Notes under the pieces: generated by a model | What the model saw: only the letters and a program-made list of their open reading frames with translations | Databases searched by the model: none | What the model was told of the DNA's origin: nothing | Shown here: positions 1 to 64,000 of the stretch, piece after piece | How positions within the stretch are numbered: the stretch's first letter is position 1 | How the letters are laid out: every line of letters starts with the position of its first letter | Program-made: the position numbers and the translations under genes | Source of the DNA: Bacteroidales bacterium | GTDB taxonomy: Bacteria; Bacteroidota; Bacteroidia; Bacteroidales; UBA1715 | Assembly: GCA_017516865.1 (NCBI GenBank) | Contig: JAFXAU010000009.1 | Coordinates: forward strand, 151,498-215,497 | Length of the DNA: 64,000 bases | Reading direction: 5' to 3'

Positions 1-2363
1 AGAAAATTATTGTAACTTTTTTCACGCTAATTTCATCGTGTTTACTTTACTCTCAATCGTTTGATTACGAATGGTCAGAGGTGACATCAAAATTCATGAG
101 AATAGAGCCTGTTTTGACAGCATATACTAAAGGAGGAGGAGTTGTAGTAGCGACAAAAGAAGGATGGCTCGCCGCATCGGTTGATACAGGTAAAAACTGG
201 ACAATGACATATGATGTAGTCGATGTTACTGAAGATTTATTTACAAAAGAGGCAGATTTTATATATAATCCTACAGTTCTGAACTTTGCTTCAGATTCCC
301 TACACGGGTTGTTTGCCGTCACATATAAAAAAGAAAATAAATTCAAGAATGTATTTCTCTATACTATAGACGGTGGTTTAACGTGGAGTTCTCCTGCGTC
401 CGACATTGATGGAATGGTTTTGAATGTATATTGGACAACAAAATCAGTGTTTGCTGTAATCTTAACAGATGACAACACATTATCTTTATACGCAAGTAAT
501 GATTATGGCGTTTATTGGGAGAAAAGGTATGAGAGCATATCTTCTACATCTTTTACAAACGATTCTAACGTATTTATTGCATTTGTTAATGATTTGTTGG
601 GATATGTGTTTTCAGATGGATCTTATAGTATAACCCAAGATGGCGGTTTAACATGGGAAACAAAGAATATTGATATACGACCTGCATTCCTGTTCCAATT
701 TAATAATGGGCAAATTCTTCTTGTTGTAAGAAACCATATTAATACAAACTTAATTGGTTGTCGAGTAATTAATATGTATGATAGGGAAGTGGGGAGTTCC
801 GAATATTATAATATACCAAAATCAATGTATGATTTAGGCAATGGAAAGATTTGGGCTTCTGTTTCTGGTGGATACAATATAAACAATAATAAAATATCCT
901 CAACTGATAGTTTGAAAACATGGGTGTTTACACAGGAAACCTATATTCCTCCGATTAATAAATTGAATGAATTTATGTCACAATATATTTATAATGGCAA
1001 TATGACAAGTAAACTATTATATATAAAATCTGCTAACGAAATATTTGTGATAGGGACTCAAAATGGTAGATTATATCAAAGCAAAACAGGAGGAAAATCA
1101 TGGGATTATAAAGATTTTAAATGTACTCTATCTCAAATGCAGTTCATATCTGATGATATCATATATATGTTAAGTACAGACTCATTGTTTATATCTTCTG
1201 ATGGTGGCGATTCTTGGGTAGGTATGAAACTTCCTGATGTCAAAGGTTTACGGATGCATTTTTTTACAAAAGATTTTGGCTATGTATATGACGATACCTA
1301 TATTTATATGACAAAAGATGCGGGTAAATCATGGTCTGAATTATATAATAAAAATCTGATGGAGTTTATTCAGAATGGAGGAACTTTCAATGGTTGTTTT
1401 GCAAATGAAAGATTAGGACTATTTAAGAACGAAGATTCTAAAGTTTTTTTATCTGCTAAAGTTGATATTGAAAATGAATCTGTAACAATATCTGCTATAT
1501 CAAATAAAATAGAAGGAACTGGACGGTCTAATATTTTAATCAACTACGTGGATGGACGTTGGATTTTAAAAGATATTATTGTTGGTAACATTTATATCTG
1601 TGATACAAATTATTCATTCCAAAAAGTTGCTGATCGAGAAGACTATGGAATGGGTAATATAATGACCACATCATTGTTAGATTATGGTAATGGTATACTT
1701 GTGCAACCTGTTCTTGGAGAAACCGCAGGGAAAAACGATACTGCAAGAATCAGTCTTGATTATGGAGAGACTTGGAATGCGGAATACTTTCCATCTCCAA
1801 GAGCGTCTTTACTTGAAAAATCAGATAATCCTAATGTAATATACGCCTGTGAAACAAAACGTTATCTTCATGTATATAAGGGCGTTCACAAAATAAAGAA
1901 TGCTGATTTTTCATTTGAGAAGCAAGAAAATGGTACAATAAAATGCTCTATAAGCAATGTAGAAAATCAAAACTATACAGCCAAGATAATTGTAGAGCAA
2001 GTTAATGGAACGAACATCGTTGTGAAAGAAAACTTGGAAATAAAATCGGGAGAATCGTTTGTGATAACATTACCCAAAAACATAGATGCAAATTATATAA
2101 TAAAAGTAGTGCCAGAAGATGATGAAGTATTTGAAACTGTTCAGAGTCAAGAATTTATAGTAAACAACGGTGGTAGTGCCATAGACGCCATTTCTTCGGA
2201 TGATATTCAAATCCGTGTAGTAAATGGCAAAATAGAATGCAGTTGTGAGGATTATGCAATATACAACGTGGCAGGGCAAAAGGTGCAAAATAACGCTTCT
2301 TTGCCATCGGGTACGTATTTTGTGCATTATGGAACGCAAATGAAAAAGGTTGTGGTACAATAA
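1..2363 (+). CDS. BNR/Asp-box repeat beta-propeller protein with T9SS C-terminal sorting domain (5' end cut by window edge)
   Basis: The frame stays open back to nt 3 and encodes KIIVTFFTLISSCLLYSQ. This signal-peptide-like stretch is colinear with the N-terminus of the paralog at 2894, so the listed GTG at 81 is not the real start. There are eight S/TxDxGxxW Asp-box motifs (TIDGGLTW, TQDGGLTW, SSDGGDSW, TKDAGKSW, SLDYGETW and others). The last ~60 aa (DDIQIRVVNGKIE...GTYFVHYGTQMKKVVVQ) look like a Por/T9SS CTD. Confidence 0.75.
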   Translation, partial: KIIVTFFTLISSCLLYSQSFDYEWSEVTSKFMRIEPVLTAYTKGGGVVVATKEGWLAASVDTGKNWTMTYDVVDVTEDLFTKEADFIYNPTVLNFASDSLHGLFAVTYKKENKFKNVFLYTIDGGLTWSSPASDIDGMVLNVYWTTKSVFAVILTDDNTLSLYASNDYGVYWEKRYESISSTSFTNDSNVFIAFVNDLLGYVFSDGSYSITQDGGLTWETKNIDIRPAFLFQFNNGQILLVVRNHINTNLIGCRVINMYDREVGSSEYYNIPKSMYDLGNGKIWASVSGGYNINNNKISSTDSLKTWVFTQETYIPPINKLNEFMSQYIYNGNMTSKLLYIKSANEIFVIGTQNGRLYQSKTGGKSWDYKDFKCTLSQMQFISDDIIYMLSTDSLFISSDGGDSWVGMKLPDVKGLRMHFFTKDFGYVYDDTYIYMTKDAGKSWSELYNKNLMEFIQNGGTFNGCFANERLGLFKNEDSKVFLSAKVDIENESVTISAISNKIEGTGRSNILINYVDGRWILKDIIVGNIYICDTNYSFQKVADREDYGMGNIMTTSLLDYGNGILVQPVLGETAGKNDTARISLDYGETWNAEYFPSPRASLLEKSDNPNVIYACETKRYLHVYKGVHKIKNADFSFEKQENGTIKCSISNVENQNYTAKIIVEQVNGTNIVVKENLEIKSGESFVITLPKNIDANYIIKVVPEDDEVFETVQSQEFIVNNGGSAIDAISSDDIQIRVVNGKIECSCEDYAIYNVAGQKVQNNASLPSGTYFVHYGTQMKKVVVQ

Positions 2364-2375
2364 AAAGATAAAACT

Positions 2376-2888
2376 ATGAGGTATAGAAAGAATGGAAAAA
2401 TCCAATATTCCGATTGGAATACAATGGGAGAACAGATAATTCACCCAATAAGTGATGTAGAAGGCACATTGACTAAGATAAGTGAGCCCAATGATGGTAA
2501 ATGTGGAATCTATGAATATCAATATACCGTAGCAAATCAATGTGATTCTCTTACCGCAAGCATTACTTTTGAGGTAGAAAACTGTGATACCACAACGTGC
2601 GAAAACAATGATTTAGTTGTAATAGATGGTAAAACTGGTTATACTTTGGAAGATTTAGATGTTTTGAGAGGATATATACAAGGTGGGGCAACATTACAAC
2701 CAACTGCTGACGGAGGGTTTACAATAACCGTTCACACTAATTGTGGAGAAAGAACATATACGCTCAATAGTTGTTTCCTTGAGAATGCCGATATAAATAA
2801 AGACGGTGTTGTTAACAATGCCGATATTGATAGGTTGGCAGAAATGATGTTAGAGCAAACAAATTGTCAAAACAACCAAAATAATTAG
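2376..2888 (+). CDS. Small Ig-like plus dockerin-like protein, no signal peptide
   Basis: 170-aa ORF. Its N-terminal half (GKCGIYEYQYTVANQCDSLTASITFEVENCD) resembles the Ig-like linker modules of the 5300..8356 protein (GKHTLTYVVAPNGETCGGRDSIEITVTNDCN). The C-terminus has a canonical dockerin/EF-hand-type loop plus helix, DINKDGVVNNADIDRLAEMML (nt 2790-2852), and a degenerate first segment (TLEDLDVLRGYIQG). The 12-nt spacer and the first 14 nt of the ORF are identical to those of the gene at 5300. Confidence 0.5.
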   Translation: MRYRKNGKIQYSDWNTMGEQIIHPISDVEGTLTKISEPNDGKCGIYEYQYTVANQCDSLTASITFEVENCDTTTCENNDLVVIDGKTGYTLEDLDVLRGYIQGGATLQPTADGGFTITVHTNCGERTYTLNSCFLENADINKDGVVNNADIDRLAEMMLEQTNCQNNQNN

Positions 2889-2893
2889 AAGCC

Positions 2894-5287
2894 ATGAGAA
2901 AGATTTTCGTATTATTCTATGCGACAATTATGTCGTGTGTACTTTTTGCACAACAATTTGTGTACGAATGGGAAGATGTTACTCCAGACTATTTCAGTAT
3001 GACAATTACCCAGTCTGCCTGTACAAAAGGAGGGAAAGTTGTTGCAGCAACGCAGGAAGGTTGGCTTGCAGAGTCACCAGATACAGGTAAGACATGGAAT
3101 CCTACCTATAATATAAAAAACATTGTAAGAAATACACTTACAGGTACTGTCGATATTGATTATCAAACGATAGGATTACAATTTGCAAAGGATTCTCTTC
3201 ATGGTATATATACCTCTATGTATGAAGAAAACGAAAAATTTGTTAATAATATACTTTATACGTCAGATGGCGGAAGTGTTTGGAAATCTTCTGATCTTAT
3301 ATTGAATGAATCTGATAAAATTGTAAATACAACGTGGCGGGACGACGAAACGGCTTTTATTACGGTATATAATACAATATCGAATAGATTGTCTATATAT
3401 AGAAGTAATGACAAGGGTATAAATTGGAGTGTCGTTACAACTGACGCATTAGTGCAAGAAATTTCACAAAATGCAAATATATATATGGCATTTGTAAACA
3501 ACCAATTAGGATATATCTTTACAAAAGGCGCATATTGTGTGACTAAAGATGGTGGAGAAACATGGACTGCAGAAAAACTTGGCATAACGCCTGCACATTT
3601 TTTTCAATTTGCAAATGGATATATAATCTTGACTGTAGAAAATCGGATTAACAAAACATTAGATGGTTGCCGAATAATAAATATGTATGATGGTGGTAAT
3701 AGTGTGGTTGCATATTACTATGTTCCCCAATCCATGTATGATTTAGGAGATGGAAAGGTATGGGCTTCAGTGTCTGGAGGGCAAAACGGAGATAGTAAAA
3801 TTATGTCTTATGATAGTATGAAAACATGGCAAGTTACGAATGAAATATATACCCCCTCCTCGGATATAACAACCAAAGCTCTAAATAATACTCGTTATTC
3901 TTATATCTACAATGGAAACATGAAAGGGAAAGATATATTTGTAAAATCAAAAAACGAGATTTTTATAATTGGAGAAAAGAAAGGTAGATTGTTTTATACG
4001 TTTGATGGAGGGAAAAGATGGTCGTACAAAGATTTTAATACAACATTATATACAATGCAATTTATTTTCGATGATATTATTTACATGTCCAGTACCGATA
4101 GTTTATTTATATCACGAGATGGAGGAAAATCTTGGATAGGAAAAAACATGAATTTATATGGCATATATGGACAAACGAGAATGAAGTTTTTTACAGAATC
4201 GTTCGGCTATATTTATGACGAATACTATCTCTACCAAACATTAGACGGCGGTAATTCATGGAATCGTATTGGATTTATTGATGACGACGATTTCTTAAAC
4301 TATGATGGAACGTTAAATGGTTATTTTGCAAACAATCATCTTGGATTATTTCGCAGTGCAAATTCAAAGACAATTTTAGTTACACATGTCAATTCCCCCA
4401 AAAGCAATATGACGTGTTCGTTACTTTCAGAGGATAAAGAAAATAGAACCCCTTTTTTAAGTATAATGTTTTATGATGACAAATGGATTTTAACAGATAA
4501 ATTTTATGGGTATATTTACACGTGTGACACTATTAGTTTTGACCTACAAAAAAAATGGTATGGCGAAAATTACACACCTGTACAACAATATTCGTCAATA
4601 TTGCCCTTTTCAAAAAATACATTAGTATTGCCGATGTTATCAGAAAATCCTGCATACACAAACGATAAAGTCATTGTATCTACAGATGGAGGTAACACTT
4701 GGAACATAGAACAAGCTTTATTCCCATGTGCATCAAAAGTTCAGAACGCAAATGATAATACTTTGTATGCAATTCCGACTGATTATAATATTCGAATCTA
4801 TAAAGGTATCCATAAAGTAAAAAACTCCGATTTCTCATTTGAAAAGCAAGAAAACGGTACAATCCAATGCTCCATAAGCAATGCAGAAAATCAAACCTAT
4901 ACTGCAAAGGTTTTAGTAGAGCAAGTCAATGGCACAACTATAGTGGTGCAAGATAATGTGGAAATAAAATCGGGAGAAGCGTTTGTTATTACATTGCCAC
5001 AAAATATAACTGCAAACTATGTTATAAAAGTAATTCCAGAGGACGAGGAGGTTTATGAGATGGTACAGAGCCAAGAATTTATTGTAAATGGCGGTGGCAG
5101 TGCCATAGACCCTGTTTTTGCAGATGATATTCAAATCCGTGTTGTAAACGGAAAAATAGAATGCAGTTGTGAGGAATATGCAATATACAACGTGGCAGGG
5201 CAAAAGGTGCAAAATAATGTTTCCATGCCATCGGGTACGTATTTTGTGCATTGTGGAACGCAAGTGAAAAAGGTTGTGGTACAATAA
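2894..5287 (+). CDS. BNR/Asp-box repeat beta-propeller protein with signal peptide and T9SS C-terminal sorting domain (paralog of 1..2363)
   Basis: Signal peptide MRKIFVLFYATIMSCVLFAQQ. Eight Asp-box motifs (TSDGGSVW, TKDGGETW, SRDGGKSW, TLDGGNSW, STDGGNTW and others). The C-terminal ~180 aa are nearly identical to the end of the first paralog. Confidence 0.8.
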   Translation: MRKIFVLFYATIMSCVLFAQQFVYEWEDVTPDYFSMTITQSACTKGGKVVAATQEGWLAESPDTGKTWNPTYNIKNIVRNTLTGTVDIDYQTIGLQFAKDSLHGIYTSMYEENEKFVNNILYTSDGGSVWKSSDLILNESDKIVNTTWRDDETAFITVYNTISNRLSIYRSNDKGINWSVVTTDALVQEISQNANIYMAFVNNQLGYIFTKGAYCVTKDGGETWTAEKLGITPAHFFQFANGYIILTVENRINKTLDGCRIINMYDGGNSVVAYYYVPQSMYDLGDGKVWASVSGGQNGDSKIMSYDSMKTWQVTNEIYTPSSDITTKALNNTRYSYIYNGNMKGKDIFVKSKNEIFIIGEKKGRLFYTFDGGKRWSYKDFNTTLYTMQFIFDDIIYMSSTDSLFISRDGGKSWIGKNMNLYGIYGQTRMKFFTESFGYIYDEYYLYQTLDGGNSWNRIGFIDDDDFLNYDGTLNGYFANNHLGLFRSANSKTILVTHVNSPKSNMTCSLLSEDKENRTPFLSIMFYDDKWILTDKFYGYIYTCDTISFDLQKKWYGENYTPVQQYSSILPFSKNTLVLPMLSENPAYTNDKVIVSTDGGNTWNIEQALFPCASKVQNANDNTLYAIPTDYNIRIYKGIHKVKNSDFSFEKQENGTIQCSISNAENQTYTAKVLVEQVNGTTIVVQDNVEIKSGEAFVITLPQNITANYVIKVIPEDEEVYEMVQSQEFIVNGGGSAIDPVFADDIQIRVVNGKIECSCEEYAIYNVAGQKVQNNVSMPSGTYFVHCGTQVKKVVVQ

Positions 5288-5299
5288 AAAGATAAAACT

Positions 5300-8200
5300 A
5301 TGAGGTATAGAAATAAAATAGGAATAACAATCGTCGCACTACTTTTGGCGGTGCTCGGTTCGTATGCCCAAAACCTCGAAATAACAGGTTCGTCGATAGA
5401 TTGCAGGGAATCTTCCTCGTCGGTTGATTATCTGCCATACGGGATTTTAAGACCTGGTGCTCACTCTACGTATGAGTGGAGCATTGAGGGCGGAGCGGAT
5501 TTCATCACATCAAATACTGCAACTGGTACTGGCGTAATGGTTCGCTTCTTAGAGGGTACGGGAACAGTCACCATTCGTGTTACGGAACGTATCGGAAGCA
5601 GAATAGTGGGAACAACGGTAAAAGAAATTTCAAAGAATATACGCCCCACAATGGTTTCCGTTGACGGTCCCACAGGTTGGGGTGCAGTATGTTTAGAGCA
5701 AAAAGGAGTGGTTTATACGGCAACGGCAAACAACGCACAATCTTTCACGTGGACGGTTCCCGAAGGTAACACATTGGTGTCGCAAAGTGGCAATACAGCC
5801 GTTGTTGATTTCCACGGCGTTGCAGGAAATATGGTTGTATGTGCCCAAAACGGAGAGGGTTGCGTTTCGCACAATTGTCTGCATCCGTACATTGCTCCCA
5901 TTGGCGAATGTCAGCAACCACAACAATGTGAAATGGTTATTTCGGCAGAAAACAAGTCGGTATGTCAAAACGATGTTTTTGATGTCGCACTTTCAATGTC
6001 CGATGTGGAATGCTATTGTGTAAACAGCATGTTTTTCTCGGTACGCTATAATTCGTCTGTTCTCCAACTTGAAGGAGTAAATTCCCAATCCAACTTTGTC
6101 CGTTTCAAAGATTGTGGCAATGGAATGGTAAGTGCAATAATCAGCGTGGAAAATGGAACAGGATTCAGAGGTGGCAATATTGGTACGCTACGGTTTAAGG
6201 CGTTAGAATCAGGAACATCTGACATTACGCCTATAAGTTTTGAATATACAGGTTCTGGCGATAGTGAAGAACCTACCGTTACGTTCGTCAATGGTGTTGT
6301 AACGGTTGCACCAAGCACAGAGGTTCAAATTTCACCAACCGTATCGGAGATTGCAAAAGGCGAAACCGTTGCACTGCAAGCCACACCGACAGGCGGAACG
6401 TGGCAAGGCGACGGCATTTCGGGTTCCACGTTCAACTCGGCTACTGTTGGCGTAGGCAAACATACGCTAACATACGTTGTAGCCCCCAACGGAGAAACGT
6501 GTGGTGGTCGTGACAGCATTGAAATTACTGTTACAAACGACTGCAATTTCAGATTTATACTCCCCGACACGGTACTTTGTGAGCCAGCGGGATTAGTTAC
6601 CATACCTGTCCGAGTGTCGGATATTTGTGCCTGTATATCGGATGTACATTTTTGTTTGACATACGACACGGCCGTTGTACGTTATGTTGATATTGAAAGC
6701 AACAACAAGACGGTTTATGTAAGGGAAAATGGGAACGTATTGAGTGCCATAGTGTCAAATAACGCCCCTGTCACAACAGAATTTTTGGCATTGCAATTTG
6801 AGGTTGTCGGACAAGGCGAATCGAATATGACTTTGTTCGTAAATGACATTCTTAAAGACGGAAACCTACGGAGTTATACGGCAACAGGAACAATTACCAT
6901 AGGACAATCTCCTGTTGTACAAATAGATGTGCCACAGACATTCTACGAACAAGACACGGCAATAGCACTTACGGCTATTCCTGCAAATGGTCAATGGGTG
7001 GGCGACGGAATAACGGACGGAAACTATTTCAACCCATCTTTGGCAGGAATTGGAACCCATACATTGAAATATGTGGTTTCAGCGTATGACGACTATTGTG
7101 CAGCAGAGGATTCGGTACAAATCGAGGTCAAGTCAAATTGCCGTTGGGAGGTTCTGCAACAAGAATATGACGCATTCGTTGGAGATACCATACAATTTGA
7201 ATTTGGCTTGAATAACCCTGCCAATTGTGGTTGTGTATCAAGTTTGATAGCGACAATACAATATGACAATGAGAAATTGCAGTTTAACGGAGATACCTCA
7301 TATTCGTATTCACAAAGTGGTTTAACTATTAAATCTTGTGAGGGTGGAATCCGATTATTGGTTTCTTCAACAGATATGTTGCCTATTTCGCTTCCGTTTG
7401 TCGCAAAAGCGGAAGGAAACGCCATTGTTCAAGCCGAAGTTGTTGATTTTATCGGCAATATACGTGATGTATTATCTGCACAAAGCAATGTACAGATTGA
7501 AGAAAAGGTTGTAAGAACAATAGAAATAGCCGGTGCTCGTGTTGTCTGCAAATCTAACCAGTGGGAAGATTACCATTGGTTAACCTACACTATTGCCGAA
7601 CCAGCCAGCAACGCACAATATAGTTGGACGGTTACAGGCAATGCACAGATTGGGACACAAACTGCAAACTCCGTTCAGATTCATTTCCTTTCGGGAATGC
7701 AGACTGTTTCGTTGACTGCTCGTGAAATTGTGAATGGAGAGCAAACTGCCGAAACCACAATTGTCATTGAACAGCGCATACGACCAAACAATTTGAACTA
7801 TCAATACTTGGGGGATAACAATGTGTGCAACACAGCCGAGAACGTGATATATACCGTTTCGGGCGACGCTTCGGAATATCATTGGGAAGTTCCTGCAAAT
7901 GCAGAAATCGTTTCTGGTCAAGGAACAAACCAGATAGCGGTCAATTTCAACAGAACATCGGGTAACATTGTTGTTTACGCCCAGAACGGAGAAGGTTGCT
8001 TGAGTTATGGCGGTGTATACTTTCCTGTGAATCTCAATGGTGATTGTCCTCCGCAGGAATATTCTCTAAAATCCTTGACGTTGAGCGACGAGGAACAAGA
8101 CGGAAATGAAGGTACGTCACTTGACGTAGCGGAAACATATTTGAATGTATATCCCCTACCTGTAAAGCATATTTTGACAATATCGACGAATGCAACCGTT

Positions 8201-8356
8201 CAACGAGTAATCGTATATGATGTAGTCGGTGGTATTGTTATGCAAAAACAAAACGTAACTCAAATTGATGTGTCCAACTTACTGGCAGGAAACTACTTTG
8301 TACAAATAGAGACAGACAAAGGCACGTTTACCAAACCGATAGTTGTGGTGAAATAG
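5300..8356 (+). CDS. Scaffoldin-like T9SS surface protein: signal peptide, PKD-like x2, three cohesin-like modules alternating with Ig-like modules, PKD-like x2, T9SS CTD
   Basis: Signal peptide MRYRNKIGITIVALLLAVLGSYAQ. Three ~120-130-aa modules lie at nt 5927-6316, 6542-6905 and 7139-7505. They show a cohesin-like pattern (e.g. AGLVTIPVRVSD..ISDVHFCLTYDTAVVRYVDIE...LALQFEVVGQGES). Between them are Ig-like modules (GGTWQGDGISGSTFNSATVGVGKHTLTYVV). Four VC..Y.......Y.W.VP....V.GQGTN.I.V.F....G...V.A.N.EGC modules flank the core. The C-terminus (LNVYPLPVKHILTIS...AGNYFVQIETDKGTFTKPIVVVK) is a typical type A T9SS sorting domain. Confidence 0.65.
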   Translation: MRYRNKIGITIVALLLAVLGSYAQNLEITGSSIDCRESSSSVDYLPYGILRPGAHSTYEWSIEGGADFITSNTATGTGVMVRFLEGTGTVTIRVTERIGSRIVGTTVKEISKNIRPTMVSVDGPTGWGAVCLEQKGVVYTATANNAQSFTWTVPEGNTLVSQSGNTAVVDFHGVAGNMVVCAQNGEGCVSHNCLHPYIAPIGECQQPQQCEMVISAENKSVCQNDVFDVALSMSDVECYCVNSMFFSVRYNSSVLQLEGVNSQSNFVRFKDCGNGMVSAIISVENGTGFRGGNIGTLRFKALESGTSDITPISFEYTGSGDSEEPTVTFVNGVVTVAPSTEVQISPTVSEIAKGETVALQATPTGGTWQGDGISGSTFNSATVGVGKHTLTYVVAPNGETCGGRDSIEITVTNDCNFRFILPDTVLCEPAGLVTIPVRVSDICACISDVHFCLTYDTAVVRYVDIESNNKTVYVRENGNVLSAIVSNNAPVTTEFLALQFEVVGQGESNMTLFVNDILKDGNLRSYTATGTITIGQSPVVQIDVPQTFYEQDTAIALTAIPANGQWVGDGITDGNYFNPSLAGIGTHTLKYVVSAYDDYCAAEDSVQIEVKSNCRWEVLQQEYDAFVGDTIQFEFGLNNPANCGCVSSLIATIQYDNEKLQFNGDTSYSYSQSGLTIKSCEGGIRLLVSSTDMLPISLPFVAKAEGNAIVQAEVVDFIGNIRDVLSAQSNVQIEEKVVRTIEIAGARVVCKSNQWEDYHWLTYTIAEPASNAQYSWTVTGNAQIGTQTANSVQIHFLSGMQTVSLTAREIVNGEQTAETTIVIEQRIRPNNLNYQYLGDNNVCNTAENVIYTVSGDASEYHWEVPANAEIVSGQGTNQIAVNFNRTSGNIVVYAQNGEGCLSYGGVYFPVNLNGDCPPQEYSLKSLTLSDEEQDGNEGTSLDVAETYLNVYPLPVKHILTISTNATVQRVIVYDVVGGIVMQKQNVTQIDVSNLLAGNYFVQIETDKGTFTKPIVVVK

Positions 8357-8384
8357 AAAAAAACATTTAACCTTGTTCAAAAAA

Positions 8385-8415
8385 ACAGGCAGAAGATAAA
8401 TCTGTCTGTTTTTTA
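8385..8415 (+). terminator. Rho-independent terminator after the scaffoldin-like gene
   Basis: Stem acaggcaga/tctgtctgt (one G-T pair), loop agataaa, followed by a run of six T. Confidence 0.6.
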
Positions 8416-8437
8416 TGGTAGGTTGTCATTCTCTGTT

Positions 8438-8499
8438 CGGTCGGATTTGCAATCCGACCGTAACGAATACCAGCATTTTCTGTCTTCAGCAACAGAAAA
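8438..8499. repeat. REP-like element: type 1 palindrome plus type 4 hairpin
   Basis: The type 1 palindrome cggtcggatt-tgc-aatccgaccg (8438-8460) has a 10-bp stem. It is followed by the tail taacgaataccagcattttc, which is shared with the copies at 18165 and 19942. Then comes the hairpin ttttctgt-cttcagca-acagaaaa (8476-8499). Confidence 0.8.
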
Positions 8500-8922
8500 T
8501 CTGTTCCATTTCTTTCGGCGGCGAAAGAAACGGAACCCAAAGAAAGGCCGCCGACGGACCCGCTCGGCTAAAAATCAATGTCGTTCACTAAAGGCGTTGA
8601 AGTGCCACGCTATCGTTATACTACCCATAACGTACTAAGGCACCAACGCCTTTTTAACGTTCTCTCCATTGATTTTTTTAACGCCGCCCGGCTCAGTCGG
8701 ACTGTCGTGCTGACAAATGTTTTCGTTTTGTGTAACAAAGAAGTACTATTTTCCACCAAACAATAGCGTGGCGACTTTGCAGATGAGCGTTAAAAATTTC
8801 TTTGAATGAAGCGTTAAGAACTCTCGGCTTGGCGGCGAGGCTTTGTGGGGGGCGCCATCCCCGAGAGTTTAGCGGAATGAGAAGAAATTTAGCGAAGATG
8901 CAGCGTCGCCGGCGTTCTTTGG

Positions 8923-9050
8923 TTACTTTCTGTCGCTGAAGACAGAAAGTAACAGAACAAAATGGAACAGAATAAATATGCTATATCTGTTGCGGTCGGA
9001 GGTCGGATTACAAATCCTCATGCACGCAGCGGCTGGATTACAAATCCAGC
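8923..9050. repeat. REP-like cluster: type 4 hairpin plus two ggattacaaatcc palindromes
   Basis: ttactttctgtc-gctgaa-gacagaaagtaa (8923-8952) is a perfect 12-bp stem. ggattacaaatcc lies at 9005-9017 and gctggattacaaatccagc at 9032-9050. Confidence 0.8.
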
Positions 9051-9113
9051 CGAACTGGAGAAGAATTTTAATAAAAAAAAGGAGATTTTTTCAATCTCCT
9101 TTTTTTGTTCTCA

Positions 9114-10304
9114 TCATTTCGTAATCATCACGTTATATCCTTTCGAATCAATACGCACAATATATTGCCCTACCGAAAGTGGCAAAGAAAATGAATCTTC
9201 ATCAACTTTGCGAGAAAAAATCAATTTCCCATCAATCGTAAAAATCGAAACGTGAGATTTTTTTACATGTTCAAAATGAATTTCTCCATTTTTCATAGAA
9301 AAAATCGGAGTTGAAAAATTTTCCGTAAAAGACACTCCGGATACCGTTCCCGTAATAACTTCCGTTGCATAATACGCAACATAACCGTGCGTTTCTGCAC
9401 CAATTTGAATATCAAGATTGCTGTTGTTGTTTACTTTTTTGAGCGATTCACAAAAATAAAAAGCCTTATCGTCAATCAAAGTCAAACTACTTGGCAACGT
9501 TACAGATGAAAGCAACGAACAATGACTAAAAGCATAACTTCCAATCGTTTTTAAACCATTGTTTAATGTTATTTTAGACAAACATTCACAACTGGAAAAT
9601 GCGGAATTCCCAATAGTTTGCAAAGAAGCCGGAAATTCTATTTCTTGCAAAGAAGAACAAGAACTAAAAGCATCTCTTTCAATAGAAGATACTCGATTTC
9701 CCATAACTACATTGTCCAACCAAATACAATTATTAAACGCACCATCTTTAATCGTCGTAACACTTTCTGGTATAATTACTTCTGTAATATTACAAGACTG
9801 AAAAGCCGAACTCGGTATTGTTGTAATTCCAGAATAAACCTCGATACTTCCACTTACTGCTCGTGGCACAAAAAACAAACTCAACGGATTTCGTTTATAC
9901 ATAACTTTATCATACATGAAAAAAGTCGAATTTCCTTCATCAATGTAAATTGTATGCAACGAATTACAAAGGGTAAACACTCCTGTACCAAATTCCGTAA
10001 CCGTGGCAGGAATTACTAAAATTTCCAACAATTTACTACCAATCAACGCATCATCATCAAATCCAATAACGGTATAAGTGTCGCCCTCATACACAACCGT
10101 TTCGGGAACATTGAGAATTCCTACATATTGTTCCTCTCCGGTGTAGTCATACATCCAATCATCTTCAGCTCCTTTATACGTTACTTTTGCCGTAAAATTT
10201 GTTTTATCAAAATTATAATAAATCCCATTAACTGACGTTTCTGACGCAACAATGGAAAATACATAACAAAAAGTAAATACTACTAAAAAACAAAATCTTT
10301 TCAT
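9114..10304 (-). CDS. BspA-type leucine-rich repeat protein with T9SS C-terminal sorting domain
   Basis: Signal peptide MKRFCFLVVFTFCYVFSIVA. Repeated ~23-aa units are of the form IP.SVT.I...AF..C..L..I. The C-terminal ~70 aa (HVSIFTIDGKLIFSRKV...GQYIVRIDSKGYNVMITK) are CTD-like. Confidence 0.75.
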   Translation of the reverse strand: MKRFCFLVVFTFCYVFSIVASETSVNGIYYNFDKTNFTAKVTYKGAEDDWMYDYTGEEQYVGILNVPETVVYEGDTYTVIGFDDDALIGSKLLEILVIPATVTEFGTGVFTLCNSLHTIYIDEGNSTFFMYDKVMYKRNPLSLFFVPRAVSGSIEVYSGITTIPSSAFQSCNITEVIIPESVTTIKDGAFNNCIWLDNVVMGNRVSSIERDAFSSCSSLQEIEFPASLQTIGNSAFSSCECLSKITLNNGLKTIGSYAFSHCSLLSSVTLPSSLTLIDDKAFYFCESLKKVNNNSNLDIQIGAETHGYVAYYATEVITGTVSGVSFTENFSTPIFSMKNGEIHFEHVKKSHVSIFTIDGKLIFSRKVDEDSFSLPLSVGQYIVRIDSKGYNVMITK

Positions 10305-10507
10305 ACGTAATTATTTTTTATAATGATTGATTTTTTTCAAAAATAAAATTGTCCCTCTTTGGTATTCTCTATAAAATTTTAATCTTTTAAAACTTTCGCA
10401 GATTCGTAAAATTCATTATCTACGTACAAAAATAAACAAAAATTCTCTAACGTTCCAAAATATTGAAATTTAATACAAATTCCTTTGAATATCTGGTATT
10501 TTATTTT

Positions 10508-10750
10508 CTAAACGTTTATCCCATCTTGAAAGTTGATTACAATAAACGCTTCACCAAACAAATCTTTTCGCAACACTTCATCATTTTTTATTGCTTCTGC
10601 ATAAGAACCACATGCCAGAATAACTACTTTAAATTGATTAAAAAAGTTTGTTTCTCGCATCCAATCTAATCTTTTCCTAATATTACTTTCAATTTCCTTA
10701 TGCTGTTCTTTTGTAAGATTCTTGTCATTAGGACGACATATCTCACACAT
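10508..10750 (-). CDS. Hypothetical protein, possibly a 5'-truncated gene remnant
   Basis: The listed 121-aa ORF begins inside a REP element (residues SSAGGRIANPTEQ are translated palindrome). The first Met outside the repeat is MCEICRPND at 10750. I recognise no family. Confidence 0.3.
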   Translation of the reverse strand: MCEICRPNDKNLTKEQHKEIESNIRKRLDWMRETNFFNQFKVVILACGSYAEAIKNDEVLRKDLFGEAFIVINFQDGINV

Positions 10751-10776
10751 TTCCGTGATAAAACAATCATTGAAAA

Positions 10777-10826
10777 GGCTGGATTGTTCGGTCGGATTTG
10801 CAATCCGACCGCCAGCCGAACTGGTG
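10777..10826. repeat. Nested REP-like element (type 1 palindrome inside a type 3 hairpin)
   Basis: The sequence is ggctggatt[gttcggtcggatttgcaatccgaccg]ccagccgaactgg. The copy at 9031-9058 reads ggctggatt[acaaat]ccagccgaactgg. The type 1 unit therefore occupies the loop position of a type 3 unit. Confidence 0.75.
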
Positions 10827-10963
10827 TTGATTGAAATTAAATAAAACCAGATAACTATATTATTATAGTTCATTTCAATGAGAACGACTATCTTTATGCC
10901 CAGATATGCATAAGATACTCTTTGGTGACATATGATTACTTTTTCAACAGATAGAAGAATAAG

Positions 10964-11305
10964 ATGAATATAGAGGATTATCGTGAGTACTGCCTGTCGT
11001 TGGGTTCAGACGTGGAAGAGAAATTACCTTTCACAGCTTTACAGTATGCTTCTGGTGTTTTGGTTTTTTACGTGCACGGTCACATGTTTTCTTTTTTCGA
11101 TTGCGATAATTTCAGCATAGTCACTCTCAAATGTCAACCAGATCGGATAGAAGAACTGAAAGCAAAGTATAGTTGCATTGGCAAACCATTCAATCTGTCA
11201 ACTAAGTATTGGATAGGTGTAGACGCAAATACAGCTCCCGATGCACTCCTTCAGGAACTTACACGCAACTCTTACGAGATTGTAAAAGCAAAATACAAGA
11301 AATAA
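10964..11305 (+). CDS. YjbR/MmcQ family DNA-binding protein
   Basis: 113 aa. The N-terminal IEDYREYCLSLGSDVEEKLPF and the overall length and pattern are typical of YjbR/MmcQ (PF04237-like). Confidence 0.7.
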   Translation: MNIEDYREYCLSLGSDVEEKLPFTALQYASGVLVFYVHGHMFSFFDCDNFSIVTLKCQPDRIEELKAKYSCIGKPFNLSTKYWIGVDANTAPDALLQELTRNSYEIVKAKYKK

Positions 11306-11322
11306 AAATTGACATACGCAGA

Positions 11323-11363
11323 TTTTCTGTTCGGGCGGATTTGCAATCCGACCGAACAGAAAA
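11323..11363. repeat. Extended REP-like palindrome (19-bp arms), terminator-like
   Basis: ttttctgttcgggcggatt-tgc-aatccgaccgaacagaaaa with one mismatch. It lies 18 nt after the yjbR-like stop codon. Confidence 0.8.
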
Positions 11364-11551
11364 GTGTACCATTATTTCTTTACGGCATAAATTCGATATA
11401 TATGCCAAATTTTTCTATCTTTAGGAAAAGAATTATTGTTTTTTTCCTATTTTTACACCAATGCCTATTCAACAAAATAGGCTGATTAGAAATTAAAGTG
11501 GTCTTTCCAATATTATTAAAACTAAAGAGGAATTTTTAATAAAAGGTGTGT

Positions 11552-12067
11552 ATGAAAGATGTATTAAAAGACTTTGTGAAAAAACTTTTGGCAGAAAAAC
11601 ATTATTCTGAAGAAGTTCAAAATATTTTGAACCTAATTTTGAATGATAAGATGTTTTTCCCTGAAATAAAATCAATTATTGATAAAAGTTCATCTGACAA
11701 GATAGAAATCAAAAAGGAACTTGCCAATGTAGTATATGACTATATTGAATTGTGTTTGGAAGATGGTCTTGTAACAAAAGAAGAATTTACAACGGTAAAA
11801 AAAATGAGATTGTTTTTTGACATCGAAGAAGGTGATTCTTATAAATTTGGCTTAAAAGCAAGAATAGAACAATTATTAACAATTGAACTTGATAAGATGT
11901 ATGCAGACAAGGTTGTTAATGAAGAAGAAGCACTTACAAAAGTTGAATTACAGGCGTTATTCGGATTATGTTATGAAGATTTCTATGAAATAGATAAAAA
12001 GATTGCCCAAAAAGCAATCAATAATGGAGCAAAAATGAAAGATTTAGGAACGTATTTTGATGTGTAA
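11552..12067 (+). CDS. Hypothetical protein, weak TerB-like signature; first gene of the 7-gene operon
   Basis: ATG at 11552 is preferred over GTG at 11546. The stretch LEDGLVTKEEFTTVKKMRLFFDI resembles the ADG..E...L helix pair of TerB-type domains. The stop is fused to the next start (TAAATG at 12065-12070). Confidence 0.4.
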   Translation: MKDVLKDFVKKLLAEKHYSEEVQNILNLILNDKMFFPEIKSIIDKSSSDKIEIKKELANVVYDYIELCLEDGLVTKEEFTTVKKMRLFFDIEEGDSYKFGLKARIEQLLTIELDKMYADKVVNEEEALTKVELQALFGLCYEDFYEIDKKIAQKAINNGAKMKDLGTYFDV

Positions 12068-13936
12068 ATGGCTTGGTCTTTTAGAAAACGGATAAAGATT
12101 GCTCCTGGCGTTCATATGAATGTAGGGAAAAACGGACCCAGTTTCTCTGTTGGCGGGAAAGGAATGAGTGTAACCTATGGAAAAAACGGAACATATTTAA
12201 ATTCAAACATACCAGGAACAGGATTGCGCAATAGACAAAAAATCGCTGATGGAAAAATAAATGATATCAACGCATCTCAATTTATGGAGAATAAAAAATC
12301 TGAAAACTCAGGATGTTTGCTTAATGCAGCTTGGCTTTTATCATGGATAATGTTGATAATTGTTACTTTACTTATATTTGCTTTTAGTTCTACTTGGGGA
12401 ATAATTTTTATTCTTGGTATAGTAGGATTAAAAATTGTAATCAACAAAAAGGAAGAAAAGCCTTCGGAGGAAGTAAAACAAAGTACACCTCTGAAAATGA
12501 ATATTTCTGATGAATTTGACAATAGAACTATTACGAAGGATTATTTTTTTGCTGTTACATCAGAAATTGAAAAAATAATTCTATTTCTTGATATTTTGTG
12601 CCAAGACCAAGATTTTTTTGTTTTTTTAAAAACCGTAAATGGTTTAAACATATCGATACAAGGAAGAACTGCAAAGACGGAAGAGCAACTGCGAGTTCTG
12701 ATTTTGACGGATATGACAAAATGTCTTGTGGAATTGGATCACAAAGTGAATGTAAAAGAGAAAGAATGTTTTGGGTTATTTTATTTCTTTTGTCGTACAA
12801 ACGGCATGGATAGATTTGAATACGATAAACTGGATTTTATCATGAAGAAAAATGTGTGTGAATCCGTAGAAGATGTAATACAACAAATAATTTCTTCTAT
12901 AAATATGAATCAACCTGTAGAGGAAATATTTTTGTTATCCACTCTATTAAAAGATTATAACACTGATTTGAGAGATAAATATCTTGTTATGTTATATCGT
13001 TATGCGTCCTTAACCGCAAAGGCTGATGGCGTTGTTAATGAGAAGGAATCAGAATGGTTGAGTAAAATACTAAGCTTGTCGGAGAAAAATGTTAACAATA
13101 CAACTGAAAATTCTTCGACAATTCAAAGGAGTAAGAATCAACAAAAACTACCACAACTAAAATCGTTAATAGGATTATTTTCGGTAAAAAAAGAAATAGA
13201 ATCACTAACAAATCTCATAAAAATCCAACAAGAAAGAGAAGCAAAAGGTTTGAAAAACTCCGCCGTTTCATATCATTGTGTATTCACCGGAAATCCTGGT
13301 ACTGGAAAAACAACTGTTGCAAGAATCGTGGCGAGTATATATAAAAAACTTGGTATTTTGAAAAAAGGACACCTTGTGGAAACAGACAGGTCGGGATTGG
13401 TCGCCGAATATGTCGGACAAACTGCAGTGAAAACAAATAAGATAATTGATAGTGCATTAGATGGTGTATTGTTTATTGATGAGGCATATTCTTTGATTTC
13501 GTCGAGTGAGAATGATTATGGGAAAGAAGCCGTTGCCACATTGTTAAAAAGACTAGAAGATAATCGGGATAGATTGGTTGTTATTCTCGCTGGATATTCA
13601 AATGAAATGCAACACTTTATTGATTCAAATCCTGGACTTCAATCAAGGTTTAACAGATATATAGAATTTCCTGATTACTCGGCAGATGAATTATATCAGA
13701 TCTTTGAAAAAAATGCAAAAGATTTTGATTATACAATTTCAGAAGAAGCAGAGAAGCGGTTGAAAGCATTATTAATAAATGAAGTTGCGAACAAAGATAA
13801 GAATTTTGGCAATGCCCGTTTTGTACGCAATTTATTTGAACGGACTATAGAACGACAGGCAAATAGATTGTCAAAAGAAAGCAATCTGACTGACAAAAAA
13901 TTAGCGGAGATTTGTTCTGTTGATATTCCAATGTAA
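12068..13936 (+). CDS. DUF4236 - 2 TM - TerB-like - AAA+ ATPase (CbxX/SpoVK-type)
   Basis: The N-terminus MAWSFRKRIKIAPGVHMNVGKNGPSFSVGGKGMSV..IPGTGL matches the DUF4236 pattern. A hydrophobic stretch LLNAAWLLSWIMLIIVTLLIFAFSSTWGIIFILGIVGLKIVI follows. LYRYASLTAKADGVVNEKESEWLSKIL is TerB-like. Walker A GNPGTGKT lies at nt 13289-13312 and Walker B is VLFIDEAYSL. The C-terminal half as a whole is CbxX/SpoVK-like. Confidence 0.75.
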   Translation: MAWSFRKRIKIAPGVHMNVGKNGPSFSVGGKGMSVTYGKNGTYLNSNIPGTGLRNRQKIADGKINDINASQFMENKKSENSGCLLNAAWLLSWIMLIIVTLLIFAFSSTWGIIFILGIVGLKIVINKKEEKPSEEVKQSTPLKMNISDEFDNRTITKDYFFAVTSEIEKIILFLDILCQDQDFFVFLKTVNGLNISIQGRTAKTEEQLRVLILTDMTKCLVELDHKVNVKEKECFGLFYFFCRTNGMDRFEYDKLDFIMKKNVCESVEDVIQQIISSINMNQPVEEIFLLSTLLKDYNTDLRDKYLVMLYRYASLTAKADGVVNEKESEWLSKILSLSEKNVNNTTENSSTIQRSKNQQKLPQLKSLIGLFSVKKEIESLTNLIKIQQEREAKGLKNSAVSYHCVFTGNPGTGKTTVARIVASIYKKLGILKKGHLVETDRSGLVAEYVGQTAVKTNKIIDSALDGVLFIDEAYSLISSSENDYGKEAVATLLKRLEDNRDRLVVILAGYSNEMQHFIDSNPGLQSRFNRYIEFPDYSADELYQIFEKNAKDFDYTISEEAEKRLKALLINEVANKDKNFGNARFVRNLFERTIERQANRLSKESNLTDKKLAEICSVDIPM

Positions 13937-13948
13937 AATGTATGTACT

Positions 13949-14791
13949 ATGGCGTCTGTTGAGAAATCACTAAAAATCAATTGTTTTATGGTTGTAATCG
14001 GTACCATAATACTAATTTTTTTACTATCAAATGAAACAAATGATACCGATAAATTTGATTTTACAAGTCCAGGAGCGAATATTCAACATAATGAAAAGAT
14101 AGAAATTCCCACAAAAATCAAAAATAGGACTGAACAAATCATAACTCATATAGGTTATACGGTAAGTTATAATTCCGATTGGAAAATCCCTAATTGGGTT
14201 GCATACGAACTAACAAAAGAAGAGGCAGAAGGCACTGTGTCACGTGCCACAGCGTTTGTCCCCGACCCCAAAGTCCCTTATGGTAAATCGGCGGAAACAT
14301 ATGATTATTCAAATTCTGGTTGGGATAGAGGACATATGGCTCCTGCAGGTGATATGAAATGGAGTGTTGATGCGATGAAAGAATCCTTTTACCTTTCAAA
14401 TATCTGTCCACAAAATAAGAATCTCAATAGTGGTATTTGGAATGATTTAGAGGTACAAGTACGAGAATTGGCACGTCAAAAAGGGAAAATCTATGTGGTT
14501 TGTGGTCCTATTGTGTCGAAAAATCCTAAAACAATCGGAACTAACAAAGTTGCAATTCCCGATGCTTTCTTTAAAGCGTTGCTACAAAATGATAATGAAG
14601 AATGGTGTGCTATTGCATTTATGTTTGCCAATGTTAGTGGACGAAAACCACTTGCTTCGTATGCTATGAGCGTTGAAGATTTGCAGGCTATTACAGATAT
14701 TGATTTCTTTCCTTCTTTACCCGATAGCATAGAACAAATGGTGGAAAGTAAAGTTGACTTCACGAAATGGAATATTAAATCAAATAAATAA
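13949..14791 (+). CDS. Membrane-anchored/secreted DNA/RNA non-specific endonuclease (NucA/Serratia-type beta-beta-alpha-Me)
   Basis: N-terminal anchor INCFMVVIGTIILIFLLS. Active-site motif DRGHMAP lies at nt 14324-14344. The downstream NICPQNKNLNSGIWNDLE matches the Mg-ligand Asn region of the family. Confidence 0.85.
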   Translation: MASVEKSLKINCFMVVIGTIILIFLLSNETNDTDKFDFTSPGANIQHNEKIEIPTKIKNRTEQIITHIGYTVSYNSDWKIPNWVAYELTKEEAEGTVSRATAFVPDPKVPYGKSAETYDYSNSGWDRGHMAPAGDMKWSVDAMKESFYLSNICPQNKNLNSGIWNDLEVQVRELARQKGKIYVVCGPIVSKNPKTIGTNKVAIPDAFFKALLQNDNEEWCAIAFMFANVSGRKPLASYAMSVEDLQAITDIDFFPSLPDSIEQMVESKVDFTKWNIKSNK

Positions 14792-14798
14792 TCGGAAT

Positions 14799-15464
14799 AT
14801 GAAAAGTAAATTCAAAAGCATATTAGGTGCATTGCTTGTGACGGCAACAGCCAAAGTTATGGCAAATCCCCAAATAGACGCTTCGTCTGTTGCTACACAA
14901 TCCGACAATAATAACGATAATAATGTGGAATTGAAAAAAGGGAAACAGAAACTTCTACAAAAATATATCATAAAATTCCATACTGATAATACTTACGGCA
15001 TTTTCGGGCACCGTAGCCATAGTTCCCATCGTAGTCACAGTTCTCATCGTTCTTCAAGTTCGGGAAGTTATTATTCTCCGTCAAGTAGCTCAAAATCTTA
15101 TTCGGGTAGTAGTTATTCGTCTGGCTCATCAAGTAGTAGTACATCATCCTCAAGCAAGACGACTACATCGAGTTCCTTTAAATCCTATAATGTCACTAAT
15201 GCTTCAGAAGCAAAAATTTGTAATTTAGGAGATAGAACAATTTCATTAGGTTCGTGTGGTACTGATGTGAAAGTGCTTGCCTCATTGTTGGTAAAACACG
15301 GTTATCTTGCCGAAAGTGATATAGAAACAAATGCCGATGGTTATACAATCTGTAATGCGGCAATGGTAACTGCCATCAAAAAATTCCAAAAAGATGCAGG
15401 ATTAACCGTTGATGGCTACGCAGGTGCTACGACAATAACAATGTTGAAGAATTGGAAGAAATAA
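14799..15464 (+). CDS. hxsA: His-Xaa-Ser repeat protein HxsA-like, with signal peptide, poly-Ser tract and C-terminal peptidoglycan-binding domain
   Basis: The start is moved to MKSKFKSILGALLVTATAKVMA (signal peptide). There are five consecutive HxS triplets, HRSHSSHRSHSSHRS (nt 15009-15053), followed by a ~45-aa Ser/Tyr-rich tract. The C-terminus GTDVKVLASLLVKHGYL...AIKKFQKDAGLTVDGYAGATTITML is PG_binding_1-like. Confidence 0.75.
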   Translation: MKSKFKSILGALLVTATAKVMANPQIDASSVATQSDNNNDNNVELKKGKQKLLQKYIIKFHTDNTYGIFGHRSHSSHRSHSSHRSSSSGSYYSPSSSSKSYSGSSYSSGSSSSSTSSSSKTTTSSSFKSYNVTNASEAKICNLGDRTISLGSCGTDVKVLASLLVKHGYLAESDIETNADGYTICNAAMVTAIKKFQKDAGLTVDGYAGATTITMLKNWKK

Positions 15465-15471
15465 AAGTAAA

Positions 15472-15783
15472 ATGGTTCAGTCATTTTCAATAGAAGTGAA
15501 TCGTAATGTGTACGATGACGTTGTTATAAGTCAAGTTGTGTATTGGCATTCCGATGACTTTGTAATTACTCGAAACGTGAATGATAATACGGAAACTATT
15601 ACATTACATCCGAGAGATATCCATATAACAAATGAAGAAAAAGAAAGAGTTCTACAACAATTCCAACAAGATTTGAATGATTTTAAATTACGGCAAATTG
15701 TAGCACAGGAAACAAAAGATATTCGTACTATTCTGTACATCAAAGCATTTGCAAACAACGATGATTTTGTAGATTATGAGTAG
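15472..15783 (+). CDS. hxsD: His-Xaa-Ser system protein HxsD-like
   Basis: 103 aa. The motif DLNDFKLRQ resembles the LLNDYxLRE signature that names TIGR03976. The position immediately before the two radical SAM genes also fits. Confidence 0.65.
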   Translation: MVQSFSIEVNRNVYDDVVISQVVYWHSDDFVITRNVNDNTETITLHPRDIHITNEEKERVLQQFQQDLNDFKLRQIVAQETKDIRTILYIKAFANNDDFVDYE

Positions 15784-17197
15784 TGCTTCGTATTATTTGT
15801 TGCCCTTCTATTTCCGACGGCTAAATCACAAGGAAATCCTTGTTAATGAAGTTGGGGATTATATAGTTGCCCCACAAGGGACTGTAGAACGAATAGTTTA
15901 TCGAAAGATAGAAGAAAAGGAAGACTTGTTTCACGATTTATTAGCCAACTATATTATCAGTCTAACACCAATTCCCGACCTAATAGATATATACGCAGTA
16001 AGATTACGAACAAAGAAATCGTTTTTAGATGGTTTTACAGCCCTGCACATATTTGTATTGACATTGCGTTGCAATCAGAATTGTGTTTATTGTCAAGCAT
16101 CAAGTCAAAAAGAAAATGCTTGTTACAAGGATATGCAAGTAGAAGATTTGAGAAAATCAGTAGAACTGATGTTTAAATCTCCTTCACAGCATCTGACAAT
16201 GGAATTTCAAGGTGGCGAGCCAACTCTAACACCTCATTTGATTCGAATTGCAGCGGAATATGCTTCGCAAATCAATCTAACTCAAAAAAGAGAACTCACT
16301 TTTGTCCTTTGCACGAATTGCGTAAATTTAACTGATGAGGTCTTGGAAATCTGTAAGCAGTACAATATTCTTATTTCAACATCGTTAGATGGACCTGCAA
16401 CATTACACAATCGCAATAGAGGTAAAAATGATAGTTATGAAAAAGTGATTGCAGGTATAGAAAAAGCCCGAACCCTTTTGGGTATGGATAAAGTTTCTGC
16501 TTTGATGACGACATCCATTGAAGCATTACAATACTCAAAAGAAATAGTCGATTCTTATATAGAAAACAATTTTCATAGCATATTTATTCGGGCGTTGAAT
16601 CCATATGGCTTGGCTGTAGAAAACACCAATTGGGAAGATTACAATTCTCGCTTTATAGATTTTTATAAAACAACATTGGAATATATTCTTGAAATCAACA
16701 AAAAAGGAGTATTCTTTGTTGAGGAATTTGCTTGTCTTGTTTTACGAAAAATACTGACACCATTCCCTATTGGTTTTGTTGATTTACAATCTCCTGCAGG
16801 GGTGATAAATAGTGTGATAGTCTATAATTATGATGGATATGTTTACGCTTCTGACGAATCCCGAATGTTGGCAGAAAAACAGGATTTTACATTTCGTTTG
16901 GGCAAAATAAGCGATACATATGAGAATATTTTCTATGGGGAGAAATCTCAAAAAATATCACAAACTTGGTCTAATGAGTGTCTTGCAGGCTGTTCCAATT
17001 GTTCATATCAGTCCTATTGTGGAGCCGACCCAGTGAGAAATTACTCCACACAGGGTGATATGTATGGACATCGCCCAACGTCATTGCTATGTAAAAAGTA
17101 TAAATCCATTATTGATTATATTTTTTTACTATTGATGGAAAGAGAAAACGAGGTTTTACCTATTTTTAAGTCGTGGATAAATAAAACTGATGCATAG
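15776..17197 (+). CDS. hxsB: His-Xaa-Ser system radical SAM/SPASM maturase HxsB-like
   Basis: CX3CX2C motif CNQNCVYC lies at nt 16070-16093. A GGEPTL motif is present. The C-terminal Cys cluster CLAGCSNCSYQSYCGADP...LCKKYK is SPASM-like. The gene overlaps hxsD by 8 nt. Confidence 0.8.
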   Translation: MSSASYYLLPFYFRRLNHKEILVNEVGDYIVAPQGTVERIVYRKIEEKEDLFHDLLANYIISLTPIPDLIDIYAVRLRTKKSFLDGFTALHIFVLTLRCNQNCVYCQASSQKENACYKDMQVEDLRKSVELMFKSPSQHLTMEFQGGEPTLTPHLIRIAAEYASQINLTQKRELTFVLCTNCVNLTDEVLEICKQYNILISTSLDGPATLHNRNRGKNDSYEKVIAGIEKARTLLGMDKVSALMTTSIEALQYSKEIVDSYIENNFHSIFIRALNPYGLAVENTNWEDYNSRFIDFYKTTLEYILEINKKGVFFVEEFACLVLRKILTPFPIGFVDLQSPAGVINSVIVYNYDGYVYASDESRMLAEKQDFTFRLGKISDTYENIFYGEKSQKISQTWSNECLAGCSNCSYQSYCGADPVRNYSTQGDMYGHRPTSLLCKKYKSIIDYIFLLLMERENEVLPIFKSWINKTDA

Positions 17198-18072
17198 TGA
17201 GAGATACCATTGACATACATTCAAATGACAATACTTTATTTGTTACAGGTCAATGTAACAATCGTTGTTTGATGTGTTGTCAGCCACCGACTAAAAAAGA
17301 CGATATTGATTTCTTTTATCAAAAAAATAAAAAAATTATTGAAAGTGCTCCCGAATCATTAAGTGTTATTGGCATTTCGGGCGGTGAACCTACATTGTTG
17401 GACGAGAAATTATTTATGTTGATTTCGCTTATTCAAAAAAAAATGCCAAATACATATATCCATATTTTGTCAAATGGACGTAAATTTTCCGATTGCACAT
17501 ACACTGAGAAATTTACATATCTTGCAAAAGAAAAAATCACTCTTGGAATTCCACTTCATTCAGATTCTGCCTTGATTCACGACAAAATAGCCGGAGTAAA
17601 AGGTGCTTATACCGAAACAATGTTAGGACTATACAATTTGGCGGCAAACGAAATGGACATCGAATTACGTATAGTATTGAACAAACAAAATTATTTTCGC
17701 CTGCCACAGATGGCTCGCTTCATATCAAAAAATCTTGTTTTTATTTCAAGTGTTGCTTTTATGGCGATGGAAGATATTGGATATACCATAAAGAATAGGG
17801 ATTTTATTTGGATTGAACCTATTGAGTATATTGATTATTTACAACAGGCAGTTCTGTTCCTGTCCCAATTTAATTTTGATGTTGCATTATTCAACCTACC
17901 GCTTTGTTTATTACCAAACGAAATAAAACCTTTTGCAAGAAAATCAATATCGGATTGGAAAAATACTTTTCTTTCTCAATGTAATAATTGTACATTACAG
18001 AAGGATTGTTGTGGACTTTTTTCGACTTCACAAAGTGTATATAAAGGACTAAAAACTATTAAAACAATATAA
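17197..18072 (+). CDS. hxsC: His-Xaa-Ser system radical SAM maturase HxsC-like
   Basis: The GTG start overlaps the hxsB stop (TAGTG). CX3CX2C motif CNNRCLMC lies at nt 17254-17277. GGEPTLL is present, and a C-terminal CNNCTLQKDCCG cluster follows. Confidence 0.75.
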   Translation: MRDTIDIHSNDNTLFVTGQCNNRCLMCCQPPTKKDDIDFFYQKNKKIIESAPESLSVIGISGGEPTLLDEKLFMLISLIQKKMPNTYIHILSNGRKFSDCTYTEKFTYLAKEKITLGIPLHSDSALIHDKIAGVKGAYTETMLGLYNLAANEMDIELRIVLNKQNYFRLPQMARFISKNLVFISSVAFMAMEDIGYTIKNRDFIWIEPIEYIDYLQQAVLFLSQFNFDVALFNLPLCLLPNEIKPFARKSISDWKNTFLSQCNNCTLQKDCCGLFSTSQSVYKGLKTIKTI

Positions 18073-18164
18073 AAATGAATAATTGGAGAAAAACAATATT
18101 TGAGATTGTAGAAACAGATAGAGAAACAACAGCCAGTAGGATATATGACAAAATAATGCTCCGT

Positions 18165-18385
18165 CTGTTCGGGCGGATTTGCAATCCGACCGCAACGAAT
18201 ACCAGCATTTTCAATGCGGGAAAACAACAAGCAGTAAATAAACACAAATCCAAAATGTGGGGCGTTGTTTATGTGGCGGATTACAAATCCTTATATTCAT
18301 AGCTGCTGGATTGCAAATCCAGCAGAACGAAGCAAATCCAGCAGAACAAGGTTACTTTCTGTTGCTGAAGACAGAAAGTAACAGA
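18165..18385. repeat. Composite REP-like element (types 1, 2, 3, 3-half, 4)
   Basis: Contains cgggcggatttgcaatccgaccg, gcggattacaaatcc, ctgctggattgcaaatccagcag and ttactttctgttgctgaagacagaaagtaa. About 165 nt are roughly 94 percent identical (by eye) to 19942-20109 in direct orientation. Confidence 0.85.
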
Positions 18386-18387
18386 AA

Positions 18388-18435
18388 AAGAATTTGCTTT
18401 TTCCGTAAATGTTTGTACATTAGCGCTGAAAAAAT
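18388..18435 (+). repeat. 48-nt cassette leader, copy 1
   Basis: aagaatttgctttttccgtaaatgtttgtacattagcgctgaaaaaat matches 19202-19249 at 45 of 48 positions. It ends 6 nt before an ATGGAA start codon, as copy 2 does. Confidence 0.7.
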
Positions 18436-18441
18436 CCAATT

Positions 18442-18612
18442 ATGGAAGATAAAATCATACTATCGGGCTTGACGCTGGCTCAAATACAGAGCAAAGCACA
18501 GTATATACTTGAAACAGAAGTGAAGCCACGTTCCGAGTTGTTTCGGATTCGCAAGCGAGAAGGTCGTTTAAGCAAAGAAGTAATGGATCTTATAAAACAA
18601 CAAAATGCCTGA
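18442..18612 (+). CDS. Small ORF (56 aa), candidate antitoxin/partner of the zeta-like kinase
   Basis: It is below the ORF-track cutoff. My translation is MEDKIILSGLTLAQIQSKAQYILETEVKPRSELFRIRKREGRLSKEVMDLIKQQNA. Its stop overlaps the next gene's start by 8 nt (ATGCCTGA). Confidence 0.45.
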   Translation: MEDKIILSGLTLAQIQSKAQYILETEVKPRSELFRIRKREGRLSKEVMDLIKQQNA

Positions 18613-19222
18613 ACTAACCATTATCGCAGGGTGCAACGGTGCCGGAAAATCCACATTCGCAAAATCATTTTTGCCAGCAAATGAAACCTCATTTGATTAC
18701 GATAGAAATTTCTTGGAATATTATAATTCATTGCCTGATAGCGAATTTCGCGACGCTTTTGCTCAAAAAAAAGTAAACGATTTGTTTCAATCCGAGATAG
18801 AATTTGCGTTAGCCAACAAACTGAATTTCTGTTACGAAACCAATTATGATGAATATCCATTGTATTGGGCTGAGAAGTTCAAAGAGCAAGAGTATTCTGT
18901 GACACTTGTCTTTTTCTGTTTGGAAAACACTTCGATTGCAACCGAACGTATTTTAATGCGTAAAGAGTTTAAAGGACATTTTATCGATAATAGAACCGTT
19001 GGCGAAAAATGGAAGAAGGGATATAAAAATCTTGATGAGACATTTCATTTTTTCAATAAAATAATTGTGGTTGACAACTCCGTGGATGATTGTATGTACA
19101 AAACACTTTTGTACATGGAACAAGATTCCGTTCAACTATTAACCGAATTACCCTCTTATTTTGCAGAACGTTTGCCAAAATTGTACGCAGAGGTTCAAAA
19201 AAAGAATTTGCTTTTCCCTTAA
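18605..19222 (+). CDS. Zeta-toxin-like P-loop kinase/ATPase (COG4185-type)
   Basis: Walker A IIAGCNGAGKSTF. The central FCYETN, the later RILMRKEFKGHFIDNRTV..KGYKNL, and VVDNS follow the zeta/COG4185 pattern. The 3' end runs into leader copy 2. Confidence 0.65.
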   Translation: MPELTIIAGCNGAGKSTFAKSFLPANETSFDYDRNFLEYYNSLPDSEFRDAFAQKKVNDLFQSEIEFALANKLNFCYETNYDEYPLYWAEKFKEQEYSVTLVFFCLENTSIATERILMRKEFKGHFIDNRTVGEKWKKGYKNLDETFHFFNKIIVVDNSVDDCMYKTLLYMEQDSVQLLTELPSYFAERLPKLYAEVQKKNLLFP

Positions 19223-19249
19223 ATGTTTGTACATTAGCACTGAAAAAAT
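19202..19249 (+). repeat. 48-nt cassette leader, copy 2
   Basis: Matches 18388-18435 at 45 of 48 positions and ends 6 nt before the ATGGAA start of the MNT gene. Confidence 0.7.
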
Positions 19250-19255
19250 ACTGTT

Positions 19256-19558
19256 ATGGAAACAAATACTCGCTATTTAGAAATATTGCAGGCAAACAAA
19301 TCATATCTGCAACAGCAGTTTGCAGTTGATTCGTTGGTCGTGTTCGGCTCGGTTGCCCGCAACGAGATGACCGAAGATAGCGATGTGGACATTTTCGTAC
19401 AAATGCCTCCTAAAATGCTCTTGGTCATAGGCATAAAACAGTATCTGGAATCCCTGCTAAATCGACCTGTTGACGTCGTTCGCGACCACCCCAATATGAA
19501 CCCATTGTTAAAGAAACAAATTGAAAAAGATGGAATTCGAATCTTTGGAGCAGCATGA
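19256..19558 (+). CDS. mntA: MNT-type nucleotidyltransferase antitoxin
   Basis: The motif GSVARNEMTEDSDVDIFV matches the Pol-beta NTase signature GS.AR....SD.D. Confidence 0.85.
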   Translation: METNTRYLEILQANKSYLQQQFAVDSLVVFGSVARNEMTEDSDVDIFVQMPPKMLLVIGIKQYLESLLNRPVDVVRDHPNMNPLLKKQIEKDGIRIFGAA

Positions 19559-19913
19559 ACTGGTAATTTCAATTCTTCAACAAATAAAGAAAGCCATTCT
19601 CGATTTACAGGAATGGAACAACGATGTTGTATCGATTGATGGTTATTACAACAATTCGTCAGGTATGCAAAAACTAGCGGCAAGTTGTATGCTGTTGGAA
19701 GCAATTGGAGAAGGTTTCAAGAAAATTGACTCAATAACAAATCAAAAACTTTTAATTGAATATGATTCAATTCCATGGAAAGAAATCATGGGTATGAGAA
19801 ATCATATTGCACACGGTTATTTCGATATTGATGCTGAATTGGTTTTATATACAATAAAGAACGACCTTTCTTCCTTGTTAAATGCCGTGGAGTTTTTTCT
19901 GAAAAAACATTGA
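19521..19913 (+). CDS. hepT: HepT/DUF86 HEPN toxin
   Basis: RNHIAHGYFDID matches the Rx4-6H HEPN motif. The gene overlaps the MNT gene by 38 nt. Confidence 0.85.
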   Translation: MKKMEFESLEQHELVISILQQIKKAILDLQEWNNDVVSIDGYYNNSSGMQKLAASCMLLEAIGEGFKKIDSITNQKLLIEYDSIPWKEIMGMRNHIAHGYFDIDAELVLYTIKNDLSSLLNAVEFFLKKH

Positions 19914-19941
19914 CAGAGACAAGGATAATTTCATATATTCT

Positions 19942-20109
19942 CTGTTCGGGCGGATTTGCAATCCGACCGTAACGAATACCAGCATTTTCAATGCGAGAAA
20001 ACAACAAGAAGCAAATAAACACAATTACAAAATGTGGGGCGTTGTTTATGTGGCGGATTACAAATCCTTATATTCATAGCTGCTGGATTGCAAATCCAGC
20101 AGAACAAGG
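19942..20109. repeat. Composite REP-like element (types 1, 2, 3), direct repeat of 18165-18345
   Basis: It has the same order of palindromes and spacers as the copy at 18165. It overlaps the 3' end of the lipoprotein ORF on the minus strand. Confidence 0.85.
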
Positions 20110-20363
20110 TAGAAGGATTTCTTTTCTGAACGCGGAAAACAGGTCACGAGTAAGTCGATGTAGTTTTTCGCGTAGACGAACTTTCCCGAGTCGATGGCTT
20201 TTTCGATGAGTTCCAGGTATTCCTGTTCGGAAAGTTGCACGTTTGGTTTTTGTGTCGGGATGGAATCTTGTCTGATTGTGTCGCATTGGTGTTCCGCTTC
20301 GGAACGTCCGCAGCCGACAAGAGAGGTTGCGAGCAACATTGCTGAAATTAAAATCTTTTTCAT
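20058..20363 (-). CDS. Small lipoprotein, hypothetical
   Basis: Lipobox MKKILISAMLLATSLVGC. The last ~17 codons are REP-element sequence. Confidence 0.5.
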   Translation of the reverse strand: MKKILISAMLLATSLVGCGRSEAEHQCDTIRQDSIPTQKPNVQLSEQEYLELIEKAIDSGKFVYAKNYIDLLVTCFPRSEKKSFYLVLLDLQSSSYEYKDL

Positions 20364-20427
20364 TTTGAATATGTAGTTAAATTTGTACCTTTAAGGTACG
20401 AAATTTTGGTGAATAAAACAAGAATAA

Positions 20428-20967
20428 ATGGAACGCATTGATAAATCATTTACAGTACAATGGTTGGGACCTTTTGATAAATTAGAAGGTTTGAATGATT
20501 ATTTTAAGGGTGAAAACGGTTTGGATAAAGGTTTGTTCAACTTTTATTATTTTGAAGCGAGAAAAACAATGCGTTCTAAACCTTGTTGTTATTTCGGCAT
20601 TCACAAAAAGAACGATGGAATAACCAAACGATTGACAAAAAGTCATTCTCATTACAAGGAAGTAAAGGATTTCAAATATGTAAATATTTGGATAGGAAGT
20701 TTAGGGCGAAAAAAAGACCAAACAATAGCTAATGTTGACCTTGTGGAGACATTATTTATTCGAGCTTATAAAGATATTGTATCTGAGAATGACAGAAAGA
20801 AAAAGTCGCTTCCTGCAGAAAACGTCACCGTCATCAACTATTGGTATGATGAAGGAAATCACCTAAAACATCGAAAGAAAAATGAAACTTGCGGATTTCA
20901 CGATGTGATTTGTTACGTAGAAAAAGAGTTTCATAAGGGGAATTTATCAAGAAAGAAGGATTTTTAA
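20428..20967 (+). CDS. Hypothetical protein with GIY-YIG-like motif spacing
   Basis: NFYYFEAR-x11-CCYFGIHKKNDGITKRLTKSH followed by DLVETLFIRAY. This resembles GIY-x(9-12)-YIG...R...H...E. It is pattern-level evidence only. Confidence 0.3.
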   Translation: MERIDKSFTVQWLGPFDKLEGLNDYFKGENGLDKGLFNFYYFEARKTMRSKPCCYFGIHKKNDGITKRLTKSHSHYKEVKDFKYVNIWIGSLGRKKDQTIANVDLVETLFIRAYKDIVSENDRKKKSLPAENVTVINYWYDEGNHLKHRKKNETCGFHDVICYVEKEFHKGNLSRKKDF

Positions 20968-21014
20968 TTGAGTCAATCTACGATAATCTTCACATCGGAC
21001 ACGGCAAGGGTCAC

Positions 21015-21078
21015 GGCTGCTGGATTGCAAATCCAGCAGAACAGCCGAACAAGAGAACAAGAAATCCAGCAGAACAAC
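21015..21078. repeat. REP-like element (type 3 plus half-copy)
   Basis: ctgctggatt-gca-aatccagcag (21017-21039), then aaatccagcagaac repeated at 21062-21075. Confidence 0.8.
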
Positions 21079-21296
21079 AGGAATCTCCGATGCAATAAAT
21101 ATGTATGGCAGACGGGCGTGTAAGAAATGTTATTGATAACTTCATATTGAATGCCAGTATAATTGAAAACGATCTGTGGATTTATTTAGGGAATTTTCTA
21201 TGTCTAAGGCAAATACACAGTAGAAAAAGGAAAATTTGTTTTTCAGCTTAAACTTGATTTTCAAAAGATTTTATATATTTACCCTCGCAGAAAAAA

Positions 21297-21617
21297 GTGA
21301 TTATGCAAAAAACTCAATTGCATTCAACAGAACAAATGAGCAATGTAATTGCCAATTATTTCAAAACACAACCTGTTTTGAAAGCATGGTTATTTGGTTC
21401 TTTTGCTCGTGGTGAGGAAACGGCGAAGAGTGATGTTGATATACTCGTGGTTCTTGATAACTCACAACCAGTTGGTTTAAAGTTTTTTAGAATGTGGGGG
21501 GATTTGGAACGGCTTCTTAACCGCAAAGTAGATTTGGTAACCGATGGTTCGTTGCTCCCATTCGCTGTTGAAAGTGCAAATCGTGACAAAAAACTGATAT
21601 ATGAGAGAACCGCTTAA
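21297..21617 (+). CDS. mntA: MNT-type nucleotidyltransferase antitoxin (second copy)
   Basis: GSFARGEETAKSDVDILVV motif. The start may instead be the ATG at 21303. Confidence 0.85.
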   Translation: MIMQKTQLHSTEQMSNVIANYFKTQPVLKAWLFGSFARGEETAKSDVDILVVLDNSQPVGLKFFRMWGDLERLLNRKVDLVTDGSLLPFAVESANRDKKLIYERTA

Positions 21618-21989
21618 AGATAAGAATAGACTGGAACATATTGTATCTGCCATAGACTTGATTCTTGGACGTGTAGAAGGTATGAAATATGAAGATTTTG
21701 TGGCAGACAAGTTGCTGTTTGGCGGAAAATAGTTTATCACACAATGATAATTGGCGAAGCAGCCTATAAACTTAGTCAGGAATTTAGAGAAAGTCACGCC
21801 CAGACGGATTGGCAAAGTATTGCTGATATGCGTCATCACCTTGTTCATGGTTATTATCAAGTTGACCCTTCTATAGTGTGGTCTGTGGTTCAAAATGAAC
21901 TTTCGCCGCTTCTGGAACAAGTAAAACAATATCTTGCAGAAACCAATTGGGAAGAATGGGAAAAACAAGAATCCCAAACAAAGAATTAA
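21601..21989 (+). pseudogene. hepT: HepT/DUF86 HEPN toxin, frameshifted
   Basis: ATG 21601 opens MREPLKDKNRLEHIVSAIDLILGRVEGMKYEDFVADKLLFGGK, which stops at TAG 21730-21732. The +1 frame continues IVYHTMIIGEAAYKL...MRHHLVHGYYQVD, which carries the HEPN motif. One extra A in the run at 21726-21729 would restore a single ~129-aa ORF. Confidence 0.7.
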
Positions 21990-22087
21990 CTACAAAATCA
22001 CTCCTTTTATTCCTTAGAATAATTGTGCATTATGCATTCGTCATTGTGCATTATTTACACCGCAGAACAAGGGAACAAGGGTCTAAA

Positions 22088-22124
22088 GCAAAAACGCTTC
22101 CCCCACCTAAGCGAAGAAAGCGTT
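22088..22124 (-). terminator. Putative terminator downstream of asnB
   Basis: Read on the minus strand: stem aacgctt/aagcgtt with an inner cgctt/aagcg option, followed by TTTTTG. Confidence 0.4.
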
Positions 22125-22149
22125 CCAAAACAAGTATAAGAATGAATGA

Positions 22150-23814
22150 CTAATAACTGTTTTCGTGTACCGATTTCACCGCACGGCCCGAAGGGTCGTT
22201 CAGGTTTTTGAACGAGGCATCCCATGCCAATGCTTCGGCGGTACTGCACGCAACCGAAGGAACTGAAGGCACTGATTTTGCCGCCGATTCCGACGGAAAA
22301 TGTTCCTCGAAAATGGTGCGGTAGTAGTATTCCTCCTTGTTCATCGGCGGATTTATCGGGAAACGTTCTTTGGCGTGAGCCATCTGCTCGTCGGTAACGG
22401 CTTCGGAAGTGATTTTCTTCAGCGTGTCAATCCAACTGTAACCTACGCCGTCGGAGAACTGTTCTTTCTGTCGCCACGCAACGCTTTCGGGCAATAAATC
22501 CTCGAACGCCTTGCGCACAATCCATTTCTCTATTTTGCCGTCCTTGCTCATTTTCTGTTCTGCATCCACGCGCATTGCCACGTCGAGAAATTCTTTGTCA
22601 AGAAACGGCACACGGCCTTCCACGCCCCACGCCATAAGCGATTTGTTGGCACGAAGGCAGTCGTACAGATAGAGTTTTCTCAGTTTACGGATGGTTTCGT
22701 CGTGGAACGACTTGGCATCGGGGGCTTTGTGGAAATATAGATAGCCACCAAAAACCTCGTCGGCTCCTTCGCCCGAAAGCACCATCTTGATACCCATTGA
22801 CTTGATGACACGGGCCAACAAATACATCGGCGTTGAAGCACGAACGGTTGTAACATCGTATGTTTCAATGTAATAAATCACATCACGAATGGCATCGAGT
22901 CCTTCCTGAATGGTGTAGTTTATTTCGTGGTGGACAGTTCCAATGTGTTCGGCAACTTTGCGTGCCGCAATCAGATCGGGAGCACCTTTCAAGCCCACTG
23001 CGAACGAGTGCAGACGTGGCCACCACGCATCTTGCTTGCCATCGGTTTCAATACGTTTGTGCGCATATTTTTTTGCTATGGCTGAAATTACCGACGAATC
23101 GAGACCGCCCGAAAGCAGCACGCCATACGGCACATCCGACATCAATTGTCGTTGAACGGCGCGTTCCAATGCGTTTTTTACGTCGTCAACGCCCAGACTG
23201 CTGCCCTTAACATTCTCGTAATCAACCCAATCGCGTTTATACCACCGTTTCATTTCGCCTTCCTTGCTCCAGAAATAATGACCCGGCAAAAACGGCTCGT
23301 ACGATTCGCAGTTGCCTTCAAGAGCTTTCAGTTCCGACGAGACGTAGATTGTGCCGTCGGAGTCCTTGCCAATGTAGAGTGGAATCACGCCAATCGGGTC
23401 GCGGGCAATGAGGAATTCGTCTTTTTCGGCATCGTACAACACAAAGGCAAAAATCCCGTTCAAGTCGTCTAAAAAGCTGACACCCTTTTCTTTATACAGT
23501 GCAAGAATCACTTCGCAGTCCGAGCCGGTGAGAAATTCGTATTTTCCCGCATATTGGGCACGAATGTCGCGGTGATTGTAGATTTCGCCGTTTACGGCAA
23601 GAATATGTGTCTGTTCCTTGTTTTTCAACGGTTGGCTGCCCGACTGAGGGTCAACGATTGAAAGGCGTTCGTGAGCCAAAATAGCCGATTTTCCTACATA
23701 AATTCCCGACCAATCCGGTCCGCGGTGACGGATTTTTCCCGACATTGTAAGTGCCTTGGTACGAAGCGATTCGGGTTTTGACTTTATATTGAGAATTCCT
23801 ATGATGCCACACAT
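22150..23814 (-). CDS. asnB: Asparagine synthase (glutamine-hydrolysing)
   Basis: Ntn start MCGIIGIL. SGGLDSS PP-loop. 554 aa, full-length AsnB-like. Confidence 0.95.
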   Translation of the reverse strand: MCGIIGILNIKSKPESLRTKALTMSGKIRHRGPDWSGIYVGKSAILAHERLSIVDPQSGSQPLKNKEQTHILAVNGEIYNHRDIRAQYAGKYEFLTGSDCEVILALYKEKGVSFLDDLNGIFAFVLYDAEKDEFLIARDPIGVIPLYIGKDSDGTIYVSSELKALEGNCESYEPFLPGHYFWSKEGEMKRWYKRDWVDYENVKGSSLGVDDVKNALERAVQRQLMSDVPYGVLLSGGLDSSVISAIAKKYAHKRIETDGKQDAWWPRLHSFAVGLKGAPDLIAARKVAEHIGTVHHEINYTIQEGLDAIRDVIYYIETYDVTTVRASTPMYLLARVIKSMGIKMVLSGEGADEVFGGYLYFHKAPDAKSFHDETIRKLRKLYLYDCLRANKSLMAWGVEGRVPFLDKEFLDVAMRVDAEQKMSKDGKIEKWIVRKAFEDLLPESVAWRQKEQFSDGVGYSWIDTLKKITSEAVTDEQMAHAKERFPINPPMNKEEYYYRTIFEEHFPSESAAKSVPSVPSVACSTAEALAWDASFKNLNDPSGRAVKSVHENSY

Positions 23815-23844
23815 AATTTGTCAATTTTAGAGATTGCAGTTCCG

Positions 23845-25269
23845 TTATTTTTGTTTCAAATATGCGTCGATTGCCGTAGCCGCCTTTCGTCCCGAAGCAA
23901 TGGCACGAACGACCAAACTTGCTCCGCTTGCGGTGTCGCCTGCGGCAAAAACCTTGTCAACGCTTGACATTTGGTTTCCGTCAACAGCCACGTTGCCACG
24001 CTGGTCGTAGTTCACCTGCAATTCATCGAGCAAGCCCGTGTGGACAGGATGGACGAATCCCATTGCCAACAAAACCAAGTCGGCTTCGATAATGTGTGTC
24101 TTGCCCGTTTCCTTCATTCCCATCTTTCCTGTCTGCGGGTCTTTTGACCATTCAACTTCGGCAACTTCAACGCCTGTAAGTTTGCCGTCTTTTCCGATGA
24201 AACGCTTGCTTGCCAGACACCAGTAGCGGTCGCAACCCTCTTCGTGAGAACTTGAAGTTTTGAGAATCATCGGGTAGTTCGGCCACGGGGTAGCAGGGTT
24301 GAATCCGATTGGCGGCTTTGGCATAATTTCTATCTGCGTAACCGAAGCGGCACCCTGACGGGTAGCTGTTCCCACACAGTCGGAGCCAGTATCGCCACCG
24401 CCGATTACAAGCACTTTTTTGCCTTTTGCCGTGATTCGCTGGTCGGCAGGAATTTCCTCGCCGGCGTTCACGTGGTTTTGCTGTTGCAACAGTTGCAAAG
24501 CAAAGTACACGCCTTTCAAATCACGACCTTCGATAGGCAGGTCGCGTGGTTCGCCCGAACCCATTGTAAGACAAACGGCATCGAAATTCTTAAGCAGTTC
24601 CTTGCCTGTAATGTCGGTACCGATGTGCGTATTTGTGACAAATTCGATTCCTTCGGCACGAAGCACGTCAAGACGGCGTTCAATCACTTTTTTGTTCAAT
24701 TTGAAATCGGGAATACCGAAACGGAGCAAACCGCCTATTGCGTTGTCTTTTTCGTAAACCGTCACGGAATGTCCCATTTTGTTGAGCAAATCGGCTGTAG
24801 CCAATCCCGACGGTCCCGAGCCGATAACGGCAACTTTTTTGCCCGAACGGTTTTTCGGCGGACGGGGGACAATCATTCCCTGATTGAATGCGTATTCAAT
24901 CAAGGCCGCCTCGTTTTCGCGACACGTAACCGCTTCGCCCGTTTGTGCAAGCACGCACGATTTTTCGCACAACGCCGGACAAACACGTCCCGTAAATTCA
25001 GGAAAATTGCTTGTCTGTTGCAGTTTTGCGACAGCTTCGCGCCATTTCCCCTTGTACATCAAATCCTGCCATTCAGGGTTTTTGTTTCCGAGCGGACATG
25101 CCCAGTGGCAGAACGGCACGCCACAGTCCATACAACGCGACGCCTGCAATTTTCTGTCTTCAAGGTTCAGCGTCTGCTCAACTTCGCTGAAATCGGTAAT
25201 TCTTTCGTGTATTGGACGATAGCCCGCCTCTTTTCTACCTATCGTCATAAATGCTTTTGGATTTCCCAT
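23845..25269 (-). CDS. gltD: Glutamate synthase (NADPH) small subunit
   Basis: The N-terminal Cys cluster CMDCGVPFC..ACPLGN, the two Rossmann motifs VAVIGSGPSG and VLVIGGGDTG, and the 474-aa length fit GltD. Confidence 0.9.
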   Translation of the reverse strand: MGNPKAFMTIGRKEAGYRPIHERITDFSEVEQTLNLEDRKLQASRCMDCGVPFCHWACPLGNKNPEWQDLMYKGKWREAVAKLQQTSNFPEFTGRVCPALCEKSCVLAQTGEAVTCRENEAALIEYAFNQGMIVPRPPKNRSGKKVAVIGSGPSGLATADLLNKMGHSVTVYEKDNAIGGLLRFGIPDFKLNKKVIERRLDVLRAEGIEFVTNTHIGTDITGKELLKNFDAVCLTMGSGEPRDLPIEGRDLKGVYFALQLLQQQNHVNAGEEIPADQRITAKGKKVLVIGGGDTGSDCVGTATRQGAASVTQIEIMPKPPIGFNPATPWPNYPMILKTSSSHEEGCDRYWCLASKRFIGKDGKLTGVEVAEVEWSKDPQTGKMGMKETGKTHIIEADLVLLAMGFVHPVHTGLLDELQVNYDQRGNVAVDGNQMSSVDKVFAAGDTASGASLVVRAIASGRKAATAIDAYLKQK

Positions 25270-25289
25270 AACTCTTTAATTTTTAATGA

Positions 25290-28200
25290 TTAGTAGTCAC
25301 GTTCAACTTCGGCAATCTTCTTGTTGATTGCGGCAATTCTTTCGTCGTGCAAGACTTTCTTGTATTCAATTGGAACAACCTTTATGAATTTGTCAACATA
25401 GTCGTTCCAGTTGGTAAGAATGCGTTTTGCAATCGGGCTGCCCGTGTAGGTGTAGTGATTGTAGATGAGTTTTTGCAGTTCGTGAACGTCGTTGCTGTCT
25501 TCGAGGAGCGAAAGTTCAACCATTTCCATGTTGCAGAAATAGTCAAAATCGCCCTGCATGTTGAGCACGTATGCTATACCGCCACTCATACCGGCGGCGA
25601 AGTTTCGTCCCGTAGAGCCCAAAATCACCGCACGACCGCCAGTCATATATTCGCAGCAGTGGTCGCCAACGCCTTCCACAACGGCAATCGCGCCGCTGTT
25701 TCGCACGCAGAAACGTTCGCCCACGCGACCGCTGATGTAAACCTCGCCCGCAGTCGCACCATACAAGATTGTGTTTCCCGCAATGATGTTCTTTTCAGGA
25801 GCGTAAGTCGTGCCTTCGGCAGGAACAACGGCGATTTTACCACCCGAAAGACCTTTGCCCACGTAGTCGTTGCTGTCGCCTTCCAAACGGAACGAAACGC
25901 CGTGAGTGAGGAATGCCCCGAAACTTTGACCAGCAGAGCCCTTGAACGTCACTTTGATGGTGTCGTCAGGCAAACCTGCCTCGCCATATTTTCTTACAAT
26001 TTCGCCCGAAAGCATTGCACCAACCGTTCTGTCGGTATTTTCAATGGCAAAGTCAAGTTCCGTTTTCGAAGCGTTTTCAATAGATTTTTTGCATTGTTCA
26101 ATCAATGTGCTGTCGATGTTGCTTTCAACCACGTTGATGCCTCTCTTCACGCAACGAAGCGGATTTGTCTTTGCCTCCTTCGGCATGTAAATCAGCTTGG
26201 AAATGTCGATTTTGCTAATTTTGGAATTGCAGTCGAACGTTTTCGGCACAATCAAATCGGCACGGCCAACGGCTTCGTTCAATGTGCGGAAACCAAGTTG
26301 AGCCAAATGTTCACGGACATCTTCAGCCAAGAAGTTGAAGAAATTCATCACATATTCGTGACGGCCCAAGAAACGTTTGCGCAATTCAGGATCTTGCGTT
26401 GCTACGCCCATAGGGCACGTGTTTTTGTGACATTTACGCATCATTACGCAGCCAAGCACAATCAGCACGCTTGTTCCGAAACCGAATTCTTCGGCACCGA
26501 GCAAAGCGGAAATGATAATGTCGCGACCAGTCTTCAGCTGACCGTCGGCCTGCAAACGAACCAAGCCGCGCAAGTTGTTCATCACCAACGTCTGCTGAGC
26601 TTCGGCAAGACCAAGCTCGCCAGGCAGACCAGCGTGTTTTACCGAACTTACCGGACTTGCACCCGTACCGCCTTCGGCACCCGAAATCAAAATCAGGTCG
26701 GCTTTTGCCTTGGCAACACCGGCGGCAATTGTACCCACGCCCGTTTCGGAAACCAATTTCACGCTGATGGCAGCTTTCGGGTTCACGTTACGCAAGTCGA
26801 ATATGAGTTGTTTCAAATCCTCTATAGAATAAATATCGTGGTGAGGTGGAGGCGAAATCAACGAAATGCCAGGAATAGAGTGACGAGTTTTCGCAATCAC
26901 CTTGTCAACCTTGAAGCCCGGCAACTGACCGCCTTCGCCAGGTTTTGCACCTTGAGCCACTTTAATCTGAATTTCGTCGGCGTTTACCAAGTATTCCGTC
27001 GTCACGCCAAAACGACCAGAAGCGACTTGTTTGATGGCGCTTCGTGTAGAAAGTCCGTCTTCGCGTGGTTTGTAGCGGTCGGAATCCTCGCCGCCTTCGC
27101 CCGTGTTGCTTTTTGTTCCTAATTTATTCATTGCCATGGCAATTGCCTCGTGTGCCTCGGCACTGATTGCACCGAACGACATGGCACCTGCAACAAAATG
27201 TTTCACAATTTCGCTTGCCGGCTCAACTTCGGAAATGTCGATAGGATTCCGTTTGTAGTCCATAAAATCGCGGAGCCACATTGGATGTGCTTTTTCGTCA
27301 ACTGACTTTGTGAAGTCCTTGAACATTGCGTAGTCGCCCGAACGAGTTGCACGTTGCAATTTCGAGATAGTTTCGGGGTTCCAAGCGTGAAGTTCGCCGT
27401 CCTTGCGGAATGCGTAGTTTCCAGCGTTGGTAACCGTCCACGTTTCTTCCAAATCGGGAGCAAATGCCTGTTTGTGCGCTTCGGCAATGTCACGATAGAT
27501 GTCGCTCATATCAATACCGCCGATTTTTGAGTTTGTGCCTTTAAAATATTTGTCGAGCACGTATGAGCCAATGCCAATTGCCTCGAAAATCTGTGCGCCG
27601 CGGTAACTACGTATAGTGGCAATACCCATTTTCGACATAATTTTCATTATACCTTTGGTGATTGCCTTAACATAGTGATTTTGAGCGCTTTCGTAATCAA
27701 GAGAAATATTTCCGTTTTTGATTTCTTCCTTCAAGACGGCAAATGCCATATATGGGTTCACAATGTTAGCTCCGTAGCCGAACAACAATGCAAAGTGCAT
27801 AACTTCGCGCGGCTCGGCAGTTTCAACCACAATGGCTGTCTGCACACGTTTACGTTTTTCAACCAAATAATGGTGAACGGCAGAAACGGCAAGCAGCGAC
27901 GGAATTGCGGCGTGTTGTGCGTCAACACCACGGTCGCTCAGCACAATGTAGTTCTTGCCTGCATCCACGGCGTTTTCGGCTGCCTTGCACAAATCGTCAA
28001 CGGCTTTTTCCAATCCTTCGGCACCATATTGCGGGTCGAAGACCATTGGGAGAACGGTGGTTGAGAAACCTTTGTAGTTAAGGTTTTCAAGCAAATCGAA
28101 CTGAATGTTTGTCAGAATCGGATTTTTGATTCTCACCATTTTACAAATTTCGGGAGCCGGTTCCAGCAAATTCGTGTGGATAGAACCCACGTAGCTCGTC

Positions 28201-29798
28201 ATAGACATTACCAATTCCTCGCGAATCGGGTCGATTGGCGGGTTGGTGACTTGTGCGAACAGTTGGCGAAAATAGGCGAACAACCGTTGTGGTTTGTCGG
28301 AAATGACAGCCAATGGCGTGTCGTTACCCATTGAATTAACAGGTTCCTTGCCTTCCAACGCCATCGACGTGATGAGAAAATCAATATCTTCCTTGGTGTA
28401 GCCAAACTCCTTCACCATCGCCTTGTAGTTCGGCAACTCAATTTGTGCCGTACGACCCGACGATACAGTTGACAAGTCAATTCTATTTTTCTGCAACCAT
28501 TCCTTATATGGATACGCTTTTGCAAGCGTGTCCTTAATTTCGGGGTCATAGTGGATTTCGCCTTTTTCGGTGTCAATCAAAAACATTTTACCCGGACGAA
28601 GACGACCTTTTTCGCGAATTTCCGACGCATTGAATTTCAGCACGCCCGTTTCCGAAGCCATCACTAACAAATCATCGTTTGTGATTAGGTAGCGGGCAGG
28701 GCGAAGACCGTTTCTGTCCAGCATACCGCCTACATAGCGTCCGTCGGTGAACATAAGGTCGGCAGGGCCGTCCCACGGTTCCATAAAAATGCTGTGATAT
28801 TCGTAGAATGCCTTCAAATCGTCGGAAATTGGATTCTTTTCGTTCCAACTTTCAGGCACGAGCATCGAAAGTGCGTGCGGCAACGAAAGTCCAGCCATCA
28901 TAAGAAATTCGAACACGTTGTCGAGCGAGGCGCTATCGCTCATATCTGGCTGAACAATAGGGAACAGTTCCTTCAAGTCGCCAAGTTTGTCGGATTTCAG
29001 CACGCTTTCGCGGGCCGCCATCCAGATACGGTTTCCTTTTATAGTATTGATTTCACCGTTGTGACCCAGCAAACGGAACGGTTGGGCCAAATTCCACGTA
29101 GGGAACGTGTTGGTACTGAAACGAGAGTGAACCAACGAAATGGCACTGGTGAAATTCGGGTTGGTCAAATCCTTGTAGTATTCGCGCAGCTGCGGCGAAG
29201 TCAACATACCTTTGTAAACAATCGTTTTTGTTGACAAACTATTGATGTAGAAATCGCTTTTGTGTTCCAACGGCGAATTCATAACGGCAATTTCCGTTTT
29301 CTTACGAGCAACATACAGTTTTCGTTCCAAGTCGTCCTGACTTTCGCCGCCAGTGACGAACACCTGTTTTACCTGCGGTTCGGTAGCAAGCGAACCCTTA
29401 CCCAAAATGCTGCTGTCAACGGGCACATCGCGTACTGCAATCAGCGAAAGAGATTCATTCTGAATCTCGTTTTTGAAAATCGACATACAACTGTCGGCTT
29501 CGCTTTGATTTTTTGGTAAGAAGAACAAGCCCGTTCCATAACGACCTTTTTCGGGAACAGCAATTCCCTGTAATAGAATAAATTCGTGCGGAATTTGCAC
29601 CAAAATGCCGGCACCGTCGCCAGTTTTTGCGTCAATACCTTCGGCACCGCGGTGGTTCATGTGTTCCAGCACTTGCAGACCTTTTTCAACTATATCGTGC
29701 GATTTTCCGCCGTGCAACTGTGCAACAATTCCCACACCGCACGCGTCGTGTTCATTTTCGCGACTGTATAAACCTTGCTGCTGATAAGAATCTTCCAT
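25290..29798 (-). CDS. gltB: Glutamate synthase large subunit
   Basis: The start is moved to MEDSYQQQGLYSRENEHDACGVGIV (ATG at 29798). The amidotransferase Cys then sits at its usual distance from the start and the overlap with glnA disappears. The amidotransferase, FMN and GXGXG C-terminal regions are all recognisable. Confidence 0.95.
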   Translation of the reverse strand: MEDSYQQQGLYSRENEHDACGVGIVAQLHGGKSHDIVEKGLQVLEHMNHRGAEGIDAKTGDGAGILVQIPHEFILLQGIAVPEKGRYGTGLFFLPKNQSEADSCMSIFKNEIQNESLSLIAVRDVPVDSSILGKGSLATEPQVKQVFVTGGESQDDLERKLYVARKKTEIAVMNSPLEHKSDFYINSLSTKTIVYKGMLTSPQLREYYKDLTNPNFTSAISLVHSRFSTNTFPTWNLAQPFRLLGHNGEINTIKGNRIWMAARESVLKSDKLGDLKELFPIVQPDMSDSASLDNVFEFLMMAGLSLPHALSMLVPESWNEKNPISDDLKAFYEYHSIFMEPWDGPADLMFTDGRYVGGMLDRNGLRPARYLITNDDLLVMASETGVLKFNASEIREKGRLRPGKMFLIDTEKGEIHYDPEIKDTLAKAYPYKEWLQKNRIDLSTVSSGRTAQIELPNYKAMVKEFGYTKEDIDFLITSMALEGKEPVNSMGNDTPLAVISDKPQRLFAYFRQLFAQVTNPPIDPIREELVMSMTSYVGSIHTNLLEPAPEICKMVRIKNPILTNIQFDLLENLNYKGFSTTVLPMVFDPQYGAEGLEKAVDDLCKAAENAVDAGKNYIVLSDRGVDAQHAAIPSLLAVSAVHHYLVEKRKRVQTAIVVETAEPREVMHFALLFGYGANIVNPYMAFAVLKEEIKNGNISLDYESAQNHYVKAITKGIMKIMSKMGIATIRSYRGAQIFEAIGIGSYVLDKYFKGTNSKIGGIDMSDIYRDIAEAHKQAFAPDLEETWTVTNAGNYAFRKDGELHAWNPETISKLQRATRSGDYAMFKDFTKSVDEKAHPMWLRDFMDYKRNPIDISEVEPASEIVKHFVAGAMSFGAISAEAHEAIAMAMNKLGTKSNTGEGGEDSDRYKPREDGLSTRSAIKQVASGRFGVTTEYLVNADEIQIKVAQGAKPGEGGQLPGFKVDKVIAKTRHSIPGISLISPPPHHDIYSIEDLKQLIFDLRNVNPKAAISVKLVSETGVGTIAAGVAKAKADLILISGAEGGTGASPVSSVKHAGLPGELGLAEAQQTLVMNNLRGLVRLQADGQLKTGRDIIISALLGAEEFGFGTSVLIVLGCVMMRKCHKNTCPMGVATQDPELRKRFLGRHEYVMNFFNFLAEDVREHLAQLGFRTLNEAVGRADLIVPKTFDCNSKISKIDISKLIYMPKEAKTNPLRCVKRGINVVESNIDSTLIEQCKKSIENASKTELDFAIENTDRTVGAMLSGEIVRKYGEAGLPDDTIKVTFKGSAGQSFGAFLTHGVSFRLEGDSNDYVGKGLSGGKIAVVPAEGTTYAPEKNIIAGNTILYGATAGEVYISGRVGERFCVRNSGAIAVVEGVGDHCCEYMTGGRAVILGSTGRNFAAGMSGGIAYVLNMQGDFDYFCNMEMVELSLLEDSNDVHELQKLIYNHYTYTGSPIAKRILTNWNDYVDKFIKVVPIEYKKVLHDERIAAINKKIAEVERDY

Positions 29799-29811
29799 AT
29801 TATTTCGTTTT

Positions 29812-29845
29812 TTGTAAAAAGGACGACGGCAAAACCGCCGTCCCG
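29812..29845 (-). terminator. Rho-independent terminator after glnA
   Basis: The minus strand reads gggacggcgg-tttt-gccgtcgtcc followed by TTTTT. Confidence 0.65.
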
Positions 29846-29854
29846 CATTTCTAA

Positions 29855-32050
29855 TTATCTGATAAACAATAACTCTCTGTATTTTGGCAATGTCCACATT
29901 TCATCGTCGACAATCATTTCCAACTTGTCGGCGTGGTAACGAATCTGGTCGAAGAACGGCAAGACCGTTTCCTGATATGCGAGTGCCTTTTTCTTTTCGT
30001 CTTTGATTTTGTTGGCAACTTTGCGTGCTTCAACCATCTGTTCAACAAAACCTTTCACTGCCGAAATGTGTTCCGACAAATCTTCAATGGTTGAATTGTC
30101 GTGAGCGGCAAGTTTCTTCGCTTTTGCAGCGCCATACACTTGCGATATTTTGAATACGTTGTCCAAAAGCATTGACTGATAACGAGTTGCTACTGGAATG
30201 ATGTGATTCAAGACTAAATCGCCAAGTACACGAGCTTCGATTTGGATTTTCTTTGTATAGATTTCCCATTTAACCTCGTTACGGGCTTCCAATTCTTTGG
30301 CTGTGAATACTTTGCAATCTTCGAACATTTTGATGGAAGCTTTTGTAGTATAGGCGTCGTAGATTTTTGGAACGCTTGTTTCGCAGTCCAAGCCACGTTT
30401 TTTCGCTTCTTTCTTCCACTCGTCGCTGTAGCCGTTGCCGTCGAAACGGATTGCCTTACATTCTTTAATGTATGCCTTCAAAACCGAGAAGATTGCTTCT
30501 TCCTTGCCCATGCCCTTTGCAATCTTAGCATCGACGGCAGTCTTGAATTCCTTCAACTGAGCAGCCACGGCAGTGTTCAACGCAATCATTGCAGAACCGC
30601 AGTTTGCCGAAGAACCCACAGCACGGAACTCGAAGCGGTTTCCTGTGAATGCGAATGGCGACGTACGGTTACGGTCGGTGTTGTCGAGCAACACTTCGGG
30701 CAATTTTGCGATACCAAGACTCACTTTACGTTTTCCGTCAACTTTGAGAGCTTCGTCGCCACTGTTTTTCTCGATTTTGTCGAGAATTGCCGACAACTGC
30801 GAGCCCAAGAAGATAGAAATAATTGCTGGAGGCGCTTCGTTCGCGCCAAGACGGTGAGCGTTGGAAGCCGTCATAATTGATGCCTTGAGCAATGCGTTGT
30901 TTTTGTAAACTGCCATCAACGTGTTCACAATAAATGTGACGAACTGAAGGTTTTCCGATGCAGTTTTTCCTGGAGTGAACAAGCCCACGCCCGTGTTGGT
31001 TCCAAGTGACCAGTTGTTGTGTTTTCCCGAACCGTTGATTCCGGCAAATGGTTTTTCGTGCAGCAGTACGCGGAATCCGTGTTTGCGGGCAACACGCTTC
31101 ATAATCGACATAATGAGCAAGTTCTGGTCGCTTGCCAAGTTTGTTTCGCCAAAAATCGGAGCCAACTCGAACTGGTTCGGAGCAACCTCGTTGTGGCGAG
31201 TTTTACAAGGAATACCATATTTATATGCCTCAAACTCGATTTCTTTCATAAACGCCTGAACACGTTCGGGAATAGCACCGAAATAGTGGTCTTCCAACTG
31301 CTGGTTTTTTGCAGATTCGTGTCCGACCAACGTGCGGCCTGTCAGCAACAAGTCGGGACGAGTGGCGTACAAACCTTCGTCAACCAAGAAATATTCCTGT
31401 TCCCAACCCAAATATGAATACACTTTCTTCACATTTTTGTCGAAATACTGGCAAACCGACACAGCTGCCTTGTCAACTGCGTTCAACGCTTTCAGAAGCG
31501 GAGCCTTGTAGTCGAGCGATTCACCTGTGTAAGAAATGAATACTGTTGGGATACACAATGTATCGTCAACGATGAATGCCGGCGATGAAGGGTCCCATGC
31601 AGAATAACCACGAGCTTCGAATGTGTTACGCAATCCACCACTTGGGAAACTTGATGCGTCAGGTTCCTGCTGAACGAGCAATTTTCCAGAAAATTCTTCG
31701 ATAACGCCTTCGCCCGGAGCGCCGGCATATTCAATGAAAGAATCGTGTTTTTCGGCAGTTCCGTCCGTTAGCGGCTGGAACCAGTGCGTATAGTGCGTTG
31801 CCCCCAAATCCATAGCCCACTGTTTCATACCAGCGGCAACGTGATTTGCGATGTCGCGATCCAACGTCGCACCATTATCAATTACGTCACGAATGACTTT
31901 TACTGTTTCTTTTGACAAGTATTTAGCCATCTGTTCACGACCAAACACATACTTTCCGAAATACTCCGAAGTCAAACCTTTGGGAGCTTCCACGGCTACC
32001 GCTTTCTTTTTGAATGCCTCGCCTACCACTTGAAATCTTAAATTTGCCAT
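29855..32050 (-). CDS. glnA: Glutamine synthetase type III
   Basis: At 731 aa it is the Bacteroides GSIII size class. The N-terminus is MANLRFQVV...YFGKYVF, and THYTHWFQPLT is present. Confidence 0.9.
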   Translation of the reverse strand: MANLRFQVVGEAFKKKAVAVEAPKGLTSEYFGKYVFGREQMAKYLSKETVKVIRDVIDNGATLDRDIANHVAAGMKQWAMDLGATHYTHWFQPLTDGTAEKHDSFIEYAGAPGEGVIEEFSGKLLVQQEPDASSFPSGGLRNTFEARGYSAWDPSSPAFIVDDTLCIPTVFISYTGESLDYKAPLLKALNAVDKAAVSVCQYFDKNVKKVYSYLGWEQEYFLVDEGLYATRPDLLLTGRTLVGHESAKNQQLEDHYFGAIPERVQAFMKEIEFEAYKYGIPCKTRHNEVAPNQFELAPIFGETNLASDQNLLIMSIMKRVARKHGFRVLLHEKPFAGINGSGKHNNWSLGTNTGVGLFTPGKTASENLQFVTFIVNTLMAVYKNNALLKASIMTASNAHRLGANEAPPAIISIFLGSQLSAILDKIEKNSGDEALKVDGKRKVSLGIAKLPEVLLDNTDRNRTSPFAFTGNRFEFRAVGSSANCGSAMIALNTAVAAQLKEFKTAVDAKIAKGMGKEEAIFSVLKAYIKECKAIRFDGNGYSDEWKKEAKKRGLDCETSVPKIYDAYTTKASIKMFEDCKVFTAKELEARNEVKWEIYTKKIQIEARVLGDLVLNHIIPVATRYQSMLLDNVFKISQVYGAAKAKKLAAHDNSTIEDLSEHISAVKGFVEQMVEARKVANKIKDEKKKALAYQETVLPFFDQIRYHADKLEMIVDDEMWTLPKYRELLFIR

Positions 32051-32839
32051 ATCCTTTGGTTTTTATGATTTACATTAGAATCGTCATTTTTCGGTCATTT
32101 TGTAACCGTTTCAATGCTTTTGCTTAAAAATTTCAATGCAAATAAATATAAATAATTTCAAATTGTAAGCATGGAGTATCGAAAATCTTTAAATTTTATA
32201 TAAAATTACGTGAATTTCGTACAAAAGAGAAAGCAGAATGAGGGAAAATACTTACAAAGTAAAAAAGAACCTAAATAACCGCATTACATTTAAGTACATG
32301 CAACGTGTTATATCATCTTAGAACTTATGACAGAGCGAGGAGTGGCATAATGAAGGTATATCATACATCAAATATTGAAATTCAAACCCCTGAGCGAGTA
32401 GTCTTTATTTCAACACTCCAATCAATCTGATTTTGTACATAACTATATCATTTGGCGAACCAAAAGTTTTTCCTATATTTGCCTAATTCACAAATTATTG
32501 AGTGAAGGAAATAACATGGTATCAATAATTTAAATACTTTTTGCCTATGATGTAACAGCGTTTAACGCACAATTAAATATAAAAAGCGTTATATTAATTC
32601 TTTGCTTTCAGAAAGTTTGGCGATTTAATGAAAGTACACAAATATCGAATAATGTAATGTTTCACGTTTTTGCGTGGGACTTACTTTATCTGATTTGTGT
32701 AGGTATGCCAAACACCTCTGAAAGCGAGATACTGTTAAGTACCACGCTTTTTTTATGTGCATACTCCAACGGGTACTTTCGAGGCTATGCTGAAACTCGG
32801 TTAACAAGAAGTAGGCAACATTATTAAAACATAGAAGAA

Positions 32840-33793
32840 ATGAAAAAGATAATAATATTAGGATTAGCGTTGTGTTCCATGATTTCTTGTAAAAAATACG
32901 ATGATTCAGAATTATGGGACGCAGTAAATAAATTACAAGCAGATACAGTTAAAGAAGAAAATACTCAAACTGTTGTAGCAATTGAAAAAGGTGCGATAAA
33001 AGCGGCTTTTTCAGTTGAAGAAGGTAAACAGGTATACTTTTCGATGGGGAATTTACAATATAACGCAGGCTCTAATGTATGGCGTTTTGCAACAAATCAA
33101 TGGGAAACAATTGGAGAAGAAAATGAAAACAAAACGGAAGATTACTCAGGCTGGATTGATTTATTTGGATGGGGAACAAGTGGCTGGAATAGCGGAGCTC
33201 TTTGTTATCAACCTTGGTCATCAAGTGGTAATAATGCGGACTATTATCCAGGGAATTCATCTGAAAATAATCTTTCTGGAAAATTTGCAAATGCTGATTG
33301 GGGGGTATACAATAAAATTGCAAATGGCGGTAATGAAAAAGGTATATGGAGAACTTTGTCTCAAAAAGAATGGAGTTATTTGATAAAATCGAGGACTAAT
33401 GCTTCAAGTAAACAAGGTTTAGCAAATGTTAATGGTATAAATGGTCTAATTATTCTTCCAGATGAGTTTACATTACCCAATGGCGTCTCGTTTAATAGTG
33501 GTGGTTATGCAGGGGAGTCTTACGAAGTTCTATATCAAACTGTGAATACTTATACTTTGACACAGTGGATAAAAATGGAAGAAGCAGGTGCCGTTTTTCT
33601 ACCAGCCGCAGGTAATTATGCAAGTGGAAAACTTCAATATTTTGGCATTTCTGGAAACTATTGGTCAACAACTGCCAAGGATGATAATTATGTTTATGGA
33701 CTAGCTTTTTCAACTAATAAAATTGAAACGACGGGTAGTACAACCAATCGCAGTCCGAGTCGTTCAGTGCGTTTAGTTCAAGATGTAAAATAA
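32840..33793 (+). CDS. Surface lipoprotein with conserved uncharacterised C-terminal domain (paralog of the C-terminus of 42730..44232)
   Basis: Lipobox LALCSMISC. The shared blocks are GKQVYFSMGNLQYN, GWIDLFGWGTSGW, ANADWGVYN, WRTLS..EW.YL, FLPAAG and VRLVQDVK. Confidence 0.55.
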   Translation: MKKIIILGLALCSMISCKKYDDSELWDAVNKLQADTVKEENTQTVVAIEKGAIKAAFSVEEGKQVYFSMGNLQYNAGSNVWRFATNQWETIGEENENKTEDYSGWIDLFGWGTSGWNSGALCYQPWSSSGNNADYYPGNSSENNLSGKFANADWGVYNKIANGGNEKGIWRTLSQKEWSYLIKSRTNASSKQGLANVNGINGLIILPDEFTLPNGVSFNSGGYAGESYEVLYQTVNTYTLTQWIKMEEAGAVFLPAAGNYASGKLQYFGISGNYWSTTAKDDNYVYGLAFSTNKIETTGSTTNRSPSRSVRLVQDVK

Positions 33794-33812
33794 GCAAAGG
33801 TTTAAATGTTTC

Positions 33813-33850
33813 AACAAGCAGAATTCCTAACGGGGTTCTGCTTGTTTTTT
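33813..33850 (+). terminator. Rho-independent terminator
   Basis: aacaagcagaa / ttctgcttgtt forms an 11-bp stem with a 12-nt loop, followed by TTTTT. Confidence 0.7.
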
Positions 33851-33855
33851 CCCCA

Positions 33856-33887
33856 TTTGCAAAAGCAAAAAGAAAACGATATATTTG
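33856..33887 (+). promoter_or_regulatory. Bacteroidetes-type promoter (-33 TTTG, -7 TATATTTG)
   Basis: TTTG lies at 33856-33859 and TAnnTTTG at 33880-33887, with a 20-nt spacer. ATG 33903 follows. Confidence 0.5.
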
Positions 33888-33902
33888 CAGAAAGAAAATG
33901 AT

Positions 33903-34715
33903 ATGTCAAATAGTGAATTTTGGGAATCTATACAAACCCTTCTAAAAGAAGGGTTTTCAACTCAAAATCTACAAAAACTGGATTCGTATGCAGAACAATT
34001 TATTAGCGGGAAACTTCTTTATAAACGATTTTCATCGTGCGAACAGTATGGCTGCACAACGGGAGGTTCAACGCATGTCATTGCATCCTTACTCGCGGGA
34101 GCAAATGCTTCGACAGATTGCTCAACTCAAACAGTCAACTCATTCAAAAAAGAATACGAACTTGCAAAGAAGCAAGAAAACAATATAGAATTGTGGGCAC
34201 GCGCTACTGATTGCTGGACTGAAAATATAGACGTTACTCTCTCAAAACTTTTAGGTGAAAAACTTACAGAAGGCGGTGAGGCTATCGTTTATGCAAACGG
34301 AACCTCACTCGTAAAATCAATTGGTTTAGACTATTTTATTCAACCCATCCTTGCTCTTGATAGAATTACATTACACAACACTTATTTCCCTGAAACAAAG
34401 TTTACTGTTATTGGCTTTGGAAGAAACGAAAATGGCGATTTCAAAGTAATGGTAAAACAGCCATTCATACAAGGATCTCAATTAACCGATGATGAAATTC
34501 GCAAGTTTGTAACAAGTTTAGGGTTTGAAATGAAAAATCCACGTAATTGGACGTATGCAACGCCCCAAATTTATTTAAGCGATATGCATGACGAAAATGT
34601 CATTAAAGCAAATAATGGAAGTATTTTCGTTATAGATTGCGATATTCGAATCAATACTCCGGATTTGAGACAAGGAGGTATTCGAACTTTAACAACAAAT
34701 GTTGAGTTTTTATAG
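33903..34715 (+). CDS. Hypothetical protein with atypical protein-kinase-fold motifs
   Basis: The ATG at 33903 is preferred over the TTG at 33885 because the promoter box overlaps the TTG. GGEAIVYA is Gly-loop-like. LSDMHDENVIKANNGSIFVIDCDI resembles a catalytic D.H..N segment plus a metal-binding D. It is reminiscent of the polyvalent-protein kinase domain family. Confidence 0.4.
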   Translation: MSNSEFWESIQTLLKEGFSTQNLQKLDSYAEQFISGKLLYKRFSSCEQYGCTTGGSTHVIASLLAGANASTDCSTQTVNSFKKEYELAKKQENNIELWARATDCWTENIDVTLSKLLGEKLTEGGEAIVYANGTSLVKSIGLDYFIQPILALDRITLHNTYFPETKFTVIGFGRNENGDFKVMVKQPFIQGSQLTDDEIRKFVTSLGFEMKNPRNWTYATPQIYLSDMHDENVIKANNGSIFVIDCDIRINTPDLRQGGIRTLTTNVEFL

Positions 34716-34975
34716 TTCTTTAGAATGTCAAAGAGAGGTGGAATCCATGACTCAACAAGCATTGCAAGAATCTGACAGCTTGAAATCTACATAAAAACGG
34801 CTGCCAAATTCATTAGCAGCTGTTTGAAAGATGTCATTCTATTTTACAATAGCGATACGAGTCTCTAACTGTTGCAACAGGTGTTCGGTAAAGAGTTTCT
34901 CCATTGCTTCGCGTTAGGTAGGAAGTTAATCTAACTTTCGCTATCGTCGAAAACAAAACAGTTGACGTTATAGCC

Positions 34976-37900
34976 TTAATACTCGTTCCAACTCTTGATC
35001 TCCAATTCGTCCATCGAAAGGTTGCAAAATGCTGTGATAAAGGCATTTGCAAGACGGGCGTTGGTCAGCAACGGAATGTTGTAGTCAATAGCGCCACGAC
35101 GAATGGAATAGTCGTTGTCCAACTCCGATTTGCTATGGTTTTTCGGTACATTGATAACCAAATCGAAGTGTTTCTGACGAATGAAATCCATCACGTTCGG
35201 TTGCAAATCCTCGTCAGGCCAGTGCATTGTGGTGGCTTCCACACCATGGTCACGCAAAAATTCCACAGTACCTTTCGTCCCGTACAACGAATATCCTTTT
35301 TTCACAAGCAAACGACACGGTTCCAGCAATTCCAACTTGCTCTTGGTTGGTCCCGTGCTAAGGAAAATGTTCTGCTTCGGAATGGTGTAACCCACCGAAA
35401 GCATTGATTTCAAAATAGCTTCATAGAAATTGTCGCCAATGCAGCCAACTTCGCCCGTAGATGACATGTCCACACCCAAAACCGGGTCGGCTTTCGCCAA
35501 ACGGGCAAAACTGAACTGCGGCGCCTTAATGCCGACATAATCAAGGTCGAAGAGCGATTTGTCGAACTTGGTGACTTTGCCGCCAAGCATAACTTGGGTT
35601 GCTTGTTCTATGAAATTGGTTTTCAATACCTTAGATACGAATGGAAAACTTCGAGAAGCACGAAGGTTGCATTCTATCACCTTTATATCATTGTCTTTTG
35701 CCAAAAATTGAATGTTGAACGGTCCCGAAATCTCCAAACTCTTGGCTATGGCACGACTGATTTTCTTGATACGACGAACCGTTTCCAAATACAATTTCTG
35801 TGGCGGGAACGTCATTGTGGCGTCGCCCGAATGCACGCCGGCAAATTCCACGTGTTCGGAAATGGCATAACTCAACACCTCGCCATTTTGTGCAACAGCG
35901 TCAATCTCAATTTCCTTGGCTTGCTCAATAAATTGTGTGACAACAACTGGATGTTGTTTCGAAACCTTTGTCGCCAACGTCAAAAAATGTTCCATTTCCT
36001 CCTTGTTGGAAACCACGTTCATTGCCGCGCCCGAAAGCACGTACGATGGACGAATCAACACGGGGAATCCCACTTCGTCAACAAATTCAAAAATATCGTC
36101 CATGCTTGTCAATTCCCGCCAGCGAGGTTGGTCAATGCCAAGTTCATCGCACATTTCGGAGAATTTATGACGGTCTTCGGCACGGTCGATATTGACGGGC
36201 GAAGTTCCCAAAATCGGAACATTTTGGTTATACAAACGCATTGCCAGGTTGTTTGGAATCTGACCGCCAGTTGAGATGACCAATCCGTGTGGTGCTTCCA
36301 AATCGCAAATGTCGAGCACGCGCTCAAGCGTAAGTTCGTCGAAATACAGTCGGTCGCACGAATCGTAGTCGGTTGAAACCGTTTCGGGGTTATAGTTTAT
36401 CATCACAGAGCGGTAGCCCTCTTTCTTGATGGTATTCAAGGCATTGATGCCGCACCAGTCGAATTCAACCGACGAACCGATGCGGTACGCACCAGAACCG
36501 AGCACTATTACCGATTTCTTGTCATATTGGAATGCAATATCGTGAGTTTCACCCGAATAGGTAAGATACAAATAGTTCGTTTGTGCTGGATATTCCGCCG
36601 CAAGTGTGTCGATTTGCTTCACCACGGGAACTATGCCGTGTGACTTACGGAATTTCCGCACGGCGTCGATATTGTCTTCCATATCGTTGTCGCTTGATTT
36701 GAGGACAAGACGGGCAATCTGGAAGTCGGAGAAACCACGCACTTTCGCCTCACGGAGCAAGTCAACGGGAACGTTTTGCAACGTATCGTATTGTGACAAT
36801 TTTATTTGAATAGCGGCAATGTTCTTCAACTTTTCGAGGAACCATTTGTCAATTTTGGTCAAATCGTGGATTTTGTCAACCGAATAACCCTTTGCCAATG
36901 CAATGTTGATGGCGAAAATACGCATGTCGGTCGGTTTTTGCAGTTCGTGGTCAAGGTCGTCGAATGCAATGTCGTGGTTTGCCACAAAACCGTGCATTCC
37001 CTGCCCAATCATACGCAAGCCCTTTTGAATAACTTCCTCGAACGTGCGACCAATCGCCATAATTTCGCCCACCGATTTCATAGACGAGCCAATTTCCTTC
37101 GACACGCCTGCGAATTTACCCAAATCCCAACGAGGAATTTTGCACACAATGTAGTCAAGTGCAGGTTCGAAAAATGCGCTCGTTGTTTTTGTTACAGAGT
37201 TTTTCAATTCAAAAAGACCGTAACCTAATCCGAGTTTTGCTGCCACAAACGCAAGCGGATACCCCGTTGCCTTCGAAGCCAACGCCGACGAACGGCTCAA
37301 ACGGGCGTTCACCTCAATCACACGATAATCTTCGGAATTTGGGTCGAGGGCGTACTGCACGTTGCATTCGCCCACAATGCCGATATGACGGACAATTTTG
37401 ATTGCGAGTTCACGCAATTTGTGGTATTCAGCGTTGGAAAGCGTCTGCGACGGAGCAACCACAATACTTTCACCCGTGTGGATTCCCAGTGGGTCGAAGT
37501 TTTCCATATTACACACCGTGATACAATTGTCATAGCGGTCGCGGACAACTTCGTATTCTACCTCTTTCCAACCTTTAAGAGACTCTTCCACAAGCACTTG
37601 CGAAGAATATGCAAAAGCCGTTTCGCACAACTTTTTCAGTTCTTCGACATTGGAGCAGAAACCGCTTCCAAGTCCGCCCAACGCGTATGCGGCACGGACA
37701 ATCACAGGGAAACCAAGTTTTTCCACTGCTTTCACGGCTTCCTCAACCGATTCGACAGCTTCGCTTCGAGCGGTCTTCACGTTGATTTCGTTCAATTTTT
37801 GAATGAACAAATCACGGTCTTCGGTGTTTTTAATGGCTTGAACGGGCGTTCCCAAAACTTGTACGCCGTATTTTTCAAACACGCCGTTGTCGTACAACGC

Positions 37901-38194
37901 TGTGCCACAGTTCAATGCGGTTTGTCCGCCGAAGGCGAGCAAAATTCCCTGCGGATGTTCCTTCTGAATGACACGTTCCACAAATTCGGGCGTCACAGGC
38001 AAGAAATAAATCTTGTCGGCAATGCCTTCCGACGTTTGCACGGTGGCGATATTCGGGTTTATCAAAATAGTTTCGATTCCTTCCTCTCGCAATGCTTTCA
38101 GTGCTTGCGAACCAGAATAGTCGAACTCGCCGGCTTCGCCAATTTTCAGCGCACCAGAACCTAAAACTATAACTTTTTGTATATCGTTTTTCAT
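34976..38194 (-). CDS. carB: Carbamoyl-phosphate synthase large subunit
   Basis: 1072 aa with duplicated ATP-grasp halves. The N-terminus is KVIVLGSGALKIGEAGEFDYSGSQA. Confidence 0.97.
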   Translation of the reverse strand: MKNDIQKVIVLGSGALKIGEAGEFDYSGSQALKALREEGIETILINPNIATVQTSEGIADKIYFLPVTPEFVERVIQKEHPQGILLAFGGQTALNCGTALYDNGVFEKYGVQVLGTPVQAIKNTEDRDLFIQKLNEINVKTARSEAVESVEEAVKAVEKLGFPVIVRAAYALGGLGSGFCSNVEELKKLCETAFAYSSQVLVEESLKGWKEVEYEVVRDRYDNCITVCNMENFDPLGIHTGESIVVAPSQTLSNAEYHKLRELAIKIVRHIGIVGECNVQYALDPNSEDYRVIEVNARLSRSSALASKATGYPLAFVAAKLGLGYGLFELKNSVTKTTSAFFEPALDYIVCKIPRWDLGKFAGVSKEIGSSMKSVGEIMAIGRTFEEVIQKGLRMIGQGMHGFVANHDIAFDDLDHELQKPTDMRIFAINIALAKGYSVDKIHDLTKIDKWFLEKLKNIAAIQIKLSQYDTLQNVPVDLLREAKVRGFSDFQIARLVLKSSDNDMEDNIDAVRKFRKSHGIVPVVKQIDTLAAEYPAQTNYLYLTYSGETHDIAFQYDKKSVIVLGSGAYRIGSSVEFDWCGINALNTIKKEGYRSVMINYNPETVSTDYDSCDRLYFDELTLERVLDICDLEAPHGLVISTGGQIPNNLAMRLYNQNVPILGTSPVNIDRAEDRHKFSEMCDELGIDQPRWRELTSMDDIFEFVDEVGFPVLIRPSYVLSGAAMNVVSNKEEMEHFLTLATKVSKQHPVVVTQFIEQAKEIEIDAVAQNGEVLSYAISEHVEFAGVHSGDATMTFPPQKLYLETVRRIKKISRAIAKSLEISGPFNIQFLAKDNDIKVIECNLRASRSFPFVSKVLKTNFIEQATQVMLGGKVTKFDKSLFDLDYVGIKAPQFSFARLAKADPVLGVDMSSTGEVGCIGDNFYEAILKSMLSVGYTIPKQNIFLSTGPTKSKLELLEPCRLLVKKGYSLYGTKGTVEFLRDHGVEATTMHWPDEDLQPNVMDFIRQKHFDLVINVPKNHSKSELDNDYSIRRGAIDYNIPLLTNARLANAFITAFCNLSMDELEIKSWNEY

Positions 38195-38196
38195 AA

Positions 38197-39279
38197 TTAT
38201 TTGTTGTGTTTATGTTGTTCGACTATGTTGATGAATTTTTCAAACAAGAACCGAGTGTCGGTCGGACCCCCGTTTGCCTCGGGATGGAATTGCGTTGCGA
38301 AGATAGGTTTTGACTTGTGTTTGATTCCTTCGCAAGTGCCGTCGTTCAAATTCAGGAAATATGGTTCCCAATCGTTTGTCAGTTTTGAATGGTCAACGGC
38401 AAAACCGTGGTTTTGCGAGGTTATGTAACATTTGTTTGTGCCAAACTCCTGTACAGGTTGGTTGTGGCTTCGGTGACCATATTTTAATTTATACGTAGTC
38501 GCTCCCGAAGCAATTCCGAGCAGCTGGCTGCCCAGACAGATGCCGAAAATCGGCTTGTCGCCGTTGATTGCAGTTTTTATATGAGCGATGGTTTCCTCGC
38601 ACAGTGACGGGTCGCCGGGACCGTTGGAGATGAACAGCCCATCGTATTCGTCGTGGGTGAAATCGTAGTTCCACGGCACGCGAATCACCGTTGTGTCGTA
38701 TTTGAGCAAACTACGGATAATGTTGGCTTTCACGCCGCAGTCAACAAGCATTATCTTATTTTTCCCATTGCCATACACTTGTTTTTCCTTTATGCTCACT
38801 TGGTCAACAAGATTGTCCTTGTTGGGGTCGTACCACGCCACATCTTCGTCGTTGATTACGATTTTTCCCAACATACAGCCCGAATCGCGCAAGACTTTTG
38901 TCAACTCACGTGTGTCGATTCCGTAAATGCCAGGAATTTGGTTTTCCTCAAGCCATTGAGCCAGACTTTTCTCGGCGTTCCAGTGGCTGTGTTCAAACGA
39001 ATAATCGGAAACGACCAAGGCGGCGATTTGAATGCAGTCGCTCTCGAATGTCGTGGGTAAACCGTTCTCGTACAAATGATTAGGAACGCCGTAGTTTCCA
39101 ATCAAAGGATAGGTTGAAACCAAAATCTGACCTTTGTACGACGGGTCGGTCAAACTTTCGGGATAGCCCGTCATTGCCGTGTTGAACACCACTTCTCCAG
39201 CAGTCGATTTCGGGAAACCGAACGATTTTCCAACGAACTCCATTCCGTTTTCCAATAGTATCTTCGCTTGTATTGACAT
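38197..39279 (-). CDS. carA: Carbamoyl-phosphate synthase small subunit (glutamine amidotransferase)
   Basis: GYPESLTDPSYKGQIL, catalytic GICLGSQLL and FHPE. The gap to carB is 2 nt. Confidence 0.95.
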   Translation of the reverse strand: MSIQAKILLENGMEFVGKSFGFPKSTAGEVVFNTAMTGYPESLTDPSYKGQILVSTYPLIGNYGVPNHLYENGLPTTFESDCIQIAALVVSDYSFEHSHWNAEKSLAQWLEENQIPGIYGIDTRELTKVLRDSGCMLGKIVINDEDVAWYDPNKDNLVDQVSIKEKQVYGNGKNKIMLVDCGVKANIIRSLLKYDTTVIRVPWNYDFTHDEYDGLFISNGPGDPSLCEETIAHIKTAINGDKPIFGICLGSQLLGIASGATTYKLKYGHRSHNQPVQEFGTNKCYITSQNHGFAVDHSKLTNDWEPYFLNLNDGTCEGIKHKSKPIFATQFHPEANGGPTDTRFLFEKFINIVEQHKHNK

Positions 39280-39307
39280 ATCTTAATTTTTAATTCTTAA
39301 TTCATAA

Positions 39308-41203
39308 TTATTTCAACGCCCGTAAATCATCGTTTCCTTCAACAAAATTTATAAATGCGTTGTTTACCAATTTGTTACCGCCCGGTGTGGGATAATTTCC
39401 CGTGAAATACCAGTCGCCCGAATAGCCCTTGCACGCATCGTGAAGTCCGTTAGTCTTCTGATAAACGATGCTGATTTTCGTCGTCACATAGCTTGGCGTG
39501 AGCAATTCGGCTATCTTGTCGGAAATTTGCTCGTCGGTGAACGGTTTGTAAATGTCTTTCACATAATTCACAATTTGTTCCTTCGGCAAATGTTGCTGCT
39601 GTTTTGCCTTCTCGTAGGTTTCCTGAATTACGGACTGCATATTTTTCTCCTGAAGCAGTGCAATTGCCGCCTTGAACGCAATAAATTCACCCATTCGCGA
39701 CATATCTATACCATAGCAGTCGGGATAGCGGATCTGCGGCGACGACGACACAATCACAATCTTTTTCGGGTGCAGGCGGTCGAGCATACGGATAATGCTT
39801 TGTTTGAGCGTGGTTCCGCGAACAATGCTGTCGTCAATCACCACGAGATTGTCCTTGTACGGAACAATGCTTCCGTAGGTTACGTCGTACACATGCGTTG
39901 CCAAATCGTTGCGAGTGTTGCTTTCCGAGATGAACGTGCGCAGTTTAATGTCTTTTATCGCCACTTTCTCAAACCGAATGCGACGGGAGAGAATGCGGTG
40001 CAGTTCATCGGACGAAATTTTGTTGCCCTTGCGGATGATTTCTTGTTCCTTGAGCGTGTTCAGATACTTTTCAAAACCTTCAAGCATACCGTAGAATGCG
40101 ACTTCGGCTGTATTTGGTATGAACGAGAATACCGTGTTGTCAATATCGTTGTCAACGGCTTTGAGAACAGCTGGTACAAGATTTTCGCCTAATTTCTTGC
40201 GTTCCTTGTAAATATCGGAATCGCTGCCACGCGAGAAATAGATCCGTTCGAACGAGCACGCCTGTTTTTTCTTCGGGCGGACAATCTGCGAAGTCTCAAT
40301 TGACGCATCCTGTTTTACAATAATGGCTTCGCCCGGATTCACTTCGTGGACGGAATCCGATTCCACGTTCATAACCGTCTGTATGACAGGTCGTTCCGAA
40401 GCAACCACAACGATTTCGTCGTCAACATAATAATATGCAGGGCGGATTCCCCACGGGTCGCGAACCACAAATGTTTCGCCACTGCCTGTAAGTCCACAGA
40501 TGACAAAGCCGCCGTCCCAATGTTTAACAGTTGACCGTAATACGTTCTCGATTTTTATATTTGTTTCTATTTCTTCATTGATTTCCTGTCCGTTCTTATT
40601 TTTCTTGTTGATGGACTGATACACCCGTTCCACCTCTCTATCAAGTCGGTGACCAAGTTGTTCGAGCAAGATGAACGTATCGGCATAGCGGCGAGGATGT
40701 TGCCCCGATTGGTACATCATTTCAAATACCTCGTCAACATTGGTGAAATTGAAGTTTCCGCACACCGCCAAGTTCTTCGATTTCCAGTTGCTTCGACGCA
40801 TAAATGGATGAACGTATGAGATTCCCGACCGTCCCGTGGTGCTGTAGCGCAAATGACCAATGTAGGAATTTCCCGCAAAAGGCAGCGTGTTTGCCGCAAA
40901 CAGCGGGTCGTTCAGTTGCAGGTCGGTAAGTTTTTCGTAGTTGCTATGAATTTGGGCAAACACCTCGGTGATGGCATTGGCACCTTCGGCACGTTCGCGG
41001 AACATAAACTCCTCGCCCGGGTTCATATTCTGTTTGACGCACGCCACGCCGGCACCTTCCTGTCCGCGGTTGTGCTGTTTTTCCATCAACAAATACAGCT
41101 TGTTAAGCCCGTACATCCACGTTCCATACTTCTGTTGATAGTATTCCAACGGCTTCCGCAGCCGCACCACTGCTATACCACATTCGTGTTTTATCGGTTC
41201 CAT
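39308..41203 (-). CDS. purF: Amidophosphoribosyltransferase (long Bacteroidetes form)
   Basis: MEPIKHECGIAVVRL is the Ntn Cys context. The PRPP-binding loop VVIDDSIVRGTT is present. The start at 41203 is preferred because a TAnnTTTG box at 41225-41232 lies upstream of it. Confidence 0.9.
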   Translation of the reverse strand: MEPIKHECGIAVVRLRKPLEYYQQKYGTWMYGLNKLYLLMEKQHNRGQEGAGVACVKQNMNPGEEFMFRERAEGANAITEVFAQIHSNYEKLTDLQLNDPLFAANTLPFAGNSYIGHLRYSTTGRSGISYVHPFMRRSNWKSKNLAVCGNFNFTNVDEVFEMMYQSGQHPRRYADTFILLEQLGHRLDREVERVYQSINKKNKNGQEINEEIETNIKIENVLRSTVKHWDGGFVICGLTGSGETFVVRDPWGIRPAYYYVDDEIVVVASERPVIQTVMNVESDSVHEVNPGEAIIVKQDASIETSQIVRPKKKQACSFERIYFSRGSDSDIYKERKKLGENLVPAVLKAVDNDIDNTVFSFIPNTAEVAFYGMLEGFEKYLNTLKEQEIIRKGNKISSDELHRILSRRIRFEKVAIKDIKLRTFISESNTRNDLATHVYDVTYGSIVPYKDNLVVIDDSIVRGTTLKQSIIRMLDRLHPKKIVIVSSSPQIRYPDCYGIDMSRMGEFIAFKAAIALLQEKNMQSVIQETYEKAKQQQHLPKEQIVNYVKDIYKPFTDEQISDKIAELLTPSYVTTKISIVYQKTNGLHDACKGYSGDWYFTGNYPTPGGNKLVNNAFINFVEGNDDLRALK

Positions 41204-41224
41204 TCGTCCTACATTTTGACGAAA

Positions 41225-41232
41225 CAAAAATA
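41225..41232 (-). promoter_or_regulatory. -7 promoter box (TATTTTTG on minus strand) for purF-carA-carB
   Basis: The plus strand reads caaaaata. The box lies 22 nt upstream of the preferred purF ATG. Confidence 0.4.
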
Positions 41233-41249
41233 TAGATTATTTGATTATA

Positions 41250-41277
41250 TTTTTATACGAAAAACACGTAAATTATT
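41250..41277 (-). promoter_or_regulatory. 28-nt conserved element, copy 1 (upstream of purF)
   Basis: tttttatacgaaaaacacgtaaattatt matches 46177-46204 at 27 of 28 positions. Confidence 0.5.
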
Positions 41278-41359
41278 TCAATCCTTAATTGATTTTATGG
41301 AAATGGTTTTAAATTAAAAGAATAGGATATTCAGTTTGGGAAAAAAAGAAACGTCCAAT

Positions 41360-42544
41360 CTATTGTACAATAGTTAATTCGTGATAGAGAGTCAGTCCTT
41401 TTGTTGTCAGCATGTACTTCTGACGAGGGTGGTTTGGACGGTCGGGATATTTTCGTCGCACGAATTTATCTTTCAAAGCTGGTTCAAGGTGATATTCCAC
41501 AAAGTTTTTTCTCTCCTTAAGTTTTTTGAAATCCATCAGTTGTTTTATGCTCAATTCATCATTCCCTATAACCCGAACAAGTTCTATGATATTTTTATTG
41601 CTTGTACATATCTTACTAGTTGATTTTAAATTAATTAGAAGTGAACTTGCGGGGGTAGTTGTGGGGGTAGTTAGGGGGGTACTTGTGGGGGTAAGGTTTG
41701 GTTGTTCTCTCCATTCTTTAGTGGGATGAATATGCAAATAACGATTACGCAAGTCCCATTGTTCGCCCAAAAGCAAATTGCGGAAGAAGCGTTCCAAATA
41801 CACAGGAGAATAATCTATGCCTTTAACGGCACTCTTATAGTTGGCACGAACTAATGCATTACGGAAGTACCACGAATGCTGGGCAAACATATCATTATTG
41901 ACCTTGAAACCAATATGACGCAAATACAAGATGATGAACACTGCGGTTGTGCGGGTGTTACCTTCGCCAAAGGCATGGATCTGCCACAATCCAGAAACGA
42001 ATTTGGTTATATGGGTTATCATTTCGTCTTGCGAAATCCTTTTGTAGCTATATTGTCGTTCTTGTTCCAAATCGAATTCGATTGCCCTGTGCAGGTCTTC
42101 CCAATTTAGGTAATTCACGGTATCGCCATCAAGGACCCATTCTTTTTTAGTGATGTCGTAATCGCGCACCTTTCCTGCATGCTTAAATACCCCTTCAAAG
42201 ATTCTTCGATGCAAGGCAACATATCCTTTTTCGCTAAAGTCGAAAGTTTCCGACGAAAGTATTTTTGTGATGTTGGCAGAAACTTTATCGGCTTCTTGCA
42301 TATTTTCTTCGTCTGGCTCCCGTCGCGTTTTCGACTGGTAATATGTTTTTATCAAATCACGTGCTTCATCAATATTGATTTTACCCTCAATATGCTTTCG
42401 AGCCGTTTCCTTCAAATAGTCCGAAGTTTTCAAACCATCAACGGCTTGCAAACCAATAGCAGTTTGCCAGATAGAAGCTTTTTTCTTCTCATCTGGTTCC
42501 CCTTGTCGGATGTATTCGTCGAAATTCAGATATTTGTCGGTCAT
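41360..42544 (-). CDS. Fic/DOC family protein
   Basis: The Fic motif HAFGEGNTRTT lies at nt 41951-41977. A Pro/Thr linker is followed by a C-terminal region that is probably a winged helix. Confidence 0.85.
   Translation of the reverse strand: MTDKYLNFDEYIRQGEPDEKKKASIWQTAIGLQAVDGLKTSDYLKETARKHIEGKINIDEARDLIKTYYQSKTRREPDEENMQEADKVSANITKILSSETFDFSEKGYVALHRRIFEGVFKHAGKVRDYDITKKEWVLDGDTVNYLNWEDLHRAIEFDLEQERQYSYKRISQDEMITHITKFVSGLWQIHAFGEGNTRTTAVFIILYLRHIGFKVNNDMFAQHSWYFRNALVRANYKSAVKGIDYSPVYLERFFRNLLLGEQWDLRNRYLHIHPTKEWREQPNLTPTSTPLTTPTTTPASSLLINLKSTSKICTSNKNIIELVRVIGNDELSIKQLMDFKKLKERKNFVEYHLEPALKDKFVRRKYPDRPNHPRQKYMLTTKGLTLYHELTIVQ
41649..41696 (-). repeat. 4 x 12-nt tandem repeat inside the Fic gene
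   Basis: The units are gcgggggtagtt, gtgggggtagtt, aggggggtactt and gtgggggtaagg. They encode the TPTSTPLTTPTTTPA linker. Confidence 0.8.
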
Positions 42545-42611
42545 AGTATTTTTATTTTCCCCATTCTCGTCAAATACAAAACTATATTCTTAAGGAATTT
42601 TTTTTACCCTA

Positions 42612-42619
42612 CAAATATA
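42612..42619 (-). promoter_or_regulatory. -7 promoter box (TATATTTG on minus strand) upstream of Fic gene
   Basis: The plus strand reads caaatata. Confidence 0.35.
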
Positions 42620-42729
42620 CGAAAAAAATCTCTTTGCTTCCTTTTGAAAGAAAACGATAATCAATGTAATACCGCAAAAAAGGGACTCCCTTGCGGAAAT
42701 CCCATTGAATTCCTTTCCTATATCTTTTG

Positions 42730-44232
42730 CTATTTTACATCTTGCACAAGACGGACAGCTTTGTTTTTACACCTTGCTACTGCATTTCCGCTATTAATTG
42801 CTTCACTTGTTACATCTAAATTCCACACCGTAGATTCGTCGTAGGGAGATGTTGACCAATAATAGCAATAGCCGTTATATCCTGCAGCAGGTAAAAAACA
42901 CGCTCCCTTTTCTTCCATTCTACTCCATTGAGTTGCATTATAACAATTTTGAGTAAGAAATTGTTCTGTCCCGCGTTTTGTTGCAAAGCCTGCTCGAAAA
43001 CTGATAGTCTCTGGTTGTACCCAATTGTCTGGCAATAGAATTAATCCGTTTACTCCATTGACTGTACCAACCGCCCTTAATTTTGATGCATTTGGTCTTT
43101 CATTTATTAAGTATAACCATTCCTCTTTCGATAATGTTCTCCATAAACCAGTTTCGTTACCACCGTTTATTATAGGATTATATACGCCCCAATCTGCATT
43201 GGCATAAATACCAGTTAAACTATTTTCATATGCTCCTCCAACATAATAATTAGAGTTTGTACTTGTACATGACCACGGTTGATAACAAATTGCTCCACTT
43301 TCCGCCCAACCGCTCGTTCCCCAGCCGAACAGATCTATCCAACCATTATAAGTTTGGGCTATGTTTTGATTATCTTCCCCAATCTTTTCCCATTGGTTAA
43401 GAGCAAAACGCCATGTCCCTTGTTGAGTCGTCCCGTCGGCACAAACATGCGTTCCTAATTTTGCGTTATACTGCAAATTACCCATTGAGAAATACACTTG
43501 TTTCCCTTCTGCTACAGAGAACGGGGCTTTTATAGCTCCTTTTTCTATTGATACAGGAGAATTGTGGCGAGCTACTTTTAAAGAAGTGTCATCTGCTAAT
43601 GTAAAATACACAAAGCCATCGTCAGCTGTTACTTCCTTAAACATTGCATCTCCTTGGTCTCCCTTATCGCCTTTTGCCTGCGACGCAAAATTCCACGTTT
43701 CGCCATTGTCATACGATATGTACCAATTATCATCCTCAACTTTCAATTGTGGCGTAATACCATTTTCTCCATTAGTGCCATTTGTTCCGTTTTCTCCAGT
43801 CACACGAATTTTACCGCCATTGTCATCAAGCAACCAATCACCGTTCAACGTCCAATAATACACACCCTCAAATTTTGAAACGCCAATAATTGGTGCTTCT
43901 CCGTTTGTCCCATTGCTGCCATTCGTTCCGTTGATTCCATTCGTACCATGATAAATGGTTATTGGGGATTGTTTTTTGAATGCGATTGTATATCCAATTT
44001 CAACTCCATCTTTGGTGATAGGCGTTACGCTTGTTACGTAGTCACCTTCGTTTGAGGCATTTACAATTGATTGCAACGCTACAATATTGGTATTGTTTTG
44101 TTTACATTGTTCCTCCAAAATTGTAACACGTGTTTTTAAGTCCGAAACATCGTCTTTCAAATTTTCAATATCCTTTTTTCGACAGCCTACTACAGCAAGA
44201 ACTGTCATAACATACAATAATAATTTCTTCAT
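42730..44232 (-). CDS. Lipoprotein with coiled-coil, collagen-like GxN triplets and the same C-terminal domain as 32840..33793
   Basis: The start is moved to MKKLLLYVMTVLAVVGC (lipobox). The coiled coil is LKDDVSDLKTRVTILEEQ. GTNGINGTNGSNGTNGE and GENGTNGTNGENG are collagen-like. The C-terminal 270 aa are about 60 percent identical (by eye) to the 32840 protein. Confidence 0.6.
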   Translation of the reverse strand: MKKLLLYVMTVLAVVGCRKKDIENLKDDVSDLKTRVTILEEQCKQNNTNIVALQSIVNASNEGDYVTSVTPITKDGVEIGYTIAFKKQSPITIYHGTNGINGTNGSNGTNGEAPIIGVSKFEGVYYWTLNGDWLLDDNGGKIRVTGENGTNGTNGENGITPQLKVEDDNWYISYDNGETWNFASQAKGDKGDQGDAMFKEVTADDGFVYFTLADDTSLKVARHNSPVSIEKGAIKAPFSVAEGKQVYFSMGNLQYNAKLGTHVCADGTTQQGTWRFALNQWEKIGEDNQNIAQTYNGWIDLFGWGTSGWAESGAICYQPWSCTSTNSNYYVGGAYENSLTGIYANADWGVYNPIINGGNETGLWRTLSKEEWLYLINERPNASKLRAVGTVNGVNGLILLPDNWVQPETISFRAGFATKRGTEQFLTQNCYNATQWSRMEEKGACFLPAAGYNGYCYYWSTSPYDESTVWNLDVTSEAINSGNAVARCKNKAVRLVQDVK

Positions 44233-44256
44233 TAGAATACTTTTATGGTTCATATT

Positions 44257-44928
44257 TTAAATTGTTTGTTGATTATTCGTCTTCTTAATTTGAATTATTT
44301 TGTGTTCGAATTCAATCTCTGTTTTTTTGTATTTTTCTTTTTGACAGAAAAAATATACAATTTGAAACATAGCAAACAGAATACACAAGCATATACAAAT
44401 TGTTATGATAACGCAACTACAACAACAGCAGACACAATTCGCTTGTAATAAGTATATTACAGCGGAAACGAAAATCAGCAACTGAACACAAATTACTATT
44501 TTAAGAAATTCGCCGTATAGTCCTTGTACCATATCTAACCCATGCTTATCAAATGGAGAGTATTTTTGGGGAAAAATTGAATTTTCTGCTCCTACATTTT
44601 TTATATGTTTCACTCTAATTGCATAGGTTATAAATTGTTCCCTTCGCTGGGCAATACCTTGATACATACAAATACAAGAAATTATGCTAAGTACAAACAT
44701 AGCCCCGCTCATCGCTACAAATAATTGAACAGGGGAAAATACAATATTGCCACCATAATCAGGAAAAGCGTATATCAACATATAACCGTATGCTCCTATT
44801 GCTCCAAATAGCCCGACAAGAAAAGAAATCACGCTACTCAAATAAGCATTATTGTTCACTGCATATTGTTCGTGAAGTTGTTTTTCAATATCCAACTCCA
44901 TAAGATTACTTTGTTTAAGATATTCCAT
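44257..44928 (-). CDS. Multi-pass membrane protein with Cys-rich last helix
   Basis: About four hydrophobic segments, the last being NCVCCCCSCVIITICICLCILF. The gap to the downstream gene's ORF is 3 nt. Confidence 0.5.
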   Translation of the reverse strand: MEYLKQSNLMELDIEKQLHEQYAVNNNAYLSSVISFLVGLFGAIGAYGYMLIYAFPDYGGNIVFSPVQLFVAMSGAMFVLSIISCICMYQGIAQRREQFITYAIRVKHIKNVGAENSIFPQKYSPFDKHGLDMVQGLYGEFLKIVICVQLLIFVSAVIYLLQANCVCCCCSCVIITICICLCILFAMFQIVYFFCQKEKYKKTEIEFEHKIIQIKKTNNQQTI

Positions 44929-45018
44929 TTTTATTTTTTACAAAAACAAATAAATGACAAATCTCCATTGTCTATTACACAATCTTGTACTATATTTTTG
45001 TTCTTTTTGTACAAAAAT

Positions 45019-45237
45019 TTAAGACAAATCGTCATTTTCATCATTAGGCCTTACATATAGTGTAAAAAAGTTGAAATCAAGAATTTCGGAAATACGAAGA
45101 AGTAAATCTGTATCTATACTCTTACGCTTGAAAATGTTGTACACATTGGTACGAAAACACGGTATTTTATCTGCAAGCCATGTAGCAGAGCGTCCTTGAC
45201 GTTTCAGTTCCTTATATATTGCGTGTCCTATGTGCAT
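45019..45237 (-). CDS. Small helix-turn-helix DNA-binding protein
   Basis: 72 aa. GRSATWLADKIPCFRTNVYNIFKRKSID is HTH-like. Confidence 0.55.
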   Translation of the reverse strand: MHIGHAIYKELKRQGRSATWLADKIPCFRTNVYNIFKRKSIDTDLLLRISEILDFNFFTLYVRPNDENDDLS

Positions 45238-45619
45238 AAAAAAAAGCGTTAGCCGTTCGTTTGATTACTTATTAACTTAGAAGGCTCTGGTAAACCTGTG
45301 GAACTAATAAGTACGAAACAGCCCACGCTTCACGCGTGAACATTCGCAACCATATTCTCGTTCCAAAGAAAATTTACCAGATTTTACTAAGTTGAGAATA
45401 AGAGCGTAAAGCTCAAATATGTTTTAATTTTCTATTTCTGTTTCTTAAAATTTTTGTCTCGGTAAAAGTAACAAGAAAATCGTCACATAGACATTATTAG
45501 CCATAAAAAAACGATTTGGGACAAACACTTCTTTCCCATGTAGCCATTTTTGTCTTTGGCTGGTATTGGTTATCGTTTGGAATGTGGTATTAGGCGTGAA
45601 GCGATGTATTCTCCTCCTC

Positions 45620-46090
45620 TTACAAAATCTGTTCAGTATGATTTTTTGTGTCAACCTTGCCGATGGCGTCGATTATAATGCCGTTCTCATCAATAACGTA
45701 GGTGGTGCGAAGCGTGCCTTCGGTTGTTTTGCCGTACATTTTCTTTTCGCCCCATGCTTCGTATGCTTTCAAAATAGTGAGGTCGGTATCGGCAACAAGA
45801 TGGAACGGTAGGTCGTATTTTGCTATAAAACGCTTATGCGAGGCACTACTGTCGCGGCTTACGCCAAGCACCTCGTAACCCAATGAAAGAAAACGGTGGT
45901 AGTTGTCGCGCAAATCACACGCTTCGGCGGTACAGCCAGGAGTGCTGTCCTTGGGATAAAAATACAACACCAACTTTTTACCAGCAAAATCGCTGAGTTT
46001 CACCAAGTTCCCATTCTCATCGTTGCCCTCGAAATACGGAGCTTTTGTTCCTTTTGTCAACATACGTTTTGATTTATTATATTCTAACAT
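45620..46090 (-). CDS. bcp: Thioredoxin-dependent peroxiredoxin Bcp
   Basis: The active-site context FYPKDSTPGCTAEAC and the 156-aa length fit Bcp. Confidence 0.9.
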   Translation of the reverse strand: MLEYNKSKRMLTKGTKAPYFEGNDENGNLVKLSDFAGKKLVLYFYPKDSTPGCTAEACDLRDNYHRFLSLGYEVLGVSRDSSASHKRFIAKYDLPFHLVADTDLTILKAYEAWGEKKMYGKTTEGTLRTTYVIDENGIIIDAIGKVDTKNHTEQIL

Positions 46091-46176
46091 TGAACCACAT
46101 TACAAGAATACAAACTTTTTGTTGGTTACGGAACGTTGTCTTTAAAAAAAATAGATACCTATACTGAAATCTTACG

Positions 46177-46204
46177 TTTTTATACGAAAAACTCGTAAAT
46201 TATT
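46177..46204 (-). promoter_or_regulatory. 28-nt conserved element, copy 2 (between divergent bcp and pyrG)
   Basis: tttttatacgaaaaactcgtaaattatt matches 41250-41277 at 27 of 28 positions. Confidence 0.5.
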
Positions 46205-46320
46205 ACATTCGCAAACTTTTTTCTTTTAATTGCTTTTAAATTGAAAGAAAAATTTGTTGTTTTGCATACAGAAAGCAAGTAAGATTGCATACTGATGTTT
46301 AATATTTAATTGTATACGTC

Positions 46321-47919
46321 GTGGCTCATACAAAATATATATTCGTAACTGGTGGCGTTGTGTCGGGTTTAGGAAAAGGAATTATTTCGTCGTCAATCGG
46401 TAAACTGTTGCAGGCTCGTGGCTATAAAGTCACAATCCAAAAACTCGACCCGTATCTGAATATTGACCCAGGAACGCTCAATCCGTACGAACACGGAGAA
46501 TGTTACGTGACAATTGACGGAGCCGAGACTGACTTGGATTTGGGACATTACGAGCGCTTTCTTGACCACGAAACTACGCAGGCCAACAACATAACTACAG
46601 GAAGAATTTATCGTAATGTAATTGAAAAAGAGCGTCGCGGCGATTTCCTTGGAAAAACAGTGCAGATTATTCCGCACATTACCGACGAAATCAAACAAGA
46701 CATTCAAATCATCGGTCATAAAGGCTACGATTTTGTGATTACCGAAATTGGCGGAACGGTGGGCGACATTGAATCCCTACCATTTATCGAAGCAATTCGA
46801 CAAATGAAATGGGAGATGGAACACGAATGTCTGTTCGTGCATCTTACGCTTGTACCGTTTTTGGAAGCAAGTCAGGAATTGAAGACAAAACCGACGCAAC
46901 ACTCTGTAAAGCAATTGCAACAAGCTGGTGTTCAGCCTGATATACTCGTACTTCGTACTGAGCATGAACTTTCGGCCGACCTTCGCAAAAAAGTCGGTCA
47001 ATTCTGCAATGTTGATTTAGATTCGGTGGTACAGTCGATTGACCAAAAAACTATTTATCAGGTGCCAATTGCAATGGCGGAACAAAATCTTGACGAAACT
47101 ATTCTGAGAAAATTTGGAATGGAAGTGGGCGAGAAGCCACCGATGGTTCCGTGGCGTACGTTCTTGCAGAAGCTCTACAATCCCAAACACGAGGTGCAGA
47201 TTGCCCTTGTGGGAAAATATGTGGAATTGCCCGACGCATACAAGTCGATTTTGGAATCATTTATCCACGCTGGTGCGGTACACGAGTGCAAAGTCCACGT
47301 TAAATTACTTCAGTCAGAACAACTTACGGCAAAAAATGTAGCCCAGGAATTGGCTGGTTGTTCGGGAATATTGGTTGCTCCGGGATTCGGCAATCGAGGC
47401 ATTGAAGGGAAATTCGAGGCTATCCGTTTTGCACGGGAAAATGATATTCCGTTTTTGGGAATCTGCTTGGGAATGCAGTGCGCCGTGATAGAATTCGCCC
47501 GCAACGTGCTTGGTTACCACGATGCTCATTCCACCGAAATGAACCCCGACACGTCGCATCCTGTGATTGACATAATGGAAAGCCAGAAAAACATTACACA
47601 GATGGGCGGAACTATGCGGCTCGGCGGTTATCCTTGCACGCTGAAGAAAGATTCTCGTGCTTACAAAATTTACGGAGAGGAACATATTGTTGAACGTCAT
47701 CGTCACCGTTATGAGTTCAATAACAATTATTTACACGAATTTGAACAAGCAGGAATGATTGCAACAGGCTTCAATCCCGAAACTTCGTTGGTGGAAATTG
47801 TGGAAATCCCGTCGCATCGCTGGTTTGTTGCCGCTCAATTCCATCCAGAATATCAAAGCAGGGTGATAAAACCACATCCGCTATTTGTGGATTTTGTGAA
47901 AGCAGCAATGGAGAAATAG
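46321..47919 (+). CDS. pyrG: CTP synthase
   Basis: GTG start. YIFVTGGVVSGLGKG, the GATase motif GICLGMQ, and FHPE are present. Confidence 0.95.
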   Translation: MAHTKYIFVTGGVVSGLGKGIISSSIGKLLQARGYKVTIQKLDPYLNIDPGTLNPYEHGECYVTIDGAETDLDLGHYERFLDHETTQANNITTGRIYRNVIEKERRGDFLGKTVQIIPHITDEIKQDIQIIGHKGYDFVITEIGGTVGDIESLPFIEAIRQMKWEMEHECLFVHLTLVPFLEASQELKTKPTQHSVKQLQQAGVQPDILVLRTEHELSADLRKKVGQFCNVDLDSVVQSIDQKTIYQVPIAMAEQNLDETILRKFGMEVGEKPPMVPWRTFLQKLYNPKHEVQIALVGKYVELPDAYKSILESFIHAGAVHECKVHVKLLQSEQLTAKNVAQELAGCSGILVAPGFGNRGIEGKFEAIRFARENDIPFLGICLGMQCAVIEFARNVLGYHDAHSTEMNPDTSHPVIDIMESQKNITQMGGTMRLGGYPCTLKKDSRAYKIYGEEHIVERHRHRYEFNNNYLHEFEQAGMIATGFNPETSLVEIVEIPSHRWFVAAQFHPEYQSRVIKPHPLFVDFVKAAMEK

Positions 47920-48081
47920 GGGAGAGGCCGATTGTTTATTGTCCTTGGAAATGTCTCCGAATTAAGCGAATAAAGCATCTGTTTGTAGATGTGTTTTTTC
48001 ATTCGGAAAAACTTTCTTTATAAAATATTATTCTTAAATTTGCCCGAATTTTTTTTGAAAGGAACGATTAGTAAAATAGAT

Positions 48082-48327
48082 ATGGGAGAAGCGGTATTCT
48101 TAATGATTGTGGGCATGGTGACGGTGTTTGTCGTCCTGCTTTTAGTGGTTGGAATTGGTAATGTAATCATTCGTTTTGTGAATAGATTTTTGCCAGAGGA
48201 AGTTGCGGCAAAACCAGCTACTTCGGCAGCGCCGGCAATCAATCCAAATGTGTATTCGGCAATTTGCTCCGCTGTTTCTACGGTTACGGGCGGCAAAGGC
48301 ACCGTTGTCGATGTTAAGAAATTGTAA
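48082..48327 (+). CDS. oadG: Oxaloacetate decarboxylase gamma subunit-like (OadG family)
   Basis: The start is moved to MGEAVFLMIVGMVTVFVVLLLV (single TM helix). A TAAATTTG box at 48035-48042 precedes it. Confidence 0.6.
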   Translation: MGEAVFLMIVGMVTVFVVLLLVVGIGNVIIRFVNRFLPEEVAAKPATSAAPAINPNVYSAICSAVSTVTGGKGTVVDVKKL

Positions 48328-48362
48328 TTGAAATAATAACATATAAATAATAGTAAGATACA

Positions 48363-50204
48363 ATGGGTAGAGAAATTAAATTTTCTTTGGTTTACAGAGA
48401 TATGTGGCAAAGTTCTGGAAAGTACCAGCCACGTGTTGACCAATTAGTTCGTATAGCTCCTGAAATCATCAATATGGGATGTTTCGCCCGTGTTGAGACA
48501 AACGGTGGCGGCTTTGAGCAGGTGAATTTGTTGTATGGTGAAAATCCTAATAAATCTGTTCGTGCGTGGACAAAACCATTCCACGAAGCAGGCATTCAAA
48601 CTCACATGCTCGACCGTGCGTTGAACGGCTTGAGAATGAGCCCGGTTCCTGTAGATGTGCGTAAGTTGTTCTACAAGGTGAAAAAAGCTCAAGGAGTTGA
48701 TATTACTCGTTGTTTCTGCGGTTTGAACGATACTCGCAATATTATTGATTCAATAAAATATGCGAAAGAAGCTGGCATGATTGCTCAGGCAACTATGTGT
48801 TTGACGGTTTCTAAAGTTCACACTGTTGAATATTACTGCAACTTGGCTGACGAACTTGTTGCCGGCGGTGCAGACGAAATCTGTATGAAGGATATGGCTG
48901 GTATCGGCCGTCCTGTTTCTTTGGGTAAGATTGTTTCGTATATCAAATCAAAATATCCAAACATTACAATTCAGTATCACGGTCAAACAGGCCCTGGTTT
49001 TACGCCTGCTTCTATCTTGGAAGTGGCAAAAGCTGGTTGCGACATCATCGACGTTGGTATGGAACCACTTTCGTGGGGTACAGGTCACGCCGATGTGATT
49101 ATGGTTCGCGAAATGTTGAAAGACGCCGGTTTTGACGTTCCTGAAATCAATATGGCTGCTTATATGCGTGCCCGCACGTTGACTCAAGAATTTATGGATG
49201 ATTTCTTGGGTTACTACATTCCTGAATCTAACCGTCGTTTGACTTCGTTGTTGATTGGTTGTGGTCTTCCGGGCGGAATGATGGGTAGTTTGATGAATGA
49301 TTTGACAACAAACTTGGAAAGCATCAACAAATCGCGTGCAAAACAAGGGAAAACAGCATATACGACTGACGATTTGATGGTGAAGATGTTCGACGAAGTT
49401 GCATACGTTTGGCCTCGTGTAGGTTTCCCTCCACTTGTGACTCCATTCTCGCAATATGTTAAGAATCTTGCCCTTTTCAACCTTATGCAGCTTGAAAAAG
49501 GTAAAGAACGTTGGACAATGATTGCCGACAACATTTGGGATATGATTCTTGGCAAATCTGGTAAATTGCCAGGCGAAGTTGCTCCTGAATTGAAGGAATT
49601 GGCTGCAAAACAAGGCCGTGAATTCTTTACTGGAAATCCACAAGATTTGTATCCTGACAAACTTGACGAGTTCCGCAAGGAAATGGACGCAAACGGTTGG
49701 GAATATGGTCAGGACGACGAAGAATTGTTCGAATTGGCTATGCACCCGGAACAATATCGTGCTTACAAGTCGGGCAAGGCAAAAGCTGACTTTGAAGCTG
49801 ACTTGGCTGCTAAGAAAGCTGCAAAGGCAAATGTTGGTTCGTTGAAACCTCAATCGTTGACGGTTGACGTAAATGGTGAAAAATACGCTGTTACAGTAAG
49901 CTACGACGCTCCAAAAGCTGACGCTCCGAAAGCTGCTGCCGCAGCTGCTCCGTCGGCTCCTGTTTCTGGAAACGCAACCGATGTGATTGCACCAATTTCA
50001 GGTAAATTCTTCAAAACTAAAGATTCTTCTTCCAAAGCAGTTGCCATAGGCGATATGGTTAAGGAAGGTGACATTGTTGGTTACATTGAGGCAATGAAAG
50101 TATTCAACGCCGTTGCAGCTCCTGCATCGGGTAAGGTTGTTGAAATCTGCCGCAACTCGGGCGACGATGTTGATGAAGATGATGTTTTGATGAAAATTCA
50201 GTAA
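48363..50204 (+). CDS. oadA: Oxaloacetate decarboxylase alpha subunit (carboxyltransferase plus biotinyl domain)
   Basis: A TIM-barrel carboxyltransferase region is followed by an Ala/Pro linker and a C-terminal biotinyl motif, IEAMKVFNAV. Confidence 0.8.
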   Translation: MGREIKFSLVYRDMWQSSGKYQPRVDQLVRIAPEIINMGCFARVETNGGGFEQVNLLYGENPNKSVRAWTKPFHEAGIQTHMLDRALNGLRMSPVPVDVRKLFYKVKKAQGVDITRCFCGLNDTRNIIDSIKYAKEAGMIAQATMCLTVSKVHTVEYYCNLADELVAGGADEICMKDMAGIGRPVSLGKIVSYIKSKYPNITIQYHGQTGPGFTPASILEVAKAGCDIIDVGMEPLSWGTGHADVIMVREMLKDAGFDVPEINMAAYMRARTLTQEFMDDFLGYYIPESNRRLTSLLIGCGLPGGMMGSLMNDLTTNLESINKSRAKQGKTAYTTDDLMVKMFDEVAYVWPRVGFPPLVTPFSQYVKNLALFNLMQLEKGKERWTMIADNIWDMILGKSGKLPGEVAPELKELAAKQGREFFTGNPQDLYPDKLDEFRKEMDANGWEYGQDDEELFELAMHPEQYRAYKSGKAKADFEADLAAKKAAKANVGSLKPQSLTVDVNGEKYAVTVSYDAPKADAPKAAAAAAPSAPVSGNATDVIAPISGKFFKTKDSSSKAVAIGDMVKEGDIVGYIEAMKVFNAVAAPASGKVVEICRNSGDDVDEDDVLMKIQ

Positions 50205-50260
50205 TTTACAATAGACAGCAGGGTTTTCCTGCTGCCTAATTTTTAATAAAGTATAGAAAA

Positions 50261-51496
50261 ATGTTCGACGGATTATTCGAAAAATTATATGAGATGACGG
50301 CAATCGGGGCGTTTGTTGACAATCCGGGCTATCTGCTTATGCTGCTCATCTCGTTTGTTTTGCTGTATCTTGGTATAGTAAAGAAATATGAACCGCTTTT
50401 GTTGATTCCAATTGGTTTCGGCGTATTGCTGGCAAACCTTCCGGGTGCGGATTTGGGGATTGTGGCAGGTGAGAAAATTGAGTTGGGGGTTGACGAAAAT
50501 GGTCGTATGATGTATATGAACTTGTTCGAGATTGCCCACGAATACGGTATTTTGAACTTCTTGTACTACGCGTTGATAAAGACAGGGTTGCTTCCACCGC
50601 TTATTTTCTTGGGCGTTGGCGCAATGACCGACTTTGGTCCGATGCTTCGTAACTTGAAATTGGCGTTGTTCGGTGGTGCCGCTCAGTTCGGTATCTTCGC
50701 AGTGCTTTTGATTGCAATGGCTTCGGGTGCGTTCACAATTAAGGAAGCTGCTTCGTTGGCTATCATCGGTGGTGCCGACGGACCTACAGCCATCTTCACT
50801 ACAATCAAGTTGGCTCCGCATTTGCTTGGCCCTATCGCTATTGCGGCTTATTCGTATATGGCATTGGTTCCGGTAATCATTCCTTTGGTTGTGAAGTTGA
50901 CTTGTTCCGAAAAGGAATTGAAAATCAATATGAAACAACAAGATAAGTTGTATCCGCCAAAATACACAATCAAGAATTTGCGTGCGGTGAAAATTATCTT
51001 CCCGATAGTGTTGGGTACAGTTGTGATTATTCTGGTACCTTCGGCTGGTCCACTTTTGGGAATGTTGCTTTTGGGTAACTTGTTGAAGGAAATCGGTTCC
51101 GATACACAACGTTTGACGACTGCCGCAACGGATTACATTATGAATCCTGCGACAATCATTTTGGGCTTGTGCGTTGGTGCAACAATGACAGCCGACGTGT
51201 TCTTGAACTTGAAGACTATCGGTATCGTTGTAGGTGGTTTCTTCGCATTCGCATTGTCAATTGCAAGTGGTGTGTTGTTGGTTAAGTTGTTCAACTTGTT
51301 CGCGAAGAAGAAAATCAATCCTCTTTGCGGTGCAACAGGCTTGAGCGCTGTGCCAATGGCTTCGCGTGTGGCAAACGATATTTCTACGAAATACGACCCA
51401 CAAAACCACGTGCTTCAATACTGTATGTCGAGCAACGTGTCGGGTGTGATTGGCTCCGCAGTCGCAGCAGGTGTGCTGATAAAGTTCTTGATGTAA
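50261..51496 (+). CDS. oadB: Sodium ion-translocating decarboxylase beta subunit
   Basis: 411 aa and polytopic, with typical OadB blocks (GADGPTAIF, GLSAVPMASRV). Confidence 0.85.
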   Translation: MFDGLFEKLYEMTAIGAFVDNPGYLLMLLISFVLLYLGIVKKYEPLLLIPIGFGVLLANLPGADLGIVAGEKIELGVDENGRMMYMNLFEIAHEYGILNFLYYALIKTGLLPPLIFLGVGAMTDFGPMLRNLKLALFGGAAQFGIFAVLLIAMASGAFTIKEAASLAIIGGADGPTAIFTTIKLAPHLLGPIAIAAYSYMALVPVIIPLVVKLTCSEKELKINMKQQDKLYPPKYTIKNLRAVKIIFPIVLGTVVIILVPSAGPLLGMLLLGNLLKEIGSDTQRLTTAATDYIMNPATIILGLCVGATMTADVFLNLKTIGIVVGGFFAFALSIASGVLLVKLFNLFAKKKINPLCGATGLSAVPMASRVANDISTKYDPQNHVLQYCMSSNVSGVIGSAVAAGVLIKFLM

Positions 51497-51517
51497 TTTT
51501 TTTACGTCACAAGATAG

Positions 51518-51555
51518 AAATCCGTTCCAAAGAATTTGGAACGGATTTTCTTTTA
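51518..51555 (+). terminator. Rho-independent terminator after oadB
   Basis: aaatccgttccaaa-gaa-tttggaacggattt is a perfect 14-bp stem, followed by TCTTTT. Confidence 0.75.
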
Positions 51556-51627
51556 ATAAAAACTGATAATCCATAATTTAAACCCTATAATCCATAACTA
51601 ATAACCAATAAATCATAACTTTCCCTC

Positions 51628-52602
51628 GTGTCTGCTCGTTATAAAAAAATATTGATTTGGATTTTGAAGCTCCTCATTTTTGTGGTAGCATGGGGATACG
51701 TTGTCTATAAGTTTGAGACAATGGACGGAGATGTTTCGGTAATTTTTTCCGATAGACATTTTTCATTTCCTATTTTTGTTATTGTTTGTCTATTGATGTT
51801 TGCCAACTGGGGATTGGAATCACTCAAGTGGCAGAAATTGATTTGCTGCACACTTCCGATTTCGTATAAAAAGGCAGTTTCGGGTGTATTGGTGGGATTG
51901 CCGTTAGCATTAATCACACCTAACAGAATCGGTGAAATTGGCGGTCGTGCCATTGTGCTTGAAAGAAATCGTAAGGATGCGGTTTTTGCGACATTTCTCG
52001 GCAGCCTTATGCAGTTGTCGACCACGTTGATTATGGGACTTGTAGGAATACTGCTGTATTTGTTGTTTCTTCCTCATAATCAGCAAATTGAAGAATTGGT
52101 GTGGATTTCTGTCGGGTGTGTATTGTTTCTGCTTGGATTTGTATTTTGGTGCCGTGACAAAAGATTTTTGAAAGTTTTTTTGCTTCGAATGCTTGGAAAG
52201 AAATTCTTCATGTCGTTGTTGCGACTTGTTCGTATGTATTCGGGGAAAGATATGTGGAGAACGCTGTTCATCAGTATCTTGAGATATGTAGTTTTTTCTA
52301 CTCAGTTTGCATTGCTCATAAAAATGTTAATACCTGAACTATCGTTACTTGAAGTTTTTGTTGGAATTTCGTTGATGTATTTGTTCACGACGCTGATTCC
52401 TACGTCGGTACTGGGCGAAGTCGGCATACGAGGTTCTGTCGCAATTGCCATATTTCAGTTCTACACGGCTGAGGTTTCCATTATTTTTCAAATCAGCATA
52501 GTGATATGGTTCATTAACATTGTGGTACCGACATTGGCAGGCTCTCTTGTTTTGTTGAGCATTCGCCGAAAACGGTCGGAACAAAAAAAGGCGTCGTACT
52601 GA
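51628..52602 (+). CDS. Polytopic membrane protein, lysyl-PG-synthase-TM/UPF0104-like
   Basis: About eight TM segments with a conserved-looking RIGEIGGR loop. The GTG start is as listed in the ORF track. Confidence 0.45.
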   Translation: MSARYKKILIWILKLLIFVVAWGYVVYKFETMDGDVSVIFSDRHFSFPIFVIVCLLMFANWGLESLKWQKLICCTLPISYKKAVSGVLVGLPLALITPNRIGEIGGRAIVLERNRKDAVFATFLGSLMQLSTTLIMGLVGILLYLLFLPHNQQIEELVWISVGCVLFLLGFVFWCRDKRFLKVFLLRMLGKKFFMSLLRLVRMYSGKDMWRTLFISILRYVVFSTQFALLIKMLIPELSLLEVFVGISLMYLFTTLIPTSVLGEVGIRGSVAIAIFQFYTAEVSIIFQISIVIWFINIVVPTLAGSLVLLSIRRKRSEQKKASY

Positions 52603-52608
52603 CGCCTT
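52582..52608 (-). terminator. Hairpin with T-run on minus strand (bidirectional position between convergent ORFs)
   Basis: aaggcgtc-gtact-gacgcctt is preceded on the plus strand by seven A. It encloses the stop codons of both convergent ORFs. Confidence 0.5.
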
Positions 52609-52768
52609 AGTTCAACCAAATTGTAATGGTTTCGTTTTGTTTTGTCTTAACGCAGGTAAATGCTCTGCAATAATCTTGGAGAAACTTTATTTGTCGAGAG
52701 CAATCTGCGTTGAATTGTTTTGTTACTTGTTGTAATTCTTGAATAGTAGAAGTTTTACCCATAGGCAT
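52607..52768 (-). CDS. Small ORF (53 aa), hypothetical
   Basis: It is below the ORF-track cutoff. My translation is MPMGKTSTIQELQQVTKQFNADCSRQIKFLQDYCRAFTCVKTKQNETITIWLN. It ends inside a good terminator hairpin. Confidence 0.3.
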   Translation of the reverse strand: MPMGKTSTIQELQQVTKQFNADCSRQIKFLQDYCRAFTCVKTKQNETITIWLN

Positions 52769-52883
52769 CCGTTTTAATTTTTGTAATAAAACGTGGCAAG
52801 AAATTTTTTAGTATGCTAAAAGAATAAATTTTTGTGTTAGGCGATGACTCGTTTATTTTTCCTAAATTTGTTAAAAATATTCC

Positions 52884-53489
52884 GTGGGTTGCGTTAGAAA
52901 AATATTACTTTTTGTTTCTGTACTGATAATTGCGGTGATGCAGGCGGAGGCCATCGATAATCCCAATTTTACGAAAGAGAAAACATTCACTTTGCAGACA
53001 ACCAAGAGTTTACAGGAATTTGCTAAGGTTTTTCATTCTATTTCCACGCTCAAAGGCATTCAATATTATTCTCATTCCAACGAAAAATGGACGACACTCT
53101 ATCACGGAGCGGGATTTATAGAAAATGCCAAGAGTCGAAAGTATCTTCCCGATACATACTACACAGGTGCGAATAAGGCGTATTTCTGTCTGTTAGACGA
53201 CAATTCCCTCGGTGACTGTGTTTTCAAGGTTTCTTATATAGAAACGAGCAATGAGATTCGGATGGATTTACTTCTTGTGGAACCTATTAAAATTTGGGGA
53301 ATCACAGGAGTTTATCCCAATAATTTAGCCATTAAGCTAAAGGTGACGAAGACAACTTCAGAAACGCTTCAGGCATCCATTTCAATCAATGCAAAATACC
53401 AAACTGTTTCGTTTCTCGAAACTCATCTTACCGAATCCTTCAACGCCCGCATGGACGCTTTGTATAAATGGATTATGGGACAATTATAG
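52884..53489 (+). CDS. Hypothetical secreted protein
   Basis: GTG start with signal-like ILLFVSVLIIAVMQAEA. A TAAATTTG box at 52863-52870 precedes it. Confidence 0.45.
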   Translation: MGCVRKILLFVSVLIIAVMQAEAIDNPNFTKEKTFTLQTTKSLQEFAKVFHSISTLKGIQYYSHSNEKWTTLYHGAGFIENAKSRKYLPDTYYTGANKAYFCLLDDNSLGDCVFKVSYIETSNEIRMDLLLVEPIKIWGITGVYPNNLAIKLKVTKTTSETLQASISINAKYQTVSFLETHLTESFNARMDALYKWIMGQL

Positions 53490-53534
53490 TTCTTTCCCAA
53501 TTCATTTATATTGTTTCAATATATTAAAATTTCC

Positions 53535-54047
53535 TTATTTAACCCCCGTAAATGAATCAGTTGTAATGATTTGTGTATTGTGAGTCGTTGTATTTACCGT
53601 TTTGTAGCTATATTGAAGAATATATTTCCCCTCTGGAGTTTTAAGAACGGCACATGAATACGGAATATTTTCTGAGATGTTTTCTCCTTCTTTTGTCGTT
53701 GAGGTTCCATCTTCAGGATCTTCCGTTATTTCTGATTTTATGGTACCGCAGTATGCATCTTGTCCGTCAATTTTCACTACTTCCATGTTTTCGGTATAAA
53801 ACAGAATGTCGTTGCTTGTAGATGGCATGACAACAATAGATTTTTTGTTGCTTTCGTTTTTCTTTACACGCATGGTACAAGGATTGTCATTATCTTGAGT
53901 AGAATTTATAGTAGTTACCGACATACTACGTGTACCTTCGTAATTGCCGACGTAATTGTCGCGTACATCGTCATCGTCGCTGCCGCAACCACACATCAAA
54001 CCGAAAGAGAAAAGTAAAGAGCTTGTTAAAAACAATAATTTTTTCAT
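53535..54047 (-). CDS. Hypothetical lipoprotein
   Basis: Lipobox region LLFSFGLMCGCGSDDDD. Confidence 0.5.
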   Translation of the reverse strand: MKKLLFLTSSLLFSFGLMCGCGSDDDDVRDNYVGNYEGTRSMSVTTINSTQDNDNPCTMRVKKNESNKKSIVVMPSTSNDILFYTENMEVVKIDGQDAYCGTIKSEITEDPEDGTSTTKEGENISENIPYSCAVLKTPEGKYILQYSYKTVNTTTHNTQIITTDSFTGVK

Positions 54048-54128
54048 ATCTTCTAAATTTAAAGGTTTAATAATGTGTAAAGGTACTACAAATTTTCAAA
54101 AAAAAGTACGTCCCTGAACTTTTTTTGC

Positions 54129-54629
54129 CTACTTCCGTACTACTTCGCCTTTGTCTTCGCATTCGTCAAGCAACTGACGGTTGGTTTTGAGAAGAATCGG
54201 ATGAACATATTCGGGAATAATTTCGCACAATGGTTCCAGTGCGAACCGACGCTTGTGCAGAAGCGGATGCGGAATCGTAAGTTGTTCACTATCAATAATG
54301 TCGTTGTTGAAGTAGAGTAAATCAATGTCTATCACCCGCGACTCGTAGCCTATGCCTTCGTGTCGTTCCCGTCCGCATTTTTTCTCTATCGCCTGACAGC
54401 GCAACAGCGTATCGACCGCCGAAAATTCCGTTTCCACAACCAAAAGTTGATTTATAAAATCGCCTTGCGCCTCGAATCCCCACGGCTTGCTGGAATAAAT
54501 TGCCGACTCGCGAATGCAGTCGCCTACGTTTTCGATGAGATGTTTTTTCACTGTGGCAAACATTGCTTCTTTGTCTCCGATGTTTGCTCCGAGTAAAATG
54601 ACAGCAAAGTTTTTTTGTTGCATAATCAA
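54129..54629 (-). CDS. folK: 2-amino-4-hydroxy-6-hydroxymethyldihydropteridine diphosphokinase (HPPK)
   Basis: ILLGANIGD, SAIYSSKPWGF, RVIDIDLL and LTIPHPLLHKRRFALEPL are present. Confidence 0.9.
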   Translation of the reverse strand: MIMQQKNFAVILLGANIGDKEAMFATVKKHLIENVGDCIRESAIYSSKPWGFEAQGDFINQLLVVETEFSAVDTLLRCQAIEKKCGRERHEGIGYESRVIDIDLLYFNNDIIDSEQLTIPHPLLHKRRFALEPLCEIIPEYVHPILLKTNRQLLDECEDKGEVVRK

Positions 54630-54734
54630 TGTCGTTTATTTATTGTAACAAAGGTAATTTTTTGCTCAATACGAGAGATTGTTTTTATGGAAAAACTGTA
54701 ATTTTCTTTGTTCGTCCATTTTCTTGTTTCCCCA

Positions 54735-54778
54735 ATCTATACAAATGCAAAAACTTGTATATTTGCATTTGTATAGAT
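54735..54778. promoter_or_regulatory. Perfect 17-bp inverted repeat with 10-nt spacer overlapping a -7 box, in the folK/iorB divergent region
   Basis: atctatacaaatgcaaa (54735-54751) and tttgcatttgtatagat (54762-54778) are the two arms. TATATTTG at 54758-54765 spans the spacer/arm junction. The repeat lies 54 nt upstream of the iorB ATG. Confidence 0.55.
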
Positions 54779-54831
54779 ATGAACAATCGTGTCTCTACAA
54801 GAAATAGAAACGAATTTGTAATTTTAAATAT

Positions 54832-55410
54832 ATGATAAAGAACATAATATTGGCGGGGGTCGGCGGACAGGGAATCCTGACTATCGCATCGATTATCGAC
54901 CTTGCCGCAATGCATTCGGGACTGAATGTGAAACAAGCCGAGGTGCACGGTATGAGCCAGCGCGGCGGCGACGTGCAGTCGAATCTCCGCATTTCCGACG
55001 AAGAAATTTATTCCGACTTGATTCCAAAGGGCAAAGCCGACATTATTTTGGCAATGGAACCGCTCGAAGCGCTTCGCTACGTGTCGTATCTGCAAAAAGA
55101 CGGCATCATCATCACGGCATCGGCTCCGTTTAAGAACATCCCGAACTATCCCGATGAAAATCAAGTACTTGATACAATTAAGAACAGCGGATTCAAACAT
55201 ATCATCATCGATTCAAACGAGATTGCGCAGAATTTGAGCGAACGTGTGCTGAACGTGGTGATTGCCGGCGCGGTTGCACCGATTATCGGCATTGATTCCA
55301 ATGTGATGAAAGAAAGCGTGAAGGAATTGTTTGCCGCAAAAGGCGAAGAAATCGTTGCTATGAACGTCAAGGCGTTCGAAACTGGTGTTGAATATAATAA
55401 AAAACTCTAA
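54832..55410 (+). CDS. iorB: Indolepyruvate/2-oxoacid:ferredoxin oxidoreductase beta (gamma-type) subunit
   Basis: IILAGVGGQGILT and the 192-aa length fit. A paaK-like gene follows. Confidence 0.7.
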   Translation: MIKNIILAGVGGQGILTIASIIDLAAMHSGLNVKQAEVHGMSQRGGDVQSNLRISDEEIYSDLIPKGKADIILAMEPLEALRYVSYLQKDGIIITASAPFKNIPNYPDENQVLDTIKNSGFKHIIIDSNEIAQNLSERVLNVVIAGAVAPIIGIDSNVMKESVKELFAAKGEEIVAMNVKAFETGVEYNKKL

Positions 55411-55411
55411 T

Positions 55412-56713
55412 ATGATTTGGAATACATCCGTAGAATGTATGGACCGCGAATCAATGCGCAAGTTGCAAGGCGAACGCTTGAGAAACGTGGTTGAGCACGT
55501 ATATCATAACTGTGCCCCATACCGCGAAAGAATGCAACAGGCTGGTGTAAAACCATCTGACATTCAGTCAATTGACGACATTGTAAAATTGCCGTTTTCG
55601 TCGAAACAAGATTTGCGCGACTACTATCCGTGGGGGCTGCTTTCGGTTCCGCAGTCGGAAATTGTGAAAATCCACGCTTCGTCGGGAACAACGGGAAAAC
55701 CTATCGTGATGGCATACACCCGCAACGATGTGGCAAACTGGGCTGAGGCTGGAACACGCTGCTTGGCTGCCTACGGTCTTGGAAAAGATGACGTGATTCA
55801 GGTTTCATACGGCTACGGATTGTTCACCGGCGGACTTGGTGCGCACGATGCTTCGATGAATCTTGGTGCGACAACAATTCCAATGTCGGCAGGAAATACC
55901 GAAAAACAATTGTTGATGATGCGTGACCTTGGTGCGACTGGCTTGGCTTGTACGCCGTCGTATGCGCTCTATTTGGCTGAAGCTCTTGAAAAATCGGGTA
56001 TTCCACGCAACGAAATCAAATTGAAAGTGGGAATTTTCGGCGCAGAACCGTGGACTGAGGAAATGCGCAAGGAAATTGAATATCGTTTGGGCATTAAGGC
56101 TTACGACATTTATGGTTTGACTGAAATTTCAGGTCCGGGTGTCGGTTTTGAATGTGAATGCCAAAACGGAACACACTTGAACGAAGATTTGTTCTTCCCC
56201 GAAATTGTTGACCCGAAAACTGGCGAAGTCCTTCCCGAAGGAACCGAAGGCGAATTGGTGTTCACCACGCTTTCGAAAGAAGGAATGCCGATGATTCGTT
56301 TCCGCACGCACGATTTAACACATTTGATTTACGAAAAATGTTCGTGTGGCCGTACACTCGTGAGAATGGGCAGAATCCTCGGCCGTACCGACGATATGCT
56401 TATCATTCGTGGTGTGAACGTGTTCCCGTCGCAAGTTGAGGCAGTTCTCTGCACGCTCGAAGAAGTTGAACCGCATTTCTTCATCACTGTTGACCGTGTA
56501 AACAATACCGACACATTCGACATCGAAGTCGAAGTGAAGGAAAAATACTACTCCGACGTGATGAGCGAAATGGAATTGCTCCGCAAGAAAATCGCGCACG
56601 CAATCCACAGCGTTGTCGGCATTCAACCGAACATCAAGCCTGTCGCTCCAAATACGATAGAACGCAGTCAGGGTAAGGCAAAGCGAGTAAACGACAAACG
56701 GAAGTTCAAATAA
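55412..56713 (+). CDS. paaK: Phenylacetate--CoA ligase
   Basis: The start is moved to MIWNTSVECMDRE, 1 nt after the iorB stop. The AMP-binding motif SSGTTGKP is present. Confidence 0.85.
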   Translation: MIWNTSVECMDRESMRKLQGERLRNVVEHVYHNCAPYRERMQQAGVKPSDIQSIDDIVKLPFSSKQDLRDYYPWGLLSVPQSEIVKIHASSGTTGKPIVMAYTRNDVANWAEAGTRCLAAYGLGKDDVIQVSYGYGLFTGGLGAHDASMNLGATTIPMSAGNTEKQLLMMRDLGATGLACTPSYALYLAEALEKSGIPRNEIKLKVGIFGAEPWTEEMRKEIEYRLGIKAYDIYGLTEISGPGVGFECECQNGTHLNEDLFFPEIVDPKTGEVLPEGTEGELVFTTLSKEGMPMIRFRTHDLTHLIYEKCSCGRTLVRMGRILGRTDDMLIIRGVNVFPSQVEAVLCTLEEVEPHFFITVDRVNNTDTFDIEVEVKEKYYSDVMSEMELLRKKIAHAIHSVVGIQPNIKPVAPNTIERSQGKAKRVNDKRKFK

Positions 56714-56728
56714 TTAAAATTTACGGAC

Positions 56729-57136
56729 ATGGTAGTAAAACAGCTTTCAGTTTATTTGGAAAACAAACCGAACACTTTGAACAAAATGTTGCAGGTTTTA
56801 ACGGAACACGGCATCAACATGACGGCGTTCTGCGTTGCCGATTCGGTTGATTACGGAATTGTGCGCTTTTGCGTCGGCCGTCCAGAGTTGGCATATTCAA
56901 TTTTGCGTGAAAACGGCTATACCGTTCGTCTGACCGATGTTGTCTGCATTGAAGTTCCGCATGAATCGGGAGGTTTGCACAAGGCAATCCGCATTATTTC
57001 CGAAAGCGACATCAATATTGATTATATGTACGCGTTCGCCGACGGCGGTTCTGCGAAAGTTGTAATTCGTTGTAATTCAACGGAAAGATTGATTGAAATC
57101 GCCCAAGCAAATCATTTGGAATTAGTGAAAATCTAA
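56729..57136 (+). CDS. ACT domain protein
   Basis: 135 aa. LSVYLENKPNTLNKMLQVLTEHGINM is ACT-like, and the gene's position after paaK is the usual one. Confidence 0.65.
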   Translation: MVVKQLSVYLENKPNTLNKMLQVLTEHGINMTAFCVADSVDYGIVRFCVGRPELAYSILRENGYTVRLTDVVCIEVPHESGGLHKAIRIISESDINIDYMYAFADGGSAKVVIRCNSTERLIEIAQANHLELVKI

Positions 57137-57147
57137 AATCAATAGCC

Positions 57148-58671
57148 ATGCTGGATCAGAAATTACTTCAAAAACAACAGCAGAAGTTATCGCCGCAGCA
57201 AATTCAGGTGATAAAGATGCTCGAAATTCCCACTGTGGAATTGGATACCCGTATAAAGGAAGAAATTGAGGCAAATCCAGCATTGGAAGTTGACGATACC
57301 GACGAACCCGACGACAATCAGGAAAAACTTGATTCCAACGAAACCGATTCTGATTCAGATTCGGACAATGGCAACGATGACGATTTTTCGGGTAATGACG
57401 ATGATGGAAGTCCGTCGGAAATCGACAAGAACGACGAATTCGACATTGACGATTATTTCAACGAAGACGAATATTCCAACTATAAATATTCGGTAAACAA
57501 TACGTCGCCCGACCAAGAAAACAAAGACATTCCGTTTTCGGGCGGAAATTCGTTTCAGGAAAACTTGAAATCGCAGCTTGGTCTGCTGAATCTTTCGGAA
57601 GACGATATGGCAATTGCCGATTTCATTATTGGCAACATTGACGAGGACGGCTATTTGCGCCGCGATTTGGAAAGCATTTCCGACGACATTTTGTTGCTTC
57701 AGAATAAATCTGTTTCCGTGGAAGATTTGCAACGAATTCTTTCGGCAATTCAAACACTCGACCCAGCGGGAATCGGAGCGACTTCACTACAGGAATGTCT
57801 ATTGCTACAAGTGGAACGTAAGACAAAGACGCCCGAAACCCTTACGGCAAAGGCAATTTTGAGAGATTTCTACGAAGAATTTACCAAAAAGCACTACGAT
57901 AAAATTCTTCAAGGCCTCGAAATACAGGAAGAAGACCTCAAAGCGGCAATGGACGTGATTCTCAAGCTGAATCCGAAACCAGGAAACGGAACTGTCGATT
58001 CGTATGCAAAAACGATAAATCAGACTATTCTTCCCGATTTTTTATTGGAAAATGTAAACGACGAACTTGTGTTGTCGATAAATTCTCGAAACATTCCCAA
58101 TCTGAAGGTTAGCAAGACATACGTGAACATGCTTCAGGAATATGCTCCTACGCAGAAAAGCAATGCAAAGGAACGTGAAGCGTTTGATTTTATAAAGCAA
58201 AAACTTGATTCGGCGAAATGGTTCATCGATGCGATTAAACAGCGGAACAACACGTTGCTGTCGACGATGAAGGTTATTTTCGATTTTCAAAAAGATTTTT
58301 TTACTACTGGTGACGAAACGAAACTCAAACCGATGATTCTGAAAGACATAGCAGACCGAACAGGTTTGGATATTTCAACAATTTCGCGTGTGGCAAACAG
58401 CAAGCACATTCAAACGCCGTATGGAATTTATTCATTGAAATATTTCTTCTCCGAAGGTTTGCAGACAGAATCGGGCGAGGAGGCTTCGTCGCGACAGATT
58501 AAACAAATTTTGCAAGACACCATTGCCGAGGAAAATAAAAAGAAACCATATACCGATGAGCAATTGGCGGATGTACTCAAAACCAAAGGATACATAATTG
58601 CCCGCAGAACGATTGCAAAATATCGTGAGCAACTCGGACTGCCCGTTGGAAGGCTCCGTAAAGAACTCTAA
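57148..58671 (+). CDS. rpoN: RNA polymerase sigma-54 factor
   Basis: A Gln-rich region I is followed by an acidic region II. The C-terminal RpoN box is ARRTIAKYREQLGL. Confidence 0.95.
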   Translation: MLDQKLLQKQQQKLSPQQIQVIKMLEIPTVELDTRIKEEIEANPALEVDDTDEPDDNQEKLDSNETDSDSDSDNGNDDDFSGNDDDGSPSEIDKNDEFDIDDYFNEDEYSNYKYSVNNTSPDQENKDIPFSGGNSFQENLKSQLGLLNLSEDDMAIADFIIGNIDEDGYLRRDLESISDDILLLQNKSVSVEDLQRILSAIQTLDPAGIGATSLQECLLLQVERKTKTPETLTAKAILRDFYEEFTKKHYDKILQGLEIQEEDLKAAMDVILKLNPKPGNGTVDSYAKTINQTILPDFLLENVNDELVLSINSRNIPNLKVSKTYVNMLQEYAPTQKSNAKEREAFDFIKQKLDSAKWFIDAIKQRNNTLLSTMKVIFDFQKDFFTTGDETKLKPMILKDIADRTGLDISTISRVANSKHIQTPYGIYSLKYFFSEGLQTESGEEASSRQIKQILQDTIAEENKKKPYTDEQLADVLKTKGYIIARRTIAKYREQLGLPVGRLRKEL

Positions 58672-58672
58672 C

Positions 58673-59323
58673 ATGGAACGACTGCTGAAAATCCTCGCAT
58701 GGACTATTTCCGTTATTTTCCATCCAATTGGAATGACGTTCATTGGTTGCCTTCTCATCTACTTGAATTATTATCAATTCGTTTTCATTGACATTGTGCA
58801 GTCGAATCGGATTTTGTTCATTCGTAATACTTCTGTTTTGCAACCGATTTTCTTTTTGTTTTATGTGTTGCCTGTCGTTGTTTGTGGATTCTATTGGCTT
58901 TTTTTCATGAGACCACGAGAATCGAAGACAGAAACTATCAATGACCGTTTAATAACGCTCAGTCTTGTTGTACTGATTTATTCCATCTGTTTTTTCAACA
59001 CAACCATTCTACCCATTTATTCCACCTTCATTTTGTCCTGTATCATAGTGATTATGCTGACGTGTATAATCACATTGTTTTGGAAGATAAGTATGCACTG
59101 CGTCGGCATTGGGGGACTTCTTGGGTTACAAGTTTACATGTTGTATTTATGGCATCCGTATGCGGGAATTGTCATGAATATATTACCGTTTTTCGTCATT
59201 AGTGCCGGTTTGGTCGGAACGGCGCGACTATACTTGCAGGCGCATTCGCAGAAACAGATTTACGTCGGCTACCTTGTCGGATTTATCGGCATTTTTACAT
59301 GTTTATTGCTTTTTAAAGCCTAA
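58673..59323 (+). CDS. Polytopic membrane protein, possibly divergent PAP2-like
   Basis: The start is moved to MERLLKILAW, 1 nt after the rpoN stop. SMHC and ARLYLQAHSQKQ weakly resemble PAP2 motifs. Confidence 0.4.
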   Translation: MERLLKILAWTISVIFHPIGMTFIGCLLIYLNYYQFVFIDIVQSNRILFIRNTSVLQPIFFLFYVLPVVVCGFYWLFFMRPRESKTETINDRLITLSLVVLIYSICFFNTTILPIYSTFILSCIIVIMLTCIITLFWKISMHCVGIGGLLGLQVYMLYLWHPYAGIVMNILPFFVISAGLVGTARLYLQAHSQKQIYVGYLVGFIGIFTCLLLFKA

Positions 59324-59360
59324 TCGCTTGTAAATTCATATATTTGCAAAAAATAAAAAC

Positions 59361-60329
59361 GTGGACGAGAATAATTCAATTATCGAACAGGCCAAGCGTA
59401 TAATTGTTGAAGAATCGAGATCTATCAACAATTTGTCGAATTATCTTGACGATAATTTTGCGAATGTCGTGAAAGAAATTCTTGCGACAAAAGGCAGGCT
59501 TGTGATTACGGGTATTGGGAAGAGTGCCCTGATTGCCAATAAAATAGTTGCTACGATGAATTCCACTGGAACTCCGGCTTTGTTTATGCATGCCGCAGAA
59601 GCAATTCATGGCGATTTGGGTATGATTCAGAAAGATGACATCGTTCTTTGTATTTCCAAAAGCGGAAATACACCAGAAATAAAAGTGTTGATTCCATTGT
59701 TGAAACGAGGAGGCAACAAGTTGATTGCAATGGTTTCGGAGCGTACGTCGTATCTTGCCGAACATGCCGATTACGTTTTGTATGCCCATGTTGAACGCGA
59801 AGCCGACATCAATAATTTGGCTCCGACAAACAGTACCACGGCTCAGTTGGTTATGGGAGACACATTGGCTATGTGTTTGTTGGAACAGCGCAAATTCACA
59901 CCGCAGGATTTTGCAAAATATCATCCTGGAGGAGCTTTGGGCAAACGTATGTACATGCGTGTTGACGATATTTTTATCGAAGAAAATGCTCCAAAGGTGT
60001 TTGCAAATCAGACAATTACCGAAGTTATTATTGAAATATCTTCAAAACGTCTCGGAGCGACGGCCGTTGTTGACGAAAACAATAATTTGCTTGGTATCAT
60101 AACTGACGGAGACCTGCGCCGTATGCTTGAAAAAAATACGCATATTGCCGATGTGGTTGCTGCCGACATTATGAGCAAAAATCCTAAGACAATTAGTCGT
60201 AATGAGTTGGCAATAAAAGCATTCGAACAAATGGAGAAAAACAGCATCACTCAATTGGTTGTGACCGACGGCGGAAAATACTTGGGAATGATTCATCTTC
60301 ATGATTTACTAAAAGAGGGGATTGTATAG
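59361..60329 (+). CDS. kdsD: Arabinose-5-phosphate isomerase (KpsF/GutQ family; SIS plus 2 CBS)
   Basis: GRLVITGIGKSALIANKIVATMNSTGTPALFMHAAEAIHGDLGM is present, followed by tandem CBS domains. Confidence 0.9.
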   Translation: MDENNSIIEQAKRIIVEESRSINNLSNYLDDNFANVVKEILATKGRLVITGIGKSALIANKIVATMNSTGTPALFMHAAEAIHGDLGMIQKDDIVLCISKSGNTPEIKVLIPLLKRGGNKLIAMVSERTSYLAEHADYVLYAHVEREADINNLAPTNSTTAQLVMGDTLAMCLLEQRKFTPQDFAKYHPGGALGKRMYMRVDDIFIEENAPKVFANQTITEVIIEISSKRLGATAVVDENNNLLGIITDGDLRRMLEKNTHIADVVAADIMSKNPKTISRNELAIKAFEQMEKNSITQLVVTDGGKYLGMIHLHDLLKEGIV

Positions 60330-61597
60330 TGCAGACATTGAAACGTAGCGATATAGAAATAATGGCGCCCGTAGGCTCGTATGAGTCGCTTATGGCAGCC
60401 ATTCAGGCTGGGGCAAATTCGGTGTATTTCGGCATAGAAATGCTGAATATGCGTGCACGTTCGTCGAATAATTTCACGACCGAAGATTTGGCGAATATTG
60501 TAAAAATTTGCAATGAACACGGCATAAAATCCTACTTGACCGTAAACACAATTATTTACGACAAGGATATGGAAACCTTGCACAAGGTGATGAAAGCGGC
60601 AAAGGACAACAACGTTTCTGCCATCATTGCCTGCGACATTGCCGCCATTCAATGTGCTATGGAGTATGGTGTTGAGGTTCATATTTCCACGCAACTTAAT
60701 ATTTCGAACACGCAGGCGGTGCGTTTCTTTTCGCAATATGCCGATGTGGTGGTACTTGCGCGGGAATTGAACTTGATGCAGGTTAAGGAAATTTATAAGG
60801 CAATTCAAGACGAACATATCTGTGGACCGAAAGGTGAATTGGTGAAACTTGAAATGTTTTGCCACGGAGCGTTGTGCCAGGCAATTTCGGGAAAATGCTA
60901 TTTGAGTTTGCACGAAAACAACTATTCGGCAAACAAAGGTGCGTGTCTACAAACGTGCCGCAAAGCCTACATTGTTACGGAAAAGGAAACGGGCAACGAG
61001 TTGGAAATCGACAACGAATATATTATGTCGCCCAAAGATCTTTGTACAATCGGTTTTCTTGACGAATTGATTGACGCTGGTGTGCGTGTGCTGAAAATCG
61101 AAGGTCGTGCCCGTAGTGCGGAATACGTGAAAACTGTGGTGGAATGCTACAATCAGGCGATTGAAGAAATTATCTCCGGAATGTATGCCGACAACACGGA
61201 GCAAAAAGTTGCAGCGTGGAAAGAACGTCTTTCGCGGGTTTTCAACCGAGGTTTTTGGAATGGCTATTATTTAGGTCAACGACTTGGCGAGTGGAGCCGT
61301 CACTATGGCAGCAGCGCCACAAAGACGAAAATTGCCATAGGCAAGTGCACCAACTATTTTTCAAATCTGAATGTTGCGGAATTTTTGATGCAGTCCGACG
61401 AACTTTGTCAGGGCGACGAGGTTCTCATCACTGGTCCTACGACTGGCGTTATCGAAATGACCGCCAACGACATACGTGTTGATTTGAAAACAGTGGAAAA
61501 GACTGTCAAAGGAGAATTGTTTTCAATGAAAACAGATAAAATCCGTCGTGGCGATAAGTTATTCAAAGTGGTTGATTCAGAGTTGATTAAGAAATAA
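60329..61597 (+). CDS. Peptidase U32 family protein
   Basis: EIMAPVGSYESLMAAIQAGANSVYFG and the later ALCQAISGKCYLS are present. Confidence 0.85.
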   Translation: MQTLKRSDIEIMAPVGSYESLMAAIQAGANSVYFGIEMLNMRARSSNNFTTEDLANIVKICNEHGIKSYLTVNTIIYDKDMETLHKVMKAAKDNNVSAIIACDIAAIQCAMEYGVEVHISTQLNISNTQAVRFFSQYADVVVLARELNLMQVKEIYKAIQDEHICGPKGELVKLEMFCHGALCQAISGKCYLSLHENNYSANKGACLQTCRKAYIVTEKETGNELEIDNEYIMSPKDLCTIGFLDELIDAGVRVLKIEGRARSAEYVKTVVECYNQAIEEIISGMYADNTEQKVAAWKERLSRVFNRGFWNGYYLGQRLGEWSRHYGSSATKTKIAIGKCTNYFSNLNVAEFLMQSDELCQGDEVLITGPTTGVIEMTANDIRVDLKTVEKTVKGELFSMKTDKIRRGDKLFKVVDSELIKK

Positions 61598-61714
61598 GAA
61601 TTGCCGTCTCGACGGGCTCAACGACCAAATAACTAATAAAGTGTTTCTAATGGCGGAGAGGCTTATGGAATAACGGGTGGCTGAGCTTGTCGAAGTCACA
61701 TTATAAAACAGACA

Positions 61715-63007
61715 ATGAGTGTTTGGCAGGAAATAAAAGGTTTCGTTTCGTCCGAAATTATAAAAAATTCGGCTAAACTTCTCAGTGCCAGTATTATAGT
61801 GCAAACCATCGGTTTGCTTGTTTATCCAATTCTCACACGATTATATAGTCCCGAAGATTTTGGATTGATAAATTTATTTCTGAGCATTGCGGGCGTGCTG
61901 TCGTTGTTTGCCACGGCAGAATTCCAGTATGCCATTTTGCTTCCGAAATCCGAAGAAAAGGCAATTTCGTGTGTTCACATTGGTGGATTAATCACATTGG
62001 TGGTTGTGGGTTTATTGGTCTGCACAATTCCATTTTCTGAAACAATTTCGGGCTGGTTCAATGCGCCGAATTTGGCGGAATGGTATTGGGCGATTCCTAT
62101 TTTTGTACTGCTTTCGGGAATGTGGACACTCTTAAATTATTGGTACACAAGAAATAAACGTTTTGGCGAAATTGGCACATATCAAGTCACGCAATGTTTG
62201 ACAAACGCGGTGGCAAAATGCGGTTTCGGATTCGCTGGATTTGTGAACGGTGGTTTGATTCTTTCTGCAATTGTATCGCCGTTTATAGCATTGGCAATGA
62301 GTATTGCAACTACGTGGAAATCAAGTATAAAACAACTTTTTTCTTGTAATCAATCGCCGTTGTCTGCAACGTTCAAGGAATATTCCAATTTCCCGAAGTA
62401 CTCGTTGCCACGGGCGATTATAAACTATTTCAGCGGAACTATGCCGATATTCATACTCACGCCGTACTTTGGTTTAACTGAAATAGGATTTTTCGGTATG
62501 GCACTTACGCTTGCATTTAAGCCTATCAATATGATTTCCAGCTCATTGTACCAAGTTCTTTTTCAAAAAACTTCGGAGCAAGTTCAAAACCGGACATCAA
62601 TAAAACCGCAAATCTTTACATTTTTGAGAACATCCATATACATTATTATACCATGTTTTGCGTTGTTGTATTTTTTGTTGCCTTCGGTTATAGACATTCT
62701 TTTAGGGGAGAATTGGCACGAAACAGGTGAGTATATTCGATTGATGCTCTGTTGGTTAGCGATTTCTTTTTTGGTGGCTCCAATTTGTTATATCTCTGAT
62801 ATTTTTCAAAAACAAAAAATCGGGCTGTTTTTTGAAATACTCTTGATTTTGACCCGATTAGCCGGGCTTGGATTTGGAATTTACACTCAAAGTTTCTTCA
62901 ATGCAATTGTAGGCTATTGCATCGGTAGCACGGTGAGTATCTGTGCGCAGTTGATTTGGTATATTAGTTTGATTTTCAACTACGAACGGATAGTTGCGGA
63001 TTTATAG
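61715..63007 (+). CDS. Polysaccharide/oligosaccharide flippase (Wzx-like)
   Basis: 430 aa with about 12 TM segments. The N-terminal NSAKLLSASIIVQTIGLLVYPILTRLYSPEDFG is typical of the family. Confidence 0.6.
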   Translation: MSVWQEIKGFVSSEIIKNSAKLLSASIIVQTIGLLVYPILTRLYSPEDFGLINLFLSIAGVLSLFATAEFQYAILLPKSEEKAISCVHIGGLITLVVVGLLVCTIPFSETISGWFNAPNLAEWYWAIPIFVLLSGMWTLLNYWYTRNKRFGEIGTYQVTQCLTNAVAKCGFGFAGFVNGGLILSAIVSPFIALAMSIATTWKSSIKQLFSCNQSPLSATFKEYSNFPKYSLPRAIINYFSGTMPIFILTPYFGLTEIGFFGMALTLAFKPINMISSSLYQVLFQKTSEQVQNRTSIKPQIFTFLRTSIYIIIPCFALLYFLLPSVIDILLGENWHETGEYIRLMLCWLAISFLVAPICYISDIFQKQKIGLFFEILLILTRLAGLGFGIYTQSFFNAIVGYCIGSTVSICAQLIWYISLIFNYERIVADL

Positions 63008-64000
63008 CAATTTCGTAGTTGCAGCCCAATTTGTTGGCTTGAGAATGGCAACGCATATTGTCGAATTTTCTCACTATCAAAGTTTTGGAAGTTATTGAGC
63101 ATCCATTGTAGTGCGGAGTACAATCCGTCTTCGTCACCTACAGAAACCAAAATGCCAGTTTCTTGCGTAACTAACTGAGGAGCAATGCCAACCTGCGATG
63201 AAACCACTGGAATTCCGCTCGCCAGCGCTTCGGGAATCACCGTTGCAAATGTTTCATAGTTGGAAAATAGTACGAAAAAATCGCTTTGGTGCATCCAGTC
63301 GCTCACTTGTTGTGGCGTTTGCTCGCCGACAAAACGGATAACTGAAGTCAACATTAAATTTTGAGCTTCTTTGTGAATCTGTTTGAAATCGGGACCCGTA
63401 CCTATTATAATAAGCTCAAAATCAAATCGTTCATCTGATAGCCGTTGGACGGCTCGCAATATGCCACGAATATTCTTTGCAGATTCGTCAAAGCAGGAAA
63501 CGTGCAAAATCCGTCTTTTTGTTCGTGGTTGTTTTTCTTGTGGCACATAGAAAAAATCATCAACAACATTTCCTACGCAAATAGTCCGTTTTGCTTGTAA
63601 ACCAACGCATTGCATTGCGTCTGCCAATGTTTGGGAAACAGGTAATAAACATTCCGCATTTCGTACAACCGTTTGGCTGAGATGTTTTCTCAGAAATCCT
63701 GTATATGTTCGTTTTTCAGGTAAATATCGAGACCATTGTTCTGTAATAATATATGGTATTCCATATTTTTTCTTTAAAAGATACGCAAGAAATCCTGTTC
63801 GTGTAAGTATATGTGCGTGAGTAACTTTTGGCTTCCCCCAGTTTGACAAAACGTGTGCGTAGCCTTTTTGGAATGCACGAAAATATGTGACAATTTTCCG
63901 CAACAATCCAACTTTTTTCGGATAATAGACAATTGTTTCGAGAATACCCTGATTTTTATTTGTAACTATCTCATAATCAACCACGTGTTTGTCGGCAAGT
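62980..64000 (-). CDS. Glycosyltransferase family 4 (N-terminus beyond window edge)
   Basis: EALASGIPVVSSQVGI lies in the C-terminal Rossmann half. The frame stays open to nt 64000 (..LADKHVVDYEIV). The 3' end overlaps the flippase gene by 28 nt. Confidence 0.8.
   Translation of the reverse strand, partial: LADKHVVDYEIVTNKNQGILETIVYYPKKVGLLRKIVTYFRAFQKGYAHVLSNWGKPKVTHAHILTRTGFLAYLLKKKYGIPYIITEQWSRYLPEKRTYTGFLRKHLSQTVVRNAECLLPVSQTLADAMQCVGLQAKRTICVGNVVDDFFYVPQEKQPRTKRRILHVSCFDESAKNIRGILRAVQRLSDERFDFELIIIGTGPDFKQIHKEAQNLMLTSVIRFVGEQTPQQVSDWMHQSDFFVLFSNYETFATVIPEALASGIPVVSSQVGIAPQLVTQETGILVSVGDEDGLYSALQWMLNNFQNFDSEKIRQYALPFSSQQIGLQLRNCYKSATIRS

Follow-up and report, generated by a model that had tools for sequence, protein, structure and literature searches.

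The 64-kb window, the whole stretch of DNA analyzed here, contains a family of palindromic repeats that are very probably small parasitic DNAs of a known kind, REP elements, many of them paired as REPINs, of the Bacteroidetes-type RAYT family (REP-associated Y1/HUH tyrosine transposase; TnpA-Y1 subclass 2.6, Bertels group 5), and whose spread, along with the turnover of the gene cassettes between them, would be RAYT driven. In this species they occupy junctions between toxin-antitoxin (TA) and defence-type genes, which form an array beside the core gene asnB that differs from strain to strain.

The core GGATTNNNAATCC occurs 12 times in the 64 kb (at 8443, 9005, 9035, 10794, 11337, 18175, 18278, 18308, 19952, 20055, 20085, and 21022), compared with 0.08 copies expected from shuffles, all within 8.4 to 21.1 kb and none in the rest of the window, and two more hairpins, GCATTTTCAATGC at 18205 and 19982, are part of the same units as these cores. 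A covariance model trained on 85 units from other genomes, the window sequence being excluded, matched nine units at E ≤ 4e-6, every one of them within 8431-21046, while its top score elsewhere in the window was only 10.6 bits (E = 1.8). Nine intergenic matches fell in the 10 intergenic regions (3.0 kb) of the island and none in the 19 regions (4.7 kb) outside it; all nine units cluster in this 13-kb island adjacent to asnB, and by both the model and the intergenic count the window has two further segments, low in GC and accessory-looking, without repeats. An earlier note on this DNA had described four hairpin types confined to 8.4 to 22.1 kb of the window. All four are present as it spelled them out, type 1 in five copies, type 2 in two to three, type 3 in three plus a ggctgg variant at 9031, and type 4 at 8923-8952 and 18352-18381 with an inverted copy at 8476-8501, and the core count and the covariance model both bear out the confinement. 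The further statement that repeats mark every cassette boundary is too broad: the gene junctions at 10304-10508, 19222-19256 (zeta|MNT), and 20363-20428 carry none.

Types 1 to 3 represent the two hairpins, A and B, of a single 65-nt unit that comes in subtypes X and Y, and type 4, for which the covariance model gives no match, is a separate hairpin family, which corrects the earlier view of four related types. The unit runs from hairpin A (consensus SSATT-RCA-AATSS) through a linker (TATAYTC...GC) to hairpin B (N4-GGATT-GCA-AATCC-N4') and a GAACAG foot, GTTC on the other strand. The hairpin is under selection: the outer stem of hairpin B may vary yet stays complementary, each of its four outer pairs showing 15 to 37 double-sided changes among the 85 units from other genomes, with 94% of cells paired, compared with 81% after shuffling and at most 61% with the partner slid; DNA folds of the repeats gave z from -4 to -10. 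The repeats are extragenic, 229 of 304 cores lying outside crude open reading frames (ORFs), even though ORFs cover 81% of the DNA. Pairing is frequent, two inverted units with their feet outward making up a 170-bp REPIN, and this layout is identical to the arrangement that flanks RAYT genes.

The family identity is established, as is the link to RAYT genes in other genomes. An inverted pair of units lies within about 15 nt of each of three RAYT genes in other Bacteroidales (L052, L045, and L158), the (-) unit immediately preceding the gene and the (+) unit immediately following it, which substantiates the earlier description of the repeats as REP-like; these RAYTs share 64 to 78% identity with the L052 protein. 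The latter (L052:1148-1684) scored 96.1 bits on NCBIfam REP_Tyr_transpos (cut-off 80), and its 178 aa and motifs NHLH, WQ, and YIHQNP agree with subclass 2.6 in Table 1 of PMC6006769, where the signature is given as NH[LIV]H, WQ, and YIH[QN]NP in about 179 aa; Table S1 of that source lists hairpins of the form GGATTnnnAATCC with a GTTC foot for the RAYT of B. xylanisolvens. We found 3,677 RAYT homologues, some called RayT by their source, and 2 of 119 repeat-bearing genome stretches carried a RAYT gene, so that RAYT appears to be low-copy while the hairpins are multi-copy. The search for a cognate enzyme proposed in the earlier note was thus successful in other Bacteroidales, next to the same units, and negative in the 64-kb window, which encodes no RAYT gene. 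The family extends over more than 119 genome stretches, overwhelmingly Bacteroidales, with a single match in 2.9 million viral contigs and none in plasmids, and the genes beside the repeats in other genomes are mostly housekeeping genes.

At the left end of the island, a subtype X unit at 8431..8500 (-) (47.8 bits, E = 1.6e-9; DNA fold z = -5.6) has its foot CTGTTC at 8433-8438 and its hairpin B core at 8443-8455, and its hairpin A is broken off at GCATTTTC and joined to an inverted type 4 hairpin. An unstranded, hyper-palindromic element of about 480 bp (8476..8952), with inverted type 4 hairpins as its ends (8476-8501 and 8923-8952), sits within a REPIN-like pair whose members are X(-) at 8431 and Y(+) at 9059; the ends of the element pair when it is folded (+ strand, z = -8.3; - strand, z = -9.3), and it has no Rfam family match. 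The stretch 8428-8741, which spans the X unit and continues into the left part of the element, has two copies in L065, and 8553-8747 has one inverted copy in L138. A collapsed REPIN follows at 8995..9059 (+) (64.9 bits), in which an X foot and left arm are joined to a Y-unit hairpin A (type 2 of the earlier note, at 9005), then to hairpin B (ggctGGATTACAAATCCagcc) and a GAACTG foot; the collapsed form is also found in L147 and L054, and L072 has an intact 170-bp REPIN at this site.

Farther along, an unstranded stacked hairpin at 10777..10826 (36.8 bits; DNA fold -17.2 kcal/mol, z = -5.1) consists of a type X hairpin B and its GTTC foot, flanked on each side by one half of a type Y hairpin B. 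The earlier note had read the sequence in exactly this way and had concluded that one repeat was inserted into another. The nested copy is a single, old event, in which 6 nt were replaced instead of a clean insertion: it is the same in same-locus contigs of other samples (L130 and L135), the covariance model matches the homologous site of L072, a relative with 97% identity, and the arrangement is found at this locus alone, none of about 300 hairpins elsewhere sharing it. The yjbR gene and the Hxs operon are separated by an unstranded REP hairpin with two feet (CTGTTCGG...CCGAACAG, 11323..11363), whose 19-nt arms are 95% complementary (DNA fold z = -9.8) and which the model matches on both strands (41.5 and 32.5 bits).

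The right-hand part holds two full, unstranded REPINs. In the first (18163..18332), X(-) at 18163-18227 and Y(+) at 18268-18332 (70.7 and 76.0 bits) are separated by a 40-nt gap between the two 65-nt model matches, with the feet outward, and folding of the whole gives a single long hairpin together with hairpin B (z = -4.5); copies 92 to 98% identical occur in L054, L072, L127, L128, and L147. It is followed by a type 4 hairpin at 18352..18381 (+) (DNA fold z = -5.8), of which relatives carry a covarying stem variant, and then by CAGA and the leader of a TA cassette. This 45-nt leader (18391..18435, +), upstream of the antitoxin/zeta operon, has a second copy at 19205-19249 upstream of MNT/HepT and is also found in L138 and L147. 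The second REPIN (19940..20109) comprises X(-) at 19940-20004 and Y(+) at 20045-20109 (71.2 and 77.9 bits). A partial Y unit at 20988..21080 (+) retains only hairpin B (21016-21040; 33.7 bits), after which come repeated half-arm and foot tails (aatccagcagaac, gaacaag). The degenerate tail that the earlier note placed at 22062-22081 is a genuine relic of a Y-unit tail (cagaacaagggaacaagg, 22062..22081, +) bordering the asnB terminator region, since L054 shows the same ...cagcagaacaagg|gtctaaagc junction with asnB preceded by intact units.

Comparison of the window with its relatives, as the earlier note had proposed, revealed cassettes present or absent between repeats, and most strain-to-strain breakpoints coincide with unit edges. 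Of the nine homology breakpoints, six are located at the edges of units or in their tails: (i) at 10776|10777, L127 homology stops and a gene that is intact in L127 is truncated; (ii) one lies at 18277; (iii) the left edge of the second REPIN (19940-42) is the junction in two independent comparisons, with L127 and with L138; (iv) its right edge, also a breakpoint (20106|20107), truncates a gene of 288 aa in L155; (v) L127 homology decays inside the tail of the partial Y unit (~21043-60); and (vi) homology to L054 and L147 begins at 22073, where intact Y units precede the same tail in both. The other three lie off the repeats, inside a T9SS gene (8127), at a type 4 hairpin (~8966), and in or at the shared TA leader (19197/19236). 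Alternative arrays with repeats between the cassettes occur in L147, L128, L054, and L127, and relatives carry the same cassettes in other orders or at a second site beside trmD; L138 has an MNT/HepT cassette without a REP on its right side.

The proposed tie between the repeats and accessory cassettes is thereby supported at the six breakpoints, and weakened by the housekeeping neighbors across the family and the two bare accessory-looking segments. Coincidence with edges alone is no proof of causation, because the repeats, as the only shared sequence, would end blocks of homology anyway. We give a less than even chance to the reading that the repeats are REP/REPIN bystanders, piling up in a recombination hotspot where insertions are harmless, while cassette turnover has another driver, such as the type 4 hairpin as an attachment site, the 45-nt TA leader, or homologous recombination in flanking core genes. 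Several observations are consistent with this: the junctions that fall in the leader (19197 and 19236) or within a gene (8127), the neighbors and bare segments just mentioned, and, when L138 is compared with the empty site of L128, a 26-nt partial type 4 duplication flanking its MNT/HepT insertion. On the other hand, unit edges and tails, with six of the nine junctions, make up only about 6% of the island intergenic DNA, the truncations of two genes coincide exactly with a unit edge, and the collapsed and partly duplicated units at junctions show that the repeats themselves recombine, which counts against a bystander role.

Terminators or RNA-level regulators, such as mimics of the tRNA-Cys anticodon arm (loop UUGCAAA), are an improbable identity for these hairpins. 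They do lie downstream of genes, their stems covary, and by inspection the loop resembles the tRNA-Cys(GCA) anticodon loop; however, the stems have no trailing T-run, a terminator scan selected no hairpin B copies, canonical terminators adjoin the repeats (8380-8414 and 9074-9106), both orientations relative to adjacent genes occur, both strands fold equally well, and no Rfam or tRNA match was obtained, so the earlier idea that several repeats could act as terminators is not borne out. Even less probable are MITEs that come from a DDE-type insertion sequence and carry terminal inverted repeats and target-site duplications: in favor, REPINs are short elements with inverted repeats, and the 8476-8952 element has inverted termini, but no inspected junction has a target-site duplication, the only protein that units were found to flank is a Y1/HUH transposase, what is conserved in the outer stem is structure and not sequence, and in none of 128 loci was a DDE transposase seen between the same termini and duplicated target sites. 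An integrase-built array with attC-like or other tyrosine-recombinase sites would fit the TA-rich, single-gene or single-operon cassettes separated by structured repeats with covarying stems, but is scarcely credible, being contradicted by units in both orientations and flanking RAYT genes instead, by the lack of an integrase among the scanned proteins of the island and the rest of the window, and by GTTRRRY/RYYYAAC boxes not being visible in the repeat sequences.

Among known systems, the closest are the subclass 2.6 REPs, of which the listed B. xylanisolvens repeats GTTC-CAGCGGATTTATAATCCGCTG and ATTC-AATCGGATTTGCAATCCGATTG agree with hairpin B and foot in the window, GGATT[GA]CAAATCC appearing also in the F. 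johnsoniae and Runella entries, and "atypical" hairpins without GT[AG]G being described (PMC6006769). The catalogue passages of that source give single hairpins from manual inspection, whereas the family here has a 65-nt two-hairpin unit, and REPIN pairing, tail repeats, and the cassette-junction pattern are features of the window absent from those passages. A further difference lies in the host, which here is an uncultured Bacteroidales of the rumen or gut. The REPs, BIMEs, and REPINs of E. coli and Pseudomonas (group 2 and 3 RAYTs) are extragenic palindromes with a conserved foot by the stem, inverted doublets, and clusters that mix at least two subtypes, with a single-copy Y1 transposase gene between inverted repeats. 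The repeat family described here resembles them in having a conserved foot, inverted doublets, clusters, mixed subtypes, and a flanked Y1 gene, but has a GTTC and not a GT[AG]G foot, two hairpins per unit, and an inner stem and loop that are nearly invariant across genera, the core occurring also in MAGs assigned to other phyla. Likewise, IS200/IS605 elements, together with the PATEs derived from them as non-autonomous forms, involve a Y1/HUH enzyme, subterminal hairpins recognized on single-stranded DNA, and no target duplication, whereas the present enzyme falls in the RAYT branch, matching NF047646 and not the IS200 equivalog. Integron arrays share small promoter-poor cassettes, many TA pairs, shape-recognized repeats, and strain-variable content, but here the scanned proteins include no integrase, there is no attI, the repeats lie both ways round, the enzyme class differs, and cassettes lie between REPINs, not with one site each. 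In Neisseria (Correia/dRS3 and "minimal mobile elements") and in the pdif modules of Acinetobacter plasmids, small repeats border strain-variable cassettes exchanged by recombination, which depends on flanking-gene homology or XerC/D sites; the likeness lies in that bordering, the window repeats being RAYT-type REPs.

Under the preferred reading of RAYT-mobilized REPs and REPINs, a RAYT encoded elsewhere in the genome would cut and rejoin single-stranded DNA at the foot of folded hairpins, a reaction reportedly demonstrated for E. coli TnpA-REP, and could thereby seed and multiply units in tolerant intergenic DNA. The feet and the near-identical 170-bp REPINs may then become preferred points of break-and-join or homologous recombination, at which single TA/defence cassettes would be gained, lost, and reshuffled at hotspots by core genes (asnB and trmD). 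The structure of E. coli TnpA-REP is PDB 4ER8, as cited in PMC6006769.

To conclude, this kind of repeat is known, the subclass 2.6 repeats of B. xylanisolvens having already been catalogued (Quentin et al. 2018), and the main added value of this work is the strain comparison, which suggests that the repeats may have a causal role in cassette assembly.

The repeats of this segment are built on one core (inner stem plus loop), GGATTNNNAATCC, of which the window holds 12 copies, all lying within 8443-21034, whereas dinucleotide shuffles predict 0.08. Oriented by their GCA/ACA loop, the copies share the layout N4-GGATT(G/A)CAAATCC-N4'-GAAC(A/T)(G/A), and alignment of the window copies shows that the outer four stem bases vary from copy to copy while complementarity is kept. 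In stretches from other genomes, the core hairpin is usually the second of two, within a 65-nt unit that runs from hairpin A (SSATTRCAAATSS) through a linker (TATAYTC...GC) to hairpin B and a GAACAG foot. Selection on the hairpin is evident in 85 distinct units from other genomes: each of the outer four pairs of hairpin B has 15-37 double-sided changes, 94% of cells are paired, and the covariation score was reached by none of 500 shuffles; the core of these units, fixed by the retrieval pattern, is uninformative for covariation. A covariance model built from the 85 units and run on the entire window with filters off returned 9 units (E<=4e-6), all within 8431-21046, and its best match beyond the island (the 8.4-22.1 kb segment beside the core gene asnB) reached 10.6 bits with E=1.8.

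The four hairpin types described in the earlier note, as well as its nested copy at 10777-10826 and its tail at 22062-22081, are all present as written, but their classification changes once the unit and its two subtypes, X and Y, are recognized. Types 1 and 3 are not separate elements but hairpin B of X and of Y, respectively, type 2 is hairpin A of Y, and type 4 is real but constitutes its own family, apart from the units; hairpin A of X, GCATTTTCAATGC at 18205 and 19982, had been missed. Units also occur as REPINs, inverted pairs with feet outward, at 18163-18332 and 19940-20109, each 170 bp long and composed, according to the model matches, of X(-) and Y(+) 40 nt apart. Both REPINs fold into a long hairpin as single-stranded DNA, and the single-stranded folds of the repeats have z from -4 to -10. 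Mosaic clusters were found elsewhere as well, with about 7 units in L054/L126 and arrays in L052 and L030 (stretches from other genomes).

The identity of the family is given by the genes that its units flank. In L052, a 178-aa ORF between inverted units matches Pfam Y1_Tnp and reaches 96.1 bits against NCBIfam REP_Tyr_transpos (cut-off 80), identifying it as a RAYT (REP-associated Y1/HUH tyrosine transposase), with homologues at 64% identity in Bacteroides xylanisolvens (L045) and at 78% identity in L158-160 (protein P0011). These homologues are flanked in the same manner as in L052: a (-) unit ends at most about 15 nt from the start codon, and a (+) unit starts at most about 15 nt past the stop codon. 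The motifs NHLH, WQ, and YIHQNP, together with protein length, agree with the available description of TnpA-Y1 subclass 2.6 (Bertels group 5), which Quentin et al. (2018) characterize, in their passage on this subclass, as 'Bacteroidetes, atypical secondary structures, no GT[AG]G' (PMC6006769). Entries of Table S1 of the same article list GTTC-foot GGATTnnnAATCC hairpins with the B. xylanisolvens gene, and F. johnsoniae and Runella are entered there with GGATT[GA]CAAATCC. In the window, no GTAG or GTGG lies beside the stems of the copies, and 9 of the 12 have a conserved GTTC/GAAC 4 nt away from the core; since GTTC is the foot that these Table S1 entries give for subclass 2.6, the repeats depart from the canonical REP foot and carry the form of this subclass. 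A literature search for the core sequence found no match, and Rfam gave nothing meaningful, either at the gathering threshold for the window and three relatives or at an E-value threshold for 8300-9150.

Flanking of RAYT genes, subclass 2.6 motifs, and tabulated hairpins together establish that the repeats are a REP/REPIN family of a known RAYT subclass. The REP-like character proposed in the earlier note is thereby borne out by hairpins that covary, are multicopy and extragenic, and flank RAYT genes in other genomes, while the RAYT for which it had suggested a search was located in L052, L045, and L158-160 but not in the 64-kb window. At E<=1e-10 the RAYT family comprises 3677 proteins, some called RayT by their source, and a RAYT is carried by 2 of 119 genome stretches (L006-L124, among the matches listed); this, together with its absence from the window, agrees with an enzyme that is low in copy number and has numerous target repeats. 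The element class is thus already known, its hairpins having been tabulated in the 2018 supplement; what is new is the anatomy (two-hairpin unit, REPIN, and tails) and the documentation, for two hotspots in rumen Bacteroidales, of cassette mosaics edged by REPs.

A one-genome-per-species scan with the pattern GGATTGCAAATCC-N4-GAACAG found the family in at least 119 stretches, those listed being overwhelmingly from Bacteroidales (Prevotella, Bacteroidaceae, Muribaculaceae, Parabacteroides, and many rumen MAGs), and a lineage-specific scan of JGI metagenomes yielded 3 loci. The 119 stretches hold more than 300 cores, 75% of which lie outside crude ORFs, though ORFs cover 81% of the DNA; viral contigs gave 1 match and plasmids essentially none. 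Pfam matches of 150 repeat-adjacent ORFs from other genomes spread over 162 families with housekeeping genes foremost (gyrB, purA, dnaB, mutS, frr, and asnB), a broad mix from which, together with uncontrolled PADLOC output, we claim no enrichment of defence genes beside the repeats. Multicopy core plus GAACAG foot was also seen in L007, L020, L077, L082, L099, L100, L102, and L117 (one Armatimonadota MAG), 6 copies occur within 8 kb of L024 (a 417-kb contig of an archaeal Nitrososphaerota MAG), and L027 and others (MFD01112) carry the same combination. Copies in MAGs of other phyla are mostly single hairpins (GGGCNGGATTGCAAATCCGCCCGAACAG), and no RAYT was found in the stretches of these MAGs that were examined; they may reflect transfer of the system, convergence, or mis-binning.

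Within the window, the units are confined to the island, with 9 in the 10 intergenic regions (3.0 kb) of 8.4-22.1 kb versus 0 in the 19 (4.7 kb) of the other 50 kb (about p=0.004 when the units are counted as 6 independent sites). The gene content of the island is as previously named: a T9SS/PKD protein, a BspA-type LRR protein, YjbR, a zeta toxin, two MNT/HepT pairs, and a seven-gene operon with DUF4236-AAA, a non-specific endonuclease, and Hxs A/D/C/B. The suggested association of the repeats with accessory borders is, however, not general, as neighbours are mostly housekeeping genes family-wide and two other low-GC segments of the window, 32.0-34.9 kb and 41.2-45.6 kb, have no units. Both segments (GC 0.32-0.40) interrupt core genes, the first (32051-34975) with a polyvalent-protein-type kinase and the second (41204-45619) with Fic and DUF4988 proteins. 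Several features of the island deserve separate mention: (i) at 11546-18072, the Hxs (His-Xaa-Ser) radical-SAM genes share their orientation and are closely packed with genes for the DUF4236-AAA+ ATPase, the non-specific endonuclease, and a peptidoglycan-binding HxsA-like protein, possibly as a defence-type module bounded by REPs; (ii) a 75-aa ORF at 18075-18302 without Pfam match begins in unique sequence right after hxsB and enters the REPIN, and could be what remains, at the 5' end, of a further truncated gene; (iii) the second HepT gene (21601-21989) is split into 43 aa and 81 aa beside an intact MNT partner and is probably a pseudogene.

Comparison of related contigs with the window revealed the variable cassettes expected between repeats, and 6 of the nine homology breakpoints fall at unit edges or tails, the edges making up roughly 6% of island intergenic DNA. 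Identity with L127 runs up to 10776, breaks off as the nested hairpin begins, returns at 19941 (X foot), and decays at about 21043-60 in a Y tail; the ORF at 10508-10776 is a 121-aa stump cut exactly at the REP edge, its gene being intact in L127. Likewise, identity with L155 starts at 20107, the last base of a Y tail, and the ORF at 20058-20363 (101 aa), matching the first (5') third of a 288-aa L155 gene, is cut exactly at the REP edge. A block of leader plus MNT/HepT (19197-19942) recurs in L138 and L140-144 at a different locus, beside trmD, with 97.9% identity and an identical MNT protein, and its end coincides exactly with the REP foot of the window, even though L138 has no REP there. 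Towards asnB, identity with L054 and L147 begins at 22073, inside the tail relic, where both contigs have intact units, and L147 shares a zeta block from 18277 (left edge of a Y unit) to 19236 (inside the leader). Homology with L072 breaks next to a type 4 hairpin, at about 8966, and the REPIN is intact in L072 versus collapsed in the window.

The arrays themselves differ in composition, reading Y / 218 aa / REPIN / HicAB / Y plus type 4 / zeta / REPIN / Y / asnB in L147, REP / HicAB / REPIN / Fic / REP plus type 4 / trmD in L128, and asnB / about 7 units / GmrSD in L054. Cassettes sit between REPINs, facing feet, and REPINs and RAYT genes sit between outward feet. Collapsed REPINs (window 8995-9059, L147:4683, and L054:5097), together with a left arm duplicated at L147:5640, show that the repeats recombine with one another. 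A 49-nt match to the interior of asnB (window 22518-22566, 88%) adjoins a REP unit at L126:185-233 and L147:2998-3046, about 3 kb from asnB, and appears to be a small relic of REP-associated rearrangement.

The nested copy at 10777-10826, which folds as two stacked stems, had been taken to imply insertion of one repeat into another. The arrangement is real, but 6 nt (acaaat) are swapped out, so that it is not a clean insertion and is equally readable as illegitimate recombination. It is identical in same-locus contigs of other samples (L130 and L135), gives a model match at the homologous site of L072 (97% identical), and has no counterpart among about 300 hairpins elsewhere; it is a single old event.

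The type 4 family (18352-18381, 8923-8952, and 8476-8501; L138:5893-5930 and 6775-6800; L128:2672-2705) comes in two covarying stem variants, with CAGA after every copy. Inverted type 4 ends delimit a hyper-palindromic non-coding element of about 480 bp at 8476-8952, inside a REPIN-like pair, which has fold z of -8 to -9 on both strands and no Rfam match; 8428-8741 (an X REP unit plus the left part of the element) occurs twice in L065, and 8553-8747 occurs once in L138, inverted, upstream of MNT/HepT. The leader is a 45-nt direct repeat (18391-18435 and 19205-19249; aatttgcttttNccNtaaatgtttgtacattagcRctgaaaaaat) just 5' of both toxin-antitoxin operons, which is found also in L138 and L147; in L147, at the position of MNT/HepT in the window, a truncated copy adjoins a REP foot. 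It may serve as a shared promoter/leader and as a recombination substrate.

How the repeats come to lie at these joints can be explained by two rationales. In E. coli, TnpA-REP acts on single-stranded DNA, which it cleaves and rejoins beside the folded hairpin, at the foot (work cited in PMC6006769). By analogy, (i) a RAYT acting in trans would do the same at the feet, so that cassettes would be gained, lost, and exchanged preferentially at REP feet and near-identical REPINs. Extended beyond parasitism, RAYT/REP would form an integrase-free cassette platform, in which the feet, and possibly type 4 hairpins, are where a Y1/HUH enzyme joins toxin-antitoxin and defence cassettes beside asnB and trmD, a functional analogue of the integron built on single-strand hairpin recognition; we consider this extension unlikely. 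Alternatively, (ii) turnover of the hotspot would be driven from other sites, with the REPs as passengers; this is the main rival. The breakpoints at unit edges are compatible with both rationales and do not by themselves discriminate, because the repeats are the only sequence common to the contexts. Breakpoints away from REPs favour passengers; one, at 8127, lies within the conserved C-terminal domain of a T9SS gene where no repeat is present, L130:3164 (from another sample) being 100% identical from 8127 on and different upstream, which leaves the last 76 codons (T9SS sorting domain) of a 1018-aa gene. So does the 870-bp leader plus MNT/HepT insertion of L138: compared with L128, where the site is empty, it has a full type 4 hairpin on one side and a 26-nt partial copy on the other, a duplication resembling a site of attachment or crossover for some enzyme.

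Other element classes fare less well. Integron attC sites are rejected, as are dif-like sites, because of mixed unit orientation and RAYT flanks; for the former, there is also no integrase among the proteins scanned and no GTTRRRY box, units occurring on both strands. A MITE of a DDE transposon was discarded for want of target-site duplications at the junctions compared. The idea that several repeats act as terminators did not survive, the stems being followed by GAACAG or linker with no T-run and the scan for intrinsic (rho-independent) terminators reporting no copy of hairpin B. A tRNA, tRNA-derived element, or mimic was dismissed, with an empty ARAGORN tRNA scan, no Rfam match, and only an anticodon-arm-like loop seen by eye, and so was a tRNA-Cys-derived att site, because no T-arm follows 3' of the hairpin. 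The loop in question, UUGCAAA/UUACAAA on A or B hairpins with a 5-bp stem (e.g., 18308-18320), is like the tRNA-Cys(GCA) anticodon loop, including A37 and A38, and is only a resemblance, accompanied by no other tRNA feature.

To our knowledge, REP elements have been well studied in Proteobacteria and hardly at all in Bacteroidales, the dominant order of the gut and rumen. Here, a single hairpin family extends over all these genome stretches, and its transposase has relatives in the thousands. Metagenome assemblies, moreover, appear to fragment at precisely these islands because of the repeats; the contig end of L155 lies inside a repeat unit, and many RAYT-bearing contigs are short. The locus offers a checkable example of REP edges at the joints of a strain-variable toxin-antitoxin/defence array, with two gene truncations, and if the causal link is true, REP/RAYT systems would shape the turnover of defence islands in gut bacteria.

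What the first reader, a model, noticed from the sequence alone, without database searches (positions are those of the whole stretch)
12068..13936. Unusual four-part architecture: DUF4236 - two TM helices - TerB-like - CbxX/SpoVK-type AAA+
Seen in sequence: the N-terminal ~60 aa match the DUF4236 pattern (RKRIKIAPGV..N.GK.G.S.S.GGKG....IPGTGL). A ~45-aa hydrophobic hairpin follows, then an ADG..E..WL TerB-like helix pair, then Walker A GNPGTGKT and Walker B LFIDEAYSL. The upstream 172-aa gene is translationally fused to it (TAAATG) and also has a TerB-like DG..T.EEF motif. Inference: this is a membrane-anchored ATPase whose sensor parts face the membrane, so it could serve as the sensor or motor of the operon.
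Basis: partly seen in the sequence, partly recalled or inferred. Interest (0 to 1): 0.55.

Follow-up and report, generated by a model that had tools for sequence, protein, structure and literature searches.

The report
Membrane AAA+ ATPase–nuclease add-on to HXS
The gene encodes a membrane-tethered ATP-driven protein that is always paired with a nuclease predicted to face the periplasm, and here both are built into one operon with the recently described HXS anti-phage system, giving a six-gene variant of that system that I found described nowhere in the literature I could search.

Summary
The ORF (12068-13936, 622 aa) is real. Three of the four claimed parts are confirmed: DUF4236 (Pfam E 4e-19), a conserved 42-residue hydrophobic hairpin, and a CbbX/SpoVK/EccA-clade AAA+ module with every catalytic motif intact. 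The "TerB-like" part is only partly right. Residues 150-345 form an unannotated, roughly 190-residue all-helical domain (335 clusters in metagenomes, no Pfam or PDB match). Only its last helix pair (AKADGVVNEKESEWL) resembles one TerB half-repeat, below threshold. The upstream 173-aa gene abuts the ORF (TAA-ATG), but it is not TerB-like and is not conserved.

They encode a signal-anchored Endonuclease_NS nuclease, then HxsA-HxsD-HxsB-HxsC, the HXS anti-phage system published in 2026 as a four-gene system blocking phage DNA entry. In 10 independent lineages the ATPase is directly followed by the nuclease, and in 8 of them HXS follows in the same order. Both HXS and the ATPase also occur alone.

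Best reading: an inner-membrane AAA+ partner or regulator of a periplasm-facing nuclease, recruited as an add-on to a Bacteroidales HXS envelope defence. The defence role is inferred and the mechanism is speculative. I rate it a new variant of a known kind, with moderate interest.

The parts
11546..12067 (+). Upstream 173-aa ORF (gene callers start it at 11552, 171 aa). It has no family assignment and is a variable first gene of the operon.
   Evidence: There is no Pfam, NCBIfam, PADLOC or PHROG hit. Its stop codon TAA abuts the ATG of the ATPase. A homologue at 32% identity was found only in L018. Other loci have an HTH, Ion_trans or SBF-like gene at this position. It is not TerB-like.
12068..13936 (+). 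The finding: a 622-aa membrane-tethered CbbX/SpoVK-clade AAA+ ATPase.
12074..12235 (+). DUF4236 module (aa 3-56), predicted as a six-strand beta meander on the cytoplasmic side.
   Evidence: Pfam E 4.4e-19. The AF2 model shows six short strands at pLDDT about 75 and has no PDB fold match. The same N-terminal module occurs in at least 10 PHROG families, on 2575 plasmids and in the ter locus.
12317..12442 (+). Hydrophobic hairpin or membrane anchor (aa 84-125) with a central S-x-T-W-G turn.
   Evidence: Hydropathy. It is conserved across the family, with G111 invariant, and most of the 149 relatives have the same roughly 40-residue stretch. AF2 draws it as one helix, so the topology is inferred from charge bias.
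12515..13102 (+). Unannotated all-helical 'middle' domain of about 190 residues (aa 150-345).
   Evidence: The AF2 model has pLDDT 85.9, pTM 0.86 and nine helices. There are 335 clusters at 50% identity with E<=1e-3. No Pfam, PDB or Foldseek match was found.
12926..13072 (+). TerB-like helix pair (aa 287-335, including AKADGVVNEKESEWL). It is a single half-repeat and sub-threshold.
   Evidence: hhalign against TerB gives P 0.0018 and probability 15% over 46 columns. Pfam TerB scores 21.4 bits (cutoff 24.4) at the equivalent place in relative P0190.
13154..13927 (+). AAA+ module plus AAA_lid_6 (aa 363-620). Motifs: Walker A 13289-13312, pore loop 13406-13420, Walker B 13469-13489, Arg finger 13634-13651, sensor 2 13808-13831.
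   Evidence: The closest solved structures are CbbX 3ZUH/3SYL (E 2.5e-62) and EccA1 9LUR.
13949..14791 (+). Signal-anchored DNA/RNA non-specific endonuclease (Endonuclease_NS) with DRGH at aa 126. It is the conserved partner gene.
   Evidence: Pfam E 4.7e-53. PDB relatives are EXOG, EndoG, NucA and the Serratia nuclease. The N-terminal basic tail with S-[KR]-S-x-x-x-N followed by a TM helix is conserved in all partners. It lies directly downstream of the ATPase in 10 lineages.
14799..15464 (+). HxsA: signal peptide, five HxS repeats (15009-15053), Ser-rich linker, PG_binding_1 domain.
   Evidence: NCBIfam HxsA E 4e-15 (below cutoff) and PG_binding_1 E 9e-10. The features match the published HxsA (PMC13128918).
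15472..15783 (+). HxsD.
   Evidence: TIGR03976, 78.7 bits against a cutoff of 50.
15776..17197 (+). HxsB radical SAM/SPASM maturase.
   Evidence: TIGR03978 E 5.9e-168, 559 bits against a cutoff of 370.
17197..18072 (+). HxsC radical SAM maturase.
   Evidence: TIGR03977 E 9.5e-101, 336.5 bits against a cutoff of 267.9.

Best explanation
The ORF encodes an inner-membrane-tethered AAA+ ATPase of the CbbX/SpoVK/EccA clade. Its N-terminal DUF4236 beta module and its roughly 190-residue helical middle domain both sit on the cytoplasmic side of a hydrophobic hairpin.

It is one half of a conserved two-gene module. The other half is the next gene, an Endonuclease_NS nuclease. That nuclease has a short conserved cytoplasmic tail and a single N-terminal TM helix, and its catalytic domain is predicted to face the periplasm.

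In this Bacteroidales lineage the module has been joined, in one tightly packed operon (all gaps between adjacent genes from up173 to HxsC are 12 bases or less, or they overlap), to an HxsA-D-B-C system. HXS is a published defence whose periplasmic effector HxsA binds DNA and blocks phage genome entry.

The most likely working model has three steps:
1. HxsA stalls incoming DNA at the envelope.
2. The periplasm-facing nuclease destroys that DNA.
3. The ATPase, acting from the cytoplasmic face like other members of its clade (which thread a peptide tail through the hexamer pore), controls, assembles or gates the nuclease through its conserved N-terminal tail. It may also sense DNA arrival, since some relatives carry an FtsK-gamma DNA-binding domain.

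Shown: the domain content, the intact catalytic motifs, the gene linkage and the HXS identity. Inferred: the topology, the defence role of the ATPase-nuclease pair, and every mechanistic step.
For: **Domains and motifs**

**ATPase-nuclease adjacency**
- The nuclease directly follows the ATPase (overlap or gap of 20 bp or less) in 10 distinct lineages at 44-73% nuclease identity: window, L005, L006, L008, L009, L014, L017, L019/L031, L026 and L030.

**HXS linkage**
- HxsA-D-B-C follows in the same order in 8 of those 10 lineages.
- HxsB, HxsC and HxsD pass the curated NCBIfam cutoffs.
- HXS is an experimentally shown anti-phage system acting in the periplasm on DNA entry (PMC13128918).

**Nuclease partners**
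- All share a basic tail with S-[KR]-S-x-x-x-N, then a TM helix, then an acidic or polar linker. This predicts an N-in, C-out orientation.

**DNA-related accessory domains in relatives**
- FtsK_gamma occurs in 17 of 70 relatives and DUF3320 in 2 of 70.

**Island context**
- The region has low GC (31-37% against 46-50% in the flanks).
- It carries a Zeta-toxin-like gene and two MNT/HEPN pairs.
- In relatives the cassette lies next to integrase, MobC, AbiEii and SLFN/AlbA_2 genes.
Against: - No experiment links the ATPase or the nuclease to defence. PADLOC gives only generic AAA hits (IetA E 7e-11) and nothing for the nuclease.
- The two modules are separable:
  - HXS works as four genes in Proteobacteria (PMC13128918) and occurs as A-D-B-C alone in Alistipes and Tannerellaceae.
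  - The ATPase-nuclease pair occurs without HXS (L006, L014).
  - TM-middle domain-AAA+ relatives stand alone among housekeeping genes (L012, L024).
- In the HXS-less pair the nuclease has lost DRGH (TMGF/KMGF), so cleavage is not always the point.
- The topology was not computed with a dedicated predictor, and AF2 draws the hydrophobic stretch as one helix.
- CbbX-clade ATPases are not known to act across a membrane.
Confidence: 0.5

Rival explanations
1. The ATPase and the nuclease form a self-contained two-gene defence or abortive-infection system. It merely sits beside HXS because defence genes cluster. The nuclease is parked outside the cytoplasm, and the AAA+ unfoldase pulls it back by its N-terminal tail, or otherwise releases it, on infection so that DNA is degraded.
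For: - The pair exists without HXS in L006/L007 and L014/L021.
- HXS exists without the pair (PMC13128918).
- The conserved cytoplasmic tail on the nuclease is a plausible handle.
- Classical-clade AAA+ proteins include membrane-protein dislocases (established knowledge).
Against: - In 8 of 10 lineages the pair and HXS keep the same order with gaps of 0-20 bp, which points to one operon rather than loose clustering.
- The HXS-less pairs carry a nuclease lacking the catalytic His, which fits poorly with a killing effector.
- There is no PADLOC match.
Confidence: 0.25
2. The ATPase is a chaperone or export factor for the HXS effector, comparable to EccA for type VII secretion substrates. It would help HxsA maturation or export, and the nuclease would be incidental.
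For: - EccA is among the closest relatives.
- The HXS paper notes that additional host factors may be needed for HxsA maturation and export.
Against: - The invariant neighbour is the nuclease, not HxsA.
- The pair occurs without HXS.
- HXS works and occurs without any such ATPase.
- HxsA has an ordinary signal peptide.
Confidence: 0.08
3. The module has a housekeeping or nutritional role. A surface or periplasmic nuclease would scavenge or take up extracellular DNA (EndA-like), and the ATPase would serve its biogenesis. There would be no link to phage.
For: - Endonuclease_NS enzymes are classically secreted nutritional or competence nucleases (established knowledge).
- Distant ATPase relatives lie among housekeeping genes.
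Against: - The distribution is sporadic.
- The cassette sits in a low-GC island with toxin-antitoxin genes and mobile-element neighbours.
- It is in an operon with a proven anti-phage system.
- The stand-alone relatives lack both DUF4236 and the nuclease.
Confidence: 0.1
4. This is the first reader's idea: a TerB-based membrane or metal stress sensor coupled to an ATPase motor, with a second TerB-like protein upstream.
For: - One helix pair matches the TerB half-repeat motif.
- DUF4236 proteins are encoded in the classical ter locus of IncHI2 plasmids.
Against: - No TerB domain is detectable by Pfam, by PDB sequence search or by fold search.
- Only about 46 of the 118-151 TerB positions align.
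- The upstream protein shows no TerB similarity and is not conserved.
- The ter-locus DUF4236 protein has neither the hairpin nor the middle domain.
Confidence: 0.05

Closest known systems
HXS anti-phage system (HxsA/B/C/D; Li et al., Nat Commun 2026, PMC13128918)
   Same: The window carries all four genes. HxsB, HxsC and HxsD pass the curated NCBIfam cutoffs. HxsA has a signal peptide, five HxS repeats and a PG-binding domain, as published.
   Different: - The published system has four genes in the order D-B-C-A, and 99.7% of examples are in Pseudomonadota.
- Here the order is A-D-B-C, the host is a Bacteroidales bacterium, and a membrane AAA+ ATPase plus a nuclease precede it in the same operon.
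- The paper mentions neither of these two extra genes.
CbbX (red-type Rubisco activase, PDB 3ZUH/3SYL), EccA1 (PDB 9LUR) and SpoVK
   Same: The AAA+ module and lid domain are the same (E 2.5e-62 to CbbX), including the pore loop, Arg finger and sensor 2. The protein probably also works by threading a peptide tail through the hexamer pore.
   Different: - It scores below the equivalog cutoff of all three families.
- The N-terminal half is unrelated: DUF4236, a membrane hairpin and a new helical domain, instead of CbbX's small N-domain or EccA's TPR.
- The genomic partner is a nuclease, not Rubisco or a type VII secretion system.
TerB (PF05099, PDB 2JXU)
   Same: One helix-DG-x5-E-helix unit (AKADGVVNEKESEWL) matches a TerB half-repeat. 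DUF4236 is also found in ter loci.
   Different: A TerB domain has two such units in a bundle of about 120-150 residues. Here there is one unit at the end of an unrelated 190-residue domain. All scores are below threshold and there is no fold match.
Membrane-anchored or secreted Endonuclease_NS nucleases (Serratia nuclease, Anabaena NucA, pneumococcal EndA)
   Same: The partner gene has the beta-beta-alpha-metal fold family, the DRGH motif, the Mg-binding Asn and an N-terminal anchor that places it outside the cytoplasm.
   Different: It is strictly coupled to an AAA+ ATPase gene and has a conserved cytoplasmic tail motif. In the HXS-less clade the catalytic His is lost.
Zorya (ZorAB membrane sensor with ZorC/D nuclease-helicase; PMC11946911) and other envelope-level defences (Kiwa, Tmn)
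   Same: They share the concept of a membrane-anchored component coupled to nucleic-acid-directed effectors that act early, near the site of DNA entry.
   Different: There is no sequence relationship. The energy source here is ATP through an AAA+ ring, not a proton-driven stator. The nuclease is predicted to be on the periplasmic side.
IetAS (IetA AAA+ ATPase with IetS protease)
   Same: A weak PADLOC/NCBIfam hit (E 7e-11 / 7e-7) falls on the AAA+ core.
   Different: There is no IetS protease. The hit covers only the generic ATPase core and is far weaker than the CbbX/SpoVK hits.

Membership tests
DUF4236 (PF14020) | Match to the Pfam model above the gathering score. | tested here: met
   69.1 bits against a cutoff of 27, E 4.4e-19, aa 3-56, covering the full model 1-55.
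AAA+ CbbX/SpoVK/EccA clade | Walker A, Walker B, pore loop, Arg finger, sensor 2 and the AAA_lid_6 domain. | tested here: met
   All motifs are present and invariant in 24 homologues. AAA scores E 8e-21 and AAA_lid_6 E 5e-18. CbbX structures match at E 2.5e-62.
SpoVK, CbbX or EccA as orthologues (NCBIfam equivalogs) | Score above the curated equivalog cutoff. | tested here: not met
   SpoVK 308.6 against 422.95; EccA 263 against 466.65; CbbX 247 against 459.25. The protein belongs to the clade but is an orthologue of none of the three.
TerB (PF05099) | Match to the Pfam model above the gathering score (24.4 bits). | tested here: not met
   There is no hit at E<=10 on the middle region. The best relative scores 21.4 bits, and only 2 of 70 relatives reach E<0.01.
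TerB (PF05099) | Full two-repeat helical bundle, that is, coverage of the whole domain or fold. | tested here: not met
   hhalign aligns only 46 columns (TerB 94-139) at probability 15%. Foldseek of the pLDDT-86 model against the PDB gives nothing better than E 0.9 and no TerB entry among the 50 best matches listed. The PDB profile search is empty.
TerB (PF05099) | Metal or membrane association of the DG...E motifs. | not testable with these tools
   This needs biochemistry.
HXS anti-phage system | HxsB and HxsC paired radical SAM enzymes, plus HxsD. | tested here: met
   TIGR03978 559 bits (cutoff 370), TIGR03977 336.5 bits (cutoff 267.9) and TIGR03976 78.7 bits (cutoff 50).
HXS anti-phage system | HxsA effector with a signal peptide, tandem HxS repeats and a PG-binding domain. 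| tested here: met
   There are five HxS repeats, HRSHSSHRSHSSHRS, and PG_binding_1 at E 9e-10. The TIGR03979 score is below cutoff (56 against 121.65), so membership rests on these features.
HXS anti-phage system | Four-gene composition and D-B-C-A order, as in more than 99% of published examples. | tested here: not met
   The order here is A-D-B-C with two extra genes upstream. Compare PMC13128918, section 10.
HXS anti-phage system | Protection against phage by blocking DNA entry. | not testable with these tools
   This needs phage challenge experiments in a suitable host.
Endonuclease_NS (partner gene) | Pfam match, the DRGH catalytic motif and the Mg-binding Asn. | tested here: met
   E 4.7e-53. 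DRGH is at aa 126 and NICPQN is present.
IetAS / known PADLOC systems | Specific model match plus the cognate partner gene. | tested here: not met
   Only generic AAA-core hits were found (IetA E 7e-11, TRIP13, DolB). There is no IetS gene, and the nuclease has no hit.

The most novel reading that the evidence does not exclude
A six-gene envelope immunity system in which a cytoplasmic AAA+ unfoldase ring, tethered to the inner membrane, controls a nuclease on the other side of that membrane through its conserved N-terminal tail. Phage DNA stalled in the periplasm by the radical-SAM-matured HxsA would then be cut before it enters the cell. This would be the first ATP-coupled, trans-membrane gating of a nuclease in anti-phage defence. 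It would also give direct evidence that incoming phage DNA is accessible in the periplasm.
Probability: 0.15. Interest if true: 0.8.

Novelty: new variant of a known kind. Interest (0 to 1): 0.55.

Why it matters
HXS was published in 2026 as a four-gene system, almost confined to Pseudomonadota, that blocks phage DNA entry by an unresolved mechanism.

A recurrent Bacteroidales version is fused to a periplasm-facing nuclease and a membrane AAA+ ATPase. This suggests what happens to the stalled DNA, and it offers a testable handle on whether incoming DNA is exposed in the periplasm.

The work also does three other things:
- It defines an unannotated helical domain of about 190 residues, found in 335 sequence clusters.
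- It gives DUF4236 its first consistent context, as a promiscuous N-terminal module of membrane-proximal, plasmid-, phage- and ter-locus-encoded proteins.
- It shows that ATPase-nuclease pairing is a separable module that may be a defence system in its own right.

Tried and rejected
**TerB tests**
- A Pfam scan of the isolated middle region at E<=10 gave no TerB signal.
- A PDB profile search gave none either.
- AF2 followed by Foldseek against the PDB gave none.
- Only hhalign against a shallow TerB alignment (Neff 1.7) and sub-threshold Pfam hits in two relatives show a local motif match.
A plasmid tblastn returned mostly TerB sequences at 87% identity or more.

**Upstream 173-aa gene**
- No family was found in four libraries. 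hhalign against TerB and against the middle domain was negative.

**Other searches that led nowhere**
- DUF4236 fold: the AF2 model is modest (pLDDT 72) and has no PDB match.
- Viral contigs: no relative of the middle domain.
- Genome contigs and metagenome-contig scans returned only 2 and 9 loci, because the back-translated pattern was narrow.
- The sigma-70 promoter and terminator scan was at background level and is not suited to Bacteroidota.
- Cluster look-up gave almost no taxonomy; one cluster was Paludibacteraceae.
- Literature: DUF4236 appears in one unrelated paper. There were no relevant papers combining TerB with SpoVK (only two unrelated hits), and none combining Endonuclease_NS with AAA in defence.

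**Rejected readings**
- The idea that the cassette is phage-encoded: there are no viral hits and the flanks are chromosomal.
- The idea that the short (about 560 aa) homologues lacking DUF4236 are artefacts: in L008 the preceding ion-channel gene ends 5 bp upstream, so there is no room for DUF4236.
Full report
**1. The observation**

The ORF at 12068-13936 (+) is exactly as described: 622 aa starting at ATG. It is 100% identical to an NCBI MAG protein named "DUF4236 domain-containing protein [Bacteroidales bacterium]".
- Pfam gives DUF4236 at aa 3-56 (E 4.4e-19), AAA at 405-535 (E 7.8e-21) and AAA_lid_6 at 559-620 (E 4.9e-18).
- NCBIfam places the C-terminal 260 residues with SpoVK (E 2.5e-92), EccA (5e-78) and CbbX (2e-73). 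All three are below their equivalog cutoffs.
- The closest solved structures are CbbX 3ZUH/3SYL (E 2.5e-62) and EccA1 9LUR.
- Walker A, the pore loop (EYVGQ), Walker B, the Arg finger (GLQSRF) and sensor 2 (GNARFVRN) are present and invariant in 24 homologues.
- A 42-residue hydrophobic stretch (aa 84-125) has a conserved S-x-T-W-G centre with G111 invariant.
- The N-terminal 83 residues carry a net charge of about +9 and no signal peptide, and the AAA+ module needs ATP. Both ends should therefore be cytoplasmic, giving a hairpin. This is an inference. AF2 drew the stretch as one 48-residue helix, and no topology predictor was available.
- The upstream ORF's TAA is followed directly by the ATG.

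**2. The "TerB-like" part**

The region between the hairpin and the ATPase (aa 150-345) has no Pfam hit even at E<=10.
- A profile of 18 homologues finds nothing in PDB sequences.
- An AF2 model of good quality (pLDDT 85.9, pTM 0.86, nine helices) has no Foldseek match in the PDB better than E 0.9.
- A full HMMER scan of 1.84 billion representatives finds the domain in 335 clusters (181 at E<=1e-10). It is therefore a real, mobile, unannotated domain.

For a direct test I built a 156-sequence profile of the domain and compared it with an alignment of bona fide TerB proteins.
- hhalign aligns only 46 columns, domain positions 138-186 (protein aa 287-335) against TerB 94-139. The probability is 15% and P is 0.0018.
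- Pfam's own TerB model hits 2 of 70 relatives below threshold. One of them, P0190, scores 21.4 bits against a cutoff of 24.4, and that hit lies at the C-terminal helix pair of its middle domain. P0194, which was outside that set of 70, hits the equivalent helix pair at E 0.099.

The wording "TerB-like helix pair" is fair at motif level, but this is not a TerB domain.

The upstream 173-aa protein shows no TerB similarity (hhalign probability 0.2%). Its DG..T.EEF motif coincides with an insignificant SHOCT_2 hit (E 4.1).

**3.

The genes downstream are:
- an Endonuclease_NS nuclease at 13949-14791 (E 4.7e-53);
- HxsA at 14799-15464, with a signal peptide, five HxS repeats (HRSHSSHRSHSSHRS) and PG_binding_1;
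- HxsD, HxsB and HxsC, all three above curated NCBIfam cutoffs.

From up173 to HxsC, all gaps between adjacent genes are 12 bases or less, or the genes overlap.

HXS was published in March 2026 as an anti-phage system. The radical SAM enzymes HxsB and HxsC, with HxsD, mature HxsA. HxsA is exported to the periplasm, binds DNA and blocks phage genome entry (PMC13128918). That paper reports a four-gene composition in more than 99.8% of cases, the order D-B-C-A, and 99.7% of examples in Pseudomonadota. Of the terms I searched in it, 'ATPase' never occurs, and 'AAA' and 'nuclease' occur only in unrelated contexts (an alanine substitution, DpnI, DNase treatment and a cited title), so no associated ATPase or nuclease gene is described.

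**4. Conservation of the linkage**

I used contig look-ups and tblastn with the window's proteins.
- The ATPase is directly followed by the nuclease in 10 distinct lineages: window, L005, L006, L008, L009, L014, L017, L019/L031, L026 and L030. ATPase identity is 50-65% over full-length or near-full-length matches, with L026 more divergent (31% over the N-terminal half, 73% over the AAA+ module). Nuclease identity is 44-73%.
- In 8 of these, HxsA-D-B-C follows in the same order. L009 has one extra 544-aa gene inserted.
- L006 and L014 have the pair only.
- Searching from the HXS side, HxsB relatives at 70% identity or more sit in such cassettes in both loci checked from that side (L026 via P0448; L008 via P0425). 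Relatives at about 65% identity in Alistipes ihumii and a Tannerellaceae MAG have A-D-B-C alone.
- More distant TM-middle domain-AAA+ proteins without DUF4236 stand alone among housekeeping genes in Tannerella (next to lytB/ispH) and in Bacteroides finegoldii (between araJ and ychF).

There are therefore two separable modules, ATPase-nuclease and HXS, that have been fused in one Bacteroidales sub-lineage.

The first gene of the operon varies. It is up173 in the window and L018 (32% identity), an HTH gene in L005, an Ion_trans channel gene in L008, L026 and L030, and an SBF-like membrane protein in L006 and L014.

**5. Features that bear on mechanism**

- Every partner nuclease has a short basic N-terminal tail with a conserved S-[KR]-S-x-x-x-N motif, then an 18-20-residue hydrophobic helix, then a polar or acidic linker. 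This predicts a signal anchor with the catalytic domain outside the cytoplasm. Conservation of an n-region is unusual and suggests a cytoplasmic interaction.
- The HXS-linked nucleases keep DRGH and the Mg-binding Asn. The two HXS-less lineages have TMGF or KMGF in place of DRGH.
- Among 70 proteins carrying the middle domain, 55 have the AAA module (many of the rest are fragments). Of the 70, 23 have DUF4236, 17 have an FtsK-gamma DNA-binding domain and 2 have DUF3320. Some have tandem middle domains (L019/L031). DNA-binding insertions on the cytoplasmic side point to DNA as a signal or target.
- CbbX-clade ATPases act by threading a peptide tail through the hexamer pore (established knowledge for CbbX).
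- The cassette lies in a low-GC island with a Zeta-toxin-like gene and two MNT/HEPN pairs. In relatives it lies next to integrase, MobC, AbiEii and SLFN/AlbA_2 genes.

**6. Explanation and rivals**

The best-supported account is this. The protein is an inner-membrane-tethered AAA+ ATPase that partners a periplasm-facing nuclease. The pair has been recruited as an add-on to an HXS envelope defence, so that DNA stalled by HxsA can be destroyed. The ATPase would control or assemble the nuclease through its tail and/or sense DNA. My confidence differs by layer:
- anatomy and gene linkage: high;
- a defence role: moderate;
- the specific steps: low.

The rivals are:
- an independent two-gene abortive-infection system that only neighbours HXS;
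- an EccA-like chaperone for HxsA;
- a nutritional or uptake nuclease system;

The evidence for and against each is in the structured fields.

**7. Comparison with what is known, and novelty**

The ATPase core is a member of the CbbX/SpoVK/EccA clade but an orthologue of none of the three. DUF4236 membership is met and TerB membership is not. The HXS genes are members by score and by features, but the system departs from the published composition, order and phylum.

I found no paper describing the ATPase, the middle domain or the six-gene cassette. DUF4236 occurs in one unrelated paper in the library. I class the finding as a new variant of a known kind.

**8. Verdict**

The interesting finding is larger than the ORF: a recurrent ATPase-nuclease-HXS cassette. 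Interest is 0.55.

Noticed in passing
window 8428-8480, 10779-10831, 11322-11374, 18160-18212, 19937-19989; related copies at 9004-9055, 18277-18328, 20054-20105, 20991-21042: A family of REP-like palindromic intergenic elements with the core GTTCGG[GT]CGGATTTGCAATCCGACCG, plus a 165-nt repeat (18164-18328 = 19941-20105, 96% identical). Copies bracket the operon: one just upstream of up173 and a composite one just after HxsC.
   Followed up: no
window ~8400-22000: A low-GC island (31-37% against 46-50% in the flanking asparagine synthase and glutamate synthase genes). It carries the cassette, a Zeta-toxin-like ATPase (18605-19222) and two MNT/HEPN toxin-antitoxin pairs (19256-19913; 21297-21989). 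The flanks differ between otherwise identical strains.
   Followed up: partly
L029 (Enterobacter hormaechei IncHI2 plasmid NZ_CP059425.1, 70170-71378): A 402-aa DUF4236 protein sits inside the classical ter locus, between terW and the HpcH aldolase/StiP/PRTase/ATP-grasp genes. Plasmid counts for DUF4236 hits and TerB hits are nearly identical (2575 against 2538, with the same genus breakdown). This protein has no hairpin and no middle domain.
   Followed up: partly
L006 7010-7876; L014 5453-6316: In the two lineages where the ATPase-nuclease pair lacks HXS, the nuclease has lost the catalytic DRGH motif (TMGF/KMGF). It keeps the Mg-binding Asn and the N-terminal tail motif, so it may be a non-cleaving DNA binder.
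   Followed up: partly
L008 7196-7996; L026 2288-3025; L030 52-327: An Ion_trans (K+ channel-like) gene immediately precedes, or overlaps by one base, the ATPase in three cassettes. It occupies the position held by up173 in the window.
   Followed up: no
L019 664-3132 / L031 2437-4905; L013 4268-7291; L026 3025-5199: Architectural variants of the ATPase: a tandem duplication of the middle domain (807 aa), an FtsK_gamma DNA-binding domain inserted before the AAA+ module (724-1076 aa), and a C-terminal DUF3320 (894-1141 aa).
   Followed up: partly
L024 (Bacteroides finegoldii 'plasmid 25', NZ_OY725927.1): This 50.6-kb record is labelled as a plasmid but carries ychF, lgt, mutS and other core genes, so it looks like a chromosomal fragment. 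It encodes a stand-alone TM-middle domain-AAA+ relative, WP_055279002.1.
   Followed up: no
L026 8403-9267: HxsC is split into two frames (tblastn pieces 1-117 and 111-288). This is either a frameshift or pseudogene, or an assembly error.
   Followed up: no
L027 5828-6655; L028 5778-6656: HxsA of the stand-alone Bacteroidales HXS loci is longer (275-292 aa) and shows two tblastn matches to the PG-binding region. This suggests a duplicated PG-binding domain, compared with the single one in the cassette-linked HxsA.
   Followed up: no
window 5300-8356 and 9114-10304: Upstream of the island there is a 1018-aa PKD/cohesin-like protein with a Por_Secre_tail (type IX secretion sorting domain), and on the minus strand a 396-aa LRR_5 protein with a T9SS-like C-terminus.
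   Followed up: no

Follow-up and report, generated by a model that had tools for sequence, protein, structure and literature searches.

The HXS system of Escherichia coli is a broad antiphage defence that blocks or delays the entry of phage DNA and restricts 110 of 113 phages (Li et al., Nat Commun 2026;17:3910; PMC13128918). [quoted passage not shown] A change of +8 Da was mapped to the SHRSS motif of mature HxsA, the hxsB, hxsC and hxsD mutants being not assayable for it, and a segment equivalent to a Ser-rich spacer (residues 114-139) is dispensable. Periplasmic HxsA binds DNA, and the binding was attributed to its basic His/Arg repeats; in HxsD, the residues mutated were Y23 of the LYW motif and D61 and R65 of LLNDYxLRE. 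The mechanism is resolved in part. In the published census, 99.7% of the HXS systems are found in Pseudomonadota, the gene order is hxsD-hxsB-hxsC-hxsA (D-B-C-A) in 99.6%, and more than 99.8% have no component beyond the four hxs genes (PMC13128918).

We analyzed a 64,000-nucleotide stretch of DNA (the window) from an uncultured Bacteroidales bacterium, in which the open reading frame at 14799..15464 (+ strand, 221 aa) is supported, by sequence comparison, as an HxsA-type substrate encoded next to HxsD, HxsB and HxsC. [quoted passage not shown] The N-terminus, MKSKFKSILGALLVTATAKVMA (14799..14864, + strand; aa 1-22), resembles by inspection a Sec-type signal peptide, with K2, K4 and K6 in the n-region, then a hydrophobic core (Kyte-Doolittle 2.2) and V-M-A at positions −3 to −1 before N23; AF2 places a helix at aa 3-21. 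This segment contains no Cys and therefore is not that of a lipoprotein. The leader-like region (14865..15008, + strand; aa 23-70), for which AF2 predicts a beta-hairpin (aa 55-60 and 66-71) abutting the repeats, falls within the match (aa 15-90) to the HxsA2 profile NF038296. The five consecutive repeats, HRSHSSHRSHSSHRS, occupy 15009..15053 (+ strand; aa 71-85), and an SHRSS motif (aa 82-86) closes the end of the tract. The Ser/Tyr/Thr-rich spacer that follows (15054..15218, + strand; aa 86-140) is predicted to be disordered (AF2 pLDDT <50) and ranges from 14 to 67 aa in length among HxsA homologues. Open reading frames of 55-63 aa on the opposite strand within 14799-15464 were regarded as spurious.

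The C-terminal domain, together with the stop codon, spans 15219..15464 (+ strand); it is folded over aa 141-221 (AF2 pLDDT 94-98), with a match to PF01471 at aa 154-216 (39.2 bits vs. a cut-off of 23). The best Foldseek match in the PDB was 6tci, the N-terminal domain of SleB (target-normalised TM-score, TMt, 0.82), and further matches were the peptidoglycan-binding domains of phage endolysins and of the L,D-transpeptidases LdtA/YcbB. All of these share the same small helical fold (6tci, 5nm7, 3bkh, 7ajz, 6ntw); however, SleB, endolysins and L,D-transpeptidases use the module to bring an enzyme to the wall, whereas in the window it would anchor a disordered, putatively modified repeat tract, with no catalytic domain. 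A design for export and peptidoglycan anchoring is supported, its signal part by inspection and by conservation among homologues. A preliminary description of this gene had listed the same elements: its position for the five triplets (nt 15009-15053) was exact, the C-terminal PG_binding_1 pattern that it proposed is borne out, the N-terminal features given above are in keeping with its proposed signal peptide, and its Ser/Tyr/Thr tract of about 45 aa is present. The string quoted for this tract has 42 aa, whereas low complexity and AF2-predicted disorder extend over approximately aa 86-140.

Compared with E. coli HxsA, the window protein has a putative signal peptide of similar length (about 22 aa), and likewise five HxS repeats with a terminal SHRSS, a Ser-rich spacer and a peptidoglycan-binding domain, whereas the tract starts at aa 71 rather than at about aa 58. 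Its repeats, GHRSHSSHRSHSSHRSSS, recur without any change in HxsA from a Klebsiella pneumoniae plasmid (WP_004118217.1, locus L002; named HxsA by PGAP; alignment A1), which likewise has a signal-like N-terminal segment, followed by a Ser-rich spacer and by PF01471; the Klebsiella protein differs in its overall sequence (about 33% identity), in being encoded by the last gene of its operon and in its weaker, more divergent PF01471 match (25.5 bits). Members of the HxsA2 family (NF038296; about 100 aa) resemble the window protein in their signal-like N-terminus, leader-like region and HxS tract, but the profile, with 96 positions, ends at the repeats and includes neither spacer nor peptidoglycan-binding domain; the window HxsA scores 35.4 bits against it, below the cut-off of 48. 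Against TIGR03979, the score was 56.3 bits, below the cut-off of 121.65, with the alignment extending over profile positions 18-184 of 190 (coverage of TIGR03979 was deduced from the profile alignment and the Klebsiella member). What we claim from this comparison is homology and a common architecture, not membership of the curated TIGR03979 equivalog.

Conservation of the architecture was examined in 120 listed matches to HxsA, 117 of them untruncated at the N-terminus. Among these matches, the N-terminus is hydrophobic in all 117 N-terminally complete homologues, three to seven HxS repeats are present in all but one of them, and PF01471 is found in 117 of the 120; of the full-length homologues inspected, almost all have an N-terminus that is both K-rich and hydrophobic. 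In most close homologues the first repeat lies at aa ~70-76, and across Bacteroidota loci its start varies over aa ~45-84. The preliminary description had left it open whether these features are general or lineage-specific. The signal-like N-terminus and the HxS tract are universal or nearly so; fusion to the peptidoglycan-binding domain, in one or two copies, is general in TIGR03979-type proteins and in most HxsA of Bacteroidota but is missing in 18 of the 79 HxsA scored, which are HxsA2-like forms of ~100-140 aa ending just past the repeats.

The three partner genes lie directly downstream on the same strand. The hxsD gene (15472..15783, + strand; 103 aa; TIGR03976, 78.7 bits vs. a cut-off of 50) retains, as YW and LNDxKLR, the motifs whose residues were mutated in E. 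coli, with Y24, W25, L68, D70, L73 and R74 invariant (alignment A4). The hxsB gene (15776..17197, + strand; 473 aa) encodes a radical SAM/SPASM maturase matching TIGR03978 over its full length (559.4 bits vs. 370), in which the CxxxCxxC motif (C99/C103/C106) and a C-terminal Cys cluster are invariant (alignment A3); it is identical to NCBI MBR3980201.1, named HxsB, from a Bacteroidales metagenome-assembled genome, and a scan of genome contigs gave 66% as the best HxsB identity to the window. The hxsC gene (17197..18072, + strand; 291 aa; TIGR03977, 336.5 bits vs. 267.9) encodes a short form of the radical SAM enzyme with both Cys clusters present but without the ~85-aa N-terminal domain of the Klebsiella and Adhaeribacter HxsC (alignment A2). 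An HMM of this domain matched Klebsiella HxsC (1.4e-10) but had no match when all six reading frames of the window were searched (best E 0.49). Since the N-terminal domain of the studied systems is missing from this HxsC, its maturation complex may have another organisation. The intergenic gaps of hxsA-hxsD-hxsB-hxsC (7, −8 and −1 nt) are those of a tight operon. As read from the sequence, HxsB and HxsC have no signal peptides; modification of HxsA must therefore precede export.

The cassette thus described shares with E. coli HXS the four gene families, the radical SAM Cys clusters, the HxsD motifs and a defence-related or mobile context. It differs in belonging to Bacteroidota, in its gene order (A-D-B-C rather than D-B-C-A), in an HxsC that is ~80 aa shorter at the N-terminus, in an HxsB only ~29% identical and in having genes for a nuclease and an AAA ATPase in the same operon. 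A plasmid locus of Adhaeribacter swui (NZ_CP055155.1) comes nearer, in that it belongs to Bacteroidota, has the order A-D-B-C and encodes an HxsB 52.6% identical to that of the window; its HxsA (WP_228466577.1, annotated as 'peptidoglycan-binding domain-containing protein') has a signal-like N-terminus, eight HxS repeats, a spacer and PF01471 (64 bits). However, the HxsC of this locus is long (379 aa) and retains the N-terminal domain, and there is no adjacent nuclease or AAA ATPase.

In a single scan, HXS was confirmed in at least 124 species-level Bacteroidota genomes. The order A-D-B-C was observed in 71 of 80 species-level loci and the short HxsC in 23 of the 80, and in all loci examined the hxsA gene adjoins hxsD, hxsB and hxsC. 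The cassette in the window is a Bacteroidales variant of HXS, characterized by gene order, a shortened HxsC and an operonic nuclease and AAA ATPase. Among the relatives, one cassette is flanked by a CRISPR-Cas9 locus (L007) and another by an integrase and MobC (L098). When searched with PADLOC-DB 2023, a library older than the HXS paper, HxsA and HxsD matched no model and the radical SAM enzymes gave weak pVip matches.

In the window, the cassette forms the 3' part of a seven-gene, single-strand array (11546-18072) with gaps of 0, 12, 7, 7, −8 and −1 nt. The first gene (11546..12067, + strand) encodes a 173-aa protein for which family profile searches yielded no significant match. It abuts (0 nt gap) a gene (12068..13936, + strand) whose 622-aa product combines, according to profiles, DUF4236, a transmembrane segment, a middle domain and a SpoVK/CbbX-type AAA ATPase; a TerB-like fold for the middle domain, suggested by an 'ADG...E...L' pattern seen by eye, was dropped as there was no Pfam match at E <= 1. 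This gene ends 12 nt upstream of a gene for a non-specific endonuclease (Endonuclease_NS; 13949..14791, + strand; PF01223, 180 bits), which itself ends 7 nt upstream of hxsA and is probably co-transcribed with it. Its sequence shows a DRGH motif and, at the N-terminus, a hydrophobic segment suggestive of an exported or membrane-anchored protein, and the gene is a candidate accessory gene. The upstream flank of the array contains a palindromic REP-like repeat with a GGCGGATTTGCAATCCGACCG core (11322..11361; family D3), and a composite copy of the same repeat family (18160..18328; D1/D2/D3/I2) lies directly 3' of hxsC. Within 10800-18700, a scan for sigma-70 promoters and intrinsic terminators found sites no more common than in shuffled sequence, Bacteroidota promoters being outside the models of the tool. 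Downstream, the window encodes a zeta-like toxin and two MNT/HEPN pairs; the surroundings are rich in defence and toxin-antitoxin genes.

Taken together, these comparisons make it probable that the open reading frame encodes the HxsA effector of an HXS antiphage system, with maturation, export and phage interference assigned by homology to E. coli. Under this model, cytoplasmic HxsB and HxsC, together with HxsD, would introduce covalent modifications into the repeats and favour processing of the N-terminus; matured HxsA would then be exported to the periplasm and dock on peptidoglycan through its C-terminal domain, and the spacer would let the basic His/Arg tract reach out and interfere with incoming phage DNA. 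That HxsA is exported, tethered to peptidoglycan and modified before export, rather than released as a diffusible RiPP, had been proposed in the preliminary description; this agrees with the E. coli model and with the lack of signal peptides in the radical SAM enzymes, and is already known from the experiments on E. coli HxsA (PMC13128918). A conventional RiPP precursor, from which the modified HxS peptide would be cut out to diffuse while the peptidoglycan-binding part served only as a carrier, is very improbable. The leader-like region with its beta-hairpin before the core, the short HxsA2-like forms (18 of the 79 HxsA scored across 80 loci) and the membership of HxsB in the SPASM peptide-maturase superfamily would fit such a precursor; however, mature E. 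coli HxsA keeps the peptidoglycan-binding domain, which is required (PMC13128918), profile searches of the seven-gene array detected no leader peptidase and no ABC exporter, the precursor is 221 aa long with a folded domain, and PF01471 is retained nearly throughout the matches listed. The preliminary description had also favoured a structural or metal-binding function in the envelope, whereby the His/Ser tract would chelate metal or form cross-links. A His-rich tract on an envelope-anchored protein (by PF01471, AF2 and Foldseek), a +8 Da change that could be a cross-link, and cation-efflux and P-type ATPase genes next to one relative (L007) are compatible with this. Nevertheless, we consider it unlikely: the orthologous E. 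coli system is antiphage and its HxsA binds DNA (PMC13128918), the neighbourhoods of the cassettes are heterogeneous and rich in defence and mobile genes rather than being metal-homeostasis regulons, and profile searches of the array found neither a metal-responsive gene nor one for transport. None of our results points to metal binding.

Least probable of all, to the point of being ruled out by the conservation data, is that the HxS tract arose by low-complexity drift in a generic peptidoglycan-binding protein and has no specific function. HxsA is 20% Ser, its DNA has a weak 18-nt period (TRF, 2.2 copies, 85% match), and its TIGR03979 score is below the cut-off, all of which could be expected under drift. 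Against this, when the entire protein and, separately, its S-rich segment were each shuffled 200,000 times, five consecutive HxS repeats never appeared (longest runs, 3 and 4, respectively); the tract is conserved and keeps roughly the same spacing from the N-terminus, down to identity in Klebsiella, and the gene is invariably found beside its three partners. Orthologues keep the HxS peptide with other codons, mixing AGY and TCN Ser families and differing in Arg codons. It follows that selection maintains the tract at the peptide level and that slippage did not produce it.

The nuclease bears on how an HxsA effector might act in this lineage. Possibly, HxsA stalls or exposes phage DNA at the wall, and the co-operonic exported Endonuclease_NS, perhaps with the DUF4236-AAA ATPase, destroys it (trap-and-degrade). 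In addition to the same-strand arrangement of the window, with the nuclease gene 7 nt before hxsA, the AAA-nuclease-HxsADBC array occurs in five other loci (L093, L095, L096, L097 and L098; in a further locus, L094, the sequence ends upstream of the nuclease), among relatives whose HxsA is only 49-62% identical. Eight more loci (L014, L015, L017, L025, L030, L034, L051 and L090) have a same-strand Endonuclease_NS with a signal-like N-terminus within ~1.1 kb of the cassette, placed upstream, overlapping the hxsC stop or downstream, and in one (L062) an unrelated S1/P1 nuclease lies 242 nt upstream of hxsA. Within flanks of ~6 kb, 9 of 10 phmmer matches to Endonuclease_NS fell in the nearest 1.2 kb (binomial p = 4 × 10−6, the loci being phylogenetically non-independent). 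Such a division of labour also agrees with the published DNA-binding model (PMC13128918). However, most Bacteroidota loci examined, and the Klebsiella locus, have no adjacent nuclease, and the four hxs genes stand alone in nearly all systems of the published census (PMC13128918). The AAA-nuclease pair is not strictly specific to HXS, as it occurs without HXS in L100 (L099 has a distant AAA protein alone), so that the pair may be a separate defence module merely sharing islands with HXS. Moreover, secreted Endonuclease_NS may have other roles, such as DNA scavenging. We would extend the same idea, equally tentatively, to Bacteroidota HXS more generally and especially to the gut and rumen Bacteroidales clade with short HxsC: the cassette might form the centre of a wider defence at the envelope, in which HxsA stalls or exposes the DNA and a nuclease (Endonuclease_NS, or S1/P1 in one locus) cuts it, with a DUF4236-AAA ATPase and also a voltage-gated-type ion channel as further recurrent accessory parts.

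HXS is widespread in Bacteroidota and was missed by the published census (PMC13128918), probably because HxsA proteins of this phylum do not reach the TIGR03979 threshold and carry only the unspecific name "peptidoglycan-binding protein". That the substrate of these radical SAM enzymes is anchored to the wall rather than released as a diffusible peptide was a good inference in the preliminary description, and is now published for E. coli. The HxsC of gut and rumen Bacteroidales, with no N-terminal domain, constrains models of the HxsC-HxsD-HxsA maturation complex. Exported nucleases near Bacteroidota HXS cassettes, in several arrangements, hint at a trap-and-degrade extension of the system; their recurrent, positionally shuffled linkage is a testable clue to how the periplasmic interception of phage DNA is completed and matters for the dynamics between phages and their hosts in gut microbiomes. 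If true, an envelope-level defence that traps and cuts phage DNA would be the first periplasmic immunity of that sort and would provide independent genomic support for HxsA acting on periplasmic DNA.

The open reading frame at 14799..15464 (+) encodes a 221-aa protein that matches the one quoted in the preliminary description, and is followed directly by hxsD (15472-15783), hxsB (15776-17197) and hxsC (17197-18072), which score 78.7, 559 and 336.5 bits against NCBIfam equivalog cut-offs of 50, 370 and 267.9, respectively. The protein itself aligns with nearly the whole HxsA profile TIGR03979 (positions 18-184 of 190) at 56.3 bits, under the cut-off of 121.65, and its N-terminal 90 aa weakly match the profile of HxsA2, a family of short His-Xaa-Ser (HxS) repeat proteins. 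The source is an uncultured Bacteroidales MAG, and NCBI already names the exact window HxsB protein as HxsB (MBR3980201.1). By homology, we assign the protein as HxsA, the predicted exported, peptidoglycan (PG)-anchored and radical SAM-matured effector of an HXS antiphage system, i.e. a system of known kind.

The five consecutive HxS triplets described at nt 15009-15053 lie exactly there in the translation (HRSHSSHRSHSSHRS, aa 71-85) and are not due to chance, because no run of five arose when the whole protein (maximum 3) or only its Ser-rich segment (maximum 4) was shuffled 200,000 times each. TRF found only a weak 18-nt period in the DNA of the tract (2.2 copies, 85% match), and orthologous tracts keep the same peptide with differing His and Arg codons and both Ser codon families, which argues for maintenance through selection on the peptide, not slippage. 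The motif SHRSS occurs once (aa 82-86). The AlphaFold2 model, built from an alignment of 61 sequences, has four regions: a helix (aa 3-21), a moderately confident beta-hairpin abutting the repeats (aa 55-60 and 66-71), the disordered repeat tract with its Ser/Tyr/Thr spacer, and a very confident C-terminal domain (aa 141-221, pLDDT 94-98). By inspection, the N-terminus is signal-like, with a basic n-region, a hydrophobic core, V-M-A at −3 to −1 and no Cys, a design common to almost all full-length HxsA homologues inspected. The proposed C-terminal PG_binding_1 domain is borne out by Pfam (aa 154-216, 39.2 bits, cut-off 23), by the model and by its PDB matches, led by the SleB PG-binding module 6tci (target-normalised TM-score 0.82); the further best matches are PG-binding modules of phage endolysins and L,D-transpeptidases.

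Full-text search returned a single study that bears directly on this system (Li et al., Nat Commun 2026;17:3910, PMC13128918; preprint January 2026). It reports that the hxsDBCA operon of E. coli defends broadly against phages, restricting 110 of 113 coliphages, and that it delays phage DNA entry. E. coli HxsA starts with a signal peptide (aa 1-22) and also has five HxS repeats and a PG-binding domain. All of these, down to each single repeat, are needed, and a +8 Da modification was mapped to SHRSS in the last repeat (PMC13128918). The mature protein is periplasmic and binds DNA, and unmodified HxsA sent to the periplasm is insufficient for defence (PMC13128918). The preliminary description was thus right on topology (cytoplasmic modification, export and PG tethering, not a diffusible RiPP), an exported, wall-anchored reading already published for E. 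coli. The structural or metal-binding role is wrong or at least unsupported, the published function being antiphage (PMC13128918).

HxsA of a Klebsiella pneumoniae plasmid, annotated as such by PGAP, has a tract (GHRSHSSHRSHSSHRSSS) identical to that of the window protein and likewise carries PF01471, with overall identity of only ~33%. Window HxsB and HxsC retain their Cys clusters (CxxxCxxC and C-terminal), and window HxsD keeps the YW and LNDxKLR motifs, counterparts of residues mutated in the E. coli work. On the strength of this tract identity, SHRSS, the Cys clusters and the HxsD motifs, the E. coli mechanism can be assigned to the window cassette by homology: HxsA would be modified in the cytoplasm, then exported and tethered to peptidoglycan rather than diffusing as a RiPP.

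The generality of this design was checked. PF01471 was present in 117 of the 120 best HxsA homologues; among the same 120, all 117 with an intact N-terminus have a hydrophobic one, and all but one of these contain 3-7 HxS repeats, which in most cases begin at aa ~70-76 and are followed by a low-complexity spacer of up to 67 aa. Many Bacteroidales relatives have two PG-binding domains. Species-representative genomes were scanned with an HxsB alignment (124 loci confirmed in one scan) and 80 loci were analysed; 18 of their HxsA proteins lack a PG-binding domain, 42 carry one and 19 carry two. The PG-less forms are HxsA2-like proteins of ~100-140 aa that end just past the repeats. The universal HxsA core is thus the signal-like N-terminus, leader-like region and HxS tract, with the spacer and PG anchor as a usual, not obligatory, C-terminal module. 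HxsA2-like proteins with signal-like N-termini and 6-12 repeats occur at many Chitinophagia and Flavobacteriia loci, some with two or three HxsA paralogues (HxsA2-like or paralogue loci: L044, L048, L050, L052, L053, L055, L056, L060, L062, L067, L071, L077 and L091; L058, L075 and L086).

In the window, hxsADBC makes up the 3' end of an array of seven genes on one strand (11546-18072; gaps of 0, 12, 7, 7, −8 and −1 nt) that begins with a 173-aa protein of no assigned function (11546-12067), a 622-aa DUF4236-TM-AAA ATPase resembling SpoVK/CbbX (12068-13936) and, directly upstream of hxsA, a 280-aa Endonuclease_NS protein (13949-14791) whose sequence shows the DRGH motif intact and a hydrophobic anchor at the N-terminus. 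Palindromic REP-like repeats (core GGCGGATTTGCAATCCGACCG; 9004-9059, 10779-10818, 11322-11361, 18160-18328, 19937-20105 and 20991-21042) lie on both sides of the array and divide the gene modules of the island; the spurious ORFs 'GRIANPTEQ' and 'GLQIQQN' are their translations. Downstream of hxsC are a small ORF with a zeta-toxin-like P-loop protein and two nucleotidyltransferase/HEPN (MNT-HepT) pairs (18442-19222, 19256-19913 and 21297-21989), surroundings rich in toxin-antitoxin and defence genes.

The array of ion channel, DUF4236-AAA, Endonuclease_NS and hxsADBC is kept in relatives with HxsA identity of only 49-62% (L093, L095, L096 and L097) and in a fifth one, L098, reached via its AAA ATPase; the sequence of L094 ends upstream of the nuclease position. 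In close relatives, a voltage-gated-type ion channel gene and an HTH gene often precede the ATPase gene. Across the Bacteroidota species set, genes for Endonuclease_NS proteins with a signal-like N-terminus recur on the cassette strand in several arrangements. The gene lies 27 nt ahead of hxsA in L051 (Pelobium), is one gene farther upstream in L014 and L015, overlaps the stop codon of hxsC in L030 and L034, and follows the cassette after 12 nt in L090 (Tenacibaculum) and after 0.8-1.1 kb in L017 and L025. L014 and L015 also carry, between nuclease gene and hxsA, a 226-236-aa stand-alone homologue of the unassigned middle domain of the ATPase. In L062, hxsA is preceded at 242 nt by the gene of an unrelated nuclease, of the S1/P1 type. 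Nine of 10 Endonuclease_NS matches fell in the nearest 1.2 kb of the ~6-kb flanks (binomial P = 4 × 10−6, for loci that are phylogenetically non-independent).

Because HxsA is published as engaging incoming DNA in the periplasm, co-export of a non-specific nuclease suggests a trap-and-degrade extension of HXS. Functional coupling of this sort is nevertheless rather unlikely, as the nuclease is absent from most HXS loci, the linked loci are not independent by descent, and the AAA-nuclease pair is also found without HXS in L100 and so may be a module of its own. Nucleases that are secreted also serve other purposes. A periplasmic trap-and-cut system in HXS is put forward tentatively.

Genes for a voltage-gated-type ion channel (8 loci) and a DUF1036 protein (7 loci) also recur beside the cassette. 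A 655-678-aa SGNH/AlgX-like protein occurs together with an MBOAT acyltransferase, perhaps for cell-wall modification (6-7 loci), and further recurrent neighbours are a kinase/VWA/PP2C triad (5 loci), an unannotated ~395-aa protein whose gene overlaps the hxsA start and an unannotated 365-aa protein (the ~395-aa, triad, 365-aa or SGNH/MBOAT neighbours in L010, L023, L025-L028, L031, L038 and L090). Along with nuclease and HXS, L014, L015 (24-3545) and L017 encode a membrane protein of ~1100 aa that has a papain-family Peptidase_C1 domain and could conceivably be the protease that processes HxsA. In L098, integrase, MobC and HTH genes adjoin the extended array and point to an integrative mobile element; the neighbour of the cassette in L007 is a type II CRISPR-Cas9 locus.

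The window cassette has the order A-D-B-C (as in 71 of the 80 analysed loci), compared to D-B-C-A in E. coli, and its HxsC (291 aa) lacks the ~85-aa N-terminal domain of Klebsiella (370 aa) and Adhaeribacter (379 aa) HxsC. An HMM of this domain, which detects Klebsiella HxsC at 1.4 × 10−10, gave no match when all 64 kb of the window were searched in six-frame translation (best E 0.49). The domain is found in Klebsiella, Cytophagales, Chitinophagales and Flavobacteriales, whereas the short HxsC (23 of 80 loci vs. 54 with the long form) characterises a gut and rumen Bacteroidales clade (L013-L039, ~290 aa). What marks the window system as a Bacteroidales variant is its permuted operon, truncated HxsC, sub-cut-off HxsA and nuclease/ATPase extension. 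The published census places 99.7% of HXS systems in Pseudomonadota (PMC13128918), probably because Bacteroidota HxsA, named only "peptidoglycan-binding protein" by PGAP, is annotated generically, which is itself probably due to scores under the TIGR03979 cut-off. The 124 confirmed species-level loci are almost all labelled Bacteroidota, and HXS is widespread in this phylum.
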